Below, piece after piece: positions 1 through 50,316 of a stretch of 50,316 nucleotides of DNA. Both the position numbers and the translations under genes were made by a program. Positions within the stretch are counted from its first letter, which is position 1; every line of letters begins with the position of its first letter. This DNA is from Candidatus Promineifilaceae bacterium. GTDB lineage: Bacteria; Chloroflexota; Anaerolineae; Promineifilales; Promineifilaceae. The stretch spans positions 1 through 50,316 of the forward strand of contig JBNKLQ010000001.1 of assembly GCA_050292445.1 (NCBI GenBank), given 5' to 3'. The notes under the pieces are model-generated. The model had not been told where the DNA came from. It searched no databases and saw only the letters and a program-made list of their open reading frames with translations.

Positions 1-510
1 TTTGGGGCCTGCGTTTATGGCGTGCCCGTGATTGCTCATCAGTTGAGCCACCAATTTTTAAGCCAAATGCAGCAAGAAAACGTCGGCGAAACTTATCTGC
101 GCACCAAAGTGGAACGCAATCCAAAGCTGATTTTAGACTGGACGGCTGAAGATTGGGCTGAATTTGAACTGGTGCTGCCGGAAATCACCTACGAGGGCCA
201 GAAGCGGCTGCAATTTGATGATGTGTCGCTGGAACTGGTGCATGTGGGTGGGATTCACGCCGCCGATTCCACCGTCATCAAAGTGGTGAATGATGGCGTT
301 ATGTTCCTGGGCGACTGCTACTATCCTGCTCCGCGCTATGAAAATCCCGCCGACCAGATGTTGGACATGGCGATGCTAGCGAATCTTCTGGATGAGCAGT
401 ATGATCACTACATTGACGGGCACAACGCGCCGATGCAAACGCGCCATGTGCGCCGCATTTTGCGCTCTCAGGCGCTGCTTACTCGCCTGAATGAAACCAA
501 ACCTACCTGA
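1..510 (+). CDS. MBL-fold (beta-lactamase-like) hydrolase-like protein, 3' part; the 5' end is probably outside the window
   Basis: The frame is open from base 1, upstream of the GTG at 22. The segment LELVHVGGIHAADSTVIKVVNDGVMFLGDCYYP resembles the His/Asp region of MBL-fold hydrolases. Stop TGA at 508-510. Confidence 0.45.
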   Translation, partial: FGACVYGVPVIAHQLSHQFLSQMQQENVGETYLRTKVERNPKLILDWTAEDWAEFELVLPEITYEGQKRLQFDDVSLELVHVGGIHAADSTVIKVVNDGVMFLGDCYYPAPRYENPADQMLDMAMLANLLDEQYDHYIDGHNAPMQTRHVRRILRSQALLTRLNETKPT

Positions 511-520
511 GAAAAATTTA

Positions 521-600
521 TTACGAAGGAACAAAGAAACGAAGAAACAAAGCATTTGGCTTCTTTGTTCCTTTCTGCCTTCGTTTCTGCCTTCGTTTCT
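521..600. repeat. Hairpin repeat family 2 (ACGAAGGAAC...GAAGAAACAAAG...GCTTCTTTGTTCCTT), copy A, with internal 12-bp direct repeat TGCCTTCGTTTC x2
   Basis: Shares ACGAAGGAAC, GAAGAAACAAAG and GCTTCTTTGTTCCT blocks in the same order with 33979-34033. The blocks are mutually complementary, giving an imperfect stem-loop. Lies just after the stop at 510. Confidence 0.55.
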
Positions 601-653
601 TTATTATAAGCTTTTGTAGCAAAGCCTTTAATCATTGTGTAAGAAACGTTACT

Positions 654-1457
654 GTGCAGTTGAGTATACTTAATGGCATGAGACGATTTTTGTGGCTTGC
701 CCTTGTTTTGTTGATTTTGACGGCCTGTACCCCAACGGCCGAAACGGCCGTATCACCCCAACCTTCATTTGAAACGGCCGTCCTGCCTACCGCCACCGTT
801 CCCCCGCCTGTTATTGTTGAAGAAAGCGCAGCTGTGGCCGACGCAACGGCCGTTCCTGACCCCACAGCAACCATTGTCGTTGAAGACGAACCAGTCGCCG
901 AGGAAGTTGCTGGTGAAACTGGCGTGGTTAGCGGACGCACGGAAGACGGCGCATTTTTTCTGGGCGACCCCACTGCCCCCATTACCCACATCGACTACTC
1001 TGATTTCCTTTGAGGCAGCTGCCGTGCCTACGTGTTAGGCACAGAGCCGGACATCATTACTAACTATGTGGAAACTGGCCGTGTGAAGCTAATCTTTTGG
1101 CCCGTGCTTAATCATGGTGACCCCAGCGTTTATTCTACACTCACGGCCGAATGCGTGGGCCAACAGGACCCCGATCTATTTTGGATGGTACACGAATATC
1201 TGTTTGAGAATCAGGCTGATTTGTGGCGCGCGGACCGGGATTATTACGTGAATACGGCCGTATCCCTTGGAGCAGACCAGGCACAATTTGAAGCTTGCTA
1301 TGATGGGCCAGACGGCATTGCCACCGTGCTGGAGCTGGATAATATTCGCCGCCAGCGCAGCATCTTCAGCCAACCTATTTTTGATATTAACGGGGAAATT
1401 TTTGTGGGGGCCCAACCTTACGAGGATTTTGCTGCTATTTTTGATGCCCTACCATAA
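654..1457 (+). CDS. DsbA/BdbD-family thiol-disulfide oxidoreductase lipoprotein with an in-frame TGA at 1011-1013 (candidate selenocysteine codon; alternatively a nonsense pseudogene)
   Basis: ORFs 654-1013 and 1032-1457 share one frame and are separated only by the TGA. The N-terminus has a signal peptide with a lipobox-like LILTAC. The thioredoxin-fold part reads FLGDPTAPITHIDYSDFL-[TGA]-GSCRAYV...VETGRVKLIFWPV...DPDLFWMVHEYLFENQ, which is typical of DsbA/BdbD. Confidence 0.6.
1024..1042 (+). promoter_or_regulatory. Candidate bacterial SECIS-like hairpin
   Basis: Perfect 7-bp stem GTGCCTA / TAGGCAC with loop CGTGT. It starts 10 nt after the in-frame TGA, and the loop contains G and U. Confidence 0.35.
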
Positions 1458-1553
1458 CAGAAGCATAACTTTTGATTATTGCTTACTCTGGAACAGGTGG
1501 CCAAACGTACTAACTAGTTGCCTTCTCTGGGTTGCTGTATTAGTATTCAAGTT

Positions 1554-2276
1554 ATGTTCATTGGAAATACAGAAGATGGTGCGGCTAAGTTATTAGTTGT
1601 TGATGATAATATCTCCATTTTGCGTGCTGTAGAGACGGCGTTGCAACGGGAAGCATTTGTGGTGCATACGGCCGTATCTGGTGAAGAAGCATTGTCTGTC
1701 ATCTCCCGCACGGGACTGCCCCATCTGGCCATCATCGATTTAAATATGCCGGGCATGGATGGGTTTGAGCTGTGCGAAGCCATTCACGAATTCTCTGACT
1801 TACCTATCATTATGCTCACCGCCATCGACGATGAAGAAACGGTGGTGTTTGGCTTGGATCGTTACGCGGAAGATTATATTGTGAAACCGTTCCGGCCTGC
1901 GGAGCTGGTAGCACGGGTGCGGCGGGTGCTGCGCCGTATGGGGGATTTTGCCTACACGCTGGAGCCAGTCATCAAAGTGGATGACGATTTGCAGGTTGAT
2001 TTTCCCAATCGTAAAGCGTTTGTGCGGGAGCGGCCAGTGCAGCTTACCCCCACTGAGGCAAAACTGCTCTACATCCTCATGCGCAACGCTGGGCGCACGG
2101 TAACCAATGGCTTTTTGCTGCGCCGTGTCTGGCCCATGGATGATGCATTTGAGGATCGGCTGCACACCCATATTTATCGTTTGCGCCGCAAAATTGAAGT
2201 TTCCCCCAAAGATCCCCATTACATCATTTCTGATTGGGGCACAGGCTACAGCTTTTTGTCCCATCAAGAAGCATAA
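1554..2276 (+). CDS. OmpR/PhoB-type response regulator (receiver plus winged-helix DNA-binding domain)
   Basis: Receiver motifs LLVVDDN, AIIDLNMPGMDG and KPF. The C-terminal winged-helix region reads LTPTEAKLLYILMRNAGRTV...HIYRLRRKIE...GTGYSF. The ORF opens at TTG 1518, but the in-frame ATG at 1554 is preferred. Confidence 0.85.
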   Translation: MFIGNTEDGAAKLLVVDDNISILRAVETALQREAFVVHTAVSGEEALSVISRTGLPHLAIIDLNMPGMDGFELCEAIHEFSDLPIIMLTAIDDEETVVFGLDRYAEDYIVKPFRPAELVARVRRVLRRMGDFAYTLEPVIKVDDDLQVDFPNRKAFVRERPVQLTPTEAKLLYILMRNAGRTVTNGFLLRRVWPMDDAFEDRLHTHIYRLRRKIEVSPKDPHYIISDWGTGYSFLSHQEA

Positions 2277-2317
2277 CAATCCACTTGTCATTCCCGCACA
2301 GGTGGGAATCTACTTCC

Positions 2318-2971
2318 CTAAAACCAACGATCAAAATTAGTTAACACATCGTCAAGCGAGCGATAAAGATAGTCCACGTGGCTGAAATCGGCCGTTTTTG
2401 TTTGGGCATTGGGAATGGCAATCACCGTCATGCCAGCGTTGGCTGCGGCCTGGCTGCCAGGGCCAGAATCCTCTAACGCCAGGCAATCCTGGGGCGCGAT
2501 GCCCAGCCGTTCTGCGGCCAGTAGGTAAATTGCTGGATTGGGCTTGCCATGCGTCACCTCGTCCCCGGCGGCGATGGCCCGGCACTGTTCTTGCAGACCC
2601 AGCTGCTGCAAAATCTCAATGGCGTGGGTGCGCGGACTGGAGGTGGCCACAGCCCAGGGAATGTTGCGGCGGGCAATTTCGGCGTGCAGGGCGTGCAGTC
2701 CGGGCATGGTGGGCACACCGTTGGCCCGAATCTGGCTGTAAATGGCCGCTCGCTTGCTGATGATGGTGGGCACCGCCTCTGGCAGATTGAACAGCTCTTT
2801 GATAACAGGCGTACTTACATCGGCCCGCAGCCCAATAATGTTTTGCACGATCTCTTCGCTGAGCTGATGGCCATACGGCCGTAAATATTCATCCCACGCT
2901 TGTTGTGACAATGGTTCACTATCCACCATCAATCCATCCATATCGAAAACAATTGCTTTGAGCTGGCTCAT
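2318..2971 (-). CDS. HAD-IA family hydrolase (beta-phosphoglucomutase-like)
   Basis: Motif I IVFDMDGLMVDSE, motif II ATSS, and a C-terminal EDSGPG motif. Confidence 0.85.
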   Translation of the reverse strand: MSQLKAIVFDMDGLMVDSEPLSQQAWDEYLRPYGHQLSEEIVQNIIGLRADVSTPVIKELFNLPEAVPTIISKRAAIYSQIRANGVPTMPGLHALHAEIARRNIPWAVATSSPRTHAIEILQQLGLQEQCRAIAAGDEVTHGKPNPAIYLLAAERLGIAPQDCLALEDSGPGSQAAANAGMTVIAIPNAQTKTADFSHVDYLYRSLDDVLTNFDRWF

Positions 2972-2991
2972 TGATTGCCCCGTCTGTTTGA

Positions 2992-3048
2992 ATTTCCCCG
3001 GAAACTTTCAATTAGAGATACGATCCGGAAGTTGGTTTCCGGGGAAAT
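2992..3048. promoter_or_regulatory. Perfect 14-bp inverted repeat in a divergent promoter region
   Basis: ATTTCCCCGGAAAC (2992-3005) and GTTTCCGGGGAAAT (3035-3048) are exact reverse complements. They lie between the divergent genes starting at 2971 (-) and 3114 (+). Confidence 0.4.
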
Positions 3049-3113
3049 GATAAGTTTGAAGATCATCGGCGGGGATTTTACCGTTTCTGTGTTTTTCTGG
3101 CATCCTGCGTAAA

Positions 3114-3626
3114 ATGGGTGGCGTCATGACGAACGCTACTCAGTTGAATTGGTTGCAAAAAATCAATACGCGCATTGCCATGTCGGCGGTGGGTGCCAGG
3201 TTGCTGGCGCGAACGATGCACCATTTGGACCGGGTGGTGCTGCGGTTGGGTAACGGCCGTTTCACGGCCGCCACCCTCCTCACCGGTCTGCAAATCCTCA
3301 GCTTAACCACAACGGGAGCCAAAAGTGGCCAACCTCGCACTGTGCCCCTGGTTGCCATTCCCTACAGCGACAATCGGCTCATTGTGATTGCCTCCAACTG
3401 GGGGCAGACAAAGCATCCCGCTTGGTATCATAATCTTGTGGCCCATCCCCAGGTAACCGTAACGCGAGACGGCCGTTCCCAACCCTACCTTGCCCGGAAA
3501 ACTACCGGTGCTGAACGGAATGCTTGCTGGCAGGCTGCGCTGCAAACCTATCCCGGCTATGCCGCCTACAAACAGCGCACCGAACGGCAAATCCCCGTCA
3601 TTGTGCTCACCCCGCAGACAGATTGA
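3114..3626 (+). CDS. Nitroreductase-family deazaflavin (F420)-dependent oxidoreductase-like protein
   Basis: LSLTTTGAKSGQPRTVPLVAIPYSDNRLIVIASNWGQTKHPAWYHNLVAHPQVTV...YKQRTERQIPVIVL matches the hallmark layout of the F420H2-dependent quinone reductase/DDN family. Confidence 0.8.
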   Translation: MGGVMTNATQLNWLQKINTRIAMSAVGARLLARTMHHLDRVVLRLGNGRFTAATLLTGLQILSLTTTGAKSGQPRTVPLVAIPYSDNRLIVIASNWGQTKHPAWYHNLVAHPQVTVTRDGRSQPYLARKTTGAERNACWQAALQTYPGYAAYKQRTERQIPVIVLTPQTD

Positions 3627-3757
3627 CCTTTCAATTCCTCTCAAATATCGGTTGATTTTTATAGAAACTGGCTGAATCATTCAGAGATGTTTATGATAGG
3701 TTTGTCTTATCACCCGATAAACTACTATTTATACATTCGAGCTATTTGAGAAGGATT

Positions 3758-4897
3758 ATGGCAAAAACGATTTTTTTAACCGGGGCAACAGGATATGTTG
3801 GCTGTCATTTGGCGCACCGCTTTTTGGCAGAGGGACATACCGTTTTGGCGCTTGTGCGGCAAAAGGGCGGACAGTCGGTGCAGCAGCGCATTGCAACGGC
3901 CGTTCTTGAAGTTGGCCCGCTTTCTGATGAAAAAATGGGCAACCTGCTGGCCATCTCCGGCACAGTGGAAGATTCTGCCCAGGAATTAAGCGCCGCCCTG
4001 CGCGCTCAGTTTAGTGACCCTATTGATGAGGTGTGGCACAGTGCCGCCATTTTTAATTTTAAGGAACGGGAACGGCCGTTGGTCGAAGCCACCAATATCG
4101 AAGGCACCCGCCACATGCTCGATCTGACCTGCCAGATCAACCCAGACACGCCGCCTCGCTTCATCTACATCAGCACGGCCTATTGCTTGGGCAGTGAATT
4201 TAATTCGGCCGTGCCCGAAACGATTCCCCAAAAGGTGAATGGGTTTCGTTCAATCTATGAATGGTCCAAGCATAGTGCCGAGCGGTTGGTAGATCAATAT
4301 CAGCAGGCGCAACGGCTGGATGTGACAATTTTCCGGCCTTCGATTGTGATTGGCACGCCAGAAACGGCCGTTCTCTGCAATTCTGGTTACTATCAGGTGC
4401 TTACTGAATGTCGTCGTCTACGCACCTTGCTGGAGCGCCATCAAGGCGATGAGTTCGACGGCAATGTACAGACCCGGCTGCAAGGGAATTCTGGTACGCC
4501 ACTTAACCTGGTCCCCATCGACTTTGTGGTTGAGAGCATGGTGTATCTGGCTCACTGCGTCGATCTGGCCCCAAACCGGACCAATCTGTTCAACATCGTC
4601 AATGAACGACCGCCGACCATCAAAGAAGTGCATCGTGCCCTGGTTTCCAGCCTGGACATGACCGGCTTAAAATTGGTTGCGCCTGATCAGTTTGAAGCAG
4701 AACCCATGAATCAGATAGAAAAAGTGATCAATCGTCGCATTGGCTTCCAAGCGCCCTACATGCACGAGCAGATTCATTTTTCCACCGAGACTTTTCGTCA
4801 GTTTGTGCCCCAGCATGTCTTGCCGCCGCCGCAAGTCAATTGGCGTTACATGGAACAAGTCAACGCCATCTTCCTCGCCCAATTTGAAGATGACTGA
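3758..4897 (+). CDS. SDR-family NAD(P)-dependent oxidoreductase (thioester/acyl reductase-like, epimerase fold)
   Basis: Rossmann motif FLTGATGYVG and catalytic YEWSK (YxxxK). RBS GAAGGA lies 5 nt before the ATG at 3758; the ORF opens at 3746. Confidence 0.8.
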   Translation: MAKTIFLTGATGYVGCHLAHRFLAEGHTVLALVRQKGGQSVQQRIATAVLEVGPLSDEKMGNLLAISGTVEDSAQELSAALRAQFSDPIDEVWHSAAIFNFKERERPLVEATNIEGTRHMLDLTCQINPDTPPRFIYISTAYCLGSEFNSAVPETIPQKVNGFRSIYEWSKHSAERLVDQYQQAQRLDVTIFRPSIVIGTPETAVLCNSGYYQVLTECRRLRTLLERHQGDEFDGNVQTRLQGNSGTPLNLVPIDFVVESMVYLAHCVDLAPNRTNLFNIVNERPPTIKEVHRALVSSLDMTGLKLVAPDQFEAEPMNQIEKVINRRIGFQAPYMHEQIHFSTETFRQFVPQHVLPPPQVNWRYMEQVNAIFLAQFEDD

Positions 4898-5468
4898 AAA
4901 CGAAGCCACCCTCCAATTGCAAATGGTCTGGCCAACTAGCCACCTAACGCAAGCCCTGCCGATAGTACTGCCCACAGGCTATCGTTTGCGTACTTACAAA
5001 CCAGGGGATGAGGCGCGCTTTTTTGAGGTGATGGCTCTGGCCGGTTGGCCGGGTTGGGATGAAGCGAAGTTGAAACCGTGGCTTTACCGAATACTGCCGC
5101 AGGGCTGGTTCATGGCCGTGACTGAAGCAGATGACCAGATTGTGGCCACGGCGATGGCTACCCATGATCATACATGGCTACTGCCGTTTTCTGGTGAGGT
5201 AGGTTGGGTGGCAGGCGATCCGGCACATAAAGGGCGTGGGCTGGGAACGGCCGTCGTCGCGGCCGTTACTGCCCGGTTTATAGAGGTGGGCTACTCGTCC
5301 ATCCATCTGTTTACCGAGCATTACCGGCTGCCAGCCCTTACTATTTACCTGCGATTAGGTTACCTGCCGCTGCTTTACCGCCCAGAGATGTGGGATTTGT
5401 GGCGAGACGTATGTACGGAACTAAGCTGGCCGTATACTCCGGACCTATGGCCCAAGTCACCCGCTTAA
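4890..5468 (+). CDS. GNAT-family N-acetyltransferase
   Basis: The ATG at 4890 overlaps the upstream stop (ATGACTGA). The acetyl-CoA motif is HKGRGLGTAVVAAV. The longer ORF from 4740 overlaps the SDR gene and is not needed. Confidence 0.75.
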   Translation: MTENEATLQLQMVWPTSHLTQALPIVLPTGYRLRTYKPGDEARFFEVMALAGWPGWDEAKLKPWLYRILPQGWFMAVTEADDQIVATAMATHDHTWLLPFSGEVGWVAGDPAHKGRGLGTAVVAAVTARFIEVGYSSIHLFTEHYRLPALTIYLRLGYLPLLYRPEMWDLWRDVCTELSWPYTPDLWPKSPA

Positions 5469-6463
5469 GCCTGATTTTCCGCCACGAGCACTTGTCGGAT
5501 GTAGTACACGGTTTTGTTTTGCGATTCGTAATAGGTGCGCACCATCAGCTCGGCAATGAGGCCCATCACCAGGAACTGTACGCCTAAGATAACCAGCAAA
5601 ACGGCCAGGAGGAGCAACGGCCGTTCCCCAATCTGAAACTCTCTAAAACCGTCCCAAAATTGCCTGGCCTGAACACCGGACCAGATTTTGAGCCAGACGA
5701 GATACAACCCCATCAACGCGCCCAGCCCGCCAAACGAAATGCCCATCATGCCAAATAGATGCATGGGGCGGTCACTGTACTTGCGCAAAAAGAGGATGGT
5801 CACTAAATCGACGATGACGCGGAAGGTGCGCGAGATACCATATTTGGATTTGCCCGCCACCCGCGCCCGATGATTGACGGGCACCTCAGCCATGCTGAAC
5901 CCGGCAAAGCTTACCATTTCTGGAATGAAGCGGTGCAGCTCACCGTACAACTTTAGTTCGTGGGCCACTTCAGCACGGAAGACGCGCAGCGAACAGCCTC
6001 GATCTCGCAAGGGCACATCGCTGAGGCGGGCGATAAGCCGGTTGGCAATAAACGAAGGCAGCTTACGCATCAGGAAAGCATCCTGTCGATTCTCGCGCCA
6101 GCCGTTGACCACATCGTATCCTTCTTCCAATTTTTTAATCATGGCGGGGATGTCAGCTGGGTCATTTTGGCGGTCGGCGTCTATGGTTAGGATATAGCGG
6201 CCACGCGCTTGCTCAAACCCGGCAGCAAAAGCGGCCGTTTGCCCATGATTGCGCCGAAACTGGATACCCACCACGCGATTGTCTGCCTGGTGCAGCGCTT
6301 CTATCACGCTAAAGCTGGTGTCGTTGCTGCCATCATCAATAAAGATGAGTTCATAGCTAAGGGGCTCATCCTTGAGGGCGGCGGTGATTTCCGCCAGCAA
6401 CGGCCGTAAATTTTCTTCTTCGTTATAAACAGGAACAACAATGGATAAATCTAATTTTTTCAT
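5465..6463 (-). CDS. Family 2 glycosyltransferase, polyprenyl-phosphate glycosyltransferase type (GtrB/ArnC/DPM-like) with C-terminal TM helices
   Basis: LSIVVPVYNEEENL, FIDDGSNDTS and DADRQND motifs, followed by two hydrophobic C-terminal helices. The ATG at 6463 is preferred; the ORF opens at GTG 6493. Confidence 0.85.
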   Translation of the reverse strand: MKKLDLSIVVPVYNEEENLRPLLAEITAALKDEPLSYELIFIDDGSNDTSFSVIEALHQADNRVVGIQFRRNHGQTAAFAAGFEQARGRYILTIDADRQNDPADIPAMIKKLEEGYDVVNGWRENRQDAFLMRKLPSFIANRLIARLSDVPLRDRGCSLRVFRAEVAHELKLYGELHRFIPEMVSFAGFSMAEVPVNHRARVAGKSKYGISRTFRVIVDLVTILFLRKYSDRPMHLFGMMGISFGGLGALMGLYLVWLKIWSGVQARQFWDGFREFQIGERPLLLLAVLLVILGVQFLVMGLIAELMVRTYYESQNKTVYYIRQVLVAENQA

Positions 6464-6721
6464 GATTTCAAGTCGTATGCGGGTTGCCTTCACACAGTGA
6501 GCAGGTACTATTTATTGACCTGGGTGCAACGCTCGCACTTTTTTGGGGTTATTGTAAAAGCGGACGCACGTCATACTTTTCCATAGAGAGAATTTTTTTT
6601 GCTAAGCATCTGTGGATCGTGCCGTAAAAGCGAGCGCAATAACCTTAAATGATTCAATCTCGCTTAGGTAAATCTGTATCAGGGCGCGATTATAGCATAT
6701 CGTCACGAAGGATTCGCGTTA

Positions 6722-7690
6722 ATGAAAGTTTCTGTCATTGCTACTGTAAAAAATGAGGGGGAGGCATTACGGCCGTTGTTGGATTCACTCATTCAGCAAA
6801 GCCATATGCCTGATGAAGTAATCATTTGTGATGGTGGCTCCACCGACACCACGCTGGAGATTTTAACCGAGTACAAATTGTGGCTGCCGCTTAAGATTTT
6901 GGTTGTGCCCAATGCCAATATTAGCCAGGGGCGTAATGTGGCGATTGCCGCCGCTGCCGGACCCATTATTGCGGCCACCGATGCTGGCGTGGTGCTGGCC
7001 CCGCACTGGTTGGAAGAACTCATTCAGCCCATTTTGCAGGGGGAAACGGCCGTTGCCAGCGGTTGGTTTGAACCGGATCCCTACACAGATTTTGAAGTCG
7101 TCATGGGGGCCACGGTCCTGCCCACGCGCCGCGAGATTGTGCCAGAGAAGTTTCTGCCCTCCAGCCGTTCGGTCGCTTTCCTTAAATCTGCCTGGGAAGA
7201 AGTGGGCGGCTATCCAGAATGGTTGGATTATAGTGAGGATTTGGTGTTTGATTTTGCCTTGCGTGAGCGGTACGGGAACTTTCCTTTTGTGGATACGGCC
7301 GTTGCCTACTTCCGTCCTCGCAGTGACCTAACCGGTTATTTCAAGCAATATTACAACTATGCCCGAGGCGATGGCAAAGCCAACTTGTGGCCCAAGCGGC
7401 ATGTGGTGCGCTACTTCACCTATTTGGTGGGACTCCCTTACATCCTGCGCCTGATCTGGCGCGAGAAGTGGCCCGGCTGGGTGCTTCTGCTGCTGGGCAG
7501 CGGCGTCTACTGCCAGCGGCCCGCGCAGCGGCTGTGGGGCAACACCTGGGGCTGGCGACCGCCATCCCGGCTGCGTGCGTTCGCCCTTATCCCCATCATT
7601 CGCCTAGTAGGCGATGTGGCCAAGATGCTGGGTTATCCGGTTGGCCTTATCTGGCGCTGGCGACATCGGGATTTGATCGGTAATCAGTAA
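6722..7690 (+). CDS. Family 2 glycosyltransferase
   Basis: VSVIATVKNEGEALRPLLDSL...VIICDGGSTDTT and ATDAG motifs. The stop lies inside the CAGT-unit repeat (…GGTAATCAGTAA). Confidence 0.8.
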   Translation: MKVSVIATVKNEGEALRPLLDSLIQQSHMPDEVIICDGGSTDTTLEILTEYKLWLPLKILVVPNANISQGRNVAIAAAAGPIIAATDAGVVLAPHWLEELIQPILQGETAVASGWFEPDPYTDFEVVMGATVLPTRREIVPEKFLPSSRSVAFLKSAWEEVGGYPEWLDYSEDLVFDFALRERYGNFPFVDTAVAYFRPRSDLTGYFKQYYNYARGDGKANLWPKRHVVRYFTYLVGLPYILRLIWREKWPGWVLLLLGSGVYCQRPAQRLWGNTWGWRPPSRLRAFALIPIIRLVGDVAKMLGYPVGLIWRWRHRDLIGNQ

Positions 7691-7784
7691 TCGGTCGATC
7701 AGTAATCAGTGGTAGTAGGCCAGCGAGCAATTGTGTGCTGAAGCGCTTCTACTGATGACTGTTTCACTGAATACCGATTACCGG
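7675..7784. repeat. CAGT-unit hairpin element, copy 1
   Basis: Left arm GATCGGTAATCAGTAATCGGTCGATCAGTAATCAGTGG. Right arm CTACTGATGACTGTTTCACTGAATACCGATTACCGG, which is its imperfect reverse complement. Confidence 0.65.
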
Positions 7785-7866
7785 CCAGAGCGACCATTAG
7801 AAATTTGCAAGAACCGATCCCCCCTGTCTTGACGCTCCCCAAACCCATGTTAAGATCACGTCACTA

Positions 7867-7892
7867 CAGCCGACAAGTCCGTCGGCTGTTTT
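7867..7892 (+). terminator. Rho-independent terminator-like hairpin
   Basis: CAGCCGAC-aagtcc-GTCGGCTG followed by TTTT. It may terminate the GT2 gene, or it may act as a leader hairpin for the gene at 7927. Confidence 0.4.
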
Positions 7893-7926
7893 ATCGTCAT
7901 AGGTAAATACGCGACGAAATAATGCA

Positions 7927-9138
7927 ATGATTATTGAGCGAAAAGATCCACCCTATCCACGACGTGGCCCTTCATGCCTGCTGGTTATTTTTATTGGCAT
8001 TGGCATCTTTTTTGGCATCTTTGTGATCCAAAATGCGGAAGATGTGCGGGATGTGATTATTCCCACGCCCACGCCGGAACCGACGCGCTCAGCCACCGAA
8101 TTTGCTTTGTTAGCTGACATCGCTGAGCGTGATGGTGAATTGGAAGAAGCCGCCGGTTATTATGGTGAAGCGGTGCGTCTGGATGCCACCAATCCCGAAA
8201 TTTACATTCGTTACATCAACCTGCTCATCCGCATCAATGAGGCGGAGGAAGCGCTGGCACGGGCGGAAGAAGCGGCCGTTTTGGCCCCGGAGAATGATCG
8301 CATTTGGACGGCCGTTGCGGCGGCCCACATTGCCAATGGCGAACGCCTCAACGATGCTGGTGATCCCACTGCCGCCGACTTGCAATTTGCCGAAGCCTAT
8401 CGTGCCGCTGAAGCAGCTATCAGTATCAATGGACAAAATGCTGATGCATATGCTTATTCGGCTGCCGGGCTTGTATTGCAATTTGAGCCAGGACTTTATG
8501 AGGACGCACTGCTGCGCGCCCGGGATGCAACGGACCGGGATCCTGCAAACGCGCTTGGACGCCTTTATCTGGGCATTGTGTTAACCAACCAGGGTTTTTA
8601 TACAGCCGCCCGCGAGCAGTTCCAGCTAGGGCTTCAATCAGAGAAGTTGCCACAGCTTTATTATGAGCTGGGCTACAATTTTTTTGGTGATGGCAATGTT
8701 TCTGAAGCGATTTTGAGCTTTCAGGAAGCGGTAAGCATAGATCCCAATTTTGCCCCAGGGTATGATGGCCTGGCGCACATGTATTTGCAGTTGGGGCAAG
8801 ATAACTTGGCCGAAGAAAATGGCCTCCAATCTATTGCCCTGAATCCGAATGTGGCTCGCGCACACGGCCGTTTAGGAGAAGCCTATGTTCGCCTTAATAA
8901 ATATGAACAGGCCATTGAAGAGTTTAGCAAGGCTGTTGAACTGTACGGCGAGCCAACTGAGCTAAATGCGCGTTTCTTTTATCTGTTGGCCGATGCCTAT
9001 TTGCGCCAGGGTACCGAAAACTGTCCGTTGGCTGAACCCTACTTCCAGCAGGCAGCTGAGGTCAGCGTGGCCTATGCGGATGCGGCCCAGCAAGGGCTGG
9101 TTGAATGCCGCCGGGCTGCTTTGGAAAGCAGTCCGTAA
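7927..9138 (+). CDS. TPR-repeat protein with an N-terminal membrane anchor
   Basis: N-terminal hydrophobic helix CLLVIFIGIGIFFGIFVI. Repeated 34-residue A/Y/L patterns follow (AAGYYGEAVRLDATNPE, AILSFQEAVSIDPNFA, AHGRLGEAYVRLNKYEQAIEEF). Confidence 0.75.
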   Translation: MIIERKDPPYPRRGPSCLLVIFIGIGIFFGIFVIQNAEDVRDVIIPTPTPEPTRSATEFALLADIAERDGELEEAAGYYGEAVRLDATNPEIYIRYINLLIRINEAEEALARAEEAAVLAPENDRIWTAVAAAHIANGERLNDAGDPTAADLQFAEAYRAAEAAISINGQNADAYAYSAAGLVLQFEPGLYEDALLRARDATDRDPANALGRLYLGIVLTNQGFYTAAREQFQLGLQSEKLPQLYYELGYNFFGDGNVSEAILSFQEAVSIDPNFAPGYDGLAHMYLQLGQDNLAEENGLQSIALNPNVARAHGRLGEAYVRLNKYEQAIEEFSKAVELYGEPTELNARFFYLLADAYLRQGTENCPLAEPYFQQAAEVSVAYADAAQQGLVECRRAALESSP

Positions 9139-9168
9139 TCATTAAAATCTGTTAGGCTTAACGCACGA

Positions 9169-9195
9169 TTAGCAATCCCTCCGAAAGAGTGCTAG
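9169..9195. promoter_or_regulatory. CIRCE operator (HrcA site), upstream copy
   Basis: TTAGCAATC-N9-GAGTGCTAG compared with the consensus TTAGCACTC-N9-GAGTGCTAA. Confidence 0.75.
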
Positions 9196-9202
9196 AATTT
9201 GC

Positions 9203-9230
9203 TTGACATCATCAAAAATTCTGCTAGAAT
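9203..9230 (+). promoter_or_regulatory. Sigma-70-type promoter of groES-groEL
   Basis: TTGACA (9203-9208), a 16-nt spacer, then an extended -10, TGcTAGAAT (9222-9230). Confidence 0.6.
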
Positions 9231-9243
9231 GTTCCTGTGTTAA

Positions 9244-9270
9244 TTGGCACTCTCTCTGTTGGAGTGCTAA
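9244..9270. promoter_or_regulatory. CIRCE operator (HrcA site), downstream copy
   Basis: TTGGCACTC-N9-GAGTGCTAA, one mismatch from the consensus. It lies between the promoter and the groES RBS. Confidence 0.85.
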
Positions 9271-9315
9271 ATCCCCACCTTGAAAACAACATTTTACAAA
9301 TAAGGAGTGTTAGCT

Positions 9316-9606
9316 ATGAAGCTCAAACCATTGGGTGATCGCTTGGTTGTTGAACCATTGGAACGCGAACAAACCACCCCCTCTGGCCTTGTCTTGCCAG
9401 AAACCGCAAAAGAAAAGCCACAGGAAGGCGAAGTGATCGCCACTGGCCCTGGCCGTCGTGATGACGATGGCAAACGTGTTGAGATGGACGTAAACGTTGG
9501 CGATAAGGTGCTGTATGCCAAATATGGCGGCACCGAAGTCAAGATCGACGGCAAAAAATTGCTCATCCTCAAAGAATCTGACGTTCTGGCTATTGTAGAA
9601 GGCTAA
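9316..9606 (+). CDS. groES: Co-chaperonin GroES
   Basis: [46 protein letters not shown] is the canonical Cpn10 sequence. RBS AAGGAG lies upstream of the ATG at 9316. Confidence 0.95.
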
Positions 9607-9625
9607 ATTAAGGAGATTATTGAAA

Positions 9626-11275
9626 ATGGCGAAACAACTTGCATTTTCTGAAGAAGCTCGGCGTAAGCTGAAAAAAGGTATTGATACATTGGCAACGGCC
9701 GTATCCACGACGCTTGGTCCGAAAGGCCGTAACGTTGCCCTAGATAAGAAATTTGGTGCCCCCACGATCACCCACGACGGTGTGACCGTAGCCAAAGAAA
9801 TTGAACTGGAAGACCCATACGAGAATATGGGTGCCCAACTGCTGAAAGAAGCAGCCACCAAAACCAACGACATCGCTGGTGATGGTACCACCACCGCCAC
9901 TGTGTTGGCCCAAAACATCGTTAACGAAGGTTTGAAGAACATCGCCGCAGGAGCCAATCCAATGCTCCTCAAGCGTGGTATCGAAGCGGGAACGGCCGCT
10001 TTAGCTGACAAAATTCGCAGCATGGCCATCTCCATCGATGACAAAGCGGAAATTGCTTCCGTTGCTTCCATCTCGGCTCAGGACACCAGCATTGGTGAAC
10101 TAATTGCTGATGTGATGGACAAAGTGGGTAAAGACGGCGTTATCACCGTAGAAGAATCTCGCTCCCTGGAATTTGAAACCGAATACGTGGAAGGGATGCA
10201 GTTTGACCGTGGCTACATCAGCCCCTACTTCGTCACCGATTCCGACACTATGGAAGCGGTCATTGAAGATGCCCACATCCTCATCCACGACAAGAAAATC
10301 AGCTCCGCCCAGGACATCATTCCGATTCTGGAAAAACTGGTGCAGACCGGTAAGAAAAACCTGGTCATCATCGCTGAAGATGTAGACGGCGAAGCGCTGG
10401 CTACCCTGGTGTTGAACAAACTGCGCGGCATGATTAACGCGTTGGCCATCAAAGCCCCTGGCTTTGGCGACCGTCGTAAAGCGATGTTGCAAGACATTGC
10501 TGTACTCACCGGTGGTCAGGTTGTCACCGAAGAGATGGGCCGCAAGCTGGACAGCGTTCAGTTAAGCGACCTGGGCCGCGCTGCCAAAATTGTTTCCTCC
10601 AAAGATGACACCACCGTTGTTGATGGGCAGGGTGACGAAGCGCAGATCAAAGCCCGTGTTGAGCAAATCAAAGTGGAGATCGATCGCAGCACCTCTGACT
10701 ACGACCGTGAAAAATTGCAGGAACGTCTGGCCAAATTAGCTGGTGGCGTGGCTATCATTCGCGTGGGTGCCGCTACTGAGGTTGAGCTGAAAGAGAAGAA
10801 ACACCGTGTAGAAGATGCCCTGAGCGCTACCCGCGCTGCTGTAGAAGAAGGTATCGTGCCCGGTGGTGGTGTGGCTCTGTTGAATGCCCTGCCCGCTCTT
10901 AACGACGTTTCTTTGCCGGAAGGCGACCAGATGACCGGTATTGGCATTTTGCAGCGTGCGTTGGAAGCCCCAATGCGCAAAATTGCTGAGAACGCTGGCA
11001 AAAATGGTGACGTGGTTATTCAGAACGTACGCCAGGCACAGGAAAAAGCTGGCAACACCAACATTGGCTACAATGTGATGAGCGGCGAATACATCGATAT
11101 GGTGAAAGCTGGCATCATCGACCCGGCCAAAGTGACCCGTGGCGCATTGGAAAATGCTGCATCTATCGCTTCGATGGTTCTCACAACTGAAGCGTTGATT
11201 ACGGACATCCCCGAAGAAGAACCGCCAATGCCACCAGGTGGCGGCGGTATGCCCGGCGGCGGCATGGGTTTCTAA
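9626..11275 (+). CDS. groEL: Chaperonin GroEL
   Basis: [15 protein letters not shown]...[13 protein letters not shown]... with a C-terminal GGM-type tail ([14 protein letters not shown]). RBS AAGGAG lies upstream. Confidence 0.97.
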
Positions 11276-11280
11276 GACCC

Positions 11281-11343
11281 GTAATCGGTCATCAGTGGAT
11301 CAGTCATCGGTAAAAACCGAATACTGATTACCGAATACCGACA
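11281..11343. repeat. CAGT-unit hairpin element, copy 2
   Basis: GTAATCGGTCATCAGTGGATCAGTCATCGGT-aaaa-ACCGAATACTGATTACCGAATACCGAC. It lies between the groEL stop and the canonical terminator. Confidence 0.65.
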
Positions 11344-11355
11344 ACCTGCTTTTTT

Positions 11356-11395
11356 AGACCCGCTTTGGTTTAGCCAAGGCGGGTCTTTTCATTTT
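11356..11395 (+). terminator. Rho-independent terminator of groESL
   Basis: AGACCCGCTTTGG...CCAAGGCGGGTCT followed by TTTCATTTT. Confidence 0.75.
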
Positions 11396-11525
11396 GGCGG
11401 GGGGCAGTTACACTAGGAATGTTGAAGTTAATTAAGGTCGCTTGAAGGTTTACGGCCGTTTCCGCAAGTATTGATCATTTACCAAACAACTGATTTATGC
11501 ATGGTCAACACAAAAGGACACGCTC

Positions 11526-12338
11526 ATGGGTCAACAAATCATTGCTAAACTTCTGCCACTCCTAGAAAAAATCAATTGGCCAGCCACCGAGGCTGCTACA
11601 GAACAGGGGCGGCAATCTTTTTTGGTTGGGTTAGAAAAAGTAGATGCCTACAGTGGGGATCCAAATCAGCTGACGGCAGCGCTAAAAACGTTTGTCACGG
11701 GCGGTTCACGGCCGTTTGCCTATGCGGGCGTGGCCTATACGCTTATTGCTGCTTCCCAGGAAAAAGATGGCAGCTATTTTTCTGGCGGTTTGGAAGCGGC
11801 CATGGATTGGCTGGAAAAGGCCCAGGATTTGGAACCAGACGTATGGGAAATTAACATACTGGAGCCGTTGATTTATGTGCATAACGGCCGTCTTGAAGAT
11901 GCCCGTATCGTCTTGGATTATTTGCATGACCTGAGACCAGGAGATTACTTTTTGTATCGCATTGAAGTGGCTTATTGGCAGGTCATGGGAGATTTGGAAC
12001 AAACGGTGCACTGGTTTAATGAGGCGGCAGAAGCGGCCGTTTCCGTGCCCCAGCGCCTGACCATGCGTGGGCAGTTGGCCGACTTTTACTTTGCGCAAAA
12101 CATGTGGTCAGAAGCCAAAGATGCCTACCAACAGGCAATCCACTTTGACAATAGTAATCCGCTGCTGTGGCATAAACTAAGCATTGTCCATTGGCAGTTG
12201 GAAGATATTGACGAAGCGGATAAGTGCAATCAGCAAACGCTGCGGCTAAAAGATTTCCCCGCCGCGCGACAACTAGAAGAAAAGATAAAAGAGAAAAAGT
12301 CAGATGGTGGAATTTTAGGCAGGCTGTTTGGTGGCTAA
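11526..12338 (+). CDS. Hypothetical TPR-like helical repeat protein
   Basis: 270-aa ORF with coding-like composition. It has TPR-like segments (WSEAKDAYQQAIHFDNSNPLLWHKLSIVHWQLEDIDEA). No specific family recognised. Confidence 0.6.
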   Translation: MGQQIIAKLLPLLEKINWPATEAATEQGRQSFLVGLEKVDAYSGDPNQLTAALKTFVTGGSRPFAYAGVAYTLIAASQEKDGSYFSGGLEAAMDWLEKAQDLEPDVWEINILEPLIYVHNGRLEDARIVLDYLHDLRPGDYFLYRIEVAYWQVMGDLEQTVHWFNEAAEAAVSVPQRLTMRGQLADFYFAQNMWSEAKDAYQQAIHFDNSNPLLWHKLSIVHWQLEDIDEADKCNQQTLRLKDFPAARQLEEKIKEKKSDGGILGRLFGG

Positions 12339-12350
12339 AAGAAAGTGACG

Positions 12351-12388
12351 TGATGCGTGAAACGTGATTTTGCTCACGCTTCACGCAC
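12351..12388. repeat. Hairpin repeat family 3 (TGATGCGTGAARCGTGA-TTTTnC-TCACGYTTCACGCA), copy A
   Basis: Near-identical to 24690-24730. The stem is GCGTGAAACGTGA / TCACGCTTCACGC with one mismatch. Confidence 0.6.
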
Positions 12389-12394
12389 CATTCC

Positions 12395-12429
12395 GAGGTT
12401 AGGTGAGCATTCACCTAACCTCTTTTTTT
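12395..12429 (+). terminator. Rho-independent terminator (also overlaps the stop of the convergent gene)
   Basis: Perfect 12-bp stem GAGGTTAGGTGA-gcat-TCACCTAACCTC followed by TTTTTTT. Confidence 0.8.
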
Positions 12430-14980
12430 ATGGCTGTAAAACCGTGATGGCTGTGCCATTGCTGTCGCCATCCGGATCGTGGTTGGATACGGCAGCATAG
12501 GTGTAGTCTGGATGGACAATATTATCAACGGTGAAAGTCGCATCGTTATATCTGCGCCGCATGTTGCCGGTGGAGACGGAGCAGTTGCCGTTGCTATCAG
12601 TCACGCACTGAGCTGAACCGTCATCGCCACCGCCGCTCCAGGTACCGCTCACGACAGCTCCGGCCACAGGAAAGTGGTCGGTGTTGTGCACAGTGATGTC
12701 CACTGTGGCCTGCCAGGCAAATTGGCGGAAGGTAAAGGCGCTGCTGCCATCCAGATCAGCAACATGTGCGGTGTTGCCGCCGGCAGGGGTGGGCGTTGGT
12801 GGCGGTGTGGTCGTTGGTGTTGGCGTAGGTGGCGGGAACGGTGTGCTGGTAGGTGTGGGAGGTACGGCCGTACCTGTTGGCGTCGGTGTGGGCTGCGGCG
12901 AACCACCATCATCGCTATATTTAGCCACATAAAGATCGGCCGGGGCGTTTTGCGCGCCGGTGATGTAGGCATTGCCCGCGCTGTCTAGAGCAATGCCGTG
13001 GCCATCGTTGGCGACGGCGGAGAAAGTCTTTACTGAGTACAACAAGTTGGAGCCAGCAGCGTTCAGTTTTGCTAGAATGATGTTAGCGGTAACGGCCGTC
13101 CCATTGGCTGGGGGAAAATCACTCGATTGACTGTAGCCTACAATGACTGCTTGGCCTGAGCTGTCCACAACGATGCCACTGCTCGTGTCGTCCAAACCGC
13201 CGCCGATGTAGGTGCTGTAAGCTAGGGCGCTGCCGTTTGGCACTAGCTTGGTGACAAACATATCATCACAATTTCTCGGTCCGCCAAAGCCGGGAATGCC
13301 ACAATCGTTGATGCCACCCACAAACTGATCCTGGAATGCACCAGGCGTGGTGGGGAAATCGGCGGAGCGGGTAGACCCGGTGACGAACGCGTTTCCGGCA
13401 CCGTCAACGGCAATCCGGCTGACGCGATCCCAATCCGTACCGCCTAAATAGGTGCTATAAACCAGACTGCTGCCGTCAGCGGTAATCTTGGTCACAAAAG
13501 CATCCTCGTCCTGGTTGGTGCCCGCCCGATTGGGTTGAATAGCCGCCTGAGTGGGAAAATCATCCGATTGGGTACGGCCAACAATGTAAATGTTGTCGTT
13601 GGCATCCAGGGCAATGCTTTCGCCATAATCTTCAAAGGTGCCACCAAGGTAGGTGCTATACAGGACGGTGCTGGCATCAGCTGTTAGTTTGGTGACGAAG
13701 GTGTCTTCGCAGAAACATTCGTTTAGGGTCAACCCACTCTGAATGGGGTTCACTGTGGGGAAGTTGGTGGAATCTGTGTAGCCAACCAGATAGATTTCAC
13801 CAGCGCTGTTGAGGGTGATGTCATGGATTTCCTCAGCGCGATTACCGCCAAAATAGGTGCTAAAGAGTAAATCGCCTGACTGGGCGGACAGTTTGGCAAT
13901 GAAGGCATCGCGGTTGCCGTTTTTGGTAGATTGCATTGCATTCAAGATGGGGAAATCGGTGGAATCGGTCCAGCCAGCGATTAAAATATCACCGTCGCCA
14001 TCAAGCGTAATGCCTCGGCTGTAATCCAGCTTGGAGCCGCGTATATAGGTTGTGTATAGCAAGGTGCCATTGGCCGACAGCTTGGCGATGAAGATGTCGT
14101 TATTGGTATCGTAGGCGCGACCCACAACGTAGACGTTGCCAGCAGCATCCACGGCAATGTCTCGACCGGAATCGAAAGCGGCCAGGCTGGTGGTGGTTTC
14201 ATAGACGATGGTGGGATCGATGATCAGCGGGGTGTTGGCATTGTAGCTGCCCAAGGAAAATCCAACGATGCCATTCTCATTAAGCGCAAAGGCGACGGGG
14301 ACAGTTTGGCGACGGCCGTTCACTTCTTGCCAGGCTAAGGGAGCTTTCTCCACAATCTGTGTCTGGTCTGATAGGGCAATTTGCAAATCGCCAGTGGCGC
14401 TGTCTACAGTTATGGCCTGAGCACCGCTGTATTGCCAGCGAATGAGGGAAGGATCTGCGCCCGGAGCAACCGCAAACGTGCTTTTCAAGGCACCGTCTAC
14501 CCCTTCATATTGCAAATTGATGCCAGGATAAAGCTGCTGGTAAACCACGCCGGCAAAGGTGGGCAGGGCGACTTGCCAGTTGCTAGCATCCTGGCCCCGG
14601 AAATCATTGATTTTACCGGGGAGTAGGGTCCCAGCTTCCAGGATTGGGGCCGGATTCGCGCCGACAAAGCCCAATTGCAGGGTTTGCTGTTGAACGCTTA
14701 GCTCGACGCCTTTCGGGGTGAAAACGGCCGTGTGTCCCGACCCATACGTCTCAAAACGAACCGCTTCATTACTTTGCCCTTGGCTGGCAGTGAAAGCCAG
14801 CGGCAACTGGTCCAGCTGTGAGGCCACGGCCGTTGCATTTGACAATGATTCAGCCGTGGGAGCCAGTAAGCGCCCCAGGAACGGGGCCAGGAGTATCAGC
14901 GCGATCAAGCCAAGCAGGCTGATGCCTATGCGGGGCGATACTCGCCGACGGGGAGAAATAAGTGAAGATTTGATTTGCAT
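12428..14980 (-). CDS. Large secreted SBBP (beta-propeller) repeat protein with a Pro/Thr linker and a C-terminal domain
   Basis: N-terminal signal/anchor. There are at least six repeats of the D-x-F-(I/V)-(A/T)-K-L-x(4-7)-L-x-(Y/F)-S-T-Y-(L/I/F)-G-G type. A PTPTPT linker follows. Confidence 0.8.
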   Translation of the reverse strand: MQIKSSLISPRRRVSPRIGISLLGLIALILLAPFLGRLLAPTAESLSNATAVASQLDQLPLAFTASQGQSNEAVRFETYGSGHTAVFTPKGVELSVQQQTLQLGFVGANPAPILEAGTLLPGKINDFRGQDASNWQVALPTFAGVVYQQLYPGINLQYEGVDGALKSTFAVAPGADPSLIRWQYSGAQAITVDSATGDLQIALSDQTQIVEKAPLAWQEVNGRRQTVPVAFALNENGIVGFSLGSYNANTPLIIDPTIVYETTTSLAAFDSGRDIAVDAAGNVYVVGRAYDTNNDIFIAKLSANGTLLYTTYIRGSKLDYSRGITLDGDGDILIAGWTDSTDFPILNAMQSTKNGNRDAFIAKLSAQSGDLLFSTYFGGNRAEEIHDITLNSAGEIYLVGYTDSTNFPTVNPIQSGLTLNECFCEDTFVTKLTADASTVLYSTYLGGTFEDYGESIALDANDNIYIVGRTQSDDFPTQAAIQPNRAGTNQDEDAFVTKITADGSSLVYSTYLGGTDWDRVSRIAVDGAGNAFVTGSTRSADFPTTPGAFQDQFVGGINDCGIPGFGGPRNCDDMFVTKLVPNGSALAYSTYIGGGLDDTSSGIVVDSSGQAVIVGYSQSSDFPPANGTAVTANIILAKLNAAGSNLLYSVKTFSAVANDGHGIALDSAGNAYITGAQNAPADLYVAKYSDDGGSPQPTPTPTGTAVPPTPTSTPFPPPTPTPTTTPPPTPTPAGGNTAHVADLDGSSAFTFRQFAWQATVDITVHNTDHFPVAGAVVSGTWSGGGDDGSAQCVTDSNGNCSVSTGNMRRRYNDATFTVDNIVHPDYTYAAVSNHDPDGDSNGTAITVLQP

Positions 14981-15156
14981 GGAAACCTCCTTCCGTATGC
15001 ATCTTCCAAAAAGAACGGATAAGTTGGAGGTTTAAAGATACTAGGTGGTAGTTACAGGCCTCTTGTTGAACTCTTAAGGGAAGATTACAACGAGTTAAAC
15101 AAAACGGATGCTTGTCTCATGTCGTCTGATCCCTCGATCTCTTCTATAATTTCACG

Positions 15157-16398
15157 ATGACAAAACAACAATTTGATCCCATGCCCTTGCGGGCGCAGTT
15201 CCCAGCTTTGCAATTAGAGGTGAATGGCGAAACGGCCGTATATCTCGACGGTCCCGGCGGCACCCAGGTTCCCCAAAGTGTCATTGACGCCATGAGCGGC
15301 TATCTGCGCCACGGTGGCAGCAACTCTGGTGGTCCCTTCCTCACCAGCCGCTACACCGACGATATTAGCAACGCCGCCCGTGCCGCCATGATGGATTTCT
15401 ACAACGCGCGCCGCCCCGACGAAATAGTCTTTGGCCAAAACATGACCAGCCTTAATTTTAGCCTGAGCCGTGCCCTGGCCCGCACCTGGCAGCCTGGCGA
15501 TGAAATCATCGTCACCCGGCTGGACCACGACGCCAACATTTCACCCTGGCTGTTGGCGGCTCAAGACAGTGGTGTCGTCGTGCGCTGGCTCGATTTTGAT
15601 CCCACCGATTGCACCTTACGCCTGGACACTTTGCCCGATTTACTGAACGAAAAGACGCGGCTGCTGGCCATCACCTATGCCTCTAACGCGGTTGGCAGCA
15701 TTAGCGATGTGAAGCGGGCTGCCGAACTGGCCCATGCTGCTGGGGCGCTTGTGCTAGTTGATTCCGTCCATTTCGCGCCACATGGTCTCATTGATGTGCA
15801 GGCGATCAATTGTGACTTCCTTATCTCGTCATCTTATAAATATTTCGGCCCTCACACTGGCATCTTGTATGGTAAATACGAGTTACTGGATAACCTAATG
15901 GCCTACAAAGTGCGCCCTGCGCCAGCTAAACCAGCTGGCAAATGGGAAACCGGTACACAAAGTTTTGAAAGTTTGGCGGGCGTGACGGCTGCCGTCGATT
16001 ATTTGGCGGCAATTGGGGGTGAGACAGGCTCGCGCCGGGAACGCTTGGTGCAAGCGATGCAGCGCATCAAAATGTACGAAATGTCTTTAAGCCAGCGGTT
16101 TTTGGTAGGTGCCACGCAGGTTGCTGGCCTGCGGGTGTATGGCATTACCGATGTGGAGCGATTGGCGGAACGCACGCCCACATTTGCTGTTAGCATGGAG
16201 GGGATGTCTGCTGAAGCAGTTGCCACGCGTTTGGGGCAGCAGGGTATTTTTGTCTGGCATGGCCATTATTATGCCGTGGCCGTGATGGAGCGCTTGGGCA
16301 TGCTGGAACAGGGTGGCTTGGTCCGTATTGGCTTTGTGCATTACAACACGATGGCTGAAGTGGATCGTGTTGTAGCTGCTTTAGCCGGATTGCGTTAG
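15157..16398 (+). CDS. Class V aminotransferase-fold PLP enzyme (cysteine desulfurase-like)
   Basis: VYLDGPGGTQVP, VTRLDHDANISPW, VLVDSVHFAPH and the PLP-lysine context SSSYKYFGPHTG. Confidence 0.8.
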   Translation: MTKQQFDPMPLRAQFPALQLEVNGETAVYLDGPGGTQVPQSVIDAMSGYLRHGGSNSGGPFLTSRYTDDISNAARAAMMDFYNARRPDEIVFGQNMTSLNFSLSRALARTWQPGDEIIVTRLDHDANISPWLLAAQDSGVVVRWLDFDPTDCTLRLDTLPDLLNEKTRLLAITYASNAVGSISDVKRAAELAHAAGALVLVDSVHFAPHGLIDVQAINCDFLISSSYKYFGPHTGILYGKYELLDNLMAYKVRPAPAKPAGKWETGTQSFESLAGVTAAVDYLAAIGGETGSRRERLVQAMQRIKMYEMSLSQRFLVGATQVAGLRVYGITDVERLAERTPTFAVSMEGMSAEAVATRLGQQGIFVWHGHYYAVAVMERLGMLEQGGLVRIGFVHYNTMAEVDRVVAALAGLR

Positions 16399-16451
16399 GT
16401 AGGCAAATTGATGGGAGGCTAGGAACTGTGTGTCATTGTTGAAGGACGCAG

Positions 16452-16763
16452 CTACTTGTCTCCTGAAGGACGATTGAATAAAAACCAGGCCAGCATCATC
16501 AAAACGAAGCCACTAAAAAAGCCTACTCCTACGCCCAGTCCGGTGATGAGCATGCGTACCACTTCGCCAGAGGTAATAAGGGAAAAACCAACCACAAGCA
16601 GCCCGGTTCCCCCCAACCCACCGGCCACCAGCAGCATGCAGCCTGGTAATCGTTCCGCTTCGCGGTCACCTCGCTGGCGCACAATGAGGTATTCAATAGT
16701 CGCCCCAATGATGGCACTGACTAGCCCTATAGCCAGGCCGATAAAAAAAGATTGTAAATTCAT
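16452..16763 (-). CDS. Small integral membrane protein (3 predicted TM helices), hypothetical
   Basis: Hydrophobic 103-aa ORF in a gene-sized gap. No family recognised. Confidence 0.5.
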   Translation of the reverse strand: MNLQSFFIGLAIGLVSAIIGATIEYLIVRQRGDREAERLPGCMLLVAGGLGGTGLLVVGFSLITSGEVVRMLITGLGVGVGFFSGFVLMMLAWFLFNRPSGDK

Positions 16764-16878
16764 TTTGGTGTTTTGCCTCCAAAGCTTTTTGTTTTGATTA
16801 ACGCAACCGTTGCTTAGGTTAAGGTGTTTTGTGTCTGCTTGTCATCTGTGGTGTGTCATATCATTGGTGGGTCAAACG

Positions 16879-17898
16879 TCATTCAGGCAGGAGCAGTTGG
16901 CGCTGGCGCAGCGCTTTTTGTAGCAGCGGCTCGATTTGCTGCTGGATGTGGTTGTTGGCATAGCCAATCCAGCCCACGTCCGTATGAACGTCCAGTGGAT
17001 GGTTGAGCAGCCGTCCGTTGCCATCGGTGATAATGACGCCTAGCTCACGAGCGATAAGCTCGGTGCAGATGTCGTATGGGTGGCAGCAAATGCCCAGAAT
17101 CAGGTTTTGTCGTTTAAGGATGGGTTCCATGTACGGCCGTAAATCTGCCACAAACCGATCGCGTCCCGACATGAGTTCATATAGTTGTCCACCGCTGCAA
17201 ATATATTGATCTTCAAAACAGTGTGCCTTGCCTGGCTGTACCGGTCCCAAAGCACCCAGTACAATTTCTTCATCAATGGCGGCCAATTCTGCACGCGCCC
17301 CAGGAAAAAAGCGAGAAATCATGGCAAAGCCGTGGGCAATGGTGGTGGCGGTGGACGGCCGTATTTGCAATGGTGTTTCGGTTTCCGTGAGACGATTAAA
17401 ACGTATTGCCTCAACACCCTGCCCGCGTACAGCCCATACAGCATCCGACAAATGTTGTTTCACCAATGGGATTTCGGTTTGGATAGCCAGCTCAATATCT
17501 TGCAGGCTGGTTTGCGGGCCACGGTTGGGCGCAACGGCCGTTAAAATCCAGCCGCTTCGTTTTTGATACATCAACCCGCGTGTGCCGTCGATCGGGTCCA
17601 CAATGATGCGCCAGACGGCCGTTTCTTCAGCCGCTCCCTCTGGCAAAACAACTTGTCCGCCCGGCAATCCTTCGGCAATGAGTACAATCGGGGAATGGGA
17701 AGCTATCTCACGATTAAAAAAATCGATCAACACCGCTTCGCTGATCCGGTCAATGGCGTAAATGGTGTCACCTTCGGCTTCTTCGGCGATGGTTGACAGA
17801 CTTTCTAATGAAGCTTGTTCGCAGGCCGTAACAACGGCCGTACGAATGGTGGCGTGCAGCGAGCGAATGGGTTGCAATAGTGGATGGGTGAGACGCAT
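16879..17898 (-). CDS. Inositol monophosphatase / FBPase-like family protein
   Basis: The metal-binding motif [16 protein letters not shown] (DPIDGT). Its ATG overlaps the upstream stop (TGATG) at 17898. Confidence 0.75.
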
Positions 17899-19418
17899 CA
17901 GGATAGTTTGGAATTAGCTACGTTGTCCAGCTGATGCAGTGCATTTTCCAATTGACGTTTGCGCGATTCAGCTTCATCAAACAGTAGGGCGTTGCTCACG
18001 GCAATAGCGATAGCGGCGGCCATGGCTCGGGCACGTTCTAAATCCACCTCGCCAAAGTCGCCATCTTTTTTGTTGAGCAGCTGCATGGCTCCCACCACGC
18101 GTCCGCGAAAGATGAGCGGGACGCAAAGCAGGGAGCGTGTTTCGAAGCCTGTTTTCTCATCTGCTTCCCGATAATGATGCTCGTAACTGGCGACGTCATT
18201 GGTATAAATTGGCTTGCCGCTTTGCACCACTTCACCCACAATGCCCTGGTCAAGATTCAGTTCTAATTTTTCCAGTTCTTCAACGGCCGTTCCCACGTTA
18301 GTTAACACGTGCAACATCTGGGTTTCTTCGTCCAGCAGCCACAGAGACGATGCTTCAATTTTCCAACTATCATGCACTTGCTGAATGGTGAGATGAATCA
18401 CTTCGTCCAAATCCAGAGATGAGGTAATGGTTTGGGTGATGTGGATAAGAGTATTTAACTCTTCTAATCGGGTTGCCAGGGCCTGATCGGCGGCCTGGAA
18501 AACGCGGGCATTTTCCAAGGCAATAGCGGCATAGTCGGCCAAAAAGGAGAGCAAAAACTCATCTTGTTTGCTAAAGGCGCGGTAAGTGGAGCGATTACTG
18601 ACGCCTAAAACACCCAGATTGATGCCGCGTAGCTGCAAGGGCACATACAAAACTGCGTGGGCAAAACAGCCTGTTTTAATTTTTATCCCTTGCCCAGACA
18701 TGTTTGACTGGCGCAACGCCCGTCCTGATTGCATTACTTCTCCGGGTGGGGAATCTGCTATAGGCAGGGTATGGTTTTTGTTTTCTCTTTCTCTTTGCAG
18801 ATGGGTTTGGCGGTCATACGGCCGTAAAAATCTCCCCTCATCATCTGGTAGCCAAATGGTGCTTTCTTCTGCGTTGGTCAGATAAGTGGCTGCTTCCAAA
18901 ACGCGCTGCAAAACTTCATCCACGCTCAGTAAAGAAGTAATCGCTTTCCCAATGTTGGAGAGAGTACGCATCTCGTTGTTTTGACGGCTCATCTCTACTT
19001 TTAGGCGGCGGATTTCTTCTGCCAGCTCGGCCTTGTCGTGCAGCAAGCGCGTTTCTAGCAGCGCGCGGTCAATGGTTTCTACAATTTCATCCACGGTAAA
19101 TGGCTTGATGAGGTAATCTTTGGCTCCAAGCCGAAAGGCTTCAATGGCGCTCAATTCAGAACCATACCCCGTCATCAACACCACAGGGGTGTTTAACGAT
19201 TCCTGAGCCATCTGTTGCAGCACATCCAGTCCGGTCATTTCGGGCAAATTAAAATCTAGCATGACCAGATCCGGCTCGTTTTCGCGAATGCTTTCCAGAC
19301 CAGATTGACCATCATAGGCATACATGGTGTGGTAGCCAAAGGAAGGCAGAACTGTTTCAGTTAGATGTTTTACTATTTCTCGACTGTCGTCGATGATAAG
19401 AATGAACTCACCGCTCAT
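17898..19418 (-). CDS. Response regulator receiver fused to two GAF-like domains
   Basis: Receiver motifs [22 protein letters not shown] and KPF, then a coiled coil. Two GAF-like segments follow ([23 protein letters not shown]). Confidence 0.85.
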
Positions 19419-19922
19419 AGGATTAGCTTCTTGAAATTCCTGAATTTTTGATACGGCCGTTTCTCCCCATCCCCATTAGTTTTAGCAGAATAATAAACGT
19501 AAGGTAGATGTTACCGTATCGGTTTACCGTAAGGTAAAAATCTTACACATGTTATTAAGTGCATCGCTTGAAGGTAAGATACAGACAGACCGTAAAAAGC
19601 CGTTTCACACTTCGTCGGATCGTGTCGTTTATCTGAATGTATTTTGGCTTACGTTCTTACAATAGACCGCTAGGCGACCGATCTATCTACAAACGACCAA
19701 GCGATTATAACATACCCGACTTTCCTATCACTACAAGCCTCCAGAGAAAAAAGATCAATAACTTTACGTAAAGCAAGGAACGTGCTATAGTTAGCATATT
19801 ATTGGTTATGTTAATGTAAAGGGCGGTTTTTAGGCAAAGCCTCCAAAACCAGCCCGCTCGTTTGTACTTAAGGCGCATACAGTGCAAAATGAGTTAACCG
19901 TCAGTTTTCTTGGAGGTATGAG

Positions 19923-20930
19923 ATGGTTTCCCAGCGGCGTTTATTTAATTTGTTAACGATGTTGATTTTGCTCAGCCTATTTGCTGTGGCCTGTGAACGG
20001 CCGCTTGGCGGCACAGATGATGGCACAACAGATGACCAAACTGGCCAGACTGAGGATGCCAATGCTGGCGGTGGTACGGATGGTAGTGTAGACACCACAA
20101 CCGATGGCGCTGTTGACACAACAACCACCGATAGCACAACTGAAACAACCACAGATGAGACCACTACCGAGACCACCGGTGATACGGCAACAGATGAGAC
20201 CGCTACCGACACCTCAGGTGAAACAGCTACCGACGAAAGTGGTGACACAACGGCTGAGGCTGGAGATGACAGTGAAGAGGCCGGTGGTGGTGTAGGTGAC
20301 GCAACGACCGATACTACTGATGATACGGCTACAGACACCACGGCTACTGATGAAAGCGCGGCTGAAGAAACCACTACAGAGGAGACGACAGCCGATGAAA
20401 CCAGTACCGACACAACTACCACGACAATTCCGGCAACACATACAGTTGCTGCTGGCGAAAACCTGTATCGGATTGGCCTCAAATATGGTATCTCCTGGGT
20501 AGCCATTGCGAATACCAACAATTTAGCCAACCCCAATATTTTGACCGTAGGCCAGGTTTTAAATCTGCCTGGTGGTTCAACGCCCAATCCCGGACCAACG
20601 CCATCACCGCAAACCGAAACAACCTACAAGGTGCAGCCTGGCGACAACTTGTTCCGGATTGGCCTGAAATTTGGCATTAGCTGGGTGCAAATTGCTGAAG
20701 CCAACGGCCTAGTAAACCCCAACGTGATCACCGTAGGCGACGATCTTAAAATCCCGGTAGATGCACCAGGGCCGGCACCCGCATTTTCCCATGTGGTTAA
20801 ACCGGGCGAAACACTCTTCCTCATTTCATTGCAGTATGGTGTGTCGTGGCCTTCTATTGCTGAGGCAAATAATTTGGCTTCACCCTACGTAATTTATGTG
20901 GGGCAGACGCTGGAGATTCCTGGCAAATAA
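19923..20930 (+). CDS. Secreted/lipoprotein LysM peptidoglycan-binding protein (three LysM domains) with a Thr/Asp/Glu-rich low-complexity region
   Basis: Signal with lipobox-like LFAVAC. Three LysM repeats: HTVAAGENLYRIGLKYGISW..., YKVQPGDNLFRIGLKFGISW... and HVVKPGETLFLISLQYGVSW... Confidence 0.88.
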   Translation: MVSQRRLFNLLTMLILLSLFAVACERPLGGTDDGTTDDQTGQTEDANAGGGTDGSVDTTTDGAVDTTTTDSTTETTTDETTTETTGDTATDETATDTSGETATDESGDTTAEAGDDSEEAGGGVGDATTDTTDDTATDTTATDESAAEETTTEETTADETSTDTTTTTIPATHTVAAGENLYRIGLKYGISWVAIANTNNLANPNILTVGQVLNLPGGSTPNPGPTPSPQTETTYKVQPGDNLFRIGLKFGISWVQIAEANGLVNPNVITVGDDLKIPVDAPGPAPAFSHVVKPGETLFLISLQYGVSWPSIAEANNLASPYVIYVGQTLEIPGK

Positions 20931-20963
20931 CAGTTTTTTTAGCTACCTACACTATTGAAAAGA

Positions 20964-20998
20964 AAAAGCACATTCAATCCTGAATGTGCTTTTTTTTT
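20964..20998. terminator. Bidirectional rho-independent terminator between convergent genes
   Basis: AAAAAGCACATTCA-atcc-TGAATGTGCTTTTTTTTT, with an A-run before and a T-run after. Confidence 0.8.
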
Positions 20999-21018
20999 AG
21001 GCTTATTGTGTTGGTGAC

Positions 21019-24000
21019 TTAACGCTTTTGTTTCACAGAAAGGGGCGTTACCGTGGCCAATGCCTCTAGCAATTCCTGAATACGCACAGGTTTGCTGATG
21101 TAATTATCCATACCTGCCATCAAATATTTTTCCCGATCGCCGATGAGTGCATTGGCCGTCATCGCGACAATAGCAGGCTGCTCTTCTGGGGGCCAGATAT
21201 CGCGAATTTGCTCTGTAGCCTCCACACCATCCATATAGGGCATTTGCACATCCATTAAAACAACGTCATATGGTTGACGCTGTAAGGATTCTAAGACTTC
21301 CAGCCCGTCACCGGCCACATCGGCCCGGTATCCCATACGTTCCAGAATGCGCAGAGCAACTTTTTGGTTGACGAGATTGTCTTCGGCCAGCAAGATGCGT
21401 AGCGGATGATTTTTGCCCATGTCGGGATTGATAGTTAATTTTTGAGGAAGCGGTATGTTGGAAACGGCCGTGTCCGACAATACGGCCGTCAACGTTTCAA
21501 ACAATGATTGTTGTTTTGCTGGCTTAGTCAAATAAGCCGAAAAATGGTTGGCTTCTTTATGCGCATCATGAGCGCCAATAGAACTGAGCATGACCAAAGG
21601 CAACGACTGCTTGTCACATAGTTTTCGTATCTCTGCGGCCAGCATCATGCCGTCCATTTCTGGCATTTGCATATCGAGGATGGCTAAATCAAATGAGTCC
21701 CCTTTTTCAAGAAGTGCCAACGCTTCTGCCCCAGAGAAAACGGCCGTAGGCACCATACCCCACGAAGCCGCCTGTTTTTGCAAAATCCTGCAGTTTGTCT
21801 GGTTATCATCAACAATCAACAGCTGCTTGCCTCTAAGCTGCGGCAGTGATTTTTGCATATAAACACGTCGCTGAGAAGCCACTGGCTGGGTGGCAATGGT
21901 AAAGTGGAACGTTGAGCCTTTTTCATATTCACTTTCAACCCAAATATGCCCGCCCATCATTTCTACCAGCTGCTTGCTAATCGCTAACCCCAGACCGGTG
22001 CCACCATGTTTACGCGTGGTTGAGGTGTCTACCTGGCTAAAGGATTTAAATAGTCTGTTTAGCCGCTTTGGCAAAATGCCAATGCCTGTATCTTTTACAG
22101 AAAAATGAAGGATGGTTTCACCGGTTGAGTCTTCTGGGCATTCCTCTTTGCGGCAAGAAACGGATAAAACCACCTCGCCAATATCCGTAAATTTAATGGC
22201 GTTGTTAAGCAAGTTTACCAAAATTTGCCGCACCCTGGTGACGTCACCGAGGATGTCATTAGGGACATCATCCTCAATAATGTAGGCTAGCTCCAGCCCT
22301 TTTTCTGCGGCTTTGGTTACCACCACATCCAGAGCTTCTTCCACACAGTCACGCACGCTAAACGGCCGTTGTTCCAACTCCAGTTTGCCCGCCTCAATTT
22401 TAGAAAAGTCGAGAATATCGTTGATCAAAGTGAGCAGCACTTCACTGCTGCTGCGAATGGTTTGGGCATACTCTTGCTGCTCCTGCGTCAGCGGTGAATC
22501 CAGCATCAGGCTGGTCATGCCCACAACGGCGTTTAGGGGTGTGCGGATTTCATGGCTCATGTTGGCCAAAAATTCAGACTTAAGGCGCGTGGTTTCTAAA
22601 GCCTGATCCCGCGCCTGGGCCAGCGCATTTTCAATCTCTTTCTGGGCTGACAAGTCAGTGACCACACAGATGGCACCATTTTTTACAATGTCATCGTTAC
22701 GGGGAACGGCCGTAATCAGCACACTAATCTGACTCCCATCTGCATGAACAAGTTTAAGCTCGCGCATGCTCTTTTGCACGTCACGTTCCGCCGGGGTTGG
22801 TCCCAAGATTTGCTCTTGTGCATCCAGCTTCACAAAATCCATCAGCGAACGGCCGAATAAATCTTGTTCATCATATCCCACCAGATTAGCAAAAGCCGAA
22901 TTGCAAAAATCAATGGTCCGGCCTGCGCGTAGCACCAACAGTCCTTGCCCCATGTTGTTCATAACCTGGCGCGCAAAATCTTGCTGTTTCTGTAACTTTT
23001 GTTCCGTTTGAATCCGCTGCAGCATTTGCCCAATGTGAGTAGCAACTTGCTCAATAAAATCAATATCATCTTGACTGAATTTCTTTGGCTGCACCGTGTC
23101 AAATACCAGTAACCCTTGAGATGGCTTGACCGTAGGTACAGGAACAAGCAAGGCAGAATGGTTATCAAACGCCTGCAAAATGTCCCAAACTTGCTCGAAT
23201 TGAGCAGCTTTTTGCACATTCGGGATGTACTTGACTGATTTTAGTTGCAGCAAGTTATCAATGGGTAAAATGTTAACTAGGGGAACAATCTGGTAATTAT
23301 CGTCCAGTAGCGCGGGGGCCAGATACTCACCAAGAATATCAGCCAGCATGGCATCTTTGTCCAGCAGTGTAAAGCTAATGCTGGGTAGTTCATAAAAAGT
23401 GGCTAATTTCCCACAAATTAATGTTAAAGCCTCATTTAGTTGATCAACACCGGGATTGATAGCCACAATTTGCCGCAGTAATTCTTCTTCTTGCAACTGC
23501 TGCCTTAGTTGCAGCTCAATAAGCTTGCGTTCTGTAATATCTTCCTTAATGGCTACAAATCTTGTAATCTGGCCATTATCATCTTTTACCGGGGTAACGG
23601 TCATTTGCTCATAATAAAATGACCCATCTTTTCTCTGGTTAATTATTTCTTCACAGTGCCATACTTCACCGGCTAAAATTGTTTGCCATAGCTCTTGGTA
23701 AACCAACTTGCTCGTTTGGCCAGAATTCAAGATTCTTGGGTTTTTTCCAAGAGCTTCCTCATACGAATAACCGGTTAGCTTTGTAAACGCGGGATTGACC
23801 CAGAGGATATCGCCTTCCTTGTCGGTTACAACAATGGCATTGGCAACCGATTCCAGAGCAGTGGCCTGTAGCCGCATCTGTTCTTCGGCCTGTTTCTGGC
23901 TGGTAATGTCTAAAATGGAAACAATTACTTGAGAAAATGTTTCTTCACAACCAGGGGAAACCGACCAGCGGAGGAGTACGTTTAATGTTTCATTCTCCAA

Positions 24001-24474
24001 GGTATGATGGATTCCCTCGGATTCAAAAGAAGTTTTTCCTGCCCCCATTGTGATTAGTTCTTCTTTAAATAAGGTATCTTCACGGCACATGTCCAAGGTG
24101 CCAAGCCCAAAAACTTTCCCCAAATTATTGAGAAGTTCTTTCTTGCTGGCAGCTTTGTATAAGTTTACTGCTGCTTGGTTGACATCTTTAACTCTGACAA
24201 AGCTGGTGCAGCGAAAAACATCCTGAGGGTTGGCATTGAAGTAGGCGCGGAAATCAGCTACCTCTTGTTGGCGAAGCTGATCAATAAATTGCTTTACCCT
24301 AGAAAAATCCACTTCCCAAAGCGAAACAGGTGATGCCTCAAACAACGCTTGGTATTTATCTTCGCTTTTTGTTGTTTTTGTGTGGGCAACGGCCGTTTCC
24401 CCATTCTTGTGGTTTTCAAGTTGGGCCTTCTGCGAACGTTCCTGCAGTGGTTCGGACATCGTTTTTTCTGGCAT
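21019..24474 (-). CDS. Hybrid sensor histidine kinase (PAS/PAC x several, GAF-like, HisKA, HATPase_c, two receiver domains)
   Basis: H-box FLANMSHEIRTPLNAV, N/G boxes NLLNNAIKFT and GGTGLGLAISKQLVEMMGG, and receiver motifs LIVDDNQTN and LLAEDNLVNQ. PAS segments include NPAFTKLTGYSYEEALGKNPRIL. Confidence 0.92.
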   Translation of the reverse strand: MPEKTMSEPLQERSQKAQLENHKNGETAVAHTKTTKSEDKYQALFEASPVSLWEVDFSRVKQFIDQLRQQEVADFRAYFNANPQDVFRCTSFVRVKDVNQAAVNLYKAASKKELLNNLGKVFGLGTLDMCREDTLFKEELITMGAGKTSFESEGIHHTLENETLNVLLRWSVSPGCEETFSQVIVSILDITSQKQAEEQMRLQATALESVANAIVVTDKEGDILWVNPAFTKLTGYSYEEALGKNPRILNSGQTSKLVYQELWQTILAGEVWHCEEIINQRKDGSFYYEQMTVTPVKDDNGQITRFVAIKEDITERKLIELQLRQQLQEEELLRQIVAINPGVDQLNEALTLICGKLATFYELPSISFTLLDKDAMLADILGEYLAPALLDDNYQIVPLVNILPIDNLLQLKSVKYIPNVQKAAQFEQVWDILQAFDNHSALLVPVPTVKPSQGLLVFDTVQPKKFSQDDIDFIEQVATHIGQMLQRIQTEQKLQKQQDFARQVMNNMGQGLLVLRAGRTIDFCNSAFANLVGYDEQDLFGRSLMDFVKLDAQEQILGPTPAERDVQKSMRELKLVHADGSQISVLITAVPRNDDIVKNGAICVVTDLSAQKEIENALAQARDQALETTRLKSEFLANMSHEIRTPLNAVVGMTSLMLDSPLTQEQQEYAQTIRSSSEVLLTLINDILDFSKIEAGKLELEQRPFSVRDCVEEALDVVVTKAAEKGLELAYIIEDDVPNDILGDVTRVRQILVNLLNNAIKFTDIGEVVLSVSCRKEECPEDSTGETILHFSVKDTGIGILPKRLNRLFKSFSQVDTSTTRKHGGTGLGLAISKQLVEMMGGHIWVESEYEKGSTFHFTIATQPVASQRRVYMQKSLPQLRGKQLLIVDDNQTNCRILQKQAASWGMVPTAVFSGAEALALLEKGDSFDLAILDMQMPEMDGMMLAAEIRKLCDKQSLPLVMLSSIGAHDAHKEANHFSAYLTKPAKQQSLFETLTAVLSDTAVSNIPLPQKLTINPDMGKNHPLRILLAEDNLVNQKVALRILERMGYRADVAGDGLEVLESLQRQPYDVVLMDVQMPYMDGVEATEQIRDIWPPEEQPAIVAMTANALIGDREKYLMAGMDNYISKPVRIQELLEALATVTPLSVKQKR

Positions 24475-24689
24475 GGTTGTTTGCTTAGGCTATTCTCGAT
24501 GGGTAAATGTAACCTATTTGCAACAATAACCATTTTAGCGGCAAGCGTAACAGGAATTCGATTCCACATAAGTACTACTGACTGGAAAAAGTATGCGACT
24601 TTATGCCTAATTTTGTCTTATTTGTGACAAAAGAAACGGGAATATTTTCCTGGCGGCAACAAAAAGCACTATGGGGAAACGCCGAATAA

Positions 24690-24730
24690 TTGATGCGTGA
24701 AGCGTGATTTTCTCACGTTTCACGCATCAA
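24690..24730. repeat. Hairpin repeat family 3, copy B
   Basis: TTGATGCGTGAAGCGTGA-ttttc-TCACGTTTCACGCATCAA, an 18-bp stem with one mismatch. It starts 1 nt after the stop of the ABC gene at 24732. Confidence 0.65.
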
Positions 24731-24731
24731 T

Positions 24732-26666
24732 TTAGTTTTGGCTGAAGTGCTCCCGGCTCTCTTCAGCATCTTGTGCCGCCCACTGCATGGTGTACAGGTT
24801 GTAGTAGCGGCCTTTTTGGGCCAACAGTTCTTCGTGGGTGCCTTGTTCAACGATACGGCCGTTATCCAGCACCACAATCTGATCTGCTCCCACAATGGTG
24901 CTCAACCGATGGGCAATGACAAAGCTGGTGCGTCCTTCCATCAGTCGGTCCAACGCTTGCTGGATTACCTTTTCCGTGGTGGTATCCACGCTGCTGGTGG
25001 CCTCATCCAGGATGAGAATACGCGGATCGGCCAGCAGGGCGCGGGCAAAAGAAATGATCTGCCGCTGCCCCACGCTCAGATTGACGCCGTTTTCGCCGAC
25101 TTCAGTCTGGTACCCTTCCGGCATTTTGCGAATAAAGTCATCAGCACCAACTGCCGTTGCAGCGGCAATCACTTCTTCCTGGGTAGCATCAAGACGGCCG
25201 TAGCGAATGTTGTCTTCAATTGTGCCCGTGAACAAAAACGTATCTTGCAGCACAATGCCCAGCTGGCTGCGCAAGCTCGCCTGCGTCACCTGGCTCACTT
25301 CATGCCCGTCAATCTGCAATGAGCCGCCGGTGATGTCAAAAAAACGAGAGATGAGCCGGATGATGGTGCTTTTACCTGCGCCCGTCTCGCCCACCAGAGC
25401 AATGCGCTGCCCCGGTTCGGCATTCAGGGTGATGCCTTGCAGAACCGGTACGCCATCCTGGTAGCTAAACTTCACATCCTTAAAGGCGACGTGTCCTTTA
25501 ACCGGGGGCAAATCAACTGCCCCCGGTGCGTCCAGCAAATCTGGCTTGGTATCAAGCAAATGGAACACGCGCTCGCTGGCGGCCATCGTCGCCTGGAACG
25601 TGTTGTACCGTTGCGCCAACTCGCGAATCGGGTCAAAAAAGCGGTTGATGTACAGTACAAAAGCGACCAGCGTTCCGGTGGTGAGGGCGTCGCCCAGTAC
25701 CAGCCAGCCACCGACGCCTACCACCAACGCGGTGGCCAGCGACCCCATGAAATCGACACCAGGGAAGAAGGTGGCCGTCAGGCGGCTGGCGGCGACGTTG
25801 GCATCAAAGAAGGAGTAGTTGAGATCGTCAAAATGCTGGCTGTTTTTCTTCTCGCGGATGAAGCTTTTGGTGACGCGAATGCCGGAAATGGATTCGTTTA
25901 AGTAGCCGTTGATGAGCGACAGTCGCTGCCGCGTAGCCCGGTAGGCGCCGCGCACCCGGACGCGCCAATAGTTGGTCAAGGCAGCCATCAGCGGCAGCAC
26001 AGCAAAGGTCACCAGTGCTAGCCGCCAGTTTAAAATCAGCATAGCGATCATGATGCCCGTCAGCGTAAAGAAGGAGCGGAACAGGCCGGTGATCGACCAG
26101 GTAATGAAATCTTGCAGCACGCCCACGTCGCTGATGAGGCGGCTCATCAGGCGGCCTACGCTGTAATTGTTGTGGAAGTTGAGCGACAGCGTGTGCAGAT
26201 GGCGGAACAATTCACTGCGGTAGTCGGCGACCACTTTGGTGCCGACGTACGCCATGATAGCAATGCGGAAGCGATTGGTGATCCATTCGCCCACGGCGGC
26301 AGCAATGAAGATCCCTGTCCACAACCGCAACGTGCTAAACGATCCGGCCCGAATACCGTCATCAATGGCCCGCCCCACGACGGTGGGTTGGGAGACGGCG
26401 AGTAGAGAACTGGTAACCATTAGCACAATGGCGACAATGAGCTTGGGCAGATACGGCCGCATATAGCCCAACAAGCGTCGCACGAGACGGCCGTCATACG
26501 CCTTGCCCAATAAATCATCGTCATCATCTTCTTTCAGCAAGGCGCGAATCCGCTCTTCACGATCTTGCCGTTCCTGTTCTTCGATGCCTATGCGGGGATC
26601 GAACTGTTTTTCTCGGGAACGGCCATTGCGGTTCTCATTTTTCTGTTGTTTTTGTTGATTACTCAT
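24732..26666 (-). CDS. ABC exporter, fused permease/ATPase half-transporter (MdlB/MsbA-like) with a charged N-terminal extension
   Basis: Six-TM region, Walker A GETGAGKST, signature LSVGQRQ and Walker B ILILDEATS. The ATG overlaps the upstream stop (ATGA). Confidence 0.92.
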   Translation of the reverse strand: MSNQQKQQKNENRNGRSREKQFDPRIGIEEQERQDREERIRALLKEDDDDDLLGKAYDGRLVRRLLGYMRPYLPKLIVAIVLMVTSSLLAVSQPTVVGRAIDDGIRAGSFSTLRLWTGIFIAAAVGEWITNRFRIAIMAYVGTKVVADYRSELFRHLHTLSLNFHNNYSVGRLMSRLISDVGVLQDFITWSITGLFRSFFTLTGIMIAMLILNWRLALVTFAVLPLMAALTNYWRVRVRGAYRATRQRLSLINGYLNESISGIRVTKSFIREKKNSQHFDDLNYSFFDANVAASRLTATFFPGVDFMGSLATALVVGVGGWLVLGDALTTGTLVAFVLYINRFFDPIRELAQRYNTFQATMAASERVFHLLDTKPDLLDAPGAVDLPPVKGHVAFKDVKFSYQDGVPVLQGITLNAEPGQRIALVGETGAGKSTIIRLISRFFDITGGSLQIDGHEVSQVTQASLRSQLGIVLQDTFLFTGTIEDNIRYGRLDATQEEVIAAATAVGADDFIRKMPEGYQTEVGENGVNLSVGQRQIISFARALLADPRILILDEATSSVDTTTEKVIQQALDRLMEGRTSFVIAHRLSTIVGADQIVVLDNGRIVEQGTHEELLAQKGRYYNLYTMQWAAQDAEESREHFSQN

Positions 26667-28441
26667 GAGGATTTTTCCTCCATTTCCGCTTCTAGAGCCA
26701 CAAACGCTTCCTGATCCTTCAGCTGTAAATCGTAAATTTCACGATATAAACCACCTTCATCCAGAAGTTCATCATGGGTGCCGCGCTGCACGATACGGCC
26801 GTGGTCTAGCACCAAAATCATATCCGCACTCTTTAGCGTCAGCAGCCGCTGGGCAATGACGAATGTCGTGCGACCTTCCATCAGCACCGCCAGCGCTTCC
26901 TGGATGAGATGCTCTGTTTCGGTATCGACACTGCTAGTGGAATCGTCCAAAATCAAAATGCTGGGGTCCGTCAGCAAAGCACGAGCAATGGCCACGCGCT
27001 GCTTTTGCCCGCCGCTCAGCGTCACGCCTCGTTCGCCCACGCGGGTATCGTATCCCTCCGGCATCTCGGAGATGAAGTCGTGGGCGCGGGCGGCTGTAGC
27101 CGCAGTGATAATTTCCTCCATGCTGGCGTTGGGACGGCCGTAAGCAATATTTTCGGCCACCGTCTGGCTAAACAAAAACGGATCTTGCAGCACAATGCCA
27201 ATTTGTTTCCGCAGCGACTGTACCTGCACACTGCGAATATCCACTCCATCCACCAAAATCTGGCCTGCCGTTGGGTCATAAAAACGAGGAATCAGATTGG
27301 TCACTGTCGATTTGCCCGAACCGGTGGGGCCAATCAAGGCAATCGTCTGGCCCGGTTCGGCGTGGAAGGAGATGTCGCTCAAAATTTTCAGGTCTTCCCG
27401 ATAGCCAAAATCAACCCCGTGGAACGTCACGGAACCATCTACACGATCTAGCCAAGTGGCATTTTCTCGCTCTTCAATTTCGCTGGGCGTGTCGATGATG
27501 TCAAAGACGCGCTTGGCGCTGGCTCCGGCCGTAGCTGCCAGATTCACTAAAAAGCCCAGCCGCTGCACCGGCGCACCCAGCATCAGCACGTAAGAGATAA
27601 GGGCAAACAGGGTACCGACGGTAATCTCCCCATCTAACGCTACTGGACCGCCAAACCAAAGCAGCAAAAAGATGGAGGTAGCTACCAGGAAGGTGAAAAA
27701 CGGCCAATTATCGGCCCAGGTGCGGATGAGTCCATAGCGGCGATCAAACCATTCGTCATTTTCCTCATCAAACTTGGCCAGTTCGTGCGGTTCGCGGGCA
27801 AACGCCTTCACCACGTTGATGCCCGTCATGCTTTCCTGCATGGTAGATGAGAGCACGCCCATTTGCTCCTGAATGAGCTTAAACATGGGGCGCACGGTGT
27901 TGCCAAAGCGAATGGTGGCAAACACCAGCAGCGGAATGGGAATCAGCCCCAGCAAAGAGAGCTGAACTGATTCCAACAGCATGGCGATAATAACGCCGAC
28001 CAGCAGCAGGATGGTGGAAATCAACCCCATCAAGCCAATGCCCACAAACCGCTCTGTTTCGGTGATGTCGCTGGTGGCCCGACTCATCAGGTCACCGGTA
28101 AGGGTGCGATCATGAAAGCTGAAGGGCAGGGCCTGCACGCTGTTGTAAAAATGATTGCGTAAGTCGTAGGAAACGCGATGGGTGAGCCACTCACCAAAGT
28201 AGAGCTGGCCAAAACCAGCCGCGCCGCGCACCACCGCGATGCCCAAAATGATGCCGCCAGCCACAAACAGTGCCCGTGGTTCGCCTGCGGTCAGTCCATT
28301 GTCAATAGCATCCTTGATAATTTGTGGCACGAATAAATTGAGCAGCGTGGCAAACAGCATAGAGAAATACGCGATAAATAGCTGTTTCCAATACGGTTTT
28401 AGGTAGCCAAGCAATCGCCTGTAGACTGCATCTTCCTTCAT
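26663..28441 (-). CDS. ABC exporter, fused permease/ATPase half-transporter (partner subunit)
   Basis: Walker A GPTGSGKST, signature LSGGQKQR and Walker B ILILDDSTS. The ATG at 28441 (MKEDAVYRR) is preceded by GGAGGA at 8 nt; the ORF opens at 28528. Confidence 0.92.
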   Translation of the reverse strand: MKEDAVYRRLLGYLKPYWKQLFIAYFSMLFATLLNLFVPQIIKDAIDNGLTAGEPRALFVAGGIILGIAVVRGAAGFGQLYFGEWLTHRVSYDLRNHFYNSVQALPFSFHDRTLTGDLMSRATSDITETERFVGIGLMGLISTILLLVGVIIAMLLESVQLSLLGLIPIPLLVFATIRFGNTVRPMFKLIQEQMGVLSSTMQESMTGINVVKAFAREPHELAKFDEENDEWFDRRYGLIRTWADNWPFFTFLVATSIFLLLWFGGPVALDGEITVGTLFALISYVLMLGAPVQRLGFLVNLAATAGASAKRVFDIIDTPSEIEERENATWLDRVDGSVTFHGVDFGYREDLKILSDISFHAEPGQTIALIGPTGSGKSTVTNLIPRFYDPTAGQILVDGVDIRSVQVQSLRKQIGIVLQDPFLFSQTVAENIAYGRPNASMEEIITAATAARAHDFISEMPEGYDTRVGERGVTLSGGQKQRVAIARALLTDPSILILDDSTSSVDTETEHLIQEALAVLMEGRTTFVIAQRLLTLKSADMILVLDHGRIVQRGTHDELLDEGGLYREIYDLQLKDQEAFVALEAEMEEKSS

Positions 28442-28526
28442 AAGGCATGTCCTCCAAGATAGTTCGTGAGGAAACGGCCGTTCCCCAAATCTTGTAATTG
28501 CTGGAAAACTGTAAGTTTTCCACACC

Positions 28527-28544
28527 ATTAGACAATCGTCTAAT
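28527..28544. promoter_or_regulatory. Candidate operator upstream of the ABC exporter operon
   Basis: ATTAGAC-aatc-GTCTAAT, a perfect 7-bp inverted repeat. A second inverted repeat, GGAAAAC-tgtaa-GTTTTCC, lies at 28503-28521. Confidence 0.3.
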
Positions 28545-28769
28545 AGAACAAATTAGTTTATATCAAACCTGCCGTAGATGTCCACCTTTTGTTTTTAATT
28601 GCCCCCTAATTGCCACTGTGTGATTGGCAAAAACCTTTCCGCTTTTACATGGTATGGCAATCACTCTCTAAAGATTAGAGTCCAAAGCAGCAAATTTGGT
28701 GAGAAACACAAAATTAAACAACGATTTTGTTTGAAATCACATTATTTTGGCGAAAAATCAAAATTGTTG

Positions 28770-28798
28770 TTGACAACGCCAAAATTTTTGTGTATATT
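28770..28798 (+). promoter_or_regulatory. Sigma-70-type promoter of the DUF2089 cassette
   Basis: TTGACA (28770-28775), a 17-nt spacer, then TATATT (28793-28798). Confidence 0.5.
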
Positions 28799-28852
28799 GC
28801 CCACATCGTTTAATTTTTTAGAGAATAATTGACACAAAAGGAAATTTTGTTC

Positions 28853-29251
28853 ATGCGAAAGCTGCTAGAAAAGTGCCCTGCCTGTGCTGGTGAGCTGGTT
28901 GTAACGCAACAGACCTGTCGCAGCTGTGGCACGATGGTTGTAGGGGAATTCACCCCCAATATTTTCTCCAAACTCTCCCCAGAAAACCTTCATTTTCTGG
29001 AGCTGTTTGTCAAAAATAAGGGCAACGTCAAGGAGATGGAGCGCGAGATTGGTATGTCTTACTGGACCATTCGCAACCGCCTGAACGAAATTGTAGAGGC
29101 GCTCGGCTTTGAAAACAAGGATGTGGAACCGGTGGCCTCTGAAGAATCGCTGCGCCATAGTCGCCAGGAAATTCTGGCTCGCGTGGACCGTGGCGAGATT
29201 GATGTCAATGAAGCCGCCCAACTGCTGAAGCAGTTAAAGTCAGCGGCCTAA
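28853..29251 (+). CDS. DUF2089-type protein: N-terminal zinc ribbon, HTH-like middle, C-terminal SHOCT-like helix
   Basis: CPACAGELVVTQQTCRSCGTMVVGEF (CxxC-N12-CxxC), then LHFLELFVKNKGNVKEMEREIGMSYWTIRNRLNEIVEALG, then RQEILARVDRGEIDVNEAAQLLKQL. The ATG at 28853 is preferred; the ORF opens at 28829. Confidence 0.75.
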   Translation: MRKLLEKCPACAGELVVTQQTCRSCGTMVVGEFTPNIFSKLSPENLHFLELFVKNKGNVKEMEREIGMSYWTIRNRLNEIVEALGFENKDVEPVASEESLRHSRQEILARVDRGEIDVNEAAQLLKQLKSAA

Positions 29252-29340
29252 CAACAAGCCAAACCTTAAACAGAAAATTGAGTAAACGTTTGCGGCAACG
29301 GCCGTCTGGCTGTTGCTGCTCCCTGCCAATGGCCACTTGG

Positions 29341-29366
29341 TAGGTCAATTTTACAAAATTGACCTA
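29341..29366. promoter_or_regulatory. Perfect palindrome TAGGTCAATTTT-AC-AAAATTGACCTA (candidate operator)
   Basis: 12-bp arms that are exact reverse complements. It lies 21 nt upstream of the ATG at 29387. A near-identical copy is at 30176-30200. Confidence 0.6.
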
Positions 29367-29386
29367 CAGTGATAAAGGAGAATCTC

Positions 29387-30178
29387 ATGAAGGAAGAACG
29401 AGCCCAGATTTTAGAGATGTTGCAAAAAGGAAAAATCACCGTGGATGAGGCGGATTTGTTGCTGGAAGCTTTGGGAGAAACGGCCGTACCGCACCAATCA
29501 TCCCCACCGGTCAAAAACATTACGCCGCCCGACCCGCTCAAGCTAGTCAAACCGCTGCATACCAACCCCAAACTCAGCGCTGAACAAATCCTCCAACTCA
29601 ACCGTGAAGGCGTAGATCCCGACTTCATTCGTGCGGTGCGCCACTTGCCGCACACGGCGCTTTCTGGCGACAACATTGTGCAGATGGCTGTTGAAGGTGT
29701 GGCCCCGGAGTTTATTACGGCCGTTGGTCAACTAGAAAACCTGCCCCTGACTGGGGACAACATCGTGCAAATGGGCATAGAAGGGGTTGACCCAGCCTTT
29801 TTACAAGCGCTTAGCGGGTTGGAATTATCTCAACTTTCCGGTGACAACATTGTGCAGATGGGCATAGAAGGGGTTGATTCGGACTTTCTCCGTGCAGTTA
29901 GCGGATTGAAGTCATCTGAGTTAACGGGCGACAACATCGTGCAAATGGGTATCGAAGGAGTTGATCCTGATTTTATACAAGCGGTTAGCGGATTAAAGGT
30001 GTCCGGGTTGACCGGCGACAACATTGTGCAGATGGGTATTGAAGGAGTGGATGAAGCATTCATTCAAAAAATGAAAGAAGCCGATTTTATCCAGGAGCTT
30101 GATGGTGATGCCTTTGTCCAAATGGCCATAGAAGGCATAGACGACGAACTGTTAAAAGAAACGATACAACTTTTGTAG
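29387..30178 (+). CDS. SHOCT-like N-terminal helix plus seven 29-residue tandem repeats (acidic paralogue), hypothetical
   Basis: RBS AAGGAG lies 6 nt before the ATG at 29387. N-terminus MKEERAQILEMLQKGKITVDEADLLLEAL, then a Pro-rich linker. Repeats of the form L(S/T)GDNIVQMGIEGVDPDFIQAVSGL follow. No signal peptide or TM helix. Confidence 0.75.
   Translation: MKEERAQILEMLQKGKITVDEADLLLEALGETAVPHQSSPPVKNITPPDPLKLVKPLHTNPKLSAEQILQLNREGVDPDFIRAVRHLPHTALSGDNIVQMAVEGVAPEFITAVGQLENLPLTGDNIVQMGIEGVDPAFLQALSGLELSQLSGDNIVQMGIEGVDSDFLRAVSGLKSSELTGDNIVQMGIEGVDPDFIQAVSGLKVSGLTGDNIVQMGIEGVDEAFIQKMKEADFIQELDGDAFVQMAIEGIDDELLKETIQLL
29573..30175 (+). repeat. Seven tandem 87-bp (29-codon) coding repeats
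   Basis: GG(C/T/G)GACAACAT(T/C)GTGCA(G/A)ATGGG(C/T)AT(A/C/T)GAAGG(G/A)GT recurs with an 87-bp period at about 29667, 29754, 29841, 29928 and 30015. Confidence 0.85.
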
Positions 30179-30200
30179 GTCAATTTTGCAAAATTGACCC
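30176..30200. promoter_or_regulatory. Palindrome GGTCAATTTT-GC-AAAATTGACC (second copy of the candidate operator)
   Basis: 10-bp perfect arms. It overlaps the TAG stop of the upstream gene and lies 18 nt before the ATG at 30218. Confidence 0.6.
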
Positions 30201-30217
30201 ACTTTCAGGAGAACAAA

Positions 30218-31411
30218 ATGAACGACGAACGCAAAATGATTTTAACCATGCTGGCCGAAGGCAAAGTCTCGGCTGATGAAGCTAATTTACTGCTAGAAGC
30301 CTTGGCCACTAGCCAAACCAAACCCACCCCGCCAATACCGCCCACACCGCCAAAACTGGTAACACCACCTGCCTTCGTGAACCCGGTGCGCTGGGAAAAT
30401 GAAGCGCCCCAACGCCACCATCGGCACCCGCACATTACGCCGCAATTTGTGGACGCGATGGCTCAAGTTGGGCTAAAAGATTTGACAGAAGATGAGCTGT
30501 GGCAGCTGCAAATTCATCATGTGCATCCTGGTTACATTCGTCGGCTGCGCGATGCCGGGTTGACAGACCTCAGCGTAGATGACATTGTGCAAATGTCTAT
30601 TCACCATGTGCGGCCAGAACTTGTTCAAGGGATTCGTAGTCTGGGGCTGACGCACCTCACGGTAGATGATGTGGTTCAGCTTGGTACTCACCATGTGCGC
30701 ACCGATTATCTGCGGCAGGTACAGGAGTTGGGCTTAACCGATCTTACCGTGGACGACATCGTCCAGCTCAGCATCCACCGCGTGCGCCCGGAAATGATTC
30801 AGGAAATCCGTGAGCTGGGGCTGGATGATTTGACCGTAGACGACGTTGTGCAGTTGGGCATCCACAACGTACGGCCGAATCTGGTACGAGAAGTGCGCAG
30901 CATGGGCCTGACTGACCTTACCATCGACCAGATCGTGCAGCTGGGCATCCACAACATCCGTCCAGACCTCATCCAACAGCTGCAAGCCACCAATCTAGGG
31001 CCATTCGATCTGGACACCATCATCAATATGGGCATTCATCACGTCACGGCCGATTACATCAAAACGATGCACAGCTTTGGTCTGCCTGATTTGGATGCCG
31101 AGCAATTGGTGAATATGCGGATTCACGGCGTTGATCCGCACTTTGTGGCTGGCATCATGGCGCTGAATCTGCCCGATGTAACGGCCGAAACACTCGTCAC
31201 CATGCGCATTCACGGCCTGCGGCCCCAACATGCCCAAAAACTGCAAGAGATTTTAGGCAAATCGCTCACAGCCGATGATTTGGTCACCATGAAAATCCAT
31301 GGCGTTTCCCCCAAATTTGCCACGCGCATGAAGGCAAAGATGGGCGATGCGCTTACGGCGGATGAACTGGTGAACATGATGATTCATGGTGAGCCAGAAG
31401 GGGCCTGGTGA
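30218..31411 (+). CDS. SHOCT-like N-terminal helix plus about 10.6 29-residue tandem repeats (His/Arg-rich paralogue), hypothetical
   Basis: RBS CAGGAG lies before the ATG at 30218. N-terminus MNDERKMILTMLAEGKVSADEANLLLEAL, then a Pro-rich linker. Repeats of the form LTVDDIVQLGIH(H/N/G)VRPxLIxEIRxLGLTD follow without a single indel. Confidence 0.75.
   Translation: MNDERKMILTMLAEGKVSADEANLLLEALATSQTKPTPPIPPTPPKLVTPPAFVNPVRWENEAPQRHHRHPHITPQFVDAMAQVGLKDLTEDELWQLQIHHVHPGYIRRLRDAGLTDLSVDDIVQMSIHHVRPELVQGIRSLGLTHLTVDDVVQLGTHHVRTDYLRQVQELGLTDLTVDDIVQLSIHRVRPEMIQEIRELGLDDLTVDDVVQLGIHNVRPNLVREVRSMGLTDLTIDQIVQLGIHNIRPDLIQQLQATNLGPFDLDTIINMGIHHVTADYIKTMHSFGLPDLDAEQLVNMRIHGVDPHFVAGIMALNLPDVTAETLVTMRIHGLRPQHAQKLQEILGKSLTADDLVTMKIHGVSPKFATRMKAKMGDALTADELVNMMIHGEPEGAW
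30482..31408 (+). repeat. About 10.6 tandem 87-bp coding repeats (diverged at nucleotide level)
   Basis: A strict 29-codon periodicity is seen in the translation from aa 89 to the C-terminus. Confidence 0.8.
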
Positions 31412-31490
31412 TCGATAATCAGTGTTCAGTAAGTCAGTGATCAGGGAGTCAGTTTTTACTGATTACCGATTACTGACTCACTGATTACTG
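31409..31490. repeat. CAGT-unit hairpin element, copy 3 (between convergent genes)
   Basis: TGATCGATAATCAGTGTTCAGTAAGTCAGTGATCAGGGAGTCAGT-tttt-ACTGATTACCGATTACTGACTCACTGATTACTG. It covers both flanking stop codons. Confidence 0.7.
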
Positions 31491-33882
31491 TTAAAATTGT
31501 TTCGCTATTGTGAAGATTTAGCAGGGGGAAGGTCTTACTGCTTTCGTCCAGGGGGAGACGGCCGTTTTCCAGCAAAAGTAGTCGTTGTGAAGTGAGTAAA
31601 TGAATGAGGGTGTCCTCAGGCTTGGGCACAGCAGCAACGAGATCGCTGCGTCGGGCCACCAGCGATTTACCTTTGTCGTTTTCTTTTTCTGGCTGAGTAA
31701 CCCAATTGGCCAGGAGCTGACGGCCATAGCCATCATTCGTAATGAGCAAGATGGGGTCGTGGGGTTGGCAGAGTACGGCCGTTTCCACCCGATCCCCCTT
31801 GGCCACGTTCATCAACTGCGTGCCAGAACCGCGCAAACTGCCCACCTGGCTGCGTAATCCTTTGCCGCTGCGCGTGAGCAGCAGCAGCGTTTCATCTCCC
31901 TCAGCACCATCCGCAAACACAGGCACGCCCGGCAGCGGTTGGTCAAACATCAACGGCACAGGGGCTTCAATGCTCTCAATCATGACACGGGTGGGATACG
32001 GCCGTGCCAACCCCGCCGAAGTCACTAGCAGCAGTTTCTCCTGTTGTTTAATATCGCGCCAGCGAGCCACCGTACACAACACTTCCCGTTTGCCCAATTG
32101 GAACACCTGATTCAGCGTTACCTTAGCCACCTGCTGTTCCGCCAACTGGCGCGGCGTCAGCAGCAAAAAGCGATAAGTGGAGGTGAGAATCAGCAGCTGT
32201 TCATCCCAATCGGCCGTAATTGCTCGTAGACCATTGCTCGGCAATCCCAATTCAGACAAATTCACAGATTCCGCAGATTTTTTCTCTAAATCTCTGCGCT
32301 CTCCGCATTCTCTGCGGTTAAAAATCTTCGGCAAGGGAACGGCCGTAATCGTTTTATCATCCCCCAGCACCACCAGCGCCCGGTCCGACTGGGCTGATTC
32401 CGCCTCAACCACGCCTTCCTGCACCTGGATGCGCCGCCGCAGCATGTCGATGTTGGCCGGGCTCACTTTCGGGCGGCTGGTTTCCACTGGTTCTGCCGAG
32501 GCTACATCAGCGGGCGTGTATGCCTGGGTCGTTTCTGTGCCATCGTCTAGCCCTTGGGCAAAGATGCCCAACCCGGCCGTGACGCTGCTAAACGTATCTA
32601 CGCGCCGAACTTTTTCCGGGCCAAACTTGTGCTGCAACATCTCGTCAAACGCTGGCACCTGGCTGGAGCCTCCGGTGCGAATGACGGCGTCAATTTGTTC
32701 TGGCTTTAGCCCGGATACTGCCATTGTTTCGTCGATGTGGGCATCAATCGCCTGAATTTCGGCGCGAATGATCGTTTCAAATTCGCTGCGGGTGACAAAC
32801 TCCTGCACCTTGAAGCCCGGCCCTTCCAGCGTAATCGTTGCCCCGCGCTTATCGGACAACGTGCGCTTGGCCTGCTCCACGATGTCGAACATTTGCAGGC
32901 CGTAGTTGCTAGAGACCAGGCTTTCTAGCGCTTCGATCTGGTAGCGGCGCTGGGCAGTTTGGGCGATGTCGCGCAGCATTCTTTTATTTTCGGCCGTTTG
33001 CAGTTCCAAAATGGTTTGCCAACTAGAAAATGAATCAAAAATCCAGTTGGGTACGGTAAGCGCCTTGTGCCGTGGGCCAAAGTAGCTACCCTGGCCAAAG
33101 TGGCGCGGCAGCTTGGCCCGCACCAGCTTCTGGTCGAACACGTCACCGGCCACGGGAATACCGCCGGTGGCCAACACCCGCTGCTGGGTGCGCTCGCCCA
33201 GGCGCATCACCGTCAGATCCAGCGTACCGCCGCCAAAGTCAAAGACGAGCACGTTTTGTGGTGTATCGATGCTGGCTTCGTAGCTGTAGGCGGCGGCAAT
33301 GGGTTCGCGTTGCAGATAGACGGTTTCGTAGCCCGCCTGGAACGCCGCTTGCAGTAGACGCGCCTCGGCCAGCCGATCTTTGTCTGGGTCGGTGGCAAAG
33401 CGGACGGGGCGGCCTAACACCACCTGGCGCAGCGGTTGGCCCAGATGCTGTTCGGCGCGCGTTTTAGTGATGTTGAGGTAGAGGGCGATCAAATTTTCTA
33501 GCGAGTAATAATGCTGGCCGATGACGGTGCCGGGGTAGTCGGCATCGCGCAGACTGGTTTTGATGGAGAGCAGCAGCCGCCCTGGCGAGTAGACATCGAC
33601 GTAGACGTAGACATCGGTGACGTAATGCATGTCGGCTCCGCGAATTTCAATCTCGCCGATCCACACCTTTTTGGTTTTGACGGGACGACCGACGTTTTGC
33701 TCGAAGTAGCGGTTGAGGGCGTCGCGGCCAATATAAATTTGCTGCTCGTTGGTGATGTAGAGCGCGGTACGAGCGACGCGTGGGTTATTGTTGGCTGGAT
33801 CGAGTGGGATAATGTTCACGGAACGGCCGTTATACACCGCCATCCCTGAATTTGTGGTCCCAAAATCCATCCCCACAATCAT
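31456..33882 (-). CDS. Hsp70-family ATPase (actin-like nucleotide-binding domain) with a long non-canonical C-terminal region
   Basis: Phosphate-1 motif IVGMDFGTTNSGMAV, phosphate-2 motif VLVFDFGGGTLDLTVM and adenosine motif AVIRTGGSSQVPAF. The C-terminal ~340 aa is unlike the DnaK substrate-binding domain. Confidence 0.85.
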   Translation of the reverse strand: MIVGMDFGTTNSGMAVYNGRSVNIIPLDPANNNPRVARTALYITNEQQIYIGRDALNRYFEQNVGRPVKTKKVWIGEIEIRGADMHYVTDVYVYVDVYSPGRLLLSIKTSLRDADYPGTVIGQHYYSLENLIALYLNITKTRAEQHLGQPLRQVVLGRPVRFATDPDKDRLAEARLLQAAFQAGYETVYLQREPIAAAYSYEASIDTPQNVLVFDFGGGTLDLTVMRLGERTQQRVLATGGIPVAGDVFDQKLVRAKLPRHFGQGSYFGPRHKALTVPNWIFDSFSSWQTILELQTAENKRMLRDIAQTAQRRYQIEALESLVSSNYGLQMFDIVEQAKRTLSDKRGATITLEGPGFKVQEFVTRSEFETIIRAEIQAIDAHIDETMAVSGLKPEQIDAVIRTGGSSQVPAFDEMLQHKFGPEKVRRVDTFSSVTAGLGIFAQGLDDGTETTQAYTPADVASAEPVETSRPKVSPANIDMLRRRIQVQEGVVEAESAQSDRALVVLGDDKTITAVPLPKIFNRRECGERRDLEKKSAESVNLSELGLPSNGLRAITADWDEQLLILTSTYRFLLLTPRQLAEQQVAKVTLNQVFQLGKREVLCTVARWRDIKQQEKLLLVTSAGLARPYPTRVMIESIEAPVPLMFDQPLPGVPVFADGAEGDETLLLLTRSGKGLRSQVGSLRGSGTQLMNVAKGDRVETAVLCQPHDPILLITNDGYGRQLLANWVTQPEKENDKGKSLVARRSDLVAAVPKPEDTLIHLLTSQRLLLLENGRLPLDESSKTFPLLNLHNSETILTVISESVIGNQ

Positions 33883-33978
33883 GGTTCACCTCCTTATGGC
33901 TAAACTGTGACTTTACTGACCGAATCAACCAGTCTAAACGTGCCCTGGCGTTTCGTCAAATTTTAGCTGTAGAATTTA

Positions 33979-34033
33979 ATACGAAGGAACGATGGGAGGA
34001 AGAAACAAAGAAATTAGCTTCTTTGTTCCTTCA
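33979..34033. repeat. Hairpin repeat family 2, copy B
   Basis: ATACGAAGGAAC...GAAGAAACAAAGAAATTAGCTTCTTTGTTCCTTC has the same blocks as 521-600. It lies in a divergent intergenic region. Confidence 0.55.
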
Positions 34034-34083
34034 TATAAATTTACGGTTGTTAGTGAAGGCGAATTGCCGTATAAACAACACTT

Positions 34084-34638
34084 ATGGTAGAAGATTGGGA
34101 AAAACTCAACAGCGAAGAGATTGCCAATTTCCGCATTTTTAAGATGCGACGGGACACACGGCGTTCGCCACGGACAGGGAAGGAACACAGTTTTTTTGTG
34201 TTGGAGTCGCCGGATTGGGTGAACGTGGTGCCGCTGACGTCGGACGGCCAGGTGGTGATGATTCACCAGTTTCGCCACGGTACGGCCGAAGTGACACTGG
34301 AGATTCCCGGCGGCATGGTAGATGCCCACGAGGACGATCCAGCCGAATCGGTGCGGCGGGAGCTGCTAGAAGAGACGGGCTACGCGGCGGACGAGATCAT
34401 CCACATTGGCACCGTCGATCCAAATCCGGCATTTTTGAACAACCAGTGCCACACTTACCTGGCGCTGAATGCGCGTTGGCAGCAGCCACCCCAGTTTGAT
34501 GGGGCGGAAGATATTGCGGTGGAGTTGGTGCCTCTTGAAGACGTGCCGGGGTTGATTGGGAACGGCCGTATCACCCATGCCCTCGTCGTGGCGGCGTTCT
34601 ACCATTACGAAAATTATAAAAAGCAAAGTGAAAAGTAG
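34084..34638 (+). CDS. NUDIX hydrolase (ADP-ribose pyrophosphatase-like)
   Basis: The Nudix box GGMVDAHEDDPAESVRRELLEETGY fits GX5EX7REUXEEXGU. Confidence 0.85.
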   Translation: MVEDWEKLNSEEIANFRIFKMRRDTRRSPRTGKEHSFFVLESPDWVNVVPLTSDGQVVMIHQFRHGTAEVTLEIPGGMVDAHEDDPAESVRRELLEETGYAADEIIHIGTVDPNPAFLNNQCHTYLALNARWQQPPQFDGAEDIAVELVPLEDVPGLIGNGRITHALVVAAFYHYENYKKQSEK

Positions 34639-34644
34639 GGACAA

Positions 34645-37428
34645 ATGGCCAAGCAAAGCAAAAAACAACTAAGCGAAGACATCCACCTTCTGGGTGATAT
34701 TTTAGGACAGGTCATTCGCCGCCAGGCCGGGGTGGAAATGTTTGAGCTAGAAGAGGGTGTGCGGGCATTGTCCAAGGCACGGCGCATGGATGCCAATCCA
34801 GAAATTGACACCCGCCTGGAACAAATTGTCAATGGGCTGAGCGTAGAAAAGGCAGAGCTGCTCTCGCGGGCGTTCGCCAACTATTTTGAGCTGGTCAATC
34901 TGGCCGAGGAGCAAAATCGGGTGCGCGTTTTGCGCGACCGAGAGCGCAAGGCCCACCCCCAACCGCTCAAGGAGTCGATTACGGCGGCAATAGCCCAGCT
35001 GCGCCAGATGGGCGTGGATGAGTATGAAATGGGCAAGCTGCTAGACAAACTGCATGTGGAGTTGGTCTTCACCGCCCATCCCACCCAGGCCAAGCGCCGG
35101 ACGGTGCTTTCTAAGCTGCGGCGCATTTCCACCGCGCTGACGGATCTGCATGTACGCGATTTGTTGCCCACAGAACGTGACAGCTTGATGACCAGTATCA
35201 TGGCTGAAGTCACTTCCCTCTGGCTAACGAACCGGACACGAACGGCCGTTATCACCGTCACTGACGAAGTAAAAACCGGCCTCTACTACATGGATACGAC
35301 CATCTGGGACACCATTCCCGATGTGTATGCCAGCATGGCCAAGGCGATTGCTGATTATTATCCCACACTCACGCCGCCCAAAGGCTTCCTCACCTTTGGT
35401 TCCTGGATTGGCGGGGACCGGGATGGCAACCCCAACGTGACGGCTGACGTGACAGCCGAAACGCTGCGGCTGCATCGCGGGCTGGCCATGGTGCAGCACC
35501 GGGAATCGGCCACCCAGCTCAACCGTTCCCTGACGGTTTCTGACTCGCTGACGCCCATTCAGCAGGAGTTTTTGGATGCACTGGCTGAAGTGAGGCATAA
35601 GTCTGAGCACCTTGCCTTTTTACAGAATCGCTATCCTAACGAGCCGTATCGCCTATGGGCGGCGGCATTGGCCGAAGATCTGGCCACGGCCGCTGCTGGT
35701 GATATGGTGGCCCGGCTCAAGGGGGAAGCCAATCCGCCGCTGCGCATGAAAAGTATGCGCGATCTGCTGGAGCCGCTTAAGCTGATGAACAAGACGCTGC
35801 ATGAAAGCCACCTGGGCGATCTGGCGGCGGACCAGTTGGCGCGGATGCGGCGGCAGGCACAGGTGTTTGGTTTGCATGTGGCCCGGTTGGACATCCGCCA
35901 ATATAGTGATTTTAATACGGCCGTTCTTGCCGAACTCCTGCGCAAACTCAAATTGCACGACAGCTTTGACGCGCTTGAACCGGCTGAACGCGCTCAAATC
36001 TTATCCAACCTGCTGGCTTCCCCTAACCCAGATTTGAGCCAACTGACCGATTTATCGCTAGAGGCGGATGAGACATTGACGCTGTTCCAGATTTTGTACC
36101 GCGCTTTTGACTTTTACGGCCGTGAACTACTTGGCCCCTACATTGTCAGTATGACGCACGGCCCGGAAGATATTTTAGCCCCACTGCTGCTGGCCAAATG
36201 GCACGGCCTTTGCCTGGACCTGAACCGGGAAGATGAGGGCATGACCTTTGTGCCCCTGTTTGAAACCCGCGAGGATTTACGCAACGCGCCCGGGGTGATG
36301 GCTGATCTATTTAACCATCCTGCTTATGCGCCGCATCTGGAACGGGTCAATCGGAACCAGACGATCATGATTGGCTATTCAGACAGCAACAAGGATGCAG
36401 GCTACATGGCGGCCAACTGGGAGCTGTACCAGGCACAGGAGGTGTTGGCGGAGGCGTGTGCCAAACACAACGTCAGCATTATGCTGTTTCACGGGCGGGG
36501 TGGCACGATTGCGCGTGGCGGTGGCCCGGCGAATCGGGCGATTTTGGCGCAACCCCCTGGCTCGGTCAACGGCCGTATCCGCATTACAGAACAAGGCGAA
36601 GTGATCGACGAGCGGTATGGGCATCCCGCTGTGGCTCGACGGCACCTGGAGCAGGTGGTCAACGCCACGCTGATGGCCAGTGTTGATCCCCGGCACGGCG
36701 GCACCACCCGTCCCCAGGATGATTGGCGGGCGGCGATGGATGAATTAGCGGCCGTTTCCTACAAAACCTACCGCCAGCTCATCTACGAAACACCAGAACT
36801 GCTGGAATATTGGGGCGCAGCCACACCCATCACGGAAATTAGCCAGATGCGTATCGGTAGTCGGCCGTCGCGCCGCACGGCCAAAGCGACGTTTGCCAGC
36901 CTACGGGCCATCCCTTGGGGCTTTAGCTGGATGCAAAGCCGCCATGTTTTGCCCGGCTGGTATGGCGTGGGCGAGGCGCTGGAAGCGTATGGCAATCAGT
37001 CTCCCGAACACCTGCGCCGCCTGCAAGAAATGTATAAAAAATGGCCTTTCTTTCGGGTCGTGATCGACAATGCGCAGGTGTCATTGGCCAAAGCCGATAT
37101 GGGCATTGCCCGACTGTATGCCAATTTGGTAGAAGATGAAGCGATACGAACAAAGATTTTTGGTGAGATTGAGAGTTCGTTTACCCGCACGGTCAACTGG
37201 ATTTTGCGGGTAACGGGTCAGCGGGAACTGTTGGACAACGATCCGGTGTTGCAGCGCTCGGTGCGACAGCGCAATCCTTACGTCGATCCGCTGAATTTTG
37301 TGCAGGTGGCCCTGCTGCGTCGGCTGCGCTTCTTGCCGGAAAAGGACAGCCCCAAAGCACAGCAGATTCTGCACGCCATCTTTTTAACCATTAACGGTAT
37401 TGCTTCTGGGCTAAAAAATACGGGGTAG
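34645..37428 (+). CDS. ppc: Phosphoenolpyruvate carboxylase
   Basis: VFTAHPTQAKRRTV, MIGYSDSNKDAGY, LFHGRGGTIARGGGP and the C-terminal ...NGIASGLKNTG are PEPC hallmarks. Confidence 0.95.
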   Translation: MAKQSKKQLSEDIHLLGDILGQVIRRQAGVEMFELEEGVRALSKARRMDANPEIDTRLEQIVNGLSVEKAELLSRAFANYFELVNLAEEQNRVRVLRDRERKAHPQPLKESITAAIAQLRQMGVDEYEMGKLLDKLHVELVFTAHPTQAKRRTVLSKLRRISTALTDLHVRDLLPTERDSLMTSIMAEVTSLWLTNRTRTAVITVTDEVKTGLYYMDTTIWDTIPDVYASMAKAIADYYPTLTPPKGFLTFGSWIGGDRDGNPNVTADVTAETLRLHRGLAMVQHRESATQLNRSLTVSDSLTPIQQEFLDALAEVRHKSEHLAFLQNRYPNEPYRLWAAALAEDLATAAAGDMVARLKGEANPPLRMKSMRDLLEPLKLMNKTLHESHLGDLAADQLARMRRQAQVFGLHVARLDIRQYSDFNTAVLAELLRKLKLHDSFDALEPAERAQILSNLLASPNPDLSQLTDLSLEADETLTLFQILYRAFDFYGRELLGPYIVSMTHGPEDILAPLLLAKWHGLCLDLNREDEGMTFVPLFETREDLRNAPGVMADLFNHPAYAPHLERVNRNQTIMIGYSDSNKDAGYMAANWELYQAQEVLAEACAKHNVSIMLFHGRGGTIARGGGPANRAILAQPPGSVNGRIRITEQGEVIDERYGHPAVARRHLEQVVNATLMASVDPRHGGTTRPQDDWRAAMDELAAVSYKTYRQLIYETPELLEYWGAATPITEISQMRIGSRPSRRTAKATFASLRAIPWGFSWMQSRHVLPGWYGVGEALEAYGNQSPEHLRRLQEMYKKWPFFRVVIDNAQVSLAKADMGIARLYANLVEDEAIRTKIFGEIESSFTRTVNWILRVTGQRELLDNDPVLQRSVRQRNPYVDPLNFVQVALLRRLRFLPEKDSPKAQQILHAIFLTINGIASGLKNTG

Positions 37429-37462
37429 TTTCTTGCCAAGGGCCAGGCACTTCTGACGCTGG

Positions 37463-38377
37463 CTAGCCTATCCCAACTAAAATCAATCCAACGGAGACGA
37501 TGCCAATGCCCAACAGTTTGGGCAAATAGCGGGGTTCTTGCTGTAGCGTTAGCCCCAGAACTGCGCCGATGGGAATGCTTAGCTGGCGAAAAGCGGCCAC
37601 GTAGCTCACATCGCTCACGTAAGCCATGGCCGCCAACACCAACCCGTAGGTGCTCATGATGGCCACCCCGGTCAGGGCGGTGGCAAGAACCAGGGAGCGA
37701 TTTTTCAGAATTGGTCGTAGCTGACGACGTTCTGTTGGATACAGCAGTGTCCCCAGGCCAAGCATAACGGCCGTACTGCCAGTTTGTAACGGAATAAAGA
37801 GCAGAGTAATTTCACTGTTGGTCAAGGGAAGGGCGGCGATGCCTCGCAGCTGCCGCAGGGCCTGATCGTCTAGCATGGTGTACCCAGTGGTCCCTACAGC
37901 GGCCAGCAGCGCCATTAGATAAACCACATCTACATATTCTCGCAGGCGAATCTTTTTAAAGTGAGGCAAGGGTAGAATGATGCAGCCAGAGGCAATTAAC
38001 CCCATGCCGATGAGGCTGATCTGGCTAATTGCACTGCCGTTGCCTAGCAGGAAGCTGATTCCGGCAACCAGGAGAACCGGTATTGCCCTGACGAGTGGGT
38101 AAGCAAATGAGATATCGCCGTGGCGGTATGCTCCGGACAGACCGATGAAGTAGATCATTTGGGATAGGCCGGTGCCAATGACCAACACCCAGACGGAGGT
38201 GGGTATCAGGGGGATTATGCGGTAGTGGGAAATGAGAACGGGGGAGATGAGTAGCCAGGCGGAAACGGCCGTCACAAAAAAGTAAGCCAGCGAGGGGTTT
38301 TGCCGCTTACTGACAAAGTTCCAACCCGCGTGCATAAACGCGGAGGCAATGATCAATGCCGCTGCAATGATGCTCAT
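37463..38377 (-). CDS. DMT-superfamily (EamA-like) transporter, about 10 TM helices
   Basis: 304-aa highly hydrophobic protein with two similar halves. The family call is from topology only. Confidence 0.6.
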   Translation of the reverse strand: MSIIAAALIIASAFMHAGWNFVSKRQNPSLAYFFVTAVSAWLLISPVLISHYRIIPLIPTSVWVLVIGTGLSQMIYFIGLSGAYRHGDISFAYPLVRAIPVLLVAGISFLLGNGSAISQISLIGMGLIASGCIILPLPHFKKIRLREYVDVVYLMALLAAVGTTGYTMLDDQALRQLRGIAALPLTNSEITLLFIPLQTGSTAVMLGLGTLLYPTERRQLRPILKNRSLVLATALTGVAIMSTYGLVLAAMAYVSDVSYVAAFRQLSIPIGAVLGLTLQQEPRYLPKLLGIGIVSVGLILVGIG

Positions 38378-38385
38378 AAAGCGGC

Positions 38386-38916
38386 TTATTCTTCTGGTGC
38401 TGTGGATTGGATAAATTGATTGATGTCAGGATCGGCCAAGCTGTATGATGTAATGCTTGGATCGTCGGCGTTTAAGTCAGAGAGATCGCGCTGTAATTGT
38501 TGTATGTCTGTTTGCCCATTGGCCGTCGTTACGAGGAAAACAGAGCCATCTGCCAGGTCGTAATTTTGGTTGTTGATGCTGAATTGGGCCGTACGGCCGT
38601 CTTTTGTCTCGATTTGCCAGAAAAAATCATACCCGCTTGCAGATAGGGCCTGGCACTGTACCAAATGGGTGTCATCGTCGGTTGCCCCGCTGCTGTCGCA
38701 AGTGCCACTGCCAATGGCATCATGCCAAATCATAATATCCAAACCTTCCTGCCAGTGGAAGAACTCATAACCAGCATATTCGTAGACACCCCCAGCCATG
38801 TCTGGTGCAGGCGGCGTTGTGGAACGGAAACAAGCGGCCGTTGCCATGCTAAGAAAGCCTATCAGAAACACAAACAAAGAAAAACGAATGTGATGCATAA
38901 ATATCCTTAATATCAT
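38386..38916 (-). CDS. Hypothetical secreted protein or lipoprotein
   Basis: N-terminal signal with FLSMATAAC. It is tightly spaced in an operon with the kinase (gap 5 nt) and the transporter (gap 8 nt). Confidence 0.55.
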   Translation of the reverse strand: MILRIFMHHIRFSLFVFLIGFLSMATAACFRSTTPPAPDMAGGVYEYAGYEFFHWQEGLDIMIWHDAIGSGTCDSSGATDDDTHLVQCQALSASGYDFFWQIETKDGRTAQFSINNQNYDLADGSVFLVTTANGQTDIQQLQRDLSDLNADDPSITSYSLADPDINQFIQSTAPEE

Positions 38917-38921
38917 CGAAT

Positions 38922-41900
38922 TTAGGTATTTGGATTTTTTGTTGGGGTGAAGGTAGGCAGCGGTGTTTCGGTGAACCGCGATATGGGTGTGTTTGTTGGC
39001 GCAGGTGTATTGGTGGGGTTTGGTGTTGCAGTTGGCAGCGGCGTGTTTGTGACGGGAGGAGTAGTTGGCGGTACTGGTGTGTTTGTGTTAGTGGGTCTGG
39101 TTGTGCTTGTAAGTGTGGGTATGGGTGTGTTACGCGTAGGCACGATGGTAGGCACAGGCGTATTGCCTGGTGGTTGGCTGGTCGCGCCGGGCTGCGGCGT
39201 GATGGTGGGCAGCGGCGTCACCGATGGCGACGGGGTGGGGAACGGCGTGCTGGATGGCGTGAGGCTTGGCGTTGGCGTGGCGGTTTGGGCGTTGGCTGTT
39301 TCAGTGGCGGCAATGACCGTTTGTATAATAGGCAGCAGGGTTTGCGTGGGCATCGGTGTGGGGGTGGGGCAGGCCACCAGTGTAGGAGCTAGATCGCAGT
39401 AAAGCGTCACGCGGGCAGAGCTTCGGGTGGTCATGTTGGTTCCGGCCACCACACCATAACGGCCGGTAGGCAACAGCAGTTGGCTGTTGCGATTGTTGCG
39501 CAGGCGGCAGCTGCCCGTGAAGCAATCTAATTCCAAAACGGCCGTTTCCGCATCATAAATGACGCCCGCCACATTGTTGTCCGTGGGCAGCAGCACCATC
39601 GCCTCTGAGGGAACATCCAGTTCAAAGTTGTGTGAATCAGCATTTTTGTAATGGATGAGCATACGGCCGTACGTCAACGAAACCTGCGTCGCGTCGGGTT
39701 CATCTTCAGCCTGATTGACCCCGTTCAGCATCAGTTCAGCCTCGGAAGCCAGGTACAGTTCTGCACCGTCAGACAGCACCACGCCCATGCGGTCAGCGCC
39801 GGATTGAATGGCCGCATCTGGCCCGATGCGCACCAGATCGCCTGCCCGGGCGGCTTGCCATTCAGTGGCTCCGCTGGGGCGGAATAACGCACCTTCTCCA
39901 GCCGCAAAAATAACGGCAAAGCCAGGCTCCGGCACGTTGGCCGGAGCAATGAGCGGCGCAATGTCTGTAGACACAATTTGAGCAGAACTGTTAACGGCCG
40001 TTGCCGTCAGGCCATTAATAATTTGGGCAATCTGGGTGGCCGTGCCTGGTGGGAAGAAAACCCCATCTGGCTGGGAGCGACCAGGGATGAGCAGCAGCAA
40101 AATAATAAGAGAAACGGTGGAAAAAGCGGCGGCGGCCATCTGAAACGGCCGTTTCCGATGCAGCGGGACGTGTAGCACCGTGCCTGGTGCTTGCAGCACC
40201 ACGGCCGTCACATTGTCTGGCACATTGCGATCCAGCGCATCCTGCACCAAAATTTTGGCCGCTTCCGTTGGCGAGTTCTCCGAGATAACCCGGCGTAGAC
40301 GACGATACCTCCGCCGCCGACCGTTGGGGGTAATAAGCCCGTCTGAGCAGAGCAGCAAACGGTCGTTGGCTTGCAGCAGCAGCCCCTGATTTTGTCGGGC
40401 GGCCGTTTCATTTTCATTACGGCTCAAGTATAAACCGAGATCGATATGCAGCTCTGGCTCCAGCCCCATCGCGCTGCTGTGGTGGCTGTGGCTGCCGTTC
40501 GCGTGTCTCTTGCCGTTGTTAATGGTTGGTGCCTGAGGTTGGTTCCGGGTAAGCCGGTGTAGGCGATGCCGACGCAGTAGATAAATACGGCCGTTGCCCA
40601 CATGGGCCATGTACAGACGGTCTTCGTGAATGGCTACCAGGGCCACCATTGATTGCATCACCAGCGGCTCACGGTTCTGCTGCGACACGGAAAAGAGGGT
40701 GCGGTTGGTTTTTTGCAGGGCGCGTTGCAGCATGTCGGGGATTTCGTCGGGAACGGCCGTGTCTGCTTGCTCGATCTGGCTAAATAGTTCCGAGATGGCC
40801 AATTCGGCGGCCAGATGGCCATGCTGCTGGCTGCTGCCGCCGTCAGAAACGATAGCTACCAGCAGATGCAGACCGCCTCCTGTTTGAACCGCACCGACAC
40901 GCAGCCGATCTTCCAAAGTGCCACGCGTGCGCGACCGGCCAATATCTTGTTTGGTGCCGCAGCCAGCCAGCCACGCTTGCAGCCAGTGGGGCAGTGGCTC
41001 TTTGCTGTCCTCCTCGCTCACATCGGCAAAACCACTGGTTACAGAGCTGCCGCTTTCTGATTCTGGCTGGATGATGATGGGAGGCGCATTAGGGAACTCT
41101 ACCGGTGGCAGCGTTTCCATTTGCGCCGCTTCCACAAAGGGAGTGGTTAAATCTGAAGCGGTAGCAAACCGATCCTCACGGCTTTTGGCCATTGCTCGCG
41201 CAATGATCTGACTGATCGATTGGGGCAAACTTGGGTTTAGCGTAGCAACATCTGGTACCGGGTCAGACAAATGCATGAGGGCCACAGGCAAACGGCCGTC
41301 TGCCGTAAACGGCAGCTTCCCTGCCAGCATTTCAAACAGAATGACCCCCAGCGCGTAAATATCAGTACGGCCGTCCAAGTGCGCCTGTGCCCTAATTTGC
41401 TCTGGACTCATGTAGGCAGGCGTGCCCACCATGCCATCATTACGCGTCAGCGTGGTAAACGTGCCTTCGGCAAACTTGGCCAGGCCAAAATCAGCCAAGT
41501 ACGCTTTTTGGCTGCTGTCAAACAAAATATTCGATGGTTTTAAATCGCGGTGAATAATATTGTGCGAATGGGTTGTGTCTAGCGCCGGGGCGATCTGGTT
41601 CAAGATGGTGGCCACTTCACCCAGGGTAAGCGGCGCATGTTTAAGTCGCTCACGCAGCGATCCGCCCTCCATGTAGCGCATCACCAGGTATGGCTGTTCA
41701 TCTTCTTCACCAAAGTCGTACACGGGCACGATGGCAGGATGGTTGAGCGAAGCTACCATGCGGCTTTCGCGCTTAAAACGAGAGCGTAAATTGTCGTCGT
41801 AGCTGCGATCCTTCAACAAAACCTTGATGGCTACCTGGCGTTCTATGTATGGGTCGAAGGCAAGGTAAACTACCGCCATGCCACCTCGGCCTAGCAAAGA

Positions 41901-41957
41901 CTCAATCTGGTATCGACCTATCTGAGTAGGTAACTCTTCAGGGTTTGATGAATTCAT
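38922..41957 (-). CDS. Multidomain Ser/Thr protein kinase: Hanks kinase, PP2C-like domain, TM helix, FecR-like extracellular region, Pro/Thr-rich tail
   Basis: GRGGMAVVY, AIKV, HRDLKPSNILF, DFGLAK and GTPAYMSPEQ mark the kinase. VSDGGSS...MAHVGNGRIYLLR...LLLCSDGL...DNVTAVVLQ marks the PP2C-like part. A hydrophobic helix (AAAAFSTVSLIILLLLI) and a C-terminal PTPTP tail follow. Confidence 0.9.
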   Translation of the reverse strand: MNSSNPEELPTQIGRYQIESLLGRGGMAVVYLAFDPYIERQVAIKVLLKDRSYDDNLRSRFKRESRMVASLNHPAIVPVYDFGEEDEQPYLVMRYMEGGSLRERLKHAPLTLGEVATILNQIAPALDTTHSHNIIHRDLKPSNILFDSSQKAYLADFGLAKFAEGTFTTLTRNDGMVGTPAYMSPEQIRAQAHLDGRTDIYALGVILFEMLAGKLPFTADGRLPVALMHLSDPVPDVATLNPSLPQSISQIIARAMAKSREDRFATASDLTTPFVEAAQMETLPPVEFPNAPPIIIQPESESGSSVTSGFADVSEEDSKEPLPHWLQAWLAGCGTKQDIGRSRTRGTLEDRLRVGAVQTGGGLHLLVAIVSDGGSSQQHGHLAAELAISELFSQIEQADTAVPDEIPDMLQRALQKTNRTLFSVSQQNREPLVMQSMVALVAIHEDRLYMAHVGNGRIYLLRRHRLHRLTRNQPQAPTINNGKRHANGSHSHHSSAMGLEPELHIDLGLYLSRNENETAARQNQGLLLQANDRLLLCSDGLITPNGRRRRYRRLRRVISENSPTEAAKILVQDALDRNVPDNVTAVVLQAPGTVLHVPLHRKRPFQMAAAAFSTVSLIILLLLIPGRSQPDGVFFPPGTATQIAQIINGLTATAVNSSAQIVSTDIAPLIAPANVPEPGFAVIFAAGEGALFRPSGATEWQAARAGDLVRIGPDAAIQSGADRMGVVLSDGAELYLASEAELMLNGVNQAEDEPDATQVSLTYGRMLIHYKNADSHNFELDVPSEAMVLLPTDNNVAGVIYDAETAVLELDCFTGSCRLRNNRNSQLLLPTGRYGVVAGTNMTTRSSARVTLYCDLAPTLVACPTPTPMPTQTLLPIIQTVIAATETANAQTATPTPSLTPSSTPFPTPSPSVTPLPTITPQPGATSQPPGNTPVPTIVPTRNTPIPTLTSTTRPTNTNTPVPPTTPPVTNTPLPTATPNPTNTPAPTNTPISRFTETPLPTFTPTKNPNT

Positions 41958-42171
41958 GCAAATGATAAATGGTGAAAGCGAAACCTATTGCACTACCAAA
42001 TTTTATTCGTTCTCACTTTAGTAATTAGCAAAAACTTGTTGCCGATTACACGATATGGATTTTAGGCACACGGACAAGAAGCGTTACAGAAGCAAACAAT
42101 GGAGACATTGTAACAAAAAATAAAAAAGGATGGGCGCAGCTTATTGTACTATTAAGAAAATCCATTACACT

Positions 42172-42378
42172 TTAATGTGCCGGTATATTATAAATCATTA
42201 CACCCAAGGCTAACCCTGCGGACAGCAAGAGTAGACAAAATAGATGTGCCAAACCGTGTGTCATATTATCGGCATCACAGGTTGATAAAGCAAAGCGTAG
42301 AAAACGCCAAAAGAACAGCACACCTGTTACAACAATGATGGCCCATAAAGTTAACAAGGGGCTAATAGTAGACAGCAT
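42172..42378 (-). CDS. Small hypothetical membrane protein (68 aa, two TM helices)
   Basis: The ATG at 42378 is preceded by GGAGGTGG at about 5 nt. The sequence is hydrophobic; the ORF opens at 42447. Confidence 0.4.
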   Translation of the reverse strand: MLSTISPLLTLWAIIVVTGVLFFWRFLRFALSTCDADNMTHGLAHLFCLLLLSAGLALGVMIYNIPAH

Positions 42379-42606
42379 TATCCACCTCCAGTTTTGCAAG
42401 AACTCAGACAAAAACGGCCGTTTGCCATAACGACATACCCAAAGCATACTGAGTTTGGCGCTTTAAAAACTGCCATTTGGCCGACATATTGCTGACAGGT
42501 GAATAACAGGTGAAATTTGCCGAAGGATGTCCCATGTCCTATATCGTTGTTACGGTCGATTTGTTAGGATGGCTATCTAGTTGACAAAAGTTAAAGATAA
42601 GTACTA

Positions 42607-43440
42607 ATGGCAAAAATAGGCCGATACGAAATCATTGAGGAGTTAGGCAATGGCGAAATGGCGTCTGTCTACCTGGCGCGCGATCCGTTTATCAAGCGGC
42701 ATATCGCCATTAAAATTTTGGCCTACGAGCTCACCCAAGACCCGCTTTTCCTCGACTTCTTTTACCAGGAAGCAGAAGCCATTGCTTCTTTGGAACACCC
42801 CACCATCGTCCCTATTTATGATTTTGGCTTACATGGGGTTCAGCCTTACATTGTCATGCGCCATATGCCCAATGGCTCGCTGAAAAACAGGCTCAAGCGG
42901 CGTGGTTTGACGCGACAAGAGCTGTGCGACCTGATGGGACGTATTGCCGAAGGATTGGATGCTGCTCATCAGGTGGGCATTGTCCATCGTGATGTGAAGC
43001 CCTCGAATATCTTATTTAATCAAGCGTACGAAGCGTTTTTGACGGATTTTGGATTGGCCAAATTTACGCAGCGAAAATCGGGCATTACGGGGACGTTGTT
43101 GGTAGGTACACCAGAATATATGAGCCCTGAGCAGGCCCAGCGTTTGCGGGTAGACGGCCGTTCCGACATCTACTCCCTGGGTGTCATTCTCTACCTCATT
43201 TTGACAGGCAAGCACCCTTTTTGGGCCGCTACTCCTTCCCGTACCGCTTCAGCCCACATTCATGCACCTGTGCCCAGCGTGCGCAGCGTTATTACCGAGC
43301 TGCCCGCCATGTGGGACGAGATTATTGGCCAGGCGTTGGCCAAATCCTCCGAGGATCGCTATCAATCAGCCGAGGCGCTGGCCCGGGATGTAGCCCTGGC
43401 CACCCGTGGCCAATGGCATTTGCGTACGGCTCAACCGTAA
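42607..43440 (+). CDS. Ser/Thr protein kinase (catalytic domain only)
   Basis: GNGEMASVY, AIKIL, HRDVKPSNILF, DFGLAKF and GTPEYMSPEQ. Confidence 0.88.
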   Translation: MAKIGRYEIIEELGNGEMASVYLARDPFIKRHIAIKILAYELTQDPLFLDFFYQEAEAIASLEHPTIVPIYDFGLHGVQPYIVMRHMPNGSLKNRLKRRGLTRQELCDLMGRIAEGLDAAHQVGIVHRDVKPSNILFNQAYEAFLTDFGLAKFTQRKSGITGTLLVGTPEYMSPEQAQRLRVDGRSDIYSLGVILYLILTGKHPFWAATPSRTASAHIHAPVPSVRSVITELPAMWDEIIGQALAKSSEDRYQSAEALARDVALATRGQWHLRTAQP

Positions 43441-43527
43441 GTGATCGGTGTTCAGTATTCGGTAATCAGTAATCAGTGTTCAGATTGATATACTGATTAC
43501 TGACCTACTGATCACTGTTTACTGATT
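43441..43527. repeat. CAGT-unit hairpin element, copy 4 (between convergent genes)
   Basis: GTGATCGGTGTTCAGTATTCGGTAATCAGTAATCAGTGTTCAG-attgatat-ACTGATTACTGACCTACTGATCACTGTTTACTGAT. Confidence 0.7.
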
Positions 43528-44304
43528 GACAATAACCGGCAGGAAGAGCGTTTGATCTAGCGCGTTATCTTGAATGGTTACATCCCCCAGCCACACTTCT
43601 GCCCCGGCCGATGAGGTGTCATCCCCTAAAAATAACTGGTTGGGCTGCTCATAAGGGTCTGGTAAGGAAAAGGGAGGCGTCCAATCGGTGTATTGGCGCA
43701 GGTTGCCGTTGAGCAGGAGCATGTCATTGGCGGCCAGTAGATAGCTGTCGTTGAAAATGGTGAGCTTGTAGATGGTAAGCGCGGCGGTCGTGTCGTAGGG
43801 AACGCCTTCTGCGTGGGTGAACAATTGCGTGCCGTTGCCTTCCTGTACCCAAATCTCATCTTGCCAAAAGGCCATTTCTATTCCATGTAAATCTTCGCTG
43901 AGCAAAATGATGCTAAATCCAGCGCGATCATTGTTACTGTCATGGTTTTCGGAGATGACGCGCAAATCAAAGGTGAGCTGGAAGCCAGTGGCGCGGCTAA
44001 GCGTGGGCACGACCGTTTGGCTGACGGTATAGCCTGCATAATCATCTAGCTGGCTGGTACTACTCAACACCGTCACAGATGTGCTGTAAGTTTCGCTGGC
44101 CAATGTGAGGAAGGGGGGCTGTAAGCTGAGCGCCTGCCAGCTAAAATTTTGCTCGCTGGGCAGCGTGCCGAGACTGCTGTCATAAAGTATGGTGGTGGCT
44201 TGAGGGGCTGAGAAGGCGGTTTGCAAGGGGTGGAGCAAGTTGCTAAGGCTGAACAAGGAGGTGAGTAAAACGGCCGTTACCACAAAAACTCGTTTGGGCT
44301 GCAT
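43519..44304 (-). CDS. Hypothetical secreted protein
   Basis: N-terminal signal peptide (VFVVTAVLLTSLFSLSNLL). It sits 12 nt downstream of aroE. Its stop (AATCAGTAA) lies in the repeat element. Confidence 0.6.
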   Translation of the reverse strand: MQPKRVFVVTAVLLTSLFSLSNLLHPLQTAFSAPQATTILYDSSLGTLPSEQNFSWQALSLQPPFLTLASETYSTSVTVLSSTSQLDDYAGYTVSQTVVPTLSRATGFQLTFDLRVISENHDSNNDRAGFSIILLSEDLHGIEMAFWQDEIWVQEGNGTQLFTHAEGVPYDTTAALTIYKLTIFNDSYLLAANDMLLLNGNLRQYTDWTPPFSLPDPYEQPNQLFLGDDTSSAGAEVWLGDVTIQDNALDQTLFLPVIVNQ

Positions 44305-44316
44305 AAATTTCCCTTT

Positions 44317-45180
44317 TTAGGCGTTGAACTGTTGGATGGCGTTGGTCATGACGGCCGTATCCGGCTTCTGTCCCGTCCACAAAGCAAACGCCTTGGCTCC
44401 TTGCTGTACCAGCATTCCCAATCCGTTAATTGCCCAACAACCCGCTGCCTGGGCCTGCTGCATCAGCCGGGTGTGGGGCGGATTGTAAACCAGATCGTAT
44501 ACGATGGCTTCGGCAGGGAAAGGCAAGTTAGTCGGCCAGATCGAGGTCATATCGTTGGGGGTCATGCCCAGCGGCGTGCTGTTGATGATGAGCGGTGCGG
44601 ACAAAGTGGCAGAAACTTTTTCTAAATCGCTCAGTGGTTGGCTAATGAGCTGCGCTTGGGGAAGATACGGCCGTAAATCCGCAATCAACTCCGCTGCCTG
44701 GTCACCCCGTCGAGCTAAAATGTGAACCCGTGCCTCTGACTTGGCTAGTCCATAAGCCACCGCTCGGGCTGAGCCACCAGCACCTAACAGCAAACAATCT
44801 CGTCCGGTCACAGAAACGCCCTGTGCTTGCAAGTCGGCTAAAAAGCCAGACCAATCGGTGTTGTGCCCAGTAAGACGGCCGTTTTCGCCCACCACAATTG
44901 TATTCACCGCGCCAATCGCCTGTGCCCCCGGTTCTAATTCGTCTAGCAAGGGCATGACGGCTTGCTTGTGGGGGACCGTCACGTTTACCCCACGAAAACC
45001 GAGGGCAGATAGGCTGGAAACGGCCGTTGCCACATTTTCTGGTGCAACAGGCAGCGGTACGTAGGCCCAATTCAACCCTAAAGCTTCTGCCGCTGCGTTG
45101 TGCATTGCTGGGCTAAAACTGTGGGAAACGGGCCAGCCAATGAGGCCGATAAGTTGGGTCTTGCCGTTGATTGGGATCAT
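44317..45180 (-). CDS. aroE: Shikimate dehydrogenase
   Basis: GWPVSHSFSPAMHNAA, GVNVTVPHKQ, LLGAGGSARAV and VYDLVYNP. Confidence 0.92.
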   Translation of the reverse strand: MIPINGKTQLIGLIGWPVSHSFSPAMHNAAAEALGLNWAYVPLPVAPENVATAVSSLSALGFRGVNVTVPHKQAVMPLLDELEPGAQAIGAVNTIVVGENGRLTGHNTDWSGFLADLQAQGVSVTGRDCLLLGAGGSARAVAYGLAKSEARVHILARRGDQAAELIADLRPYLPQAQLISQPLSDLEKVSATLSAPLIINSTPLGMTPNDMTSIWPTNLPFPAEAIVYDLVYNPPHTRLMQQAQAAGCWAINGLGMLVQQGAKAFALWTGQKPDTAVMTNAIQQFNA

Positions 45181-45184
45181 TTTC

Positions 45185-45284
45185 CAGTGTTCAGTAGGTC
45201 AGTAATCAGTAGGTCAGTAATCAGTAGGTCAGTCGGTGCGGTCGGATTACTGAATACTGTTTCACTGAATACTGATTACTGATC
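45185..45284. repeat. CAGT-unit hairpin element, copy 5 (intercistronic, aroA-aroE), with a 15-bp tandem sub-repeat
   Basis: Left arm CAGTGTT CAGTAGGT CAGTAAT CAGTAGGT CAGTAAT CAGTAGGT CAGTCGGT. Right arm ATTACTG AATACTG TTTCACTG AATACTG ATTACTG ATC. Confidence 0.75.
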
Positions 45285-46610
45285 AATCCATTCCATATTT
45301 GCGCCGAGGGATTGCATCATTTCTACAAAGCCGGGGAAGCTGTCGGCGATGCAGCTTGCGTCATGGACCAGGGTCAGGCCGTGAGTGATTAGTCCGGCCA
45401 CAGCCAGCGACATGCCTAGCCGGTGATCGTCATGGCTGTTTACCTCGCCGCCAAACAGCCGCATTGGCCCCGCTACCGAGAAACCGTCGGGACTTTCCAT
45501 CATTTCCACGCCCAGCTTGCGTAGCTCGCCTGCCAAAACCGAGATGCGGTCCACTTCCTTCACGCGTAGTTCGGCAGCATCACTCACCTGGCTAACGCCT
45601 GCGGCCTGCGTGGTGGCCACGGCCCAGACGGGCAGCTCGTCGATGCCGCGCACCACGGTGTGGCCATTAACATTTGTGCTGTGCAGCTCGCTAAAAGAGA
45701 CGGTGAGGTCGCCCAGCCGCTCGCCGCCGCTGAGATGTTCATTGTGTACGGTGAGTTCGGCCCCCATCGCTTGCAGCATATCCAGAATGCCGGTGCGGGT
45801 CTCGTTAAGGCCCACGCCCGCGATGGTGATTTGGGAATGGGGCACGATGGCGGCAGCGACCAGAGGGAAAGCGGCAGAGGAGGGATCGGCAGGAACGGTG
45901 AGGTCTAACGGCCGTAACCGCCAACCACCCTCCGGCGCAGCGGGCAAAATCACCCAATCCCCTTCAGTCTGTACCGGCACGCCCATCGCTTGCAGCATCC
46001 GCTCCGTGTGGTCACGGGCTGGGCCAGGCTGGTAGACGCGGGTTTTGCCAGTGGCGTACAACCCGGCCAGCAGGATGGCGCTTTTCACCTGGGCGCTGGC
46101 TACGTTCATACGGTATTCAAAGCCATGTAGCTGGCTGGGGGAGATGGCGAGGGGGCAACGGCCGTTTTCGGCCACAATATTCGCCCCCATTTCGCTCAGG
46201 GGGGCGGTGATGCGGCGCATGGGTCGTTTGCGCAGCTGTTCGCTGCCGTCTAGCACGCTGGGGAAACTTTGCCCGGCCAATAGTCCAGCCAGCAGGCGCA
46301 TGCCTGTTCCGGCGTTGCGGCAGTCCAATGGCTGCGTGGGCACTTGCCAACCATGCAGCCCACGCCCCTCAATGGTTAAATCCCAGGCAATGTCCGAGCG
46401 TTTGTCAATTTGCACAGAAACACCGAGGTCCTGGATGATTTGCAACGTGGCCAGTGTATCCCCCGCAGGCAGCCAGCGGCGAACGTGGCTGGTGCCTTCA
46501 GCCAGCGAGGCCAGCATTACCGCCCGGTGGCTAATTGACTTGTCGCCAGGAACCGAGATAATGCCTTGCAGCGGCGTTTTTTGGGGGCGAACCAGTAGTT
46601 GTTCACTCAT
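45276..46610 (-). CDS. aroA: 3-phosphoshikimate 1-carboxyvinyltransferase (EPSP synthase)
   Basis: VPGDKSISHRAVMLASLAEGTS, LDCRNAGTGMRLLAG, RPMRRI and DHRLGMSLAVAGL. Confidence 0.95.
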   Translation of the reverse strand: MSEQLLVRPQKTPLQGIISVPGDKSISHRAVMLASLAEGTSHVRRWLPAGDTLATLQIIQDLGVSVQIDKRSDIAWDLTIEGRGLHGWQVPTQPLDCRNAGTGMRLLAGLLAGQSFPSVLDGSEQLRKRPMRRITAPLSEMGANIVAENGRCPLAISPSQLHGFEYRMNVASAQVKSAILLAGLYATGKTRVYQPGPARDHTERMLQAMGVPVQTEGDWVILPAAPEGGWRLRPLDLTVPADPSSAAFPLVAAAIVPHSQITIAGVGLNETRTGILDMLQAMGAELTVHNEHLSGGERLGDLTVSFSELHSTNVNGHTVVRGIDELPVWAVATTQAAGVSQVSDAAELRVKEVDRISVLAGELRKLGVEMMESPDGFSVAGPMRLFGGEVNSHDDHRLGMSLAVAGLITHGLTLVHDASCIADSFPGFVEMMQSLGANMEWIDQ

Positions 46611-47428
46611 CGTTTGAAGCGGGCCATGCCCTGGGCTATTTTTTGCGTCTTCTTATCGCTGCGGTCGGCATCCAGGCGGGCTACGGGCGGACGGCCCTGG
46701 TTTTTGGCTTCCAACAGGGCGTGATGCACCAGTAGATGGCTATGCCGCCGCATAAATTCTGTGTGGCTGGCGTCGGGGTTTTCTGCCAAATAGGCTTCTT
46801 TGGCCGCTTCCATCTTCTCTTTGATGTCTGTGATTTCGGCGCTGGGCAGGTAAGCGGATGTAGTGCTAAATTCCAGGCGGTCGGCCACAGGCACCAGGCG
46901 AGTAAGAATCAATTCGCCTACTTCCACATTACCGCGTCCACCAGCTTCATACACCGCAAATGTTTCATCTGTGAAGGTGTCGCGCAGCTGCAATTTCTGC
47001 CCTTCATAAGCCATCAGTTCATAAAGCGCTCCCGCACCGGCGTTTAACCAATCGGCCGCAATTTTTTGCTGATGCACAGATAAATCTGCCATCTGCTCTT
47101 CGGCATACAGCTGGATCAACCGTTGACCATTGGCTGGCGTGTAATCAAATACAAACCAGTCGAAGAAGCGTAATGCTTCTGGCTGGCTCATTTGCTCTGC
47201 ATTGGATGCGTCGTAATACTCATTCCAGTAGAGGGGCAGGGCGTTGGCGAAATCTTCAGCGAACCGTTCGTCGCGGGCAAATTTGAGCAGATCGCGCCGA
47301 ATAAAGCCAGCGGCACGCTGAATGTGGCTGCGCTCCTTTTCGGCTGCCTGGTCTTCTTTCATGTGGCATTTTTTGTACTTTAGGCCGCTGCCACAGTAAC
47401 AGGGATCGTTTCTTCCGGGTTTGCTCAT
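46607..47428 (-). CDS. SEC-C metal-binding motif protein
   Basis: N-terminal GRNDPCYCGSGLKYKKCH. Both ends overlap the neighbouring genes by 4 nt. Confidence 0.8.
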   Translation of the reverse strand: MSKPGRNDPCYCGSGLKYKKCHMKEDQAAEKERSHIQRAAGFIRRDLLKFARDERFAEDFANALPLYWNEYYDASNAEQMSQPEALRFFDWFVFDYTPANGQRLIQLYAEEQMADLSVHQQKIAADWLNAGAGALYELMAYEGQKLQLRDTFTDETFAVYEAGGRGNVEVGELILTRLVPVADRLEFSTTSAYLPSAEITDIKEKMEAAKEAYLAENPDASHTEFMRRHSHLLVHHALLEAKNQGRPPVARLDADRSDKKTQKIAQGMARFKR

Positions 47429-48192
47429 AATTCACCTTCCAACTGTGCCAAAATAGGCAGCAGTTCTTCTAATTTGGAGATTGTAAAATTCGGCCGTACG
47501 CCGTCAAGTTGCCGCTCAAGATGGGGTGGCGACATCAGTACGCTGGTTATGCCCGCGTCGTTGGCCCCGGCAATATCGTTGGCTGGACGGTCGCCGACAA
47601 AGACGGATTCTTCTGGCTGCACGTCCAATAACTCTAAAGCATGCCAATAAATAAAGGGATGTGGCTTCATAAAACCCACATCACCAGAGGTAAGTCGCAC
47701 GTCTAGATAGTCTAGAATGCCATAAGCGCGCAATTCTACATCACGCATCCACATGGGCTGTATGGCATTGGTAATAAGGCCAATTTTGTAGCCACTGTTT
47801 TTGAGCTGTTCCAGTACGGGGAGGGTGTCATCGAAGGGGGCGACGCCGGGCACGGTGTGCCAATTATAGGCGCGCAGGACAGCATCAATATCGAGCTGGG
47901 CTTCGTCCAGTCCGCAAGCGAGCAGAAAATCTTGCATGACCTGGGCAAAAGAGATCATGGTCCACTCTTTTTTGGCTTCTGTCCAGGCCTGAATTAAAGT
48001 TCTGCGGAAGAGGTTCCAAAACTCATCAAAAGGGGGCAAGGTATATTCTGCGGCAGCGAGGTAACGGTAGACGTTTTGCATATGTTCCGTTTCAACGGCC
48101 GTCATATCCCCTTCCAGCCCTGACCAATCGATCAAGGTGTCGTCCATATCAAACAGAACGGCTTTGATGCGCTGGTTTTCTCGGTCACTCAT
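47425..48192 (-). CDS. HAD-family hydrolase
   Basis: Motif I AVLFDMDDTLIDW, motif II ITNA and motif IV VGDRPANDIAGANDAG. Confidence 0.82.
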   Translation of the reverse strand: MSDRENQRIKAVLFDMDDTLIDWSGLEGDMTAVETEHMQNVYRYLAAAEYTLPPFDEFWNLFRRTLIQAWTEAKKEWTMISFAQVMQDFLLACGLDEAQLDIDAVLRAYNWHTVPGVAPFDDTLPVLEQLKNSGYKIGLITNAIQPMWMRDVELRAYGILDYLDVRLTSGDVGFMKPHPFIYWHALELLDVQPEESVFVGDRPANDIAGANDAGITSVLMSPPHLERQLDGVRPNFTISKLEELLPILAQLEGEL

Positions 48193-48218
48193 AACGTCTC
48201 GATTGTTGTCCTAACGTT

Positions 48219-48893
48219 TTAGATTTTCAGGTCCGCTGCTTTTGATTTCTTTTCGTTACGTGCTTTCAAATATTCTACAAGCATGGGCAGAACGGATACT
48301 AAAATGATGCCGATAATGACAAACTCAAAATTGGCTTTGACGAAGGGAATGTTGCCAAAGAAGTTGCCCATAAATAGGAAAAGCGATACCCACAAAAAGC
48401 CACCAACGATATTGTAGGAAATGAAACGGCCGTATTCCATCGTACCTACACCAGCTACAAACGGGGCAAACGTGCGCACAATGGGCACAAAGCGCGCCAG
48501 TACGATTGTTTTCCCGCCATGCTTGGCATAAAACGCCTCCGTTTTTTCCAGGTACTCTTTTTTCAACACCTTCTTCAACCAGCGATTTTGGGTGTCAAAA
48601 ATTGCCAGGCCCAACTTGTTCCCAATCCAGTAATTGACAGTATCGCCTAAAACGGCCGCTACAAACAAAAGCCCCCATAAAAGAAAGATATTTAGAGAAC
48701 CCAATGCGGCAAATGTCCCAGCCGCAAATAAGAGCGAATCGCCCGGCAAAAACGGCGTGATAACTAATCCTGTCTCAATAAAAATAACCACAAACAGCAA
48801 GCCATAAGTCCAGGTGCCATAAGTCGTGATGGCAACGTTCAAATACTCATCTAAGTGAAGAAACAAATCAACAATGCTTTTTAGAAAATCCAT
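48219..48893 (-). CDS. DedA-family (VTT domain) membrane protein
   Basis: [46 protein letters not shown] and multiple TM helices. Confidence 0.85.
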
Positions 48894-48914
48894 GATTTAC
48901 CTTACAAAAACTTA

Positions 48915-49937
48915 TTAATCGCTAGCTTCCAAACGGGCAGCCAAGCGATCCACGAGGAGAATAACACTGATGCCCACGAGTGCCAAGACGAGGGCAATGC
49001 CAAACTCAGTGATGGCGGCGCTGCTATTGAAGCTGGGCAAGATATTGGCTTGCTCAATGACCAGTTTGTGCCCATCGCTGTTGAGAATAAATTGTCCGAC
49101 ATCATCACGCAGCCAGTCCAAATCCAATTTCCAGGGCCAAATTTTGCGCAGGCTGCCTACCATCAAACCAATGAGCAGGGCAACGGTGAGATCGTGGTAT
49201 CGGTTGAAGAGCCAACCAAGGACCTGAGCAAAGGTGATGAGTCCAATAACAGCTCCAATTGCTACAAAGATGAGGGGAACGGCCGCAGCCAAATCGCCGC
49301 CGCGCAAATCGTTTACTGAGCCTAAAACATATTGGTATTTACCGAGCAAAACAAGCAGAAACGCACCCGAAATACCGGGCAGGATGAGGGCGCAGCTGGC
49401 CACAGCACCGCTGAGAATTAGGAACCACCAGGCGTTGGGCGTGTGTACGGGAACCAGGCCAACCAGCAAATAAGCGACGACTGCTCCTGCCAGCAGCACC
49501 GCAAAAAGAGGCGGCTGCCACTGCTTAATCCGTTTGCTGACAACAAAGACGGAGGCCAGCACCAGGCCGAAGAAGAAGCTCCATAAAAAGACAGGTTGAT
49601 TTACCAGCAAGTTTTCCAGAGCGTGTGAAAGGGTGATGATGGCAATAAAGATGCCCACCGCCACAGAAAGCAGAAATTCCCAATTGAGAATTTGAAAAGT
49701 GTCTTTGAGGCGAAATTTAAGTGCAGCTTGCAGGAAGTGGGGTTGGCCAATGGTGCGAATCGAGTCAATGAGTTCTTCGTAGATACCCAGGATGAAGGCC
49801 ATTGTGCCACCAGAAACGCCAGGAACGATGTCTGAGGCGCCCATGCAGATGCCACGGGCGACGATGCCGAGATAGTCAGGAATCGTGCGTTGTTTTTTGG
49901 TGGATACGGCCGTTTCTTCCAGTGTTGTTTTTTGCAT
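48915..49937 (-). CDS. DUF368-family polytopic membrane protein
   Basis: GASDIVPGVSGGTMAFILGIYEELI and a second half with LILPGISGAFLLVLLGKY. The ATG at 49937 is preferred; the ORF opens at TTG 49970. Confidence 0.82.
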   Translation of the reverse strand: MQKTTLEETAVSTKKQRTIPDYLGIVARGICMGASDIVPGVSGGTMAFILGIYEELIDSIRTIGQPHFLQAALKFRLKDTFQILNWEFLLSVAVGIFIAIITLSHALENLLVNQPVFLWSFFFGLVLASVFVVSKRIKQWQPPLFAVLLAGAVVAYLLVGLVPVHTPNAWWFLILSGAVASCALILPGISGAFLLVLLGKYQYVLGSVNDLRGGDLAAAVPLIFVAIGAVIGLITFAQVLGWLFNRYHDLTVALLIGLMVGSLRKIWPWKLDLDWLRDDVGQFILNSDGHKLVIEQANILPSFNSSAAITEFGIALVLALVGISVILLVDRLAARLEASD

Positions 49938-50049
49938 AATTGGTCTCTTTGAGTTGTGAATTTCGGTCAAACAAACGCAGAATTATAACACAGCTCCACG
50001 AGACATCGAGAGGCACTTATGAAATTAGCCAAGATGATACAGTCTTCTT

Positions 50050-50090
50050 AGAAAAGAGGAGAGCTCCGGGGGAGGGGGTCCCGGAGCTCT
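50050..50090 (-). terminator. Rho-independent terminator-like hairpin downstream of the acyl-CoA dehydrogenase gene
   Basis: AGAGCTCCGGG-ggagggggt-CCCGGAGCTCT, an 11-bp perfect stem. On the minus strand it is followed by CCTCTTTTCT. Confidence 0.45.
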
Positions 50091-50179
50091 TAAATAAAAG
50101 GAGAAAAAGTTGTGTGTCCTTGCGTGCTTTTTATTATACGGATGGCAACTATCTCGTAAATGGGACAATGGCACTATAT

Positions 50180-50316
50180 TTATTTGCGGAACAGCTCACG
50201 CACAATAATTTCCCGCTGAATTTGGCTGGTACCTTCGTAAATTTGGTAAATCTTGGCGTCGCGCATCAGTTTTTCCACGGGATATTCTGACATGTAGCCG
50301 TAGCCACCAAAGACCT
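50180..50316 (-). CDS. Acyl-CoA dehydrogenase, C-terminal 45 codons (the gene continues beyond the window)
   Basis: The reverse-strand translation reads ...[44 protein letters not shown], the conserved ACAD C-terminal helix. The ORF is too short to appear in the supplied ORF track. Confidence 0.75.

Follow-up and report, generated by a model that had tools for sequence, protein, structure and literature searches.

One-off variants of HIP1, the cyanobacterial iterated word, concentrate at positions 1 and 8, as reported by Elhai (2015; PMC4390886), and orthologous HIP1 sites are conserved far above background (Xu et al. 2018; PMC5861425). The 8-mer ACGGCCGT, which recurs throughout a stretch of 50,316 nt (the window), resembles HIP1 in that its own one-off variants concentrate at the same two positions and its orthologous conservation lies far above background; unlike HIP1, it is a different word, and it is found in Chloroflexota instead of cyanobacteria. 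The source, which is not a cyanobacterium, is a filamentous wastewater organism of the family Promineifilaceae, near Candidatus Leptofilum, and the HIP1 word is absent. The first-pass annotation had proposed an HIP1-like palindrome with a different word, a reading with which over-representation, dispersal, reading frames, variant positions and orthologous conservation all agree. The assignment of ACGGCCGT to the HIP class of iterated palindromes, as a new word in a new phylum, is supported by every testable feature. The word is not among the alternate HIPs named in the available portions of Elhai (PMC4390886), and no paper in our literature search treats it as a genomic repeat. ACGGCCGT is a second instance of the "highly iterated palindrome" phenomenon, itself unexplained, and one that lies outside cyanobacteria and has apparently gone undescribed.

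The hyper-abundance of the palindrome was confirmed. A machine count gave 86 exact copies in the 50,316 nt (1,709 per Mb), close to the 85 or so estimated in the first-pass annotation, whose example starts were correct to within 0-4 nt (2875 and not 2876, 6400 and not 6396, 49906 and not 49904). The copies are given below by open reading frame, each followed by its codon phase, where phase 1 reads Thr-Ala-Val, phase 2 [N/H/D/Y]-Gly-Arg and phase 3 x-Arg-Pro-x; fractions are the relatives carrying the copy, and L numbers denote individual relatives.

ORF 654-1013(+): 744-751 (1), 774-781 (1), 846-853 (1)
Thioredoxin-like ORF 1032-1457(+): 1254-1261 (1)
Response regulator ORF 1518-2276(+): 1668-1675 (1)
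HAD hydrolase ORF 2318-2971(-): 2875-2882 (3)
ORF 3114-3626(+): 3253-3260 (2), 3469-3476 (2)
ORF 3746-4897(+): 3896-3903 (1), 4072-4079 (3), 4364-4371 (1)
GNAT ORF 4740-5468(+): 5247-5254 (1)
Glycosyltransferase ORF 5465-6493(-): 5617-5624 (3), 6400-6407 (3)
ORF 6722-7690(+): 6769-6776 (3), 7046-7053 (1), 7295-7302 (1)
TPR ORF 7927-9138(+): 8308-8315 (1), 8864-8871 (2)
Chaperonin ORF 9620-11275(+): 9695-9702 (1), sole copy in this 1.65-kb gene
Intergenic: 11452-11459
ORF 11526-12338(+): 11708-11715 (3), 11884-11891 (2)
ORF 12428-14980(-): 12864-12871 (1), 13092-13099 (1), 14312-14319 (2), 14724-14731 (1), 14826-14833 (1)
Aminotransferase ORF 15157-16398(+): 15232-15239 (1)
ORF 16879-17898(-): 17133-17140 (3), 17355-17362 (3), 17534-17541 (1), 17615-17622 (1), 17834-17841 (1)
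ORF 17898-19418(-): 18283-18290 (1), 18818-18825 (3)
Intergenic, 35 nt upstream of ORF 17898-19418(-): 19453-19460
Hybrid histidine kinase ORF 21019-24474(-): 21464-21471 (1), 21482-21489 (1), 21740-21747 (1), 22362-22369 (3), 22706-22713 (1), 24389-24396 (1)
ABC transporter ORF 24732-26666(-): 24855-24862 (2; 7/8 aligned relatives), 25194-25201 (2; 8/8), 26487-26494 (2; 8/8)
ABC transporter ORF 26663-28528(-): 26795-26802 (2; 7/8), 27134-27141 (2; 8/8), 28474-28481 (3; 5' end, possibly upstream of the true start; all aligned relatives)
Intergenic: 29298-29305, kept in L001, L004, L009, L078 and L002; ATGGCCGT in L073
ORF 29369-30178(+): 29480-29487 (1; all aligned relatives), 29717-29724 (1)
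Hsp70-like ORF 31456-33882(-): 31558-31565 (2; ACGGCCAT in L001), 31775-31782 (1), 31998-32005 (3), 32339-32346 (1; 10/10), 33823-33830 (2; 11/11)
NUDIX ORF 34084-34638(+): 34562-34569 (2; 11/11)
PEP carboxylase ORF 34645-37428(+): 35242-35249 (1; 11/11), 35917-35924 (1; 11/11), 36116-36123 (2; only 4/11, a lineage-specific gain), 36569-36576 (2; 11/11)
ORF 37463-38377(-): 37767-37774 (1; lineage-specific, other relatives having AGGGCGGT and similar), 38265-38272 (1)
ORF 38386-38916(-): 38593-38600 (2)
Ser/Thr kinase-PP2C ORF 38922-41957(-): 39538-39545 (1), 39663-39670 (2), 39994-40001 (1; GCGGCCGT in L001), 40145-40152 (3), 40201-40208 (1), 40587-40594 (2), 40753-40760 (1), 41292-41299 (2; ACGGCTGT in L073), 41367-41374 (2)
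Intergenic, divergent spacer: 42414-42421
Protein kinase ORF 42607-43440(+): 43154-43161 (2)
ORF 43519-44304(-): 44270-44277 (1)
Shikimate dehydrogenase ORF 44317-45180(-): 44351-44358 (1), 44667-44674 (3), 44875-44882 (2; GCGGCCGT in L001), 45020-45027 (1)
EPSP synthase ORF 45276-46610(-): 45908-45915 (3), 46158-46165 (2)
HAD ORF 47425-48192(-): 48095-48102 (1)
ORF 48219-48893(-): 48426-48433 (2)
ORF 48915-49970(-): 49906-49913 (1)

Dinucleotide-preserving shuffles of the window averaged 0.70 copies and never held more than 3, versus the 86 observed. Markov models of orders 0-3 gave an expectation of 0.9-3.5 copies in the window and order 4 gave 11.7; by composition the observed-to-expected ratio was about 95, roughly 100 times chance. 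A Markov model predicting a similar number from 6- and 7-mer frequencies had been proposed at the outset as grounds for abandoning the claim, and the maximal-order model does formally predict 85.7 copies in the window. The comparison is circular, however, and invalid as a criterion, since ACGGCCGT itself makes up 86 of the 101 ACGGCCG 7-mers and 86 of the 119 CGGCCG 6-mers in the window; after deletion of the motif copies, the same formula gives 6.8. What the value of 85.7 (101 x 101/119) shows is that the two flanks of the CGGCCG core are statistically independent of each other given the core.

The coding copies are spread over unrelated genes of both strands, with codon phases 1, 2 and 3 represented 43, 24 and 15 times, and four copies are intergenic (11452, 19453, 29298 and 42414). 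Since all three phases and the spacers are used, a codon-usage artefact of one frame was rejected, as the first-pass annotation had argued from copies in both strands and all frames. The spacer positions it had named were intergenic at 11452, 19453 and 29298, but the copy at 28474 lies within a reading frame, 26663-28528(-), when the longest ORF is called. Almost every permissive peptide context is occupied, so that the motif is saturated: 42 of 43 Thr-Ala-Val contexts able to carry ACGGCCGT do so, as do 24 of 29 x-Gly-Arg and 15 of 17 Arg-Pro contexts, and Thr-Ala-Val is itself over-used about 6.5-fold. The motif was likewise correctly judged not to be a piece of a longer mobile element. No word of at least 14 nt containing ACGGCCGT is present more than twice in the window, and it is therefore not part of a longer repeat; a mobile repeat as its source was rejected, the copies being dispersed, with uninformative flanking sequence and no longer repeat in common.

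Beyond ACGGCCGT, the CGGCCG core occurs in the window another 33 times between different flanking letters; these occurrences span 735-49286 and start at the following positions.

735, 1143, 2388, 3264, 4205, 5259, 6231, 8272, 9992, 12033, 12936
19997, 22849, 26453, 27525, 30871, 31046, 31181, 32210, 32573, 32990, 34282
35686, 36748, 36861, 38834, 39459, 40399, 43604, 47052, 47490, 48652, 49279

Thirty of these differ from ACGGCCGT once, at position 1 or 8, where the one-off variants cluster, matching the earlier estimate of about 30 variants that keep the core. These outer variants are moderately conserved, being the same in 62 of 111 comparisons with relatives. Without an A/T flank the core is enriched only about 1.4-fold, from which it follows that selection acts on the 8-mer (two 7-mers) as its unit, and the EagI hexamer CGGCCG was rejected in that role. 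Our best inference is that ACGGCCGT would be driven by a replication- or repair-coupled process keyed to a sequence-specific modification enzyme. Maintenance by an orphan CGGCCG methyltransferase together with a repair bias was put forward as plausible in the first-pass annotation; a matching methyltransferase was not found in approximately 1.6 Mb of related DNA.

For 9 of 11 relatives, 81-100% of the comparisons at orthologous ACGGCCGT sites showed the motif retained, versus 14-37% for ordinary 8-mers, and this high conservation persists where the amino acids are identical. Among the relatives compared, sites also arise independently via multiple substitutions, which answers in the affirmative the question of repeated gain raised in the first-pass annotation. 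Decayed sites were found at three positions in the window.

25150-25157: ACTGCCGT, with ACGGCCGT here in 6/8 aligned relatives
26619-26626: ACGGCCAT, a synonymous C2-to-T change on the coding strand, with ACGGCCGT in 8/8 aligned relatives
31720-31727: ACGGCCAT, with ACGGCCGT in 10/10 aligned relatives

The excess of ACGGCCGT is also present in relatives of the source bacterium and in their viruses, and sister lineages have dialects consisting of GCGGCCGC or of CGGCCG with mixed flanks. The first-pass annotation also offered a role for ACGGCCGT as an uptake signal as a possible alternative. An insertion-sequence island contained zero ACGGCCGT sites, and a tailed-phage contig was saturated with the motif, at 3.7 sites per kb.

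The window holds 86 copies of ACGGCCGT in its 50,316 nt, equivalent to 1,709 per Mb or about 1.7 per kb, and the example positions listed in the first-pass annotation proved right to within 0-4 nt. At the window G+C content of 52.1%, the word is enriched approximately 95-fold by composition. When the window was shuffled 100 times with its dinucleotides preserved, the mean number of copies was 0.70 and the maximum was 3, and Markov models of orders 0 to 3 predicted 0.9, 0.8, 1.7, and 3.5 copies, with 11.7 predicted at order 4. The palindrome is the commonest 8-mer of the window, and the next-ranked 8-mers are overlaps of it. The first-pass annotation had set its claim against a Markov model built from 6- and 7-mer frequencies. 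Such a maximal-order model predicts 85.7 copies (101 x 101/119), numerically a match to the 86 observed, but the test is circular because the word itself accounts for most of what goes in: 86 of 101 occurrences of either 7-mer and 86 of 119 CGGCCG cores. Once the copies of ACGGCCGT are removed, the same formula gives 6.8.

Given a CGGCCG core, the left A and the right T occur independently, each with a probability of 0.85, and the enriched entity therefore behaves as two strand-specific 7-mers, ACGGCCG. The unit is the 8-mer ACGGCCGT, formally acting as two such independent 7-mers. In another 33 CGGCCG cores of the window the flanks differ, for 30 of them by a single change at position 1 or 8, in agreement with the approximately 30 variants keeping the core that had been counted initially. 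Variants with one change at positions 2-7 occur 0-3 times each, and the outer positions account for 30 of the 44 one-off sites in the window. In a pool of 39 word-rich loci from related genomes (751 kb, 1,378 sites), ACGGCCGT was enriched 85-fold, with observed-to-expected ratios (O/E) of 50-165 across the individual loci. Position-1 variants within the pool were found at 7.2x (T), 3.9x (G), and 1.7x (C), inner variants at 0.25-0.97x with the exception of the C2-to-T product (ATGGCCGT/ACGGCCAT) at 2.1x, and CGGCCG lacking both the A and the T flank at only about 1.4x.

With genes modeled as the longest open reading frames (ORFs), 90% of the window is coding. Eighty-two copies of ACGGCCGT lie within ORFs on both strands, the first base of the word falling at codon positions 1, 2, and 3 in 43, 24, and 15 cases, respectively. 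The other 4 of the 86 copies are intergenic, about the share expected with approximately 10% of the window non-coding, such that there is no enrichment in spacers or terminators. These counts bear out the initial description of copies in all reading frames, on both strands, and in spacers. Positions flanking the word carry at most 0.4 bit each, with a weak symmetric preference for G-A-W before and W-T-C-C after ACGGCCGT that is seen in all three codon phases. No word of at least 14 nt containing ACGGCCGT is present more than twice in the window, and the copies are therefore not part of a longer repeat. The initial statement that the palindrome is not a piece of a longer mobile element thus stands, and a longer dispersed repeat of the REP or MITE type is ruled out by the absence of shared flanking sequence. 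The genes bearing the word are ordinary and unrelated, and encode PEP carboxylase, GroEL, ABC transporters, kinases, shikimate-pathway enzymes, glycosyltransferases, and others; no tRNA genes were found in the window.

The word leaves a marked imprint on codons and proteins. It is present in 42 of the 43 Thr-Ala-Val contexts (phase 1, named for the codon position of the first base), 24 of the 29 Asn/His/Asp/Tyr-Gly-Arg contexts (phase 2), and 15 of the 17 x-Arg-Pro-x contexts (phase 3) of the window, as compared to 6.0, 1.5, and 0.2 expected from window codon usage, and overall approximately 95% of compatible codon contexts carry it. With the real proteins and their codon usage taken as given, 7.7 copies would be expected, and 81-82 were observed. 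The tripeptides are themselves overrepresented. Thr-Ala-Val occurs 43 times versus 6.6 expected from amino-acid composition, a six- to eightfold inflation, while the permutations VAT, AVT, and TVA occur 8, 1, and 5 times in the window, and Asn-Gly-Arg occurs 14 times versus 2.3 expected. Related lineages lacking the word have only 4-5 Thr-Ala-Val tripeptides per 32-42 kb of coding DNA. It is therefore the DNA word that shapes the protein sequences, and not the protein sequences that call for the word. A nucleotide-level force fixes synonymous codons and inflates Thr-Ala-Val and Asn-Gly-Arg in the proteome, and the saturation with ACGGCCGT is a strong example of DNA-level drive shaping a proteome.

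These figures bear directly on the reading that the palindrome is a by-product arising without dedicated machinery, be it from codon or amino-acid preference, from a REP/MITE mobile repeat, or from an assembly artefact. The equality of the maximal-order Markov expectation with the count and the predominance of phase 1, with 43 of the 82 coding copies, are what such an origin would predict. The equality is, however, circular, with its residual of 6.8, and a codon or peptide artefact is ruled out by the shortfall of 7.7 expected versus 81-82 observed copies and by the use of all phases. Furthermore, the same word is found at orthologous sites in dozens of independently assembled genomes. We regard a by-product as scarcely credible.

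Examination of the PEP carboxylase encoded in the window revealed 95% identity to that of the uncultured Anaerolineae metagenome-assembled genome (MAG) CAJQMR01 and 89-91% identity to those of Candidatus Leptofilum gracile, proximum, and sp.; an exact-match look-up of the protein returned no record. The lineage of the window is Chloroflexota; Ardenticatenia; Promineifilales; Promineifilaceae. Leptofilum-type relatives are filamentous bacteria of activated sludge (PMC10746286). The survey covered 80 PEP carboxylase loci from assemblies made by many independent groups, and 77 of the loci entered a PEP carboxylase tree. In a large clade, ACGGCCGT is found at 1.2-2.8 copies per kb, the O/E being 50-165 and the G+C contents 42-60%. 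This clade takes in Leptofilum and Leptovillus MAGs and reaches down to approximately 65% PEP carboxylase identity to the window. Among the PEP carboxylase loci of GC-rich Promineifilum and more distant genomes, nothing comparable to ACGGCCGT was found. The cyanobacterial palindrome HIP1, GCGATCGC, has 0 copies in the window, and CGATCG has 4.

Sister lineages have swapped ACGGCCGT for related forms, which we term dialects:

L054 (JAHDWJ01), 1-22763, and L040 (JAGNBF01), 1-13854: PEP carboxylase loci with the dialect GCGGCCGC, the NotI word, which makes up 52 of the 62 CGGCCG cores in L054
L034, L077, and L079: PEP carboxylase loci with a mixed-flank CGGCCG dialect, CGGCCG having an O/E of 10-13

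In the two loci with the NotI word, GCGGCCGC is present in 39 of 48 Ala-Ala-Ala contexts (encoded GCGGCCGCN) and in 15 of 21 and 15 of 21 of the other contexts. The ACGGCCGT contexts of these loci go unused (2 of 4, 0 of 9, and 0 of 15), and ACGGCCGT is at background there. Each dialect is thus saturated in its own lineage, and the dialects fit an evolving specificity of one reader or modifier. Flank preference also varies among carriers of ACGGCCGT itself. Chromosomal density peaks, at 2.2-2.8 per kb, in a sub-clade of seven loci (L008, L010, L011, L013, L014, L015, and L061) with approximately 76% PEP carboxylase identity, which prefers C/G beside the word (CACGGCCGTG), whereas in the clade of the window A/T is preferred and C/G is avoided.

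Individual sites were compared between the window and syntenic relatives at 75-85% nucleotide identity. Window sites were kept at the orthologous position in 37 of 40 cases in L001 and likewise in L073, in 20 of 22 in L004, 17 of 21 in L078, 16 of 16 in L002, 8 of 10 in L005, and 6 of 9 (67%) in L052. Positional conservation was 81-100% in 9 of the 11 relatives, as compared to 14-37% for fully conserved ordinary 8-mers, with binomial P values of 1e-11 to 1e-18. Where the amino acids are identical in both genomes, 93-100% of ACGGCCGT sites are also identical in nucleotides, versus 22-45% of controls (binomial P of 1e-10 to 1e-18). These conservation tests are compatible with either selection or drive and do not separate the two.

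Nearly all relatives keep the word at three positions where the window has a decayed site:

25150: ACTGCCGT
26619-26626: ACGGCCAT
31720-31727: ACGGCCAT

The commonest route of decay is C-to-T at the first cytosine, yielding ACGGCCAT/ATGGCCGT, a change that is synonymous in codon phase 2. Enrichment of this product is as expected from deamination of 5-methylcytosine at that base and provides a weak hint of methylation there. As the most enriched inner variant (2.1x), it argues against efficient very-short-patch correction at the same base. Most inner one-off variants have arisen by recent decay; in 23 of 47 comparisons, the full word stands in the relative. Outer variants behaved otherwise, and were unchanged in 62 of 111 comparisons with relatives and matched by a full word in 1 of 111.

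Sites have also been gained. The first-pass annotation had suggested aligning orthologues for repeated gains by independent substitution, and such lineage-specific sites, each needing 2-4 substitutions, were found in L078 at window position 35584 (GCCGAGGT-type elsewhere), in L009 at 27626, and in L002 at 34339. In the PEP carboxylase codon alignment, L054 has GCGGCCGC sites of its own where other lineages lack the core, and at alignment column 2080 the lineages with A and T flanks have ACGGCCGT while L054 and L040 have GCGGCCGC. The conservation and variant patterns of ACGGCCGT match those described for HIP1 by Elhai 2015 and Xu et al. 2018.

IMG/VR was scanned for two or three close-set motifs, and the word-rich viral contigs recovered carry 2-4 copies of ACGGCCGT per kb. 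IMGVR_UViG_3300048592_001391 (65.5 kb, of which 43 kb were analysed as L151, L207, L233, and L238) encodes a large terminase, a portal, and head-morphogenesis proteins, indicative of a tailed phage. It has 158 copies in the 43 kb, or 3.7 per kb, about twice the density of the host, and its contexts are saturated (52 of 54, 56 of 62, and 22 of 25, or about 90-96%), with the word lying inside the terminase, portal, and head genes. IMGVR_UViG_3300033417_000002 (100 kb; L097 and L175) is similarly saturated at 2.8-3.7 per kb. It encodes RadC, ParA, a P22-type antirepressor, an SLT (lytic) transglycosylase, and FtsK/SpoIIIE, and is a plasmid- or conjugative-type element. Stretches free of the motif are rare in word-rich loci. 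One of 4 kb in L045, a relative's PEP carboxylase locus, at 17667-21639, has a G+C of 0.465 versus 0.515 and encodes a DDE transposase; this IS island fits newly arrived DNA that lacks the word. ACGGCCGT is a HIP-class word in essentially all long-resident DNA of a large Promineifilaceae clade, phages included.

Another motif-free stretch, of 4.5 kb in the locus L012 at 10976-15488, encodes isocitrate lyase, malate synthase, and an HTH/IrrE-like regulator, and may be a horizontally acquired glyoxylate-shunt island. The metagenome scans also returned degenerate tandem arrays of an approximately 12-nt unit, TGTACACGGCCG, in which ACGGCCGT reaches 6-18 copies per kb. These were present in L306 at 74-2126 and in about 30 other short metagenome contigs (e.g., L329, L328, L303, L292, and L372) from a few JGI samples (Ga0056108, Ga0056133-35, Ga0209259, and Ga0209459). 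The arrays make up most of the triple-motif metagenome matches besides genuine genomic contigs, and were rejected as evidence for the dispersed word, being an unrelated tandem repeat.

A rival reading is an uptake or transformation signal, in which the word would be the preferred substrate of a putative competence machinery and would spread by molecular drive, as proposed for the Neisseria DUS and the Pasteurellaceae USS. DUS and USS occur at about one copy per kb, lie inside genes with effects on peptides, have dialects on a conserved core, and are depleted in recently acquired DNA. ACGGCCGT, at 1.7 per kb and conserved in position, shares the kb-scale density, the in-gene peptide effects, and the lineage dialects on a constant core. 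DUS and USS are, however, asymmetric 9-12-mers, often found as inverted pairs in terminators, whereas ACGGCCGT is a perfect 8-bp palindrome without spacer or terminator enrichment. The IS island lacks ACGGCCGT, as depletion in acquired DNA would have it, but the tailed phage and the conjugative-type element have the word to saturation, with densities up to twofold those of the host; uptake drive works on the alleles of the chromosome and not on the genomes of phages. In keeping with uptake, genes for type IV pili are found in most genomes of wastewater Chloroflexota (PMC10746286). The natural transformation of Synechococcus is increased by methylated HIP1 (bioRxiv 2024.09.10.611283), and there is a correlation between uptake genes and the abundance of HIP1 (bioRxiv 10.64898/2026.06.24.733823). 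On balance, we consider an uptake signal fairly unlikely to be the explanation.

Saturation of phages and mobile elements is expected from selection for mimicry if the word is a protective or recombination-promoting 'self' tag, Chi-like or anti-degradation, read by a nuclease or helicase such that host and phage are both selected to carry copies. The longest gap between copies in the window, 2,011 nt, is shorter than with random placement (P = 0.036), as such a tag would predict, and HIP1-enhanced integration was called reminiscent of Chi by its authors (bioRxiv 2024.09.10.611283). Neither ACGGCCGT nor its weak flank extension, both symmetric, has the asymmetry or strand skew of Chi-type sites. 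Known Chi sites are asymmetric, orientation-skewed, and only few-fold enriched, in contrast to a symmetric word enriched approximately 95-fold. Moreover, saturation of about 95% over approximately 10,000 redundant sites would need an implausibly large fitness effect per site, and we judge a self tag unlikely as the primary cause.

The symmetry of the site and of its weak extension would suit an array of sites bound by some abundant dimeric protein of the nucleoid, of segregation, or of chromosome organisation, as Xu et al. proposed for HIP1, whose 10-90 kb periodicity motivated their suggestion of a structural role (PMC5861425). Conservation of the sites is consistent with selection, and their spacing in the window is slightly more even than random, with a coefficient of variation (CV) of 0.87 versus 0.99. 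The regularity is nonetheless weak (P = 0.11), and a need of phages for a nucleoid site of the host, at double the density seen in the host itself, would be surprising. Such an array is a very unlikely source of the pattern.

The palindromes that are missing from the window reveal a separate pressure. CCGCGG, CTCGAG, GTCGAC, and CCTAGG have 0 copies each; GGGCCC, ACTAGT, AGATCT, and TTCGAA have 1 copy each, and GGCGCC, AGGCCT, and CACGTG 2 copies each, with 11-16 of each expected. CCGCGG, CTCGAG, GTCGAC, CCTAGG, GGGCCC, GGCGCC, and AGGCCT, each with 13-16 copies expected, are thereby at 0-0.15x, and the tetramers CTAG, TATA, and TCGA are at 0.34-0.46x. Missing 6-bp palindromes are the usual signature of restriction pressure. 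TGGCCA, on the other hand, is enriched 4.3x in the window and CGGCCG 7.6x, and since CGGCCG is enriched where other palindromes are avoided, the word is not a restriction target in these cells.

No methyltransferase was found in the window by Pfam searches of 30 proteins and NCBIfam searches of 8 more. The search was widened with phmmer, using M.HhaI and Dam seed sequences, and with motif regular expressions, applied to the ORFs of the window, the 80 PEP carboxylase loci, 160 viral loci, and 120 metagenome loci. No methyltransferase of matching specificity was found in these approximately 1.6 Mb of related, viral, and metagenomic DNA, a sampling too sparse to establish absence. Genes for Dam-like D12-class DNA methyltransferases were detected near PEP carboxylase in two word-rich genomes (L031, 13017-13892, minus strand, and L041, 2184-3044, minus strand). 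They are not at the same position in close relatives, and are therefore accessory. In cyanobacteria, the D12 family includes both GATC and GGCC enzymes, as noted by Elhai (PMC4390886). A word-rich viral contig (L239, 8314-10738, IMGVR_UViG_3300033072_001034) encodes an MvaI/BcnI-family endonuclease, an N4-cytosine methyltransferase with an SPPY motif whose best PDB match is 8s9n, and an IS1595 transposase. The specificity of this cassette is probably CCWGG/CCSGG-like and unrelated to ACGGCCGT. Neither the D12 enzymes nor the L239 methylase is linked to the word.

The force that maintains ACGGCCGT is strong, directional, and exerted at the nucleotide level on each half-site, and it acts on phage and conjugative DNA and not on the IS island. 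With some 10,000 redundant sites per genome near saturation, at an amino-acid cost, a transmission bias is easier to envisage than organism-level selection on each copy, and a phage saturated to double the density of the host suggests a process within the cell and not an uptake of pieces of chromosome. A bias of this kind could arise if a sequence-specific enzyme directed mismatch repair or gene conversion toward one allele. Alternatively, the main force may be selection acting on the organism for some function of the word.

We tentatively favor a mechanism modeled on that suggested for HIP1, in which a host-encoded, sequence-specific DNA-modification enzyme would mark ACGGCCGT. The putative marker would most likely be an orphan cytosine methyltransferase that reads CGGCCG plus a flanking base and lacks a restriction partner. 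When a mismatch or heteroduplex involves the site, the marked allele would then be favored by a process coupled to replication, repair, or recombination. The resulting biased-conversion ratchet would be of the type Elhai proposed for HIP1, by which the word could reach saturation in DNA that has replicated long in these cells, with newly arrived DNA lacking it. A role as a 'self' tag in recombination or transformation, as with methylated HIP1, might be a secondary benefit and would not be required for the drive. A partial precedent is the Dcm/Vsr very-short-patch repair of E. coli, a methyltransferase-linked bias that turns near-cognate sequences into the cognate site. Its effect is a modest few-fold shift, and no function is needed for individual sites. 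ACGGCCGT differs from this system in its approximately 95-fold enrichment and in the inclusion of positions other than C/T, namely the A/T flanks.

The preference for an orphan cytosine methyltransferase stems from the pairing of cyanobacterial hyper-abundant palindromes with matching methyltransferases; according to Elhai, all HIP-bearing cyanobacteria carry a matching enzyme, usually an orphan (PMC4390886). Elhai proposed for HIP1 a methyl-directed repair ratchet, in a version that needs a G before the methylated C (PMC4390886). Several considerations stand against the mechanism. With A/T rather than G/C as the flanking base of ACGGCCGT, the G-meC rule is not directly applicable; GCGGCCGC obeys it, whereas ACGGCCGT, with C2 as the methylated base, would not. 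In addition, Elhai's ratchet should stall near 1 site per kb, in contrast to the approximately 95% of contexts occupied here and the 3.7 sites per kb in phage. Xu et al. 2018 argued that HIP1 conservation exceeds what biased repair alone would give, and favored selection (PMC5861425).

The resemblance to HIP1 is extensive. In the two principal HIP1 papers (PMC4390886; PMC5861425), HIP1 is likewise a GC-rich palindrome of 8 bp that has about 0.5-2.5 copies per kb and an O/E of tens to hundreds, found in coding DNA in all frames and in non-coding DNA, with one-off variants biased to the first and last base (PMC4390886) and with sites conserved above control octamers, the one-off sites less so (PMC5861425). 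Both words have a C-G-N-N-C-G core around a 4-bp core, these being classical methyltransferase sites (CGATCG/GATC in HIP1 and CGGCCG/GGCC in ACGGCCGT). All defining features of the HIP class that were open to test were observed with ACGGCCGT, and it is almost certainly a genuine element of this class. It differs from HIP1 in being another word in another phylum, the Chloroflexota, and in having as yet only a putative methyltransferase. Saturation of a phage genome may be a further difference.

The exchange of one hyper-abundant palindrome for a related one also has a cyanobacterial parallel in the alternate HIPs of Elhai 2015 (GGGATCCC, TCGATCGA, GGCGCC, rCCGGy, and GCsGC). These are sporadic in single cyanobacterial genomes, whereas ACGGCCGT marks a large multi-genus clade, and neither ACGGCCGT nor GCGGCCGC is among the alternates named in the sections consulted. 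A full-text literature search of incomplete coverage returned no paper on ACGGCCGT as a genomic repeat and none linking CGGCCG to Chloroflexi or to genomic palindromes. None was found to treat iterated palindromes and Chloroflexota together, although an earlier description elsewhere is possible, and the main text of the Nanomotif preprint makes no mention of ACGGCCGT. What is new here is the phylum, the word, its clade-wide distribution, the sister-lineage dialects, and the phage saturation, the phenomenon itself being known from HIP1. Together, the word, its dialects (GCGGCCGC and mixed-flank CGGCCG), the saturated phage, and a putative modifier or reader coupled to proteome-rewriting biased conversion probably represent a second HIP system, one that evolved independently outside the cyanobacteria.

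The HIP1 problem, selection versus repair bias, has been open since the 1990s, with roles in chromosome structure, mismatch repair, or DNA uptake under debate and with evidence from one phylum and essentially one word. ACGGCCGT offers a natural comparative experiment in the Chloroflexota, with a different word, dialect switches, and saturated phages, and is likely to surprise those who specialise in HIP1, in DUS/USS, or in drives of genome composition. The comparison would ask which genes for methyltransferases, nucleases, or uptake go with the word. Since the dialects switch between close lineages, the responsible genes could, if the proposal is true, be found by simple comparative genomics, which has not been possible for HIP1 in 30 years. 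Many long-read assemblies of relatives exist, and their raw nanopore data could carry methylation information. The word also provides a sharp k-mer signature by which Promineifilaceae contigs can be binned and phages and plasmids linked to these abundant wastewater filaments. We predict that genetic work in this group may require DNA that bears the word or its modification.

Several other genes of the window are recorded here as observations in their own right:

28829-31411: a gene for a DUF2089 zinc-ribbon/HTH protein, followed by two genes for SHOCT-like DUF2089-C proteins
38922-41957, minus strand: a gene for a 1,011-aa Ser/Thr kinase fused to a PP2C phosphatase
21019-24474, minus strand: a gene for a 1,151-aa hybrid histidine kinase

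What the first reader, a model, noticed from the sequence alone, without database searches (positions are those of the whole stretch)
654..1457. DsbA/BdbD-family lipoprotein with TGA at the first Cys of the CxxC motif (U-G-S-C): candidate selenoprotein
ORFs 654-1013 and 1032-1457 are in one frame, interrupted only by TGA at 1011-1013. The joined 267-aa product has a signal peptide with a lipobox-like LILTAC, a low-complexity linker, and a DsbA/BdbD-type thioredoxin fold. The TGA falls exactly where this family carries the nucleophilic Cys: ...APITHIDYSDFL-[TGA]-GSC-RAYVLG... This gives UxxC, the arrangement known from thioredoxin-fold selenoproteins. Ten nt downstream lies a perfect 7-bp hairpin, GTGCCTA-cgtgt-TAGGCAC (1024-1042). 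Its apical loop contains G and U, and its distance from the TGA suits a bacterial SECIS. The downstream frame stays open for 148 codons with family-typical residues. TGA is an ordinary stop elsewhere in the window (508-510, 4895-4897), so a TGA=Trp code is excluded. The competing explanation is a recent TGY-to-TGA nonsense mutation.
Basis: partly seen in the sequence, partly recalled or inferred. Interest (0 to 1): 0.8.

Follow-up and report, generated by a model that had tools for sequence, protein, structure and literature searches.

The report
Known selenocysteine DsbA-like lipoprotein gene
The in-frame TGA is almost certainly a genuine selenocysteine codon in an exported thiol-disulfide oxidoreductase lipoprotein, but this selenoprotein family is already curated, so the gene is a routine, usually mis-annotated, member.

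Summary
TGA at 1011-1013 joins two ORFs into one gene (ATG 678 to TAA 1457, 259 aa). A perfect 7-bp hairpin lies at 1024-1042.

The selenoprotein reading is strongly supported:
- All 127 homologous sites collected from Chloroflexota genomes and metagenomes carry TGA there, never TGY. Identity over the part after the TGA is 43-95%.
- Protein sequence is conserved on both sides of the TGA.
- The hairpin is kept through compensatory changes at all 7 pairs. Loop bases C-G-U are invariant, and synonymous sites inside it are frozen.
- Cys-containing homologues have TGC at the same position and no hairpin.
- The hairpin meets all four constraints of the published bacterial SECIS model.
- TGA is an ordinary stop for 9 of 36 ORFs in the window.

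It is not new. The joined protein scores 346.9 bits (cut-off 190) against NCBIfam NF041057, "Rcas_1661 family thioredoxin-like (seleno)lipoprotein". A 2026 review lists that model as the "DsbG-like" UxxC selenoprotein.

selA, selB, selC and selD could not be checked in the source genome. None lies in the window or in about 0.45 Mb of related DNA. Sec insertion itself is inferred, not shown.

The parts
678..1457 (+). Complete selenoprotein gene: ATG 678 to TAA 1455-1457, 259 aa with Sec at residue 112
   Evidence: Translation. NCBIfam NF041057 covers protein residues 7-257 and profile positions 2-246 of 247, 346.9 bits. The upstream half is called as 111 aa in an identical public contig.
678..728 (+). 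Lipoprotein signal peptide with lipobox L-T-A-C; Cys17 codon at 726-728
   Evidence: Sequence MRRFLWLALVLLILTAC. A lipobox-like motif was found in at least 55 of 71 relatives. The family name says '(seleno)lipoprotein'.
729..938 (+). Low-complexity Pro/Thr/Ala/Glu/Val-rich linker between the lipid anchor and the catalytic domain
   Evidence: Translation. This stretch varies in sequence and length among relatives.
939..1454 (+). Thioredoxin-fold (DsbA/BdbD/DsbG-like) catalytic domain, spanning the TGA
   Evidence: Pfam PF13462 on residues 92-256, E = 1.6e-19. BdbD 3eu3, E = 1.1e-15.
1011..1013 (+). In-frame TGA read as selenocysteine (U112)
   Evidence: TGA at the homologous codon in 72/72 and 55/55 sites. 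Cys (TGC) at this position in Cys-form family members.
1011..1022 (+). Redox motif U-G-S-C (UxxC)
   Evidence: It aligns with CPSC of BdbD. The second Cys is invariant in 70/70 sequences.
1024..1042 (+). SECIS hairpin: 7-bp stem (1024-1030 with 1036-1042) and loop CGUGU (1031-1035)
   Evidence: 96.8% of cells are paired against 28-43% in slid controls, and all 7 pairs show compensatory changes. RNAalifold predicts the same hairpin. Folding energy is -8.9 kcal/mol. Synonymous sites are frozen at codons +5 to +7. It fits the bSECIS model of PMC13188914.
1032..1034 (+). GTG in the SECIS loop that gene callers mistake for a start codon
   Evidence: All 120 listed database homologues are 142-146 aa. 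The ten that were read all start M/V-LGTEP or M-LGVEP.
1374..1376 (+). Proline of the invariant Q-P motif (SQPIF), inferred to be the cis-Pro loop facing the active site
   Evidence: Q114 and P115 of the C-terminal ORF are invariant in 26 sequences. The cis-Pro role is inferred from general knowledge of the thioredoxin fold.

Best explanation
Window 678-1457 is one gene for an exported selenoprotein.

Proposed mechanism (inferred, not shown):
1. During translation, the hairpin 10 nt after UGA-112 acts as a bacterial SECIS. It recruits SelB carrying Sec-tRNA(Sec), so UGA is read as selenocysteine instead of stop.
2. The N-terminal signal peptide directs export. Cys17 of the lipobox LTAC is lipidated, which anchors the protein on the outer face of the cytoplasmic membrane.
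3. A flexible linker carries a DsbA/BdbD/DsbG-type thioredoxin-fold domain with the active site U-G-S-C.
4. Sec112 takes the place of the nucleophilic Cys. It cycles between selenol and a selenenyl-sulfide with Cys115 to oxidise, reduce or isomerise disulfides of extracytoplasmic proteins.

Shown here: the conserved TGA, the covarying hairpin, selection on both halves, family membership, and Cys homologues.
Inferred: SelB-dependent Sec insertion, lipidation, and the redox role and its direction.
For: 1. TGA is conserved in 72/72 sites in genome contigs and 55/55 sites in metagenome contigs. These come from Promineifilales/Ardenticatenales-type Chloroflexota, at 43-95% identity over the part after the TGA. 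No TGY was seen.
2. Residues on both sides of the TGA are invariant while their codons vary. Upstream, Gly -21 uses GGC 36, GGG 21, GGT 8 and GGA 5; Asp -6 and Ser -4 behave likewise. Downstream, Gly +22 does the same.
3. The hairpin is paired in 96.8% of cells against 28-43% when partners are slid. All 7 pairs show double changes: 53 such cells against 8.0 +/- 2.5 in shuffles. RNAalifold finds the same structure independently.
4. Synonymous choice collapses inside the hairpin: Ala +5 is GCC in 51/52, Tyr +6 is TAC in 57/57, Val +7 is GTG in 69/70. Outside it, Tyr +18 is TAC 31 and TAT 30, and Val +19 uses four codons.
5. Cys-form members P0125, P0161 and P0174 have C at the TGA position. P0125 and P0161 belong to the same NCBIfam family. 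Their DNA has TGC and no hairpin, -1.4 and 0.0 kcal/mol against -8.9.
6. All four bSECIS constraints are met: a 5-nt loop, a 7-bp stem, G at loop position 2 followed by U, 17 nt from UGA to the loop, and -8.9 kcal/mol.
7. NCBIfam NF041057 '(seleno)lipoprotein' scores 346.9 bits against a cut-off of 190. It is listed as the DsbG-like UxxC selenoprotein in PMC13188914.
8. The U aligns with the first Cys of CPSC in BdbD 3eu3.
9. TGA is a normal stop in 9 of 36 window ORFs.
10. SelD, SelA and SelB are reported in other Chloroflexi, including Anaerolinea thermophila and Caldilinea aerophila (Peng 2016 Table S1).
Against: - No selA, selB, selD or tRNA-Sec was found in the window or anywhere in the 0.5 Mb searched, window included (tblastn). 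ARAGORN found no tRNA-Sec in the 38 loci scanned. The rest of the source genome could not be read, so the machinery is unverified for this lineage.
- No Rfam family matches the hairpin.
- In the single sequence the hairpin is not statistically remarkable.
- There is no protein-level evidence that Sec is inserted.
Confidence: 0.88

Rival explanations
1. UGA-112 is recoded, but not with selenocysteine. One route is Cys delivered by SelB with a tRNASec-like tRNA-Cys ('tRNAReC'). Another is hairpin-stimulated read-through by a near-cognate tRNA.
For: The comparative data prove recoding, not the identity of the inserted residue. A tRNAReC/SelB system that inserts Cys at UGA is cited in PMC13582414 (Vargas-Rodriguez 2018, seen). 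The Sec machinery was not verified in this lineage.
Against: The hairpin matches the SelB-type bSECIS model, including the invariant G-U in the loop. The position is the redox-active Cys where Sec typically replaces Cys. If Cys were wanted, TGC would be simpler, as in the Cys-form relatives. The family is curated as a selenoprotein.
Confidence: 0.05
2. There are two separate genes. A small N-terminal lipoprotein ends at TGA 1013. An independent 141-aa protein starts at GTG 1032, as public gene calls have it.
For: Gene callers annotate it this way in all 120 listed homologue clusters and in the looked-up contigs.
Against: - Pfam and NCBIfam domain matches run straight across the TGA.
- The split would separate the first active-site residue from the rest of the fold, and would leave the C-terminal part without a signal peptide.
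- Cys-form members of the same family are contiguous proteins of 241-250 aa.
- The frame relation and the 18-nt spacing are fixed in all sites.
Confidence: 0.03
3. The gene is a pseudogene created by a recent TGY-to-TGA nonsense mutation.
For: This is the default reading of an interrupted ORF in a single sequence.
Against: TGA is at the same codon in 127 of 127 homologous sites, down to 43% identity. That includes tandem paralogues, and both halves show purifying selection.
Confidence: 0.01
4. TGA is a sense codon genome-wide in this organism (an alternative genetic code).
For: None beyond the in-frame TGA itself.
Against: 9 of 36 well-supported ORFs in the window end at TGA. The other 14 places where TGA joins two long open frames were judged, from their coordinates only, to lie inside or opposite annotated genes.
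Confidence: 0.005

Closest known systems
NCBIfam NF041057, 'Rcas_1661 family thioredoxin-like (seleno)lipoprotein', which is the 'DsbG-like' selenoprotein of Kryukov/Zhang/Gladyshev (COG1651, UxxC)
   Same: Full-length equivalog match at 346.9 bits against a cut-off of 190. It shares the UxxC motif, the lipoprotein signal, and a mix of Sec and Cys forms. The family is listed under 'predicted with high confidence' in PMC13188914. It was earlier reported from the Sargasso Sea and from Symbiobacterium thermophilum.
   Different: Nothing essential differs. The namesake Roseiflexus castenholzii lacks SelD, SelA and SelB, so Rcas_1661 itself is presumably a Cys form. The Promineifilales/Ardenticatenales clade sampled here is uniformly Sec.
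Bacillus subtilis BdbD (PDB 3eu3), a DsbA-like extracytoplasmic thiol-disulfide oxidoreductase
   Same: It is the closest solved structure by sequence, E = 1.1e-15. CPSC aligns with UGSC, and the flanking motif is similar: fgDYkCpsC against iDYSDFLUgsC.
   Different: BdbD has Cys, not Sec. The match covers only query residues 8-101. No redox partner (BdbC, DsbB or VKOR) was identified near the window gene.
DsbA-like selenoprotein form 1 (PF01323 / COG2761, UxxC)
   Same: A thioredoxin-fold selenoprotein with UxxC.
   Different: It is a different subfamily. PF01323 matches only the C-terminal part weakly, 27.1 bits against 71.1 for PF13462. NCBIfam places the window protein in NF041057.
UGSC-containing selenoprotein (NF041046)
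   Same: The same tetrapeptide U-G-S-C.
   Different: NF041046 gives no match even at E <= 1. In relatives of the window protein the two middle residues vary (GS, PT, GN, SS and others), so the UGSC string is a coincidence.
E. coli fdhF-type bacterial SECIS / consensus bSECIS model
   Same: A stem-loop inside the coding sequence just after UGA. It has G then U in a small apical loop, 17 nt between UGA and the loop, and folding energy at or below -7.5 kcal/mol. From my own knowledge, the minimal E. coli element is a 17-nt upper stem-loop 11 nt from UGA, which is similar to the 10 nt here.
   Different: The stem is a simple perfect 7-bp helix with no bulged U, and no lower stem was detected. It is not represented in Rfam.

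Membership tests
NF041057 Rcas_1661 family / DsbG-like selenoprotein | Full-length HMM score above the curated cut-off | tested here: met
   346.9 bits against a cut-off of 190, E = 6.4e-104, profile positions 2-246 of 247.
NF041057 Rcas_1661 family / DsbG-like selenoprotein | UxxC redox motif, with TGA aligned to Cys of Cys-containing homologues | tested here: met
   DYSDFL-[TGA]-GSC in the window. P0125 has DYSDFLCVTC and P0161 has DYSDFLCSAC, both in the same family. Their codon is TGC.
NF041057 Rcas_1661 family / DsbG-like selenoprotein | Lipoprotein signal peptide with a lipobox Cys | tested here: met
   MRRFLWLALVLLILTAC in the window. A lipobox-like motif was found in at least 55 of 71 relatives. 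This is a pattern match only; no dedicated predictor was run.
Bacterial selenoprotein (general) | In-frame TGA conserved among orthologues, with coding conservation on both sides | tested here: met
   127 of 127 sites carry TGA. Residues on both sides are invariant while their codons vary.
Bacterial selenoprotein (general) | bSECIS: 3-9 nt loop, 4-16 bp stem, G in loop position 1 or 2, 16-37 nt from UGA to loop, folding energy <= -7.5 kcal/mol | tested here: met
   The loop is CGUGU (5 nt), the stem is 7 bp, the spacing is 17 nt, and the energy is -8.9 kcal/mol. Covariation was seen at 7 of 7 pairs.
Bacterial selenoprotein (general) | Genome encodes selA, selB, selD and tRNA-Sec | not testable with these tools
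   None was found in the window or anywhere in the 0.5 Mb searched. Other Chloroflexi have the machinery.
Bacterial selenoprotein (general) | Selenium demonstrated in the polypeptide | not testable with these tools
   This needs 75Se labelling or mass spectrometry.
DsbA/BdbD thioredoxin-fold oxidoreductases (PF13462 Thioredoxin_4) | Domain match, with the active-site CxxC position and the cis-Pro loop conserved | tested here: met
   PF13462 scores 71.1 bits against a cut-off of 23.2. CPSC of BdbD aligns with UGSC. The Q-P motif is invariant. No 3-D model was made.
DsbA/BdbD thioredoxin-fold oxidoreductases (PF13462 Thioredoxin_4) | Thiol-disulfide exchange activity and a redox partner (DsbB, BdbC, VKOR or CcdA) | not tested
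   No partner gene was recognised in the window or in the called genes of L001, L002 and L066.
UGSC-containing selenoprotein (NF041046) | HMM match to NF041046 | tested here: not met
   NF041057 was the only NCBIfam hit at E <= 1.
DsbA-like selenoprotein form 1 (PF01323/COG2761) | Full-length PF01323 DSBA domain as the best match | tested here: not met
   PF01323 matches only residues 160-253 at 27.1 bits. PF13462 is the better, full-domain match.

The most novel reading that the evidence does not exclude
In a whole order of filamentous Chloroflexota (Promineifilales/Ardenticatenales, common in activated sludge and sediments), this DsbA/BdbD-type lipoprotein was found only in the Sec form and is often duplicated in tandem. 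If it is the main extracytoplasmic disulfide catalyst there, oxidative protein folding would depend on selenium supply. A bolder variant is that the UGA is read by SelB with a Cys-charged tRNASec-like tRNA rather than with Sec.
Probability: 0.1. Interest if true: 0.4.

Novelty: already known. Interest (0 to 1): 0.15.

Why it matters
For discovery it matters little. The family, its UxxC Sec position and its lipoprotein nature are already in NCBIfam and in selenoproteome reviews.

Its practical value is for annotation. In the large protein collection, all 120 listed homologue clusters are truncated to 142-146 aa. The ten that were read all begin at the hairpin-loop GUG. The catalytic residue is therefore missing from those public entries.

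The data also give an unusually clean comparative case of a minimal bacterial SECIS. It has 7 covarying pairs, an invariant CGU in the loop, and is absent from Cys forms. That could serve as a benchmark for SECIS predictors or for SelB-binding studies in Chloroflexota.

Tried and rejected
- Rfam, at gathering thresholds on the whole window and at E <= 10 on 990-1090: no family matched.
- Single-sequence folding of 1005-1075: z = 0.02, uninformative.
- tRNA search in the window and in 38 loci: no tRNA-Sec.
- tblastn with E. coli SelA, SelB and SelD against the window plus all loci (0.5 Mb): no hit at E <= 1e-3.
- Pfam on 36 window ORFs: no Sec-machinery gene.
- The class-V aminotransferase at 15157-16398 is a VC1184-type cysteine desulfurase-like protein. 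It is not SelA or a recognised Sec lyase.
- Literature searches for Ardenticatenales or Promineifilales with selenocysteine, and for 'Rcas_1661', gave nothing relevant.
- No supplements are held for BSepDB or the 2026 review.
- Scan of the window for other TGA-bridged ORF pairs: 14 other candidates. Judged from their coordinates, all lie inside or opposite annotated genes, so there is no second candidate selenoprotein.
- Rejected readings: pseudogene, two separate genes, and a reassigned TGA (see rivals).

Full report
**Observation.** The window has TGA at 1011-1013, in frame between ORF 654-1013 and ORF 1032-1457. The joined product reads ...APITHIDYSDFL*GSCRAYVLGTEP.... A perfect hairpin, GTGCCTA-CGTGT-TAGGCAC, lies at 1024-1042, 10 nt after the TGA.

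With Cys put in for the stop, the joined protein matches Pfam Thioredoxin_4 (PF13462) over residues 92-256, straight across the TGA, at E = 1.6e-19.

The likely start is ATG 678. An identical public contig has the upstream half called as 111 aa, and relatives have signal peptides at the equivalent position. The product is then 259 aa, with lipobox L-T-A-C (Cys17) and the TGA at codon 112.

On its own the hairpin is weak evidence. About 1% of window positions are followed by such a hairpin, and the region folds no better than shuffles.

**Comparative evidence: the TGA.** A protein search returned 182 homologue clusters. All 120 listed are 142-146 aa and cover only the C-terminal 53-54% of the query. 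The ten that were read all begin M/V-LGTEP or M-LGVEP. Gene callers therefore appear to truncate this gene throughout.

DNA around two of them has the same in-frame TGA, the same 18-nt gap and the same hairpin.

A scan of one genome per species gave 63 loci, all Chloroflexota. They are labelled Anaerolineae, Ardenticatenaceae, Promineifilaceae, Ca. Leptofilum and similar (lineage). Identity over the part after the TGA is 43-95%. Together with the window, L001 and L002, these loci gave 72 sites, all with TGA at D-Y-S-D-F-L-[TGA]-x-x-C. A metagenome scan added 55 sites, again all TGA. No TGC or TGT was seen in this clade.

Residues on both sides of the TGA are invariant while their codons vary freely. 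Gly -21 uses GGC 36, GGG 21, GGT 8 and GGA 5. Asp -6, Ser -4 and Gly +22 behave the same way. Both halves are therefore translated in this frame and are under purifying selection. This excludes a recent nonsense mutation and the two-gene reading.

**Comparative evidence: the hairpin.** I aligned 71 sequences over 66 nt without gaps.
- The 7 proposed pairs are formed in 96.8% of cells. Sliding the partners gives 28-43%.
- All 7 pairs show changes on both sides. There are 53 such cells, against 8.0 +/- 2.5 in shuffles.
- RNAalifold predicts exactly this hairpin on its own.
- Several compensatory changes alter the protein on one arm, for example Ala to Ser or Thr paired with a silent Gly change. 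Amino-acid conservation alone therefore does not explain the stem.
- Loop bases C, G and U are invariant and the fourth base is G in at least 90%.
- Synonymous choice collapses inside the element: Ala +5 is GCC in 51/52, Tyr +6 is TAC in 57/57, Val +7 is GTG in 69/70.
- Outside the element, Tyr +18 is TAC 31 and TAT 30, and Val +19 uses four codons.

**Cys forms as a control.** The representative search found contiguous homologues of 241-250 aa with Cys at the TGA position. P0125 reads DYSDFLCVTC, P0161 reads DYSDFLCSAC and P0174 reads YYSDFLCTTC. P0125 and P0161 pass the same NCBIfam model. Their DNA has TGC, and the homologous 19-mer does not fold: -1.4 and 0.0 kcal/mol, against -8.9 for the window. 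The hairpin therefore goes with the TGA.

**Fit to the SECIS model.** The published bacterial consensus requires the following (PMC13188914):
- a 3-9 nt loop;
- a 4-16 bp stem;
- G in loop position 1 or 2, usually followed by G or U;
- 16-37 nt between UGA and the loop;
- folding energy at or below -7.5 kcal/mol.

The window element has a 5-nt loop C-G-U-G-U, a 7-bp stem, 17 nt of spacing and -8.9 kcal/mol. All constraints are met.

**Genetic code.** 9 of 36 chosen ORFs in the window end in TGA. The other 14 TGA-bridged long open frames lie, by their coordinates, inside or opposite annotated genes, so there is no other credible TGA-bridged ORF pair. TGA is an ordinary stop here.

**What the protein is.** NCBIfam NF041057, 'Rcas_1661 family thioredoxin-like (seleno)lipoprotein' (an equivalog model), matches the whole protein at 346.9 bits against a cut-off of 190. 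A 2026 review lists NF041057 as the 'DsbG-like protein', UxxC, one Sec, among families 'predicted with high confidence'. The DsbG-like family (COG1651) already appears in the 2005 Sargasso Sea and 2006 bacterial selenoproteome papers.

The closest solved structure by sequence is B. subtilis BdbD (3eu3, E = 1.1e-15). Its CPSC aligns with U-G-S-C, so the Sec sits at the position of the N-terminal active-site Cys.

A lipobox-like motif is present in at least 55 of 71 relatives.

The UGSC string is a coincidence. The middle residues vary among relatives, and the separate 'UGSC-containing' family NF041046 does not match.

**Mechanism (inferred).**
1. SelB with Sec-tRNA(Sec) is recruited by the hairpin and decodes UGA-112.
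2. The protein is exported and lipidated at Cys17.
3. A low-complexity linker tethers the thioredoxin-fold domain to the membrane.
4. Sec112 and Cys115 form a selenenyl-sulfide redox couple that acts on extracytoplasmic thiols and disulfides.

The direction of the reaction (oxidase, reductase or isomerase) and the redox partner are unknown. No DsbB, VKOR or CcdA gene was recognised in the window or in the called genes of L001, L002 and L066.

**What is missing.** The Sec machinery could not be checked in the source genome.
- The window has no tRNA and no sel gene.
- The 0.5 Mb searched, window included, has no SelA, SelB or SelD homologue by tblastn with the E. coli proteins.
- ARAGORN found no tRNA-Sec in the 38 loci scanned.

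Literature shows SelD, SelA and SelB in other Chloroflexi, including Anaerolinea thermophila and Caldilinea aerophila. Roseiflexus castenholzii, the family's namesake, lacks them and so presumably has a Cys form.

Recoding by something other than Sec cannot be formally excluded. One example is SelB with a Cys-charged tRNASec-like tRNA (cited). It is unlikely.

**Verdict.** The feature is a routine member of an already curated selenoprotein family. Its main practical lesson concerns annotation: public gene calls split the gene at the Sec codon and restart it at the GUG inside the SECIS loop.

Noticed in passing
L031:2229, L035:2217, L041:2256, L043:2256, L051:2295, L056:818; also L074:10914, L086:1367, L087:3371, L088:1492, L095:1033, L097:809, L098:813, L106:677: Many relatives carry a second paralogue, in most of these loci about 750 nt downstream of the first copy. 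It has its own in-frame TGA and its own covarying hairpin, typically GCGCCCACGTGCTGGGCGC. In the genome loci its downstream signature, where read, is mostly YWPMLDLGPNS instead of FWPVLNHGDPS. The window has no such copy; a response regulator follows the gene instead.
   Followed up: partly
window 1032-1034, and proteins P0001-P0120: There is a systematic annotation error. All 120 listed homologue clusters are 142-146 aa. The ten that were read begin at the GUG in the SECIS loop, so the active-site Sec and the signal peptide are missing from those entries.
   Followed up: yes
proteins P0121, P0124, P0127, P0130-P0137 and others: More distant relatives (about 30-35% identity) are proteins of 450-1160 aa with 2-5 tandem copies of this thioredoxin-like domain. 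In the two that were read, P0124 and P0137, the motifs are CxxC, and the last domain of P0124 is degenerate.
   Followed up: partly
window 523-605: The intergenic region upstream of the gene holds a purine-rich then pyrimidine-rich imperfect inverted repeat (523-551 with 556-584, 79% complementary). It is built from an 8-nt periodic unit (ACGAAGRAACAAAG, three copies). It may be a terminator-like structure after the upstream gene, which is a Lactamase_B-family gene in L066. The simple terminator scan did not call it.
   Followed up: partly
L039:1480-1560: In Ca. Leptovillus affinis (a 'tig' assembly) the reading frame breaks shortly after ...VKLVF. This is either an assembly indel or a real pseudogene copy. 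The low tblastn E-value for L064 (6e-32 at 68% identity) hints at something similar there.
   Followed up: no
window 15157-16398 (+): This is a class-V aminotransferase of the VC1184 'cysteine desulfurase-like protein' family (TIGR01976, 507.7 bits). Enzymes of this kind can mobilise S or Se, but nothing links it to the selenoprotein gene 14 kb away.
   Followed up: partly
window 29369-31411 (+) and 38922-41957 (-): Two adjacent genes each begin with a SHOCT-like DUF2089-C domain. Further along is a 1011-aa fusion of a Ser/Thr protein kinase with a PP2C/SpoIIE phosphatase domain. The ORF at 9310-10071 (-) overlaps the groES/groEL region and looks spurious.
   Followed up: no

Follow-up and report, generated by a model that had tools for sequence, protein, structure and literature searches.

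What role can be assigned to three adjacent genes in a bacterial genome when the first encodes a DUF2089 protein and the other two encode a short SHOCT-like hairpin followed by tandem 29-residue repeats? The genes, here g1, g2 and g3, lie in a 50,316-nucleotide stretch of contig JBNKLQ010000001.1 from a Candidatus Promineifilaceae bacterium, and this whole stretch is referred to as the window. With a probability of about one half, the cassette works on its own in the cytoplasm as a transcription-control module, in which g1 would provide the output, g2 and g3 the inputs, and SHOCT-like hairpins the coupling between them. A preliminary description of the locus called the cassette uncharacterised, which stands for the repeat, as it has no family model, but not wholly for the type of cassette, since comparative genomics has already described the arrangement of DUF2089 followed by SHOCT-like+X (Ravi et al. 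2024).

Layout and conservation of the locus

The features of the locus are as follows, with the basis of each call in brackets.

24732–28528, minus strand: ABC exporter gene pair, divergent from the cassette (Pfam ABC_membrane and ABC_tran in each gene)
28759–28790, plus strand: putative operator, two direct CAAAATTNTTG copies at 28759–28769 and 28780–28790 (repeat/palindrome detection, alignment)
28770–28798, plus strand: sigma-70-type promoter-like site, TTGACA (28770–28775), 17-nt spacer, TATATT (28793–28798) (11 of 12 consensus positions)
28853–29251, plus strand: g1, DUF2089 protein, 132 aa (Pfam, AF2, Foldseek)
29387–30178, plus strand: g2, "E-type" partner, 263 aa (Pfam, repeat HMM)
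30218–31411, plus strand: g3, "H-type" partner, 397 aa (Pfam, repeat HMM, AF2)
31416–31493, no strand assigned: long hairpin of inverted heptamer repeats between g3 and a convergent Hsp70-like gene (TRF, RNA fold)

The three genes share one reading frame, and the earlier claim of three same-strand genes behind a consensus-like promoter (TTGACA-17-TATATT) agrees with both the open reading frames and the promoter match. An alignment of 25 loci shows no variation in TTGTTGACA and hardly any in the -10 region. The two CAAAATTNTTG copies are 21 nt apart, one on each side of the -35 box, with the second forming a near-palindrome within the -35/-10 spacer, and both are kept in 25 aligned Chloroflexota upstream regions in which the flanking DNA has diverged. 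In the whole window, the operator motif has 7 matches against 3.1 expected and is not enriched.

Downstream of g3, the hairpin has a predicted RNA folding energy of -40.2 kcal/mol (z -6.4), with none of 200 shuffled sequences equally stable, and is without a T-run; it is likely a two-way transcription stop. Between g1 and g2, a candidate terminator at 29322–29344 proved no better than chance. A hairpin conserved across loci in the same interval, without a match in Rfam, was considered as a cassette-specific RNA element and discarded, as it holds ACGGCCGT, an octamer found 86 times in the window and therefore a genome-wide palindrome rather than a local signal.

The cassette is flanked by the ABC exporters on one side and by the Hsp70-like gene on the other. 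The exporter pair adjoins the cassette in 22 related loci at 71–97% identity and is absent beside it in four others (L025, L026, L001 and L002). It is treated here as a neighbour that is conserved and may be a target of regulation, and membership of the cassette unit is not claimed. As the preliminary description had it, no enzymatic domain was found in the cassette. Among PADLOC defence-system models, g2 and g3 gave no match and g1 only weak generic HTH matches (best 5.9e-5, Csa3).

At 24 Chloroflexota loci, with g1 identities of 64–96%, one or two SHOCT-repeat genes come after a DUF2089 gene on its strand, and the distant contigs L001 and L002 have the arrangement as well, so that the three genes are co-conserved in other genomes, as the preliminary description would have it. 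The order of transcription factor, E-type and H-type is seen in 14 complete loci as well as in the window, and where there is a single partner it is always of the H-type. Downstream of more distant DUF2089 genes, the encoded proteins are other SHOCT-like+X types. The nearest genomes belong to Anaerolineae, Promineifilaceae and Ca. Leptofilum. Shared ancestry may explain part of the conservation inside this one bacterial order. The N-terminus of a further repeat protein, P0002, shows a loose similarity but is not SHOCT-like by Pfam, and the protein was dropped as an additional DUF2089-linked case because no DUF2089 gene lies beside it.

Domains of the three proteins and the wider repeat family

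The g1 protein displays the DUF2089 layout proposed for it, with an HTH at aa 41–87 (nt 28973–29113; PF09862, 74.3 bits against a cut-off of 33.4) and a zinc ribbon at aa 8–38 (nt 28874–28966; Zn_ribbon_DUF2089, PF22747, 35.4 bits against 27.6). The ribbon does contain the four cysteines described, C8, C11, C22 and C25, all invariant among 48 homologues, but they are spaced CxxC-N10-CxxC and not CxxC-N12-CxxC. In the AF2 model (pLDDT 77), helices span residues 43–54, 59–66, 70–84, 97–112 and 118–130, and the HTH is of the GerE/sigma-region-4-like type. Its Foldseek neighbours are the HTHs of PucR, LuxR/GerE and ECF sigma region 4, with probabilities of 0.9–0.98 but E > 0.1, and DUF2089-HTH has been grouped with GerE-HTH (Ravi et al. 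2024). Taken together, the modelled HTH fold and the conserved promoter motifs suggest that g1 may bind DNA sequence-specifically, with the paired CAAAATTNTTG sites as candidate targets.

In g2 and g3, a SHOCT-like hairpin occupies aa 3–31 (nt 29393–29479 and 30224–30310, respectively) and scores 39.0 and 36.3 bits for SHOCT-like_DUF2089-C (PF22746), where the cut-off is 27. The corresponding two-helix hairpin of g1 (aa 104–130, nt 29162–29242) reaches 19.9 bits, so that the SHOCT-like helix first ascribed to all three proteins lies above threshold in the two partners and below it in g1; precomputed matches place PF22746 in close g1 orthologues, e.g., P0270. A disordered Pro-rich linker follows in both partners, leading in g2 to seven 29-residue repeats (aa 59–261, nt 29561–30169) and in g3, where the linker spans aa 32–72, to an array at aa 73–391 (nt 30434–31390) of 11 HMM-detected units and a half unit. 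The strict 29-residue period reported before is therefore confirmed, and TRF finds it at the DNA level as an 87-nt unit with 3.5 copies in g2. All 11 units of g3 carry a His that is near-invariant in the family, while in the same register g2 has Glu in six of its seven units. The repeat regions are very acidic, with a net charge of -25 in g2 (pI 4.05) and -17 in g3. The highest Kyte-Doolittle means over 19 residues, 0.99 in g2 and 1.30 in g3, stay below the threshold of 1.6 for a hydrophobic segment, in line with the earlier statement that both proteins are without a signal peptide or TM helix. AlphaFold2 confidently predicts the array of g3 as a two-helix solenoid (pLDDT 90.2, pTM 0.73), in which 22 short repeat helices pair into 11 units, while linker residues 34–64 have a pLDDT below 50.

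The repeat is defined by period-29 tandem units with conserved Ile15-His16-Gly17-Val18 and Pro20, and both g2 and g3 belong to it. A full-length profile search returned 4,466 clusters at E <= 1e-10, i.e., ~4,500 clusters at 50% identity, a sizeable family that has escaped the domain databases in current use. The initial failure to assign the repeat to a named family was justified, as searches of Pfam and NCBIfam found no model for it. Candidate families from Pfam, NCBIfam and PADLOC (LYTB, Arginase, HHH_5 and DNA_pol_lambd_f) were rejected, all being sub-threshold and without a significant single stretch, and these scattered matches are read as noise compounded by the repeats. Annotation pipelines sometimes mislabel the repeat proteins, one member being named IspH because of spurious LYTB matches. 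No paper was found in the literature on the repeat, either in M56 proteins or in a TALE-inspired repeat screen.

Most commonly, the repeat is found past the last TM segment of M56/BlaR1-like proteases, as their extracytoplasmic C-terminal domain, and the link to BlaR1/M56 C-termini in the preliminary description turned out to be correct. Thousands of BlaR1-like M56 proteins carry the repeat in place of the penicillin-binding domain, in Acidobacteriota, Zixibacteria, Dormibacteraeota and others. Their genes have a Penicillinase_R (BlaI) repressor gene upstream and a secreted stand-alone repeat protein downstream (L033/L036, L035, L037 and L038). For g2 and g3 the upstream gene is instead DUF2089, PF03965 being confined to the loci of the exported relatives, and neither protein has a Peptidase_M56 (PF05569) match. 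Since this repeat elsewhere makes up the end of BlaR1-type signalling proteases that faces outwards, it is probably a sensing module. Most family members have the repeat outside the cytoplasm and the cassette has it inside, and the ligand need not be the same.

A possible mechanism and its rivals

It could be proposed that g1, combining zinc ribbon, GerE/sigma-4-like HTH and SHOCT-like hairpin, acts as the DNA-binding output, most likely on the paired sites around its own -35 box, whereby the operon would regulate itself. The g2 and g3 proteins would be the inputs, each a rigid two-helix solenoid on a flexible Pro-rich tether, with an N-terminal hairpin from the family to which the C-terminal one of g1 belongs. 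These hairpins may unite the solenoid proteins with g1, through direct contact or through co-localisation, and the signal, we infer, would be some ligand or partner whose binding to the solenoid alters the grip of g1 on DNA. Such a logic would parallel that of the exported relatives, in which a BlaI repressor is joined by an M56/BlaR1-type protease, with the repeat array as outer sensor, and by a second, free repeat protein. For canonical SHOCT, the only published experiments did not support oligomerisation (PMC3581485). As a small set of three soluble proteins, the cassette would allow direct tests of the binding partner of the repeat, the role of the SHOCT-like hairpin and the DNA target of DUF2089.

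An alternative, which appears unlikely, is a membrane-proximal envelope-stress module associated with Lia/Psp, in which the hairpins would tether g1, g2 and g3 to the inner leaflet without mutual binding, the solenoids would replace Toastrack as assembly platform, and g1, once released, would regulate the ABC exporter. SHOCT-like domains have indeed been predicted to hold disparate domains at the inner leaflet, and DUF2089 has been placed in Toastrack/LiaF-type contexts (Ravi et al. 2024), but membrane binding by these hairpins is itself a prediction. The exporter pair conserved at 22 loci and the repeat relatives on membrane M56 proteins would suit this reading as well; against it, the pair is missing at the four loci named above, and the exporter promoter has its own conserved palindrome, TTAGAC-N4-GTCTAA, rather than the CAAAAT motif. 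Furthermore, neither the open reading frame list nor Pfam reveals a Toastrack, PspC, LiaF, sigma or anti-sigma gene flanking the cassette in the window.

Somewhat less probable still is that the solenoids have a cellular role of their own as scaffold, adaptor or chaperone-like proteins, g1 being merely the transcription factor of the operon and not controlled by them. Alpha-solenoids are generic protein-binding scaffolds, and the acidity of the arrays, the drift in repeat number among close relatives (E-type arrays have 5 to 7 units and H-type arrays 4 to 11) and the existence of P0002 without DUF2089 are all consistent with this. What it leaves unexplained is the rare SHOCT-like hairpin common to both partners and the regulator, as well as the recurrent wiring of the repeat to two different kinds of transcription-control system.

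A broader joint reading is more doubtful again. Here, the array would be a widespread and previously unrecognised recognition solenoid related to TALE/HhH that reads a polymer or ligand and serves as plug-in input to two systems, the proteolytic BlaR1/BlaI outside the cell and a non-covalent SHOCT-like/DUF2089 coupling inside it. The cytoplasmic Glu-type and His-type arrays might then pair via complementary ladders and act on the regulator as a switch that responds to pH or metal.

Very improbable, finally, is that the repeat is a distant TALE/BurrH or helix-hairpin-helix relative binding nucleic acid, with g3 recruited to the HTH protein as a solenoid that reads a polymer: the family profile does match TAL effectors in the PDB (whole-sequence E ~1e-11), TAL effector 4osl_A and BurrH 4cj9_A are among the top three Foldseek hits (probability 1.00), the motif IHGVTPEfI aligns to TALE AHGLTPEQVV, and 16–17 of 71 members weakly match HHH_5 and DNA pol lambda fingers, but each stretch is insignificant alone (i-Evalue 0.02–0.2), hhalign on two-repeat profiles gives 42% probability, g2 and g3 searched alone yield no TALE match and Pfam no TAL_effector match, Foldseek TM-scores are 0.2–0.3, the period is 29 rather than 33–35, GLTDLT, the g3 loop that falls on the RVD loop in the alignment, is conserved instead of hypervariable, the arrays are acidic, and the family members are mostly exported.

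Comparison with known systems

By Foldseek, TALE/BurrH are the nearest solved folds to the modelled repeat solenoid, homology being unproven. Like TALE and BurrH (Bat), the arrays build a solenoid from tandem two-helix repeats, with a turn motif HG-[LV]-TPE resembling that of TALE, whereas the 29-residue repeat is without the hypervariable base-specifying pair. A register equating "IH-x" at repeat positions 16–17 with the RVD loop was rejected, as HMMER and hhalign put IHGVTPE on the inter-repeat turn AHGLTPE.

The hairpins share with canonical SHOCT (PF09851; Eberhardt et al. 2013) the form of a short terminal two-helix module joined to many unrelated domains, but in the cassette only PF22746 matches, not PF09851, and the hairpin of g2 and g3 is N-terminal.

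As in BlaR1/BlaI (MecR1/MecI), one regulator gene is accompanied by two repeat-bearing genes. Unlike in that system, g2 and g3 are without an M56 protease domain, TM segments or a signal peptide, the regulator is DUF2089 and not a BlaI winged helix, and coupling would take place without proteolysis. In true BlaR1, beta-lactams are sensed by a penicillin-binding domain that is absent from the cassette. The same repeat module is found here in the cytoplasm, where the SHOCT-like hairpin would tie it to a different regulator than BlaI.

With the operons of Ravi et al. (2024), the cassette shares the three-part architecture of g1, although the SHOCT-like part of g1 stays below its Pfam cut-off, and it shares the next same-strand gene or genes, whose products open with a SHOCT-like domain that belongs to this Pfam family. 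The Toastrack (DUF4097), sigma and anti-sigma of the four-gene version have no Pfam match in g2 or g3. The cassette differs in its Chloroflexota lineage, in having two paralogous partners, E-type and H-type, and in its X, a 29-residue alpha-solenoid repeat instead of Toastrack/DUF4097. What looks new is this X, a previously undescribed repeat module resembling a sensor.

The DUF2089 gene and its two repeat partners

The unit comprises three same-strand genes behind a consensus-like promoter, and the ORF coordinates of the preliminary description were confirmed together with its promoter, which matches 11 of 12 consensus positions. An AGGAG-type ribosome-binding site can be read in the sequence a few bases 5' of each start codon.

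Promoter and genes of the unit
28770-28798, + strand: promoter-like TTGACA-17-TATATT, 11/12 consensus positions
28853-29251, + strand: g1, DUF2089 gene, ORF of 132 aa
29387-30178, + strand: g2, Glu-type repeat partner, ORF of 263 aa
30218-31411, + strand: g3, His-type repeat partner, ORF of 397 aa

By its Pfam profile, g1 is a DUF2089 family protein, with both the DUF2089 HTH (74.3 bits) and a zinc ribbon (35.4 bits) over cut-off, while the cysteines are spaced CxxC-N10-CxxC and not N12 as originally read. A SHOCT-like helix had been proposed for all three proteins. This holds for the N-termini of g2 and g3, which match SHOCT-like_DUF2089-C over cut-off (39.0 and 36.3 bits), but the C-terminus of g1 scores 19.9 bits, under the cut-off of 27. 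Neither g2 nor g3 contains a hydrophobic segment, in keeping with the claimed lack of TM helices.

Laid out in 29-residue register, the tandem repeats proved as strict as first described, with 7 units in g2 and 11 in g3 and no register slips. Every regular g2 unit carries Glu at the position where the family has His, a swap that is strict in all orthologues and could mean that Glu-type and His-type arrays pair with each other. The Glu-type array has 7 units in the window versus 5 in the related contig L004, whose g1 is 96% identical (arrays compared: window 29561-30169; L004 6520-7137; L013 6549-7211; L027 6506-7114); such variation between very close relatives points to recent array expansion or contraction.

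Alignment of the 330 nt 5' of g1 from 25 loci revealed a single conserved island amid diverged DNA, TCAAAAnTnTTGTTGACAnnnCCAAAATTTTTGTGTATAnTG, which holds the -35 box, the -10 box and two copies of the CAAAAT motif CAAAATTNTTG, 21 nt apart. The first copy adjoins the -35 box and the second is a near-palindrome within the spacer, so that the pair sits where repressor operators usually do; g1 may bind there.

Conservation of the unit and its surroundings

A g1 scan over one genome per species returned 29 loci. At 91-96% identity, the closest come from MAGs of Anaerolineae, Promineifilaceae, Ardenticatenaceae and Ca. Leptofilum, which places the window in Chloroflexota. HMMs built from the repeat units and SHOCT-like hairpins of the window were run against every ORF in these loci. 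Each of the 24 Chloroflexota loci with a full-length g1 match (64-96% identity; L029, a partial match, is outside this count) has the DUF2089 gene followed by one or two same-strand genes, whose products carry 4-11 repeats behind an N-terminal SHOCT-like hairpin. The order regulator, Glu-type, His-type is found in 14 complete loci and the window, three further loci are truncated where their contig stops, and seven have the His-type partner only. A DUF2089 gene followed by a SHOCT-repeat gene also occurs in two distant metagenome contigs, L001 and L002 (g1 identity 44-47%), and the genes are thus co-conserved in other genomes. All the Chloroflexota loci come from one order-level clade, and their synteny is therefore partly inherited. 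Remoter DUF2089 genes (a betaproteobacterium, Zixibacteria, Ignavibacteria) precede short SHOCT-like proteins with another C-terminal part; in general, DUF2089 goes together with SHOCT-like+X, where X varies. In locus L014, 1.4 kb (6394-7829) separate DUF2089 from its sole His-type partner; the Glu-type gene, which occupies this place in other loci, may have decayed or been replaced here.

Elements around the unit
28528-28543, no strand: palindrome TTAGAC-AATC-GTCTAA, downstream of the ABC exporter promoter-like site, kept in most related loci
28584-28555, - strand: ABC exporter promoter-like site TGGACA-18-TAAACT
29339-29368, no strand: perfect 12-bp stem GGTAGGTCAATTTT ACAA AATTGACCTAC, just 5' of the g2 ribosome-binding site
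31416-31493, no strand: long hairpin of inverted heptamer tandem repeats, ATCAGTG x4.9 facing TTACTGA x4.9
31456-33882, - strand: Hsp70-like gene, 808 aa, N-terminal Hsp70/actin-like ATPase domain (PF00012)
743-751, 29297-29305, 29479-29487, 49906-49914, no strand: examples of ACGGCCGT, also present in loci L004-L027

A divergent ABC exporter gene pair adjoins the unit in 22 loci and is absent there in L025, L026, L001 and L002. The conserved palindrome in its promoter region, TTAGAC-N4-GTCTAA, is unlike the CAAAAT motif and may serve another regulator as operator. The Hsp70-like gene, whose C-terminal ~550 aa gave no match in a Pfam scan, recurs beside the unit in convergent orientation in 12 of the closest loci, and the long hairpin (-40.2 kcal/mol, z -6.4) lies between it and g3. 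The 12-bp stem has no counterpart in the orthologous spacers elsewhere. Over the 50.3 kb, 86 copies of the octamer palindrome ACGGCCGT (1.7 per kb) are spread through genic and intergenic DNA, versus 6 copies of the second commonest 8-mer palindrome, and AACGGCCGT has 87 matches in the window against 0.45 expected. ACGGCCGT is just as dense in related Chloroflexota loci and almost missing from Acidobacteria-type loci. It has the look of a highly iterated palindrome of the HIP1 kind belonging to this lineage; no report of it in Chloroflexi came up in a literature search.

The repeat family and its predicted fold

An exhaustive profile search gathered 4,466 clusters (50% identity) at E <= 1e-10. 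Among sampled family proteins, Ile15 and His16 are conserved at 94% and 97% (658 non-redundant unit pairs), and 705 of about 1,070 spacings show a period of 29. The repeat falls under no Pfam or NCBIfam model and had rightly been left outside named families. Scattered weak matches to LYTB, HHH_5, DNA pol lambda fingers and Arginase gave no significant stretch and were rejected; one family member carries the name IspH in one source.

A search with g3 returned 290 relatives, the majority of which are not SHOCT proteins and form two groups. The first consists of M56/BlaR1-type peptidases (PF05569) from Acidobacteriota-like, Zixibacteria, Dormibacteraeota and Thermoanaerobaculia MAGs, with C-terminal repeats past the last TM segment, which bears out the likeness to C-terminal regions of BlaR1/M56 proteins that had been suggested. 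Proteins of the second (290-400 aa) start with a signal peptide, continue with a conserved, probably beta-rich N-terminal part and then carry the repeats. A conserved region of ~100 aa, probably beta-rich, precedes the repeats in the exported repeat proteins and in many M56 fusions (G-x-W ... VQL ... RDAG-x-x-x-C-x-G ... G-x-G-x-F-x-F; examples P0004, P0005, P0011, P0022, P0076; L033 6872-7813; L037 6073-7194); it is matched by no Pfam model and missing from the cytoplasmic SHOCT forms.

AlphaFold2, using a 71-sequence alignment, gave a confident g3 model (pLDDT 90.2, pTM 0.73) in which a two-helix SHOCT-like hairpin (3-13, 19-31) is connected by a disordered linker (34-64) to a regular solenoid. 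In the model, every unit of 29 residues consists of two 9-residue helices, joined by a 4-residue turn (the IH-x-V / x-P motif) and followed by a 7-residue loop. In a Foldseek search of the PDB, a designed helical-repeat cage came first, followed by TAL effector 4osl_A and BurrH 4cj9_A, both with probability 1.00, yet with TM-scores of 0.2-0.3 only. The family profile matched TAL effectors at E about 1e-11, but single stretches were weak (i-Evalue 0.02-0.2), the match resting on IHGVTPEfI aligned with AHGLTPEQVV, a TALE segment that forms the inter-repeat turn rather than the loop that reads bases. Since hhalign gave a two-repeat profile 42% probability against TALE repeats, g2 or g3 alone did not match TALEs, and the Pfam TAL_effector model was never reported for the repeat proteins scanned, TALE/BurrH is regarded as the nearest analogue in structure, without being an established relative. 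For g1, AlphaFold2 gave a model of moderate confidence (pLDDT 77), in which the HTH resembles PucR, LuxR/GerE and ECF sigma region 4 domains, in agreement with the grouping of DUF2089-HTH with GerE-HTH (Ravi et al. 2024).

A possible split regulatory system

The unit may represent a split one-component-like system, the favoured reading, given a probability of about 0.5, in which g1 would be the autoregulating DNA-binding output and g2 and g3 tethered input solenoids. Their common SHOCT-like hairpins would couple them to g1, the weakest link of the proposal; for canonical SHOCT, oligomerisation was not supported in the sole published experiment (PMC3581485). The main rival is that the hairpins serve membrane anchoring instead of mutual coupling, as suggested by Ravi et al. 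2024, which we consider unlikely. Somewhat less likely still, the repeat proteins would act as a scaffold independent of g1. Nucleic-acid binding by the arrays is highly improbable; their strongly acidic character (net charge -25 in g2, -17 in g3) and the export of most repeat relatives speak against DNA binding.

For the split system, the strongest argument that the repeat could have a sensing role is positional, because the repeat fills the slot of the BlaR1 beta-lactam-binding domain and is repeatedly wired to a repressor. In a sample of gene neighbourhoods of exported relatives, five loci (four independent) encode, in this order, a BlaI-type repressor, an M56 protease with 3-7 C-terminal repeats and a secreted stand-alone repeat protein with 6-7. 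As DUF2089 -> SHOCT-like+X already appears in Ravi et al. 2024, comparative genomics had made this type of cassette known. Judged by the searchable literature, four points are new: X as an undescribed family that comprises about 4,500 clusters, the connection of X with M56/BlaI triads, the Glu/His pair of paralogues and the conserved operator-like promoter. The BlaI/M56 loci and the window are alike in having one regulator and two repeat proteins, but differ in system and compartment.

What the first reader, a model, noticed from the sequence alone, without database searches (positions are those of the whole stretch)
45185..45284. CAGT-unit hairpin element family (5 copies in 50 kb), here intercistronic between aroA and aroE
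Five loci share an architecture: 7675-7784, 11281-11343, 31409-31490, 43441-43527 and 45185-45284. The left arm is made of 7-8 nt units that each contain CAGT (CAGTAAT, CAGTGAT, CGGTAAT, CAGTATT, CAGTAGGT). A short loop follows. The right arm is made of the complementary ACTG units (ATTACTG, AATACTG, TCACTG). Together they give a 30-50 bp imperfect stem. The copy here has a 15-bp tandem sub-repeat, CAGTAGGTCAGTAAT, about 2.5 times. It sits inside an apparent operon (HAD - SEC-C - aroA - element - aroE - secreted protein), much like REP/BIME elements that modulate segmental mRNA stability in enterobacteria. The unit structure does not match any repeat family I know.
Basis: seen in the sequence. 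Interest (0 to 1): 0.7.

Follow-up and report, generated by a model that had tools for sequence, protein, structure and literature searches.

The report
Facing heptamer-array hairpin repeats, Chloroflexota
The feature is a real, fast-changing intergenic repeat built from two facing runs of 7-base units that can fold into a long hairpin. It belongs to a kind already described in cyanobacteria and Xanthomonas whose function is still unknown, and here it fills the gap between aroA and aroE in a Chloroflexota genome.

Summary
The window holds exactly five loci where at least 3 CRGT units at 7-8 nt spacing are followed by at least 3 ACYG units; simulated windows give none. All five fold into long imperfect hairpins on both strands and lie against stop codons. 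The host is a Promineifilaceae/Ca. Leptofilum-like Chloroflexota. The elements are not REP/BIME, MITEs or intrinsic terminators. They match a described but unexplained kind, convergent pairs of tandem heptanucleotide arrays: cyanobacterial STRR hairpins, Xanthomonas GGGAATC pairs, and more distantly TAACTGA repeats. The TCAGT-core form also occurs in at least 10 bacterial phyla and in tailed-phage contigs. Related Chloroflexota use other units, so the core is a lineage flavour. Sites persist among relatives while unit number and sequence turn over. Only the periodic core pairs; I found no fitted stem and no sense-strand bias. The arrangement is strongly polar, with the TCAGT, G-rich arm first, and this is unexplained. 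The aroA|aroE junction carries heptamer arrays of different units in 11-13 of 39 relatives. The likeliest role is a co-transcribed intercistronic stem-loop affecting stability or translational coupling. That role is inferred, not shown.

The parts
45185..45284 (.). Main copy: a heptamer-array palindrome filling the aroA-aroE intercistronic gap
   Evidence: RNA minimum free energy is -33.7 kcal/mol on the transcribed (-) strand and -40.7 on the + strand, z about -6.
45185..45233 (+). Arm with 7 CAGT units, including CAGTAGGTCAGTAAT x2.9. This is the 3' arm (ACUG units) in the aroA-aroE mRNA.
45234..45248 (.). Central loop region (CGGTGCGGTCGGATT)
45249..45284 (+). Arm with 5 ACTG units. This is the 5' arm (CAGU units) in the mRNA. 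Its outermost unit supplies the last two codons and the stop of aroA.
45276..45278 (-). aroA stop codon (UAA), lying inside the base of the predicted stem
45178..45180 (-). aroE start codon (AUG). It lies 4 nt after the last core and 8 nt after the last paired base.
7675..7784 (.). Copy 1, after the glycosyltransferase gene. The stop TAA at 7688-7690 lies inside the first units. It has 5+5 units and a roughly 35-nt centre that is itself a small hairpin.
11281..11343 (.). Copy 2, starting 6 nt after the groEL stop, with 4+4 units. A separate canonical terminator follows at 11356-11386.
31409..31490 (.). Copy 3, between convergent genes. The stops of both genes (31409-31411 and 31456-31458) lie in or at the element.
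43441..43527 (.). Copy 4, between convergent genes: the Ser/Thr kinase stop at 43438-43440 and the stop of the 261-aa protein at 43519-43521, which is inside the right arm.

Best explanation
**What it is (shown).** The feature is one copy of a dispersed family of convergent tandem-heptamer pairs. An array of T-C-R-G-T plus 2-3 variable bases is followed by a short centre and then an array of the complementary ACYGA units. This is the same kind of element as cyanobacterial STRR hairpins and the convergent GGGAATC pairs of Xanthomonas, here in a Chloroflexota (Promineifilaceae-like) genome.

**How it changes.** It is shown that each arm changes independently by gain or loss of whole units. The inferred mechanism is replication slippage, as in a variable-number tandem repeat. 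Sites persist between species while unit number and sequence turn over.

**What it does here (inferred).**
- It is transcribed as part of the HAD-SECC-aroA-aroE mRNA.
- Because the core recurs every 7 nt, the two arms can zip in many registers into a stem of about 35-40 bp with periodic mismatches.
- The base of that stem contains the aroA UAA and ends 8 nt before the aroE AUG.
- It does not terminate transcription.
- Its most likely effect is that of an intercistronic stem-loop: a barrier or processing site that sets the relative stability of the aroA and aroE segments.
- It may also keep aroE initiation dependent on ribosomes terminating at aroA. A terminating ribosome would melt the outer helices and free the 3' arm next to the AUG.

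**Polarity (inferred).** The G-rich arm comes first. I read this as the result of a filter against C-rich, unpaired RNA directly after stop codons, which would load Rho.
For: **Architecture and non-randomness:**

**Host:**

**Placement**
- The stop of aroA comes from the first unit, and the AUG lies 4-8 nt after the last unit.
- All other junctions of the operon are 4-nt overlaps or 12 nt.
- In 51 co-directional junctions of other genomes the stop-side gap has a median of 4 nt against 25 nt on the start side. The stop is closer in 37 cases and the start in 13 (p = 0.0009). In 24 of 51 the element fills the junction.

**Not a terminator**
- There is no T-tract in the flanks.
- The terminator scan does not flag the elements.
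- The groEL copy is followed by its own canonical terminator.

**Turnover at conserved sites**
- The GT2 and groEL sites carry elements in genomes of 90% and 79% nucleotide identity, with whole-unit indels and CAGT to CGGT shifts.
- The aroA|aroE site carries a CGGT version in L247.
- That junction holds period-7/8 arrays with at least 9 different units in 11 of 39 relatives, against 8 of 91 flanking junctions (p = 0.0066).

**Phage evidence:** tailed-phage structural operons carry an element in nearly every intercistronic gap.

**Literature for the kind and for the same proposed roles**
- PMC2670836: STRR 7-bp repeats form hairpins between hupS and hupL; transcript stability or translational coupling is proposed.
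- PMC4692102: convergent heptamer pairs lie close to the stop on the coding strand, are transcribed, vary in length between species and keep their site.

**G-rich arm first:** 5 of 5 in the window, 69 against 20 in genome tiles, 141 against 30 in viral contigs. All 4 motif-agnostic pairs agree.
Against: - There is no evidence of selection on an RNA stem. Permuting the order of units in one arm does not lower stability (29 better, 27 worse, p = 0.33).
- Arms of one element are no more complementary than arms of different elements in the same locus (0.174 against 0.217).
- The transcribed strand is not the more stable one (23 against 26, and 49 against 55). For this copy the sense strand folds less well (-33.7 against -40.7 kcal/mol).
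- Presence at the aroA|aroE junction is patchy. L248 and L253 (79% aroE identity) have a short GC hairpin instead, and many relatives have a plain gap of 20-60 nt.
- No transcript data were available.
- The Rho-filter and coupling steps are inference only.
Confidence: 0.5

Rival explanations
1. The arrays are a purely mutational or selfish by-product. Heptamer arrays nucleate and expand by polymerase slippage and persist only where they do little harm: untranslated DNA just after stops, and hairpin-forming pairs that keep stop and start close together. They have no function for the host.
For: - No register-specific complementarity, no arm-arm co-adaptation and no sense-strand bias.
- Rapid turnover, decay (L005, L249) and replacement (L248/L253) at orthologous sites.
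- Different lineages use unrelated units.
- Heptanucleotide simple-sequence repeats are reported as over-represented in many bacteria and attributed to slippage (cited in PMC4679880, and PMC4692102).
Against: - Placement within a few nt of stops, not merely 'somewhere intergenic'.
- Strong polarity that stem thermodynamics cannot explain.
- Recurrence at the aroA|aroE junction with different units.
- Compact phage operons devote about 13% of their sequence to such elements.
Confidence: 0.3
2. The arrays are binding sites for an oligomeric sequence-specific protein that reads one short motif per subunit at 7-nt spacing on single-stranded RNA or DNA. This would work like TRAP on (G/U)AG repeats or HutP on UAG-N4 repeats. 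The hairpin would be the competing, unbound conformation, giving a switch for translation or termination of the neighbouring genes.
For: - A fixed period with a conserved 5-nt core and free spacers within a genome.
- Strong polarity of the core: 327 forward-then-reverse pairs against 1 reversed pair in held loci, and at least 120 against 15 stretches in mirrored scans of viral contigs.
- ACTGA-type arrays directly upstream of start codons in Beggiatoaceae, for which a binding protein was proposed (PMC4679880).
- The comparison with TRAP and HutP is from my own knowledge and is an analogy only.
Against: - No candidate protein was identified.
- The unit differs between related lineages (only 4 of 62 period-7/8 arrays in an unbiased Chloroflexota sample have the CRGT core). 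A single conserved factor is therefore unlikely, and each lineage would need a co-evolving reader.
- Hundreds of unrelated genes would fall under one regulator.
Confidence: 0.15
3. It is a Rho-independent (possibly bidirectional) transcription terminator or attenuator.
For: Long stable hairpins directly after genes. Two of five window copies lie between convergent genes.
Against: - No U/T tract after either arm, in the window or in the 201 flanks profiled.
- The stems are AT-rich with periodic mismatches.
- The copy studied is inside an operon, directly before a start codon.
- The groEL copy is followed by a separate canonical terminator.
- The terminator scan does not flag any copy.
Confidence: 0.05
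4. It is a REP/BIME-type element mobilised by a RAYT transposase, or a MITE.
For: Dispersed, extragenic, palindromic and at 3' ends. In some phage contigs identical loop sequences recur at several loci, which implies copying.
Against: - No GTAG/CGTC terminal tag and not 20-40 nt long, which are the criteria in PMC3733652.
- Arms are tandem arrays, not unique terminal inverted repeats.
- The centres of the five window copies are unrelated.
- No target-site duplication is visible when filled and empty junctions are compared.
- No transposase among the 20 window proteins scanned.
Confidence: 0.05

Closest known systems
Cyanobacterial STRR (short tandemly repeated repetitive) heptanucleotide sequences and the hairpins they form, for example between hupS and hupL
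   Same: - Tandem 7-bp units, dispersed in intergenic and intercistronic DNA.
- Able to form hairpins.
- Function unknown, with transcript stability or translational coupling proposed (PMC2670836).
- Nostoc loci retrieved here show the same TCAGT-then-ACTGA architecture (L154, L206). Nostoc 7120 has ttgtcagttgtcagttgtca ... ccactgactactgac downstream of hupS (PMC2408588).
   Different: - The host is Chloroflexota, not a heterocystous cyanobacterium.
- The units are CAGTAAT, CAGTGAT, CGGTAAT and CAGTAGGT, not the published STRR units. As I recall them, those are CCCCAGT, TTGGTCA and CAACAGT; two of them share CAGT.
Convergent GGGAATC / GGGGA(C/T)T heptamer repeat pairs of Xanthomonas and Nostoc (Rehm et al. 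2015, PMC4692102)
   Same: - Heptamer simple-sequence repeats, about 90% intergenic.
- Much closer to the upstream gene's stop (sometimes overlapping it), with the G-rich array on the coding strand.
- 70-75 convergent pairs per genome that could form stem-loops.
- Rare between divergent genes.
- Site conserved but length variable between species.
- Transcribed.
   Different: - Those units are G-tract, quadruplex-forming sequences. The window's units are AT-rich with a CRGT core and cannot form G4.
- Nearly every array in the window is paired, whereas many Xanthomonas arrays are single.
TAACTGA direct repeats of marine Beggiatoaceae, some Cyanobacteria and Bacteroidetes (MacGregor 2015, PMC4679880)
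   Same: - A heptamer with the same ACTGA core.
- Intergenic, with indels in steps of 7 nt between strains.
- Arrays in 'forward' sense immediately upstream of start codons, as the ACUGA-type arm is before the aroE AUG.
- Patchy distribution across phyla.
   Different: - Those are almost all direct arrays; one inverted set was found among 170.
- They lie mostly next to start codons rather than stops.
- The unit sequence is fixed as TAACTGA.
REP/BIME elements of enterobacteria
   Same: Extragenic palindromes at 3' ends and within operons.
   Different: REPs are 20-40 nt single palindromes with a GTAG or CGTC tag, and the GTAG type is associated with RAYT transposases (PMC3733652). None of these features is present here.

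Membership tests
Convergent tandem-heptamer pairs (STRR-type hairpins; Xanthomonas GGGAATC pairs) | Tandem arrays of a 7-nt unit, at least 3 units long | tested here: met
   TRF finds period 7 (some 8) with 3.7-6.1 copies in every arm. The chain scan agrees.
Convergent tandem-heptamer pairs (STRR-type hairpins; Xanthomonas GGGAATC pairs) | Two arrays of complementary units close together in convergent orientation, able to form a stem-loop | tested here: met
   5 of 5 loci. Folds have z = -4.3 to -7.4.
Convergent tandem-heptamer pairs (STRR-type hairpins; Xanthomonas GGGAATC pairs) | Intergenic, much closer to the upstream stop than to the next start, with the G-rich array on the coding strand after the stop | tested here: met
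   All 7 facing stops in the window lie within about 10 nt of the element edge or inside the element. The wider set gives a median of 4-6 nt to the stop. G>C in the first arm in 5 of 5 window copies, and 69 against 20 in genome tiles.
Convergent tandem-heptamer pairs (STRR-type hairpins; Xanthomonas GGGAATC pairs) | Site conserved between related species while unit number and sequence vary | tested here: met
   GT2, groEL and aroA|aroE sites in L001, L002, L006 and L247.
Convergent tandem-heptamer pairs (STRR-type hairpins; Xanthomonas GGGAATC pairs) | Unit sequence equal to a published one (STRR1-3, GGGAATC, GGGGAYT) | tested here: not met
   The units are CAGTAAT, CAGTGAT, CGGTAAT, CAGTATT and CAGTAGGT. 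They share only CAGT or ACTGA with some published units.
Convergent tandem-heptamer pairs (STRR-type hairpins; Xanthomonas GGGAATC pairs) | Host is a filamentous cyanobacterium (STRR in the strict sense) | tested here: not met
   GroEL relatives are named Promineifilaceae, Ca. Leptofilum, Ardenticatenaceae and Anaerolineae.
REP/BIME | A single imperfect palindrome of 20-40 nt with a GTAG or CGTC tag at one end | tested here: not met
   The elements are 63-110 nt and built of arrays. Their ends read DAGT...ACTH. Criteria are from PMC3733652.
REP/BIME | Association with a RAYT (IS200-like Y1 transposase) gene | not tested
   Only 20 window proteins were scanned against Pfam, with no transposase among them. 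The whole genome is not available.
Intrinsic (Rho-independent) terminator | A G+C-rich stem followed directly by a U tract | tested here: not met
   No T-run in the flanks. The scan flags no copy but does flag the true groEL terminator at 11356-11386.
MITE | Unique terminal inverted repeats, target-site duplication and a conserved internal sequence among copies | tested here: not met
   The centres of the five copies are unrelated. No duplication is seen at filled against empty aroA|aroE junctions.
TAACTGA direct repeats (MacGregor 2015) | Direct repeats of exactly TAACTGA, mostly ending a few nt upstream of a start codon | tested here: not met
   The units differ and the arrays are paired and inverted. 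Only the aroE-proximal arm resembles that placement.
Any Rfam family | A covariance-model match | tested here: not met
   No match at gathering scores, and none at E<=5 over the elements.

The most novel reading that the evidence does not exclude
Convergent heptamer-array pairs may be one pan-bacterial and phage class of 'operon punctuation'. They would include the TCAGT-core form, found here in at least 10 phyla and filling nearly every intercistronic gap of some tailed-phage structural operons. On this reading their strict polarity (G-rich, TCAGT arm always transcribed first) reflects a shared mechanism that reads direction. One candidate is protection of untranslated RNA after stop codons from Rho, coupled to unmasking of the next start. 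STRR, GGGAATC pairs and TAACTGA repeats would then be local faces of the same system, and arrays at sites such as aroA|aroE would be maintained for very long times while their unit sequence drifts.
Probability: 0.2. Interest if true: 0.75.

Novelty: new member of a known kind. Interest (0 to 1): 0.45.

Why it matters
Tandem-heptamer arrays were first reported in cyanobacteria decades ago and still have no demonstrated function. They are not in Rfam and are not annotated by genome pipelines. This work shows three things:
- The kind extends to Chloroflexota and, in its TCAGT form, to Acidobacteriota, Bacteroidota, Planctomycetota, Verrucomicrobiota, Proteobacteria and phages.
- The elements often supply stop codons and C-terminal residues of core genes such as aroA.
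- The arrangement has a strong polarity that hairpin stability cannot explain.

If the polarity reflects a rule of bacterial gene expression (a Rho filter or translational coupling), these elements would be a widespread, unannotated layer of operon organisation. If they are only slippage products, they still matter for gene calling, for assembly, and as fast-evolving strain markers.

Tried and rejected
**Searches that found nothing**
- Rfam at gathering scores and at E<=5: no family matches.
- Exact look-up of the aroA product: not on record.
- Elhai 2008 and Mrazek 2007: not held, so they could not be read.

**Ideas tested and rejected**
- Fitted RNA stem: rejected after the unit-order permutation, the arm-against-arm comparison and the sense/antisense tests.
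- Universal stop cassette. ACTGA arms carry TGA in all three frames. That holds for this flavour but not for other heptamer pairs in relatives, for example TGCGTAT/TCACGAA and GGGACTG/CCAGTCC. It is therefore rejected as a general rationale.
- A universally conserved TCAGT core read by one conserved factor. My collection scans searched for TCAGT, so they could only find it. A motif-agnostic sample of relatives shows the CRGT core in only 4 of 62 period-7/8 arrays. The idea is downgraded.
- Polarity explained by stem stability. The duplex is identical whichever arm comes first, so this is rejected by reasoning.

**Analyses not trusted or not done**
- The intergenic enrichment test with my greedy ORF caller is rejected as unreliable, because ORFs over-extend through stop-free arrays. 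Homology-anchored junction windows replace it.
- No covariance model was built. Copies vary in unit number and have no fixed columns, and no whole genome was available to search. A chain scan and TRF did the counting instead.

**Analogies from memory, not pursued as membership claims**
- Tc1/mariner CAGT ends or excision footprints.
- Integron attC sites.
- DNA uptake sequence pairs.
- HutP and TRAP.
Full report
**1. The observation**

I scanned for chains of at least three C[A/G]GT cores spaced 7-8 nt, and likewise for AC[T/C]G. The scan finds exactly five forward and five reverse chains in the 50-kb window. Each forward chain is followed within 60 nt by a reverse chain: 7678-7783, 11286-11340, 31420-31490, 43446-43524 and 45185-45281. 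One hundred first-order Markov simulations of the window gave a mean of 0.14 chains and never a pair.

Tandem Repeats Finder reports period-7 (some period-8) arrays in every arm. It also reports the 15-nt sub-repeat TCAGTAGGTCAGTAA at 45191-45233, with 2.9 copies at 100% match. Nine of the eleven period-7/8 arrays in the window are of this type.

Every copy folds into a long imperfect hairpin on either strand. Energies run from -23 to -50 kcal/mol, z from -4.3 to -7.4, and no shuffle folds as well. The main copy also folds with DNA parameters. The longest perfectly complementary stretch in the main copy is only 13 nt. Because the design is its own reverse complement, 'CAGT arm on the left' is true on both strands and says nothing about orientation.

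**2. Context**

Pfam confirms the operon on the minus strand:
- HAD hydrolase, 47425-48192
- SEC-C protein, 46607-47428
- EPSP synthase (aroA), 45276-46610
- shikimate dehydrogenase (aroE), 44317-45180
- a 261-aa protein with a signal-peptide-like N-terminus

The other junctions are 4-nt overlaps or 12 nt. The 95-nt aroA-aroE gap is filled exactly by the element. The last two codons and the UAA of aroA come from the first unit (...AUU GAU CAG UAA), and the aroE AUG follows the last core by 4 nt.

The other four copies also abut stops:
- The glycosyltransferase gene ends inside copy 1.
- groEL ends 6 nt before copy 2.
- Copies 3 and 4 lie between convergent genes, whose stops are at or inside the arms.

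GroEL relatives at 97-100% identity are named Promineifilaceae, Ca. Leptofilum, Ardenticatenaceae or Anaerolineae, so the host is a filamentous Chloroflexota.

**3. What it is not**

- No Rfam family matches, at gathering scores or at E<=5.
- The elements have no T/U tract on either side.
- A terminator scan does not flag them. It does flag a canonical terminator at 11356-11386, directly after the groEL copy. The element there lies in the 3' UTR, upstream of the real terminator.
- They lack the 20-40-nt size and the GTAG/CGTC tag of REPs (PMC3733652).
- They lack the unique terminal repeats, conserved interior and target duplication of MITEs.

**4. Relatives and turnover**

Loci carrying the same or near-identical GroEL were fetched. 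They align to the window at about 90% (L001, L002) and about 79-80% (L005, L006) nucleotide identity.
- The glycosyltransferase and groEL sites carry elements in L001, L002 and L006, and degenerate one-armed remnants in L005.
- Differences are whole-unit indels, for example 22 nt (three units) missing in L002.
- Unit content also changes. In L006, and at the aroA|aroE site of L247 (aroE 90% identical), nearly all units are CGGT/ACCG in both arms.
- L249 keeps a decayed copy.
- L248 and L253 have instead a short GC hairpin, CCTGGGGC-TGAA-GCCCCAGG.

Sites therefore persist while unit number and sequence change quickly.

**5. Breadth**

A stricter three-plus-two pattern has a chance expectation of about 0.5 hits in 596 Gb by my arithmetic.

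The 120 genome tiles come from the following groups:

| Group | Tiles |
|---|---|
| Acidobacteriota | 42 |
| Chloroflexota | 19 |
| Bacteroidota | 15 |
| Planctomycetota | 10 |
| Verrucomicrobiota and allies | 10 |
| Proteobacteria | 10 |
| Cyanobacteria (Nostoc, Amazonocrinis) | 3 |
| Other lineages | 11 |

No tile comes from Actinomycetota. Bacillota are represented only by one Selenomonadaceae tile.

Nearly all are (NN-TCAGT)n, then a loop, then (ACTGA-NN)n. The spacers differ between genomes and even between the arms of one element. In 65% of ends the outermost unit is DAGT rather than CAGT.

Contig L053 encodes a capsid-like protein, a head-tail adaptor and neck proteins. It carries an element in nearly every intercistronic gap, as does L036.

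One caveat matters. These scans searched for TCAGT, so they say nothing about other units. In 310 kb of aroE-centred metagenome loci from Chloroflexota-like relatives, period 7 is the commonest tandem-repeat period. Only 4 of 62 period-7/8 arrays there have the CRGT core. Other lineages use GTGTCAA/CACTTGA, GGGACTG/CCAGTCC, GATTGGA/CAATCTC, TGCGTAT/TCACGAA, CGTAGTG/CTACGCA and AGGCGTA/TCACGGA, often as inverted pairs. The core is a lineage flavour. What is general is the period and the facing-pair design.

**6. Position, measured beyond the window**

I used a simple longest-ORF gene caller that reproduces the window's genes.
- 95 of 101 elements in the genome tiles are intergenic.
- Facing gene ends are 105 3' ends against 72 5' ends.
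- The median distance to a facing stop is 6 nt.
- Convergent junctions are enriched (29% against 21%) and divergent ones depleted (8.5% against 18%).

An ORF-independent check looked for an open frame of at least 120 codons ending near the element. It finds such a frame at 125 of 180 element sides. Stops peak at offsets -7, -4, +3 and +10 from the first core, so they are made from the outer units. In 51 co-directional junctions the stop is closer than the start in 37 against 13 (p = 0.0009). This holds although the caller biases starts towards the element. In 24 of the 51 the element fills the junction.

**7. Is the stem selected?**

Three tests say that only the periodic core matters.
- Permuting the order of units in the right arm leaves the folding energy unchanged: 29 elements more stable than the permutation mean and 27 less stable, p = 0.33.
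- The chance that a unit of one arm is the exact complement of a unit of the other arm is no higher within an element (0.174) than between different elements of the same locus (0.217). The 15-nt sub-repeat of the main copy, for example, has no counterpart in the other arm.
- In co-directional junctions the transcribed strand is not the more stable one: 23 against 26, and 49 against 55.

The share of CGGT units in one arm does correlate with the share of ACCG units in the other (r = 0.45). Any process acting on a reverse-complement-symmetric element would produce that correlation.

**8. Polarity**

In all held loci the TCAGT array precedes the ACTGA array 327 times, and the reverse order occurs once. 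Most of the 15 have G-rich spacers in the first arm.

More generally, the first arm has G>C and the second C>G:

| Set | First arm G>C | First arm G<C |
|---|---|---|
| Window | 5 | 0 |
| Genome tiles | 69 | 20 |
| Viral contigs | 141 | 30 |

The skew also holds in the spacers alone. All four objectively paired arrays with other units in the unbiased sample have the G-rich arm first. The duplex is the same whichever arm is 5', so stem stability cannot explain this. A process that reads direction must be involved.

**9. The aroA|aroE junction**

aroA lies directly upstream of aroE in 39 of the fetched relatives. Eleven of these junctions carry a TRF-detectable period-7/8 array, or thirteen with L247 and L249 seen by eye. 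At least nine different units are used. Typically a G-rich array follows the aroA stop and a C-rich one precedes the aroE start. Matched windows after aroE and before aroA carry arrays in 8 of 91 cases (odds ratio 4.1, p = 0.0066). Either an old array has persisted while its unit drifted, or the site is colonised repeatedly. A gene-caller-based version of this test was unreliable and is not used.

**10. Comparison with what is known**

- PMC2670836 states that STRR sequences of 7-bp repeats form hairpins in filamentous cyanobacteria, for example between hupS and hupL. It says their function is unknown and that they may raise transcript stability or confer translational coupling.
- PMC2408588 lists ttgtcagttgtcagttgtca and ccactgactactgac downstream of hupS in Nostoc 7120. 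This is the same architecture as Nostoc loci L154 and L206.
- PMC4692102 describes GGGAATC heptamer repeats in Xanthomonas. They are about 90% intergenic and average 28 nt from the upstream gene against 160 nt from the next. They lie on the coding strand after stops, sometimes overlapping them. There are 70-75 convergent pairs per genome, few between divergent genes. Site is conserved while length varies between species, and the repeats are transcribed.
- PMC4679880 describes TAACTGA direct repeats just upstream of start codons in Beggiatoaceae, some Cyanobacteria and Bacteroidetes, and proposes a binding protein.

The window's family meets every structural and positional feature of this kind. 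It differs in unit sequence and host phylum, so I file it as a new member of a known kind.

**11. Mechanism**

Shown: the architecture, the placement, the turnover by whole units, the absence of terminator features and the polarity.

Inferred:
- The element is co-transcribed with aroA and aroE.
- It folds through its periodic cores into a mismatched stem. The base of that stem holds the aroA stop and ends 8 nt before the aroE start.
- It acts as an intercistronic stem-loop, either as a stability barrier or processing site, or by making aroE initiation depend on ribosomes that terminate at aroA and melt the outer helices.

The G-rich-first rule may reflect removal of variants that expose C-rich unpaired RNA to Rho just after a stop. 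This is my inference from the established preference of Rho for C-rich, G-poor untranslated RNA.

The main rival is that the arrays are slippage products that are merely tolerated. The lack of any fitted stem and the patchy presence favour it. The placement, the polarity, the junction recurrence and the phage operons argue against it.

Noticed in passing
window 11356-11386: A canonical intrinsic terminator (14-bp stem plus a T tract) follows groEL, downstream of heptamer copy 2. In L001 the stem sequence differs but still pairs, which indicates compensatory changes.
   Followed up: partly
window 7829-7889: A promoter-like TTGACG-16-TAAGAT is followed by a hairpin, ACAGCCGACAAGTCCGTCGGCTGT plus TTTAT, in the leader of the TPR gene 7927-9138. 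The hairpin is conserved in L001, L002, L005 and L006. It could be a leader or attenuator structure.
   Followed up: no
window 29748-30052: An 87-nt tandem repeat, 3.5 copies at 75% match, lies inside ORF 29369-30178. This corresponds to a 29-residue protein repeat.
   Followed up: no
window 20127-20225: A 39-nt tandem repeat, 2.5 copies, lies inside ORF 19923-20930. The orthologue in L001 is annotated with LysM domains.
   Followed up: no
window 526-600: Two short tandem repeats (AAGAAACA x3.4 and TTCGTTTCTGCC x2.8) lie in the intergenic region 511-653. They are unrelated to the heptamer family.
   Followed up: no
L248 2009-2037 and L253 2472-2500: In these relatives (aroE about 79% identical) the aroA-aroE gap holds a short GC hairpin, CCTGGGGC-TGAA-GCCCCAGG, instead of a heptamer element.
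   Followed up: partly
L250 2787-2891; L251 2790-2855; L257 2819-2841; L275 3059-3098: Period-7/8 arrays lie inside the aroE-homologous region of some relatives, where the tblastn alignment is 15-30 residues longer than the query. Arrays may be tolerated as in-frame insertions, or the gene may be split.
   Followed up: no
L053 1-9130 and L036 1-7300: These tailed-phage contigs carry a TCAGT-type element in nearly every intercistronic gap, about 13% of the sequence in L053. L053 encodes capsid-like, head-tail adaptor and neck proteins. The same loop sequences recur at several loci, for example AAAGGCAAAAA.
   Followed up: partly
L330, L332, L334, L335, L338, L341: Rare reverse-order elements exist, with the ACTGA arm first. 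They are short (2-3 units per arm) and mostly have G-rich spacers in the first arm, which fits a G-rich-first rule rather than a rule on the core.
   Followed up: partly
window 31456-33882 (-): An 808-aa protein has an N-terminal Hsp70/actin-like ATPase domain and a long C-terminal region with no confident family. Its stop lies in heptamer copy 3.
   Followed up: no
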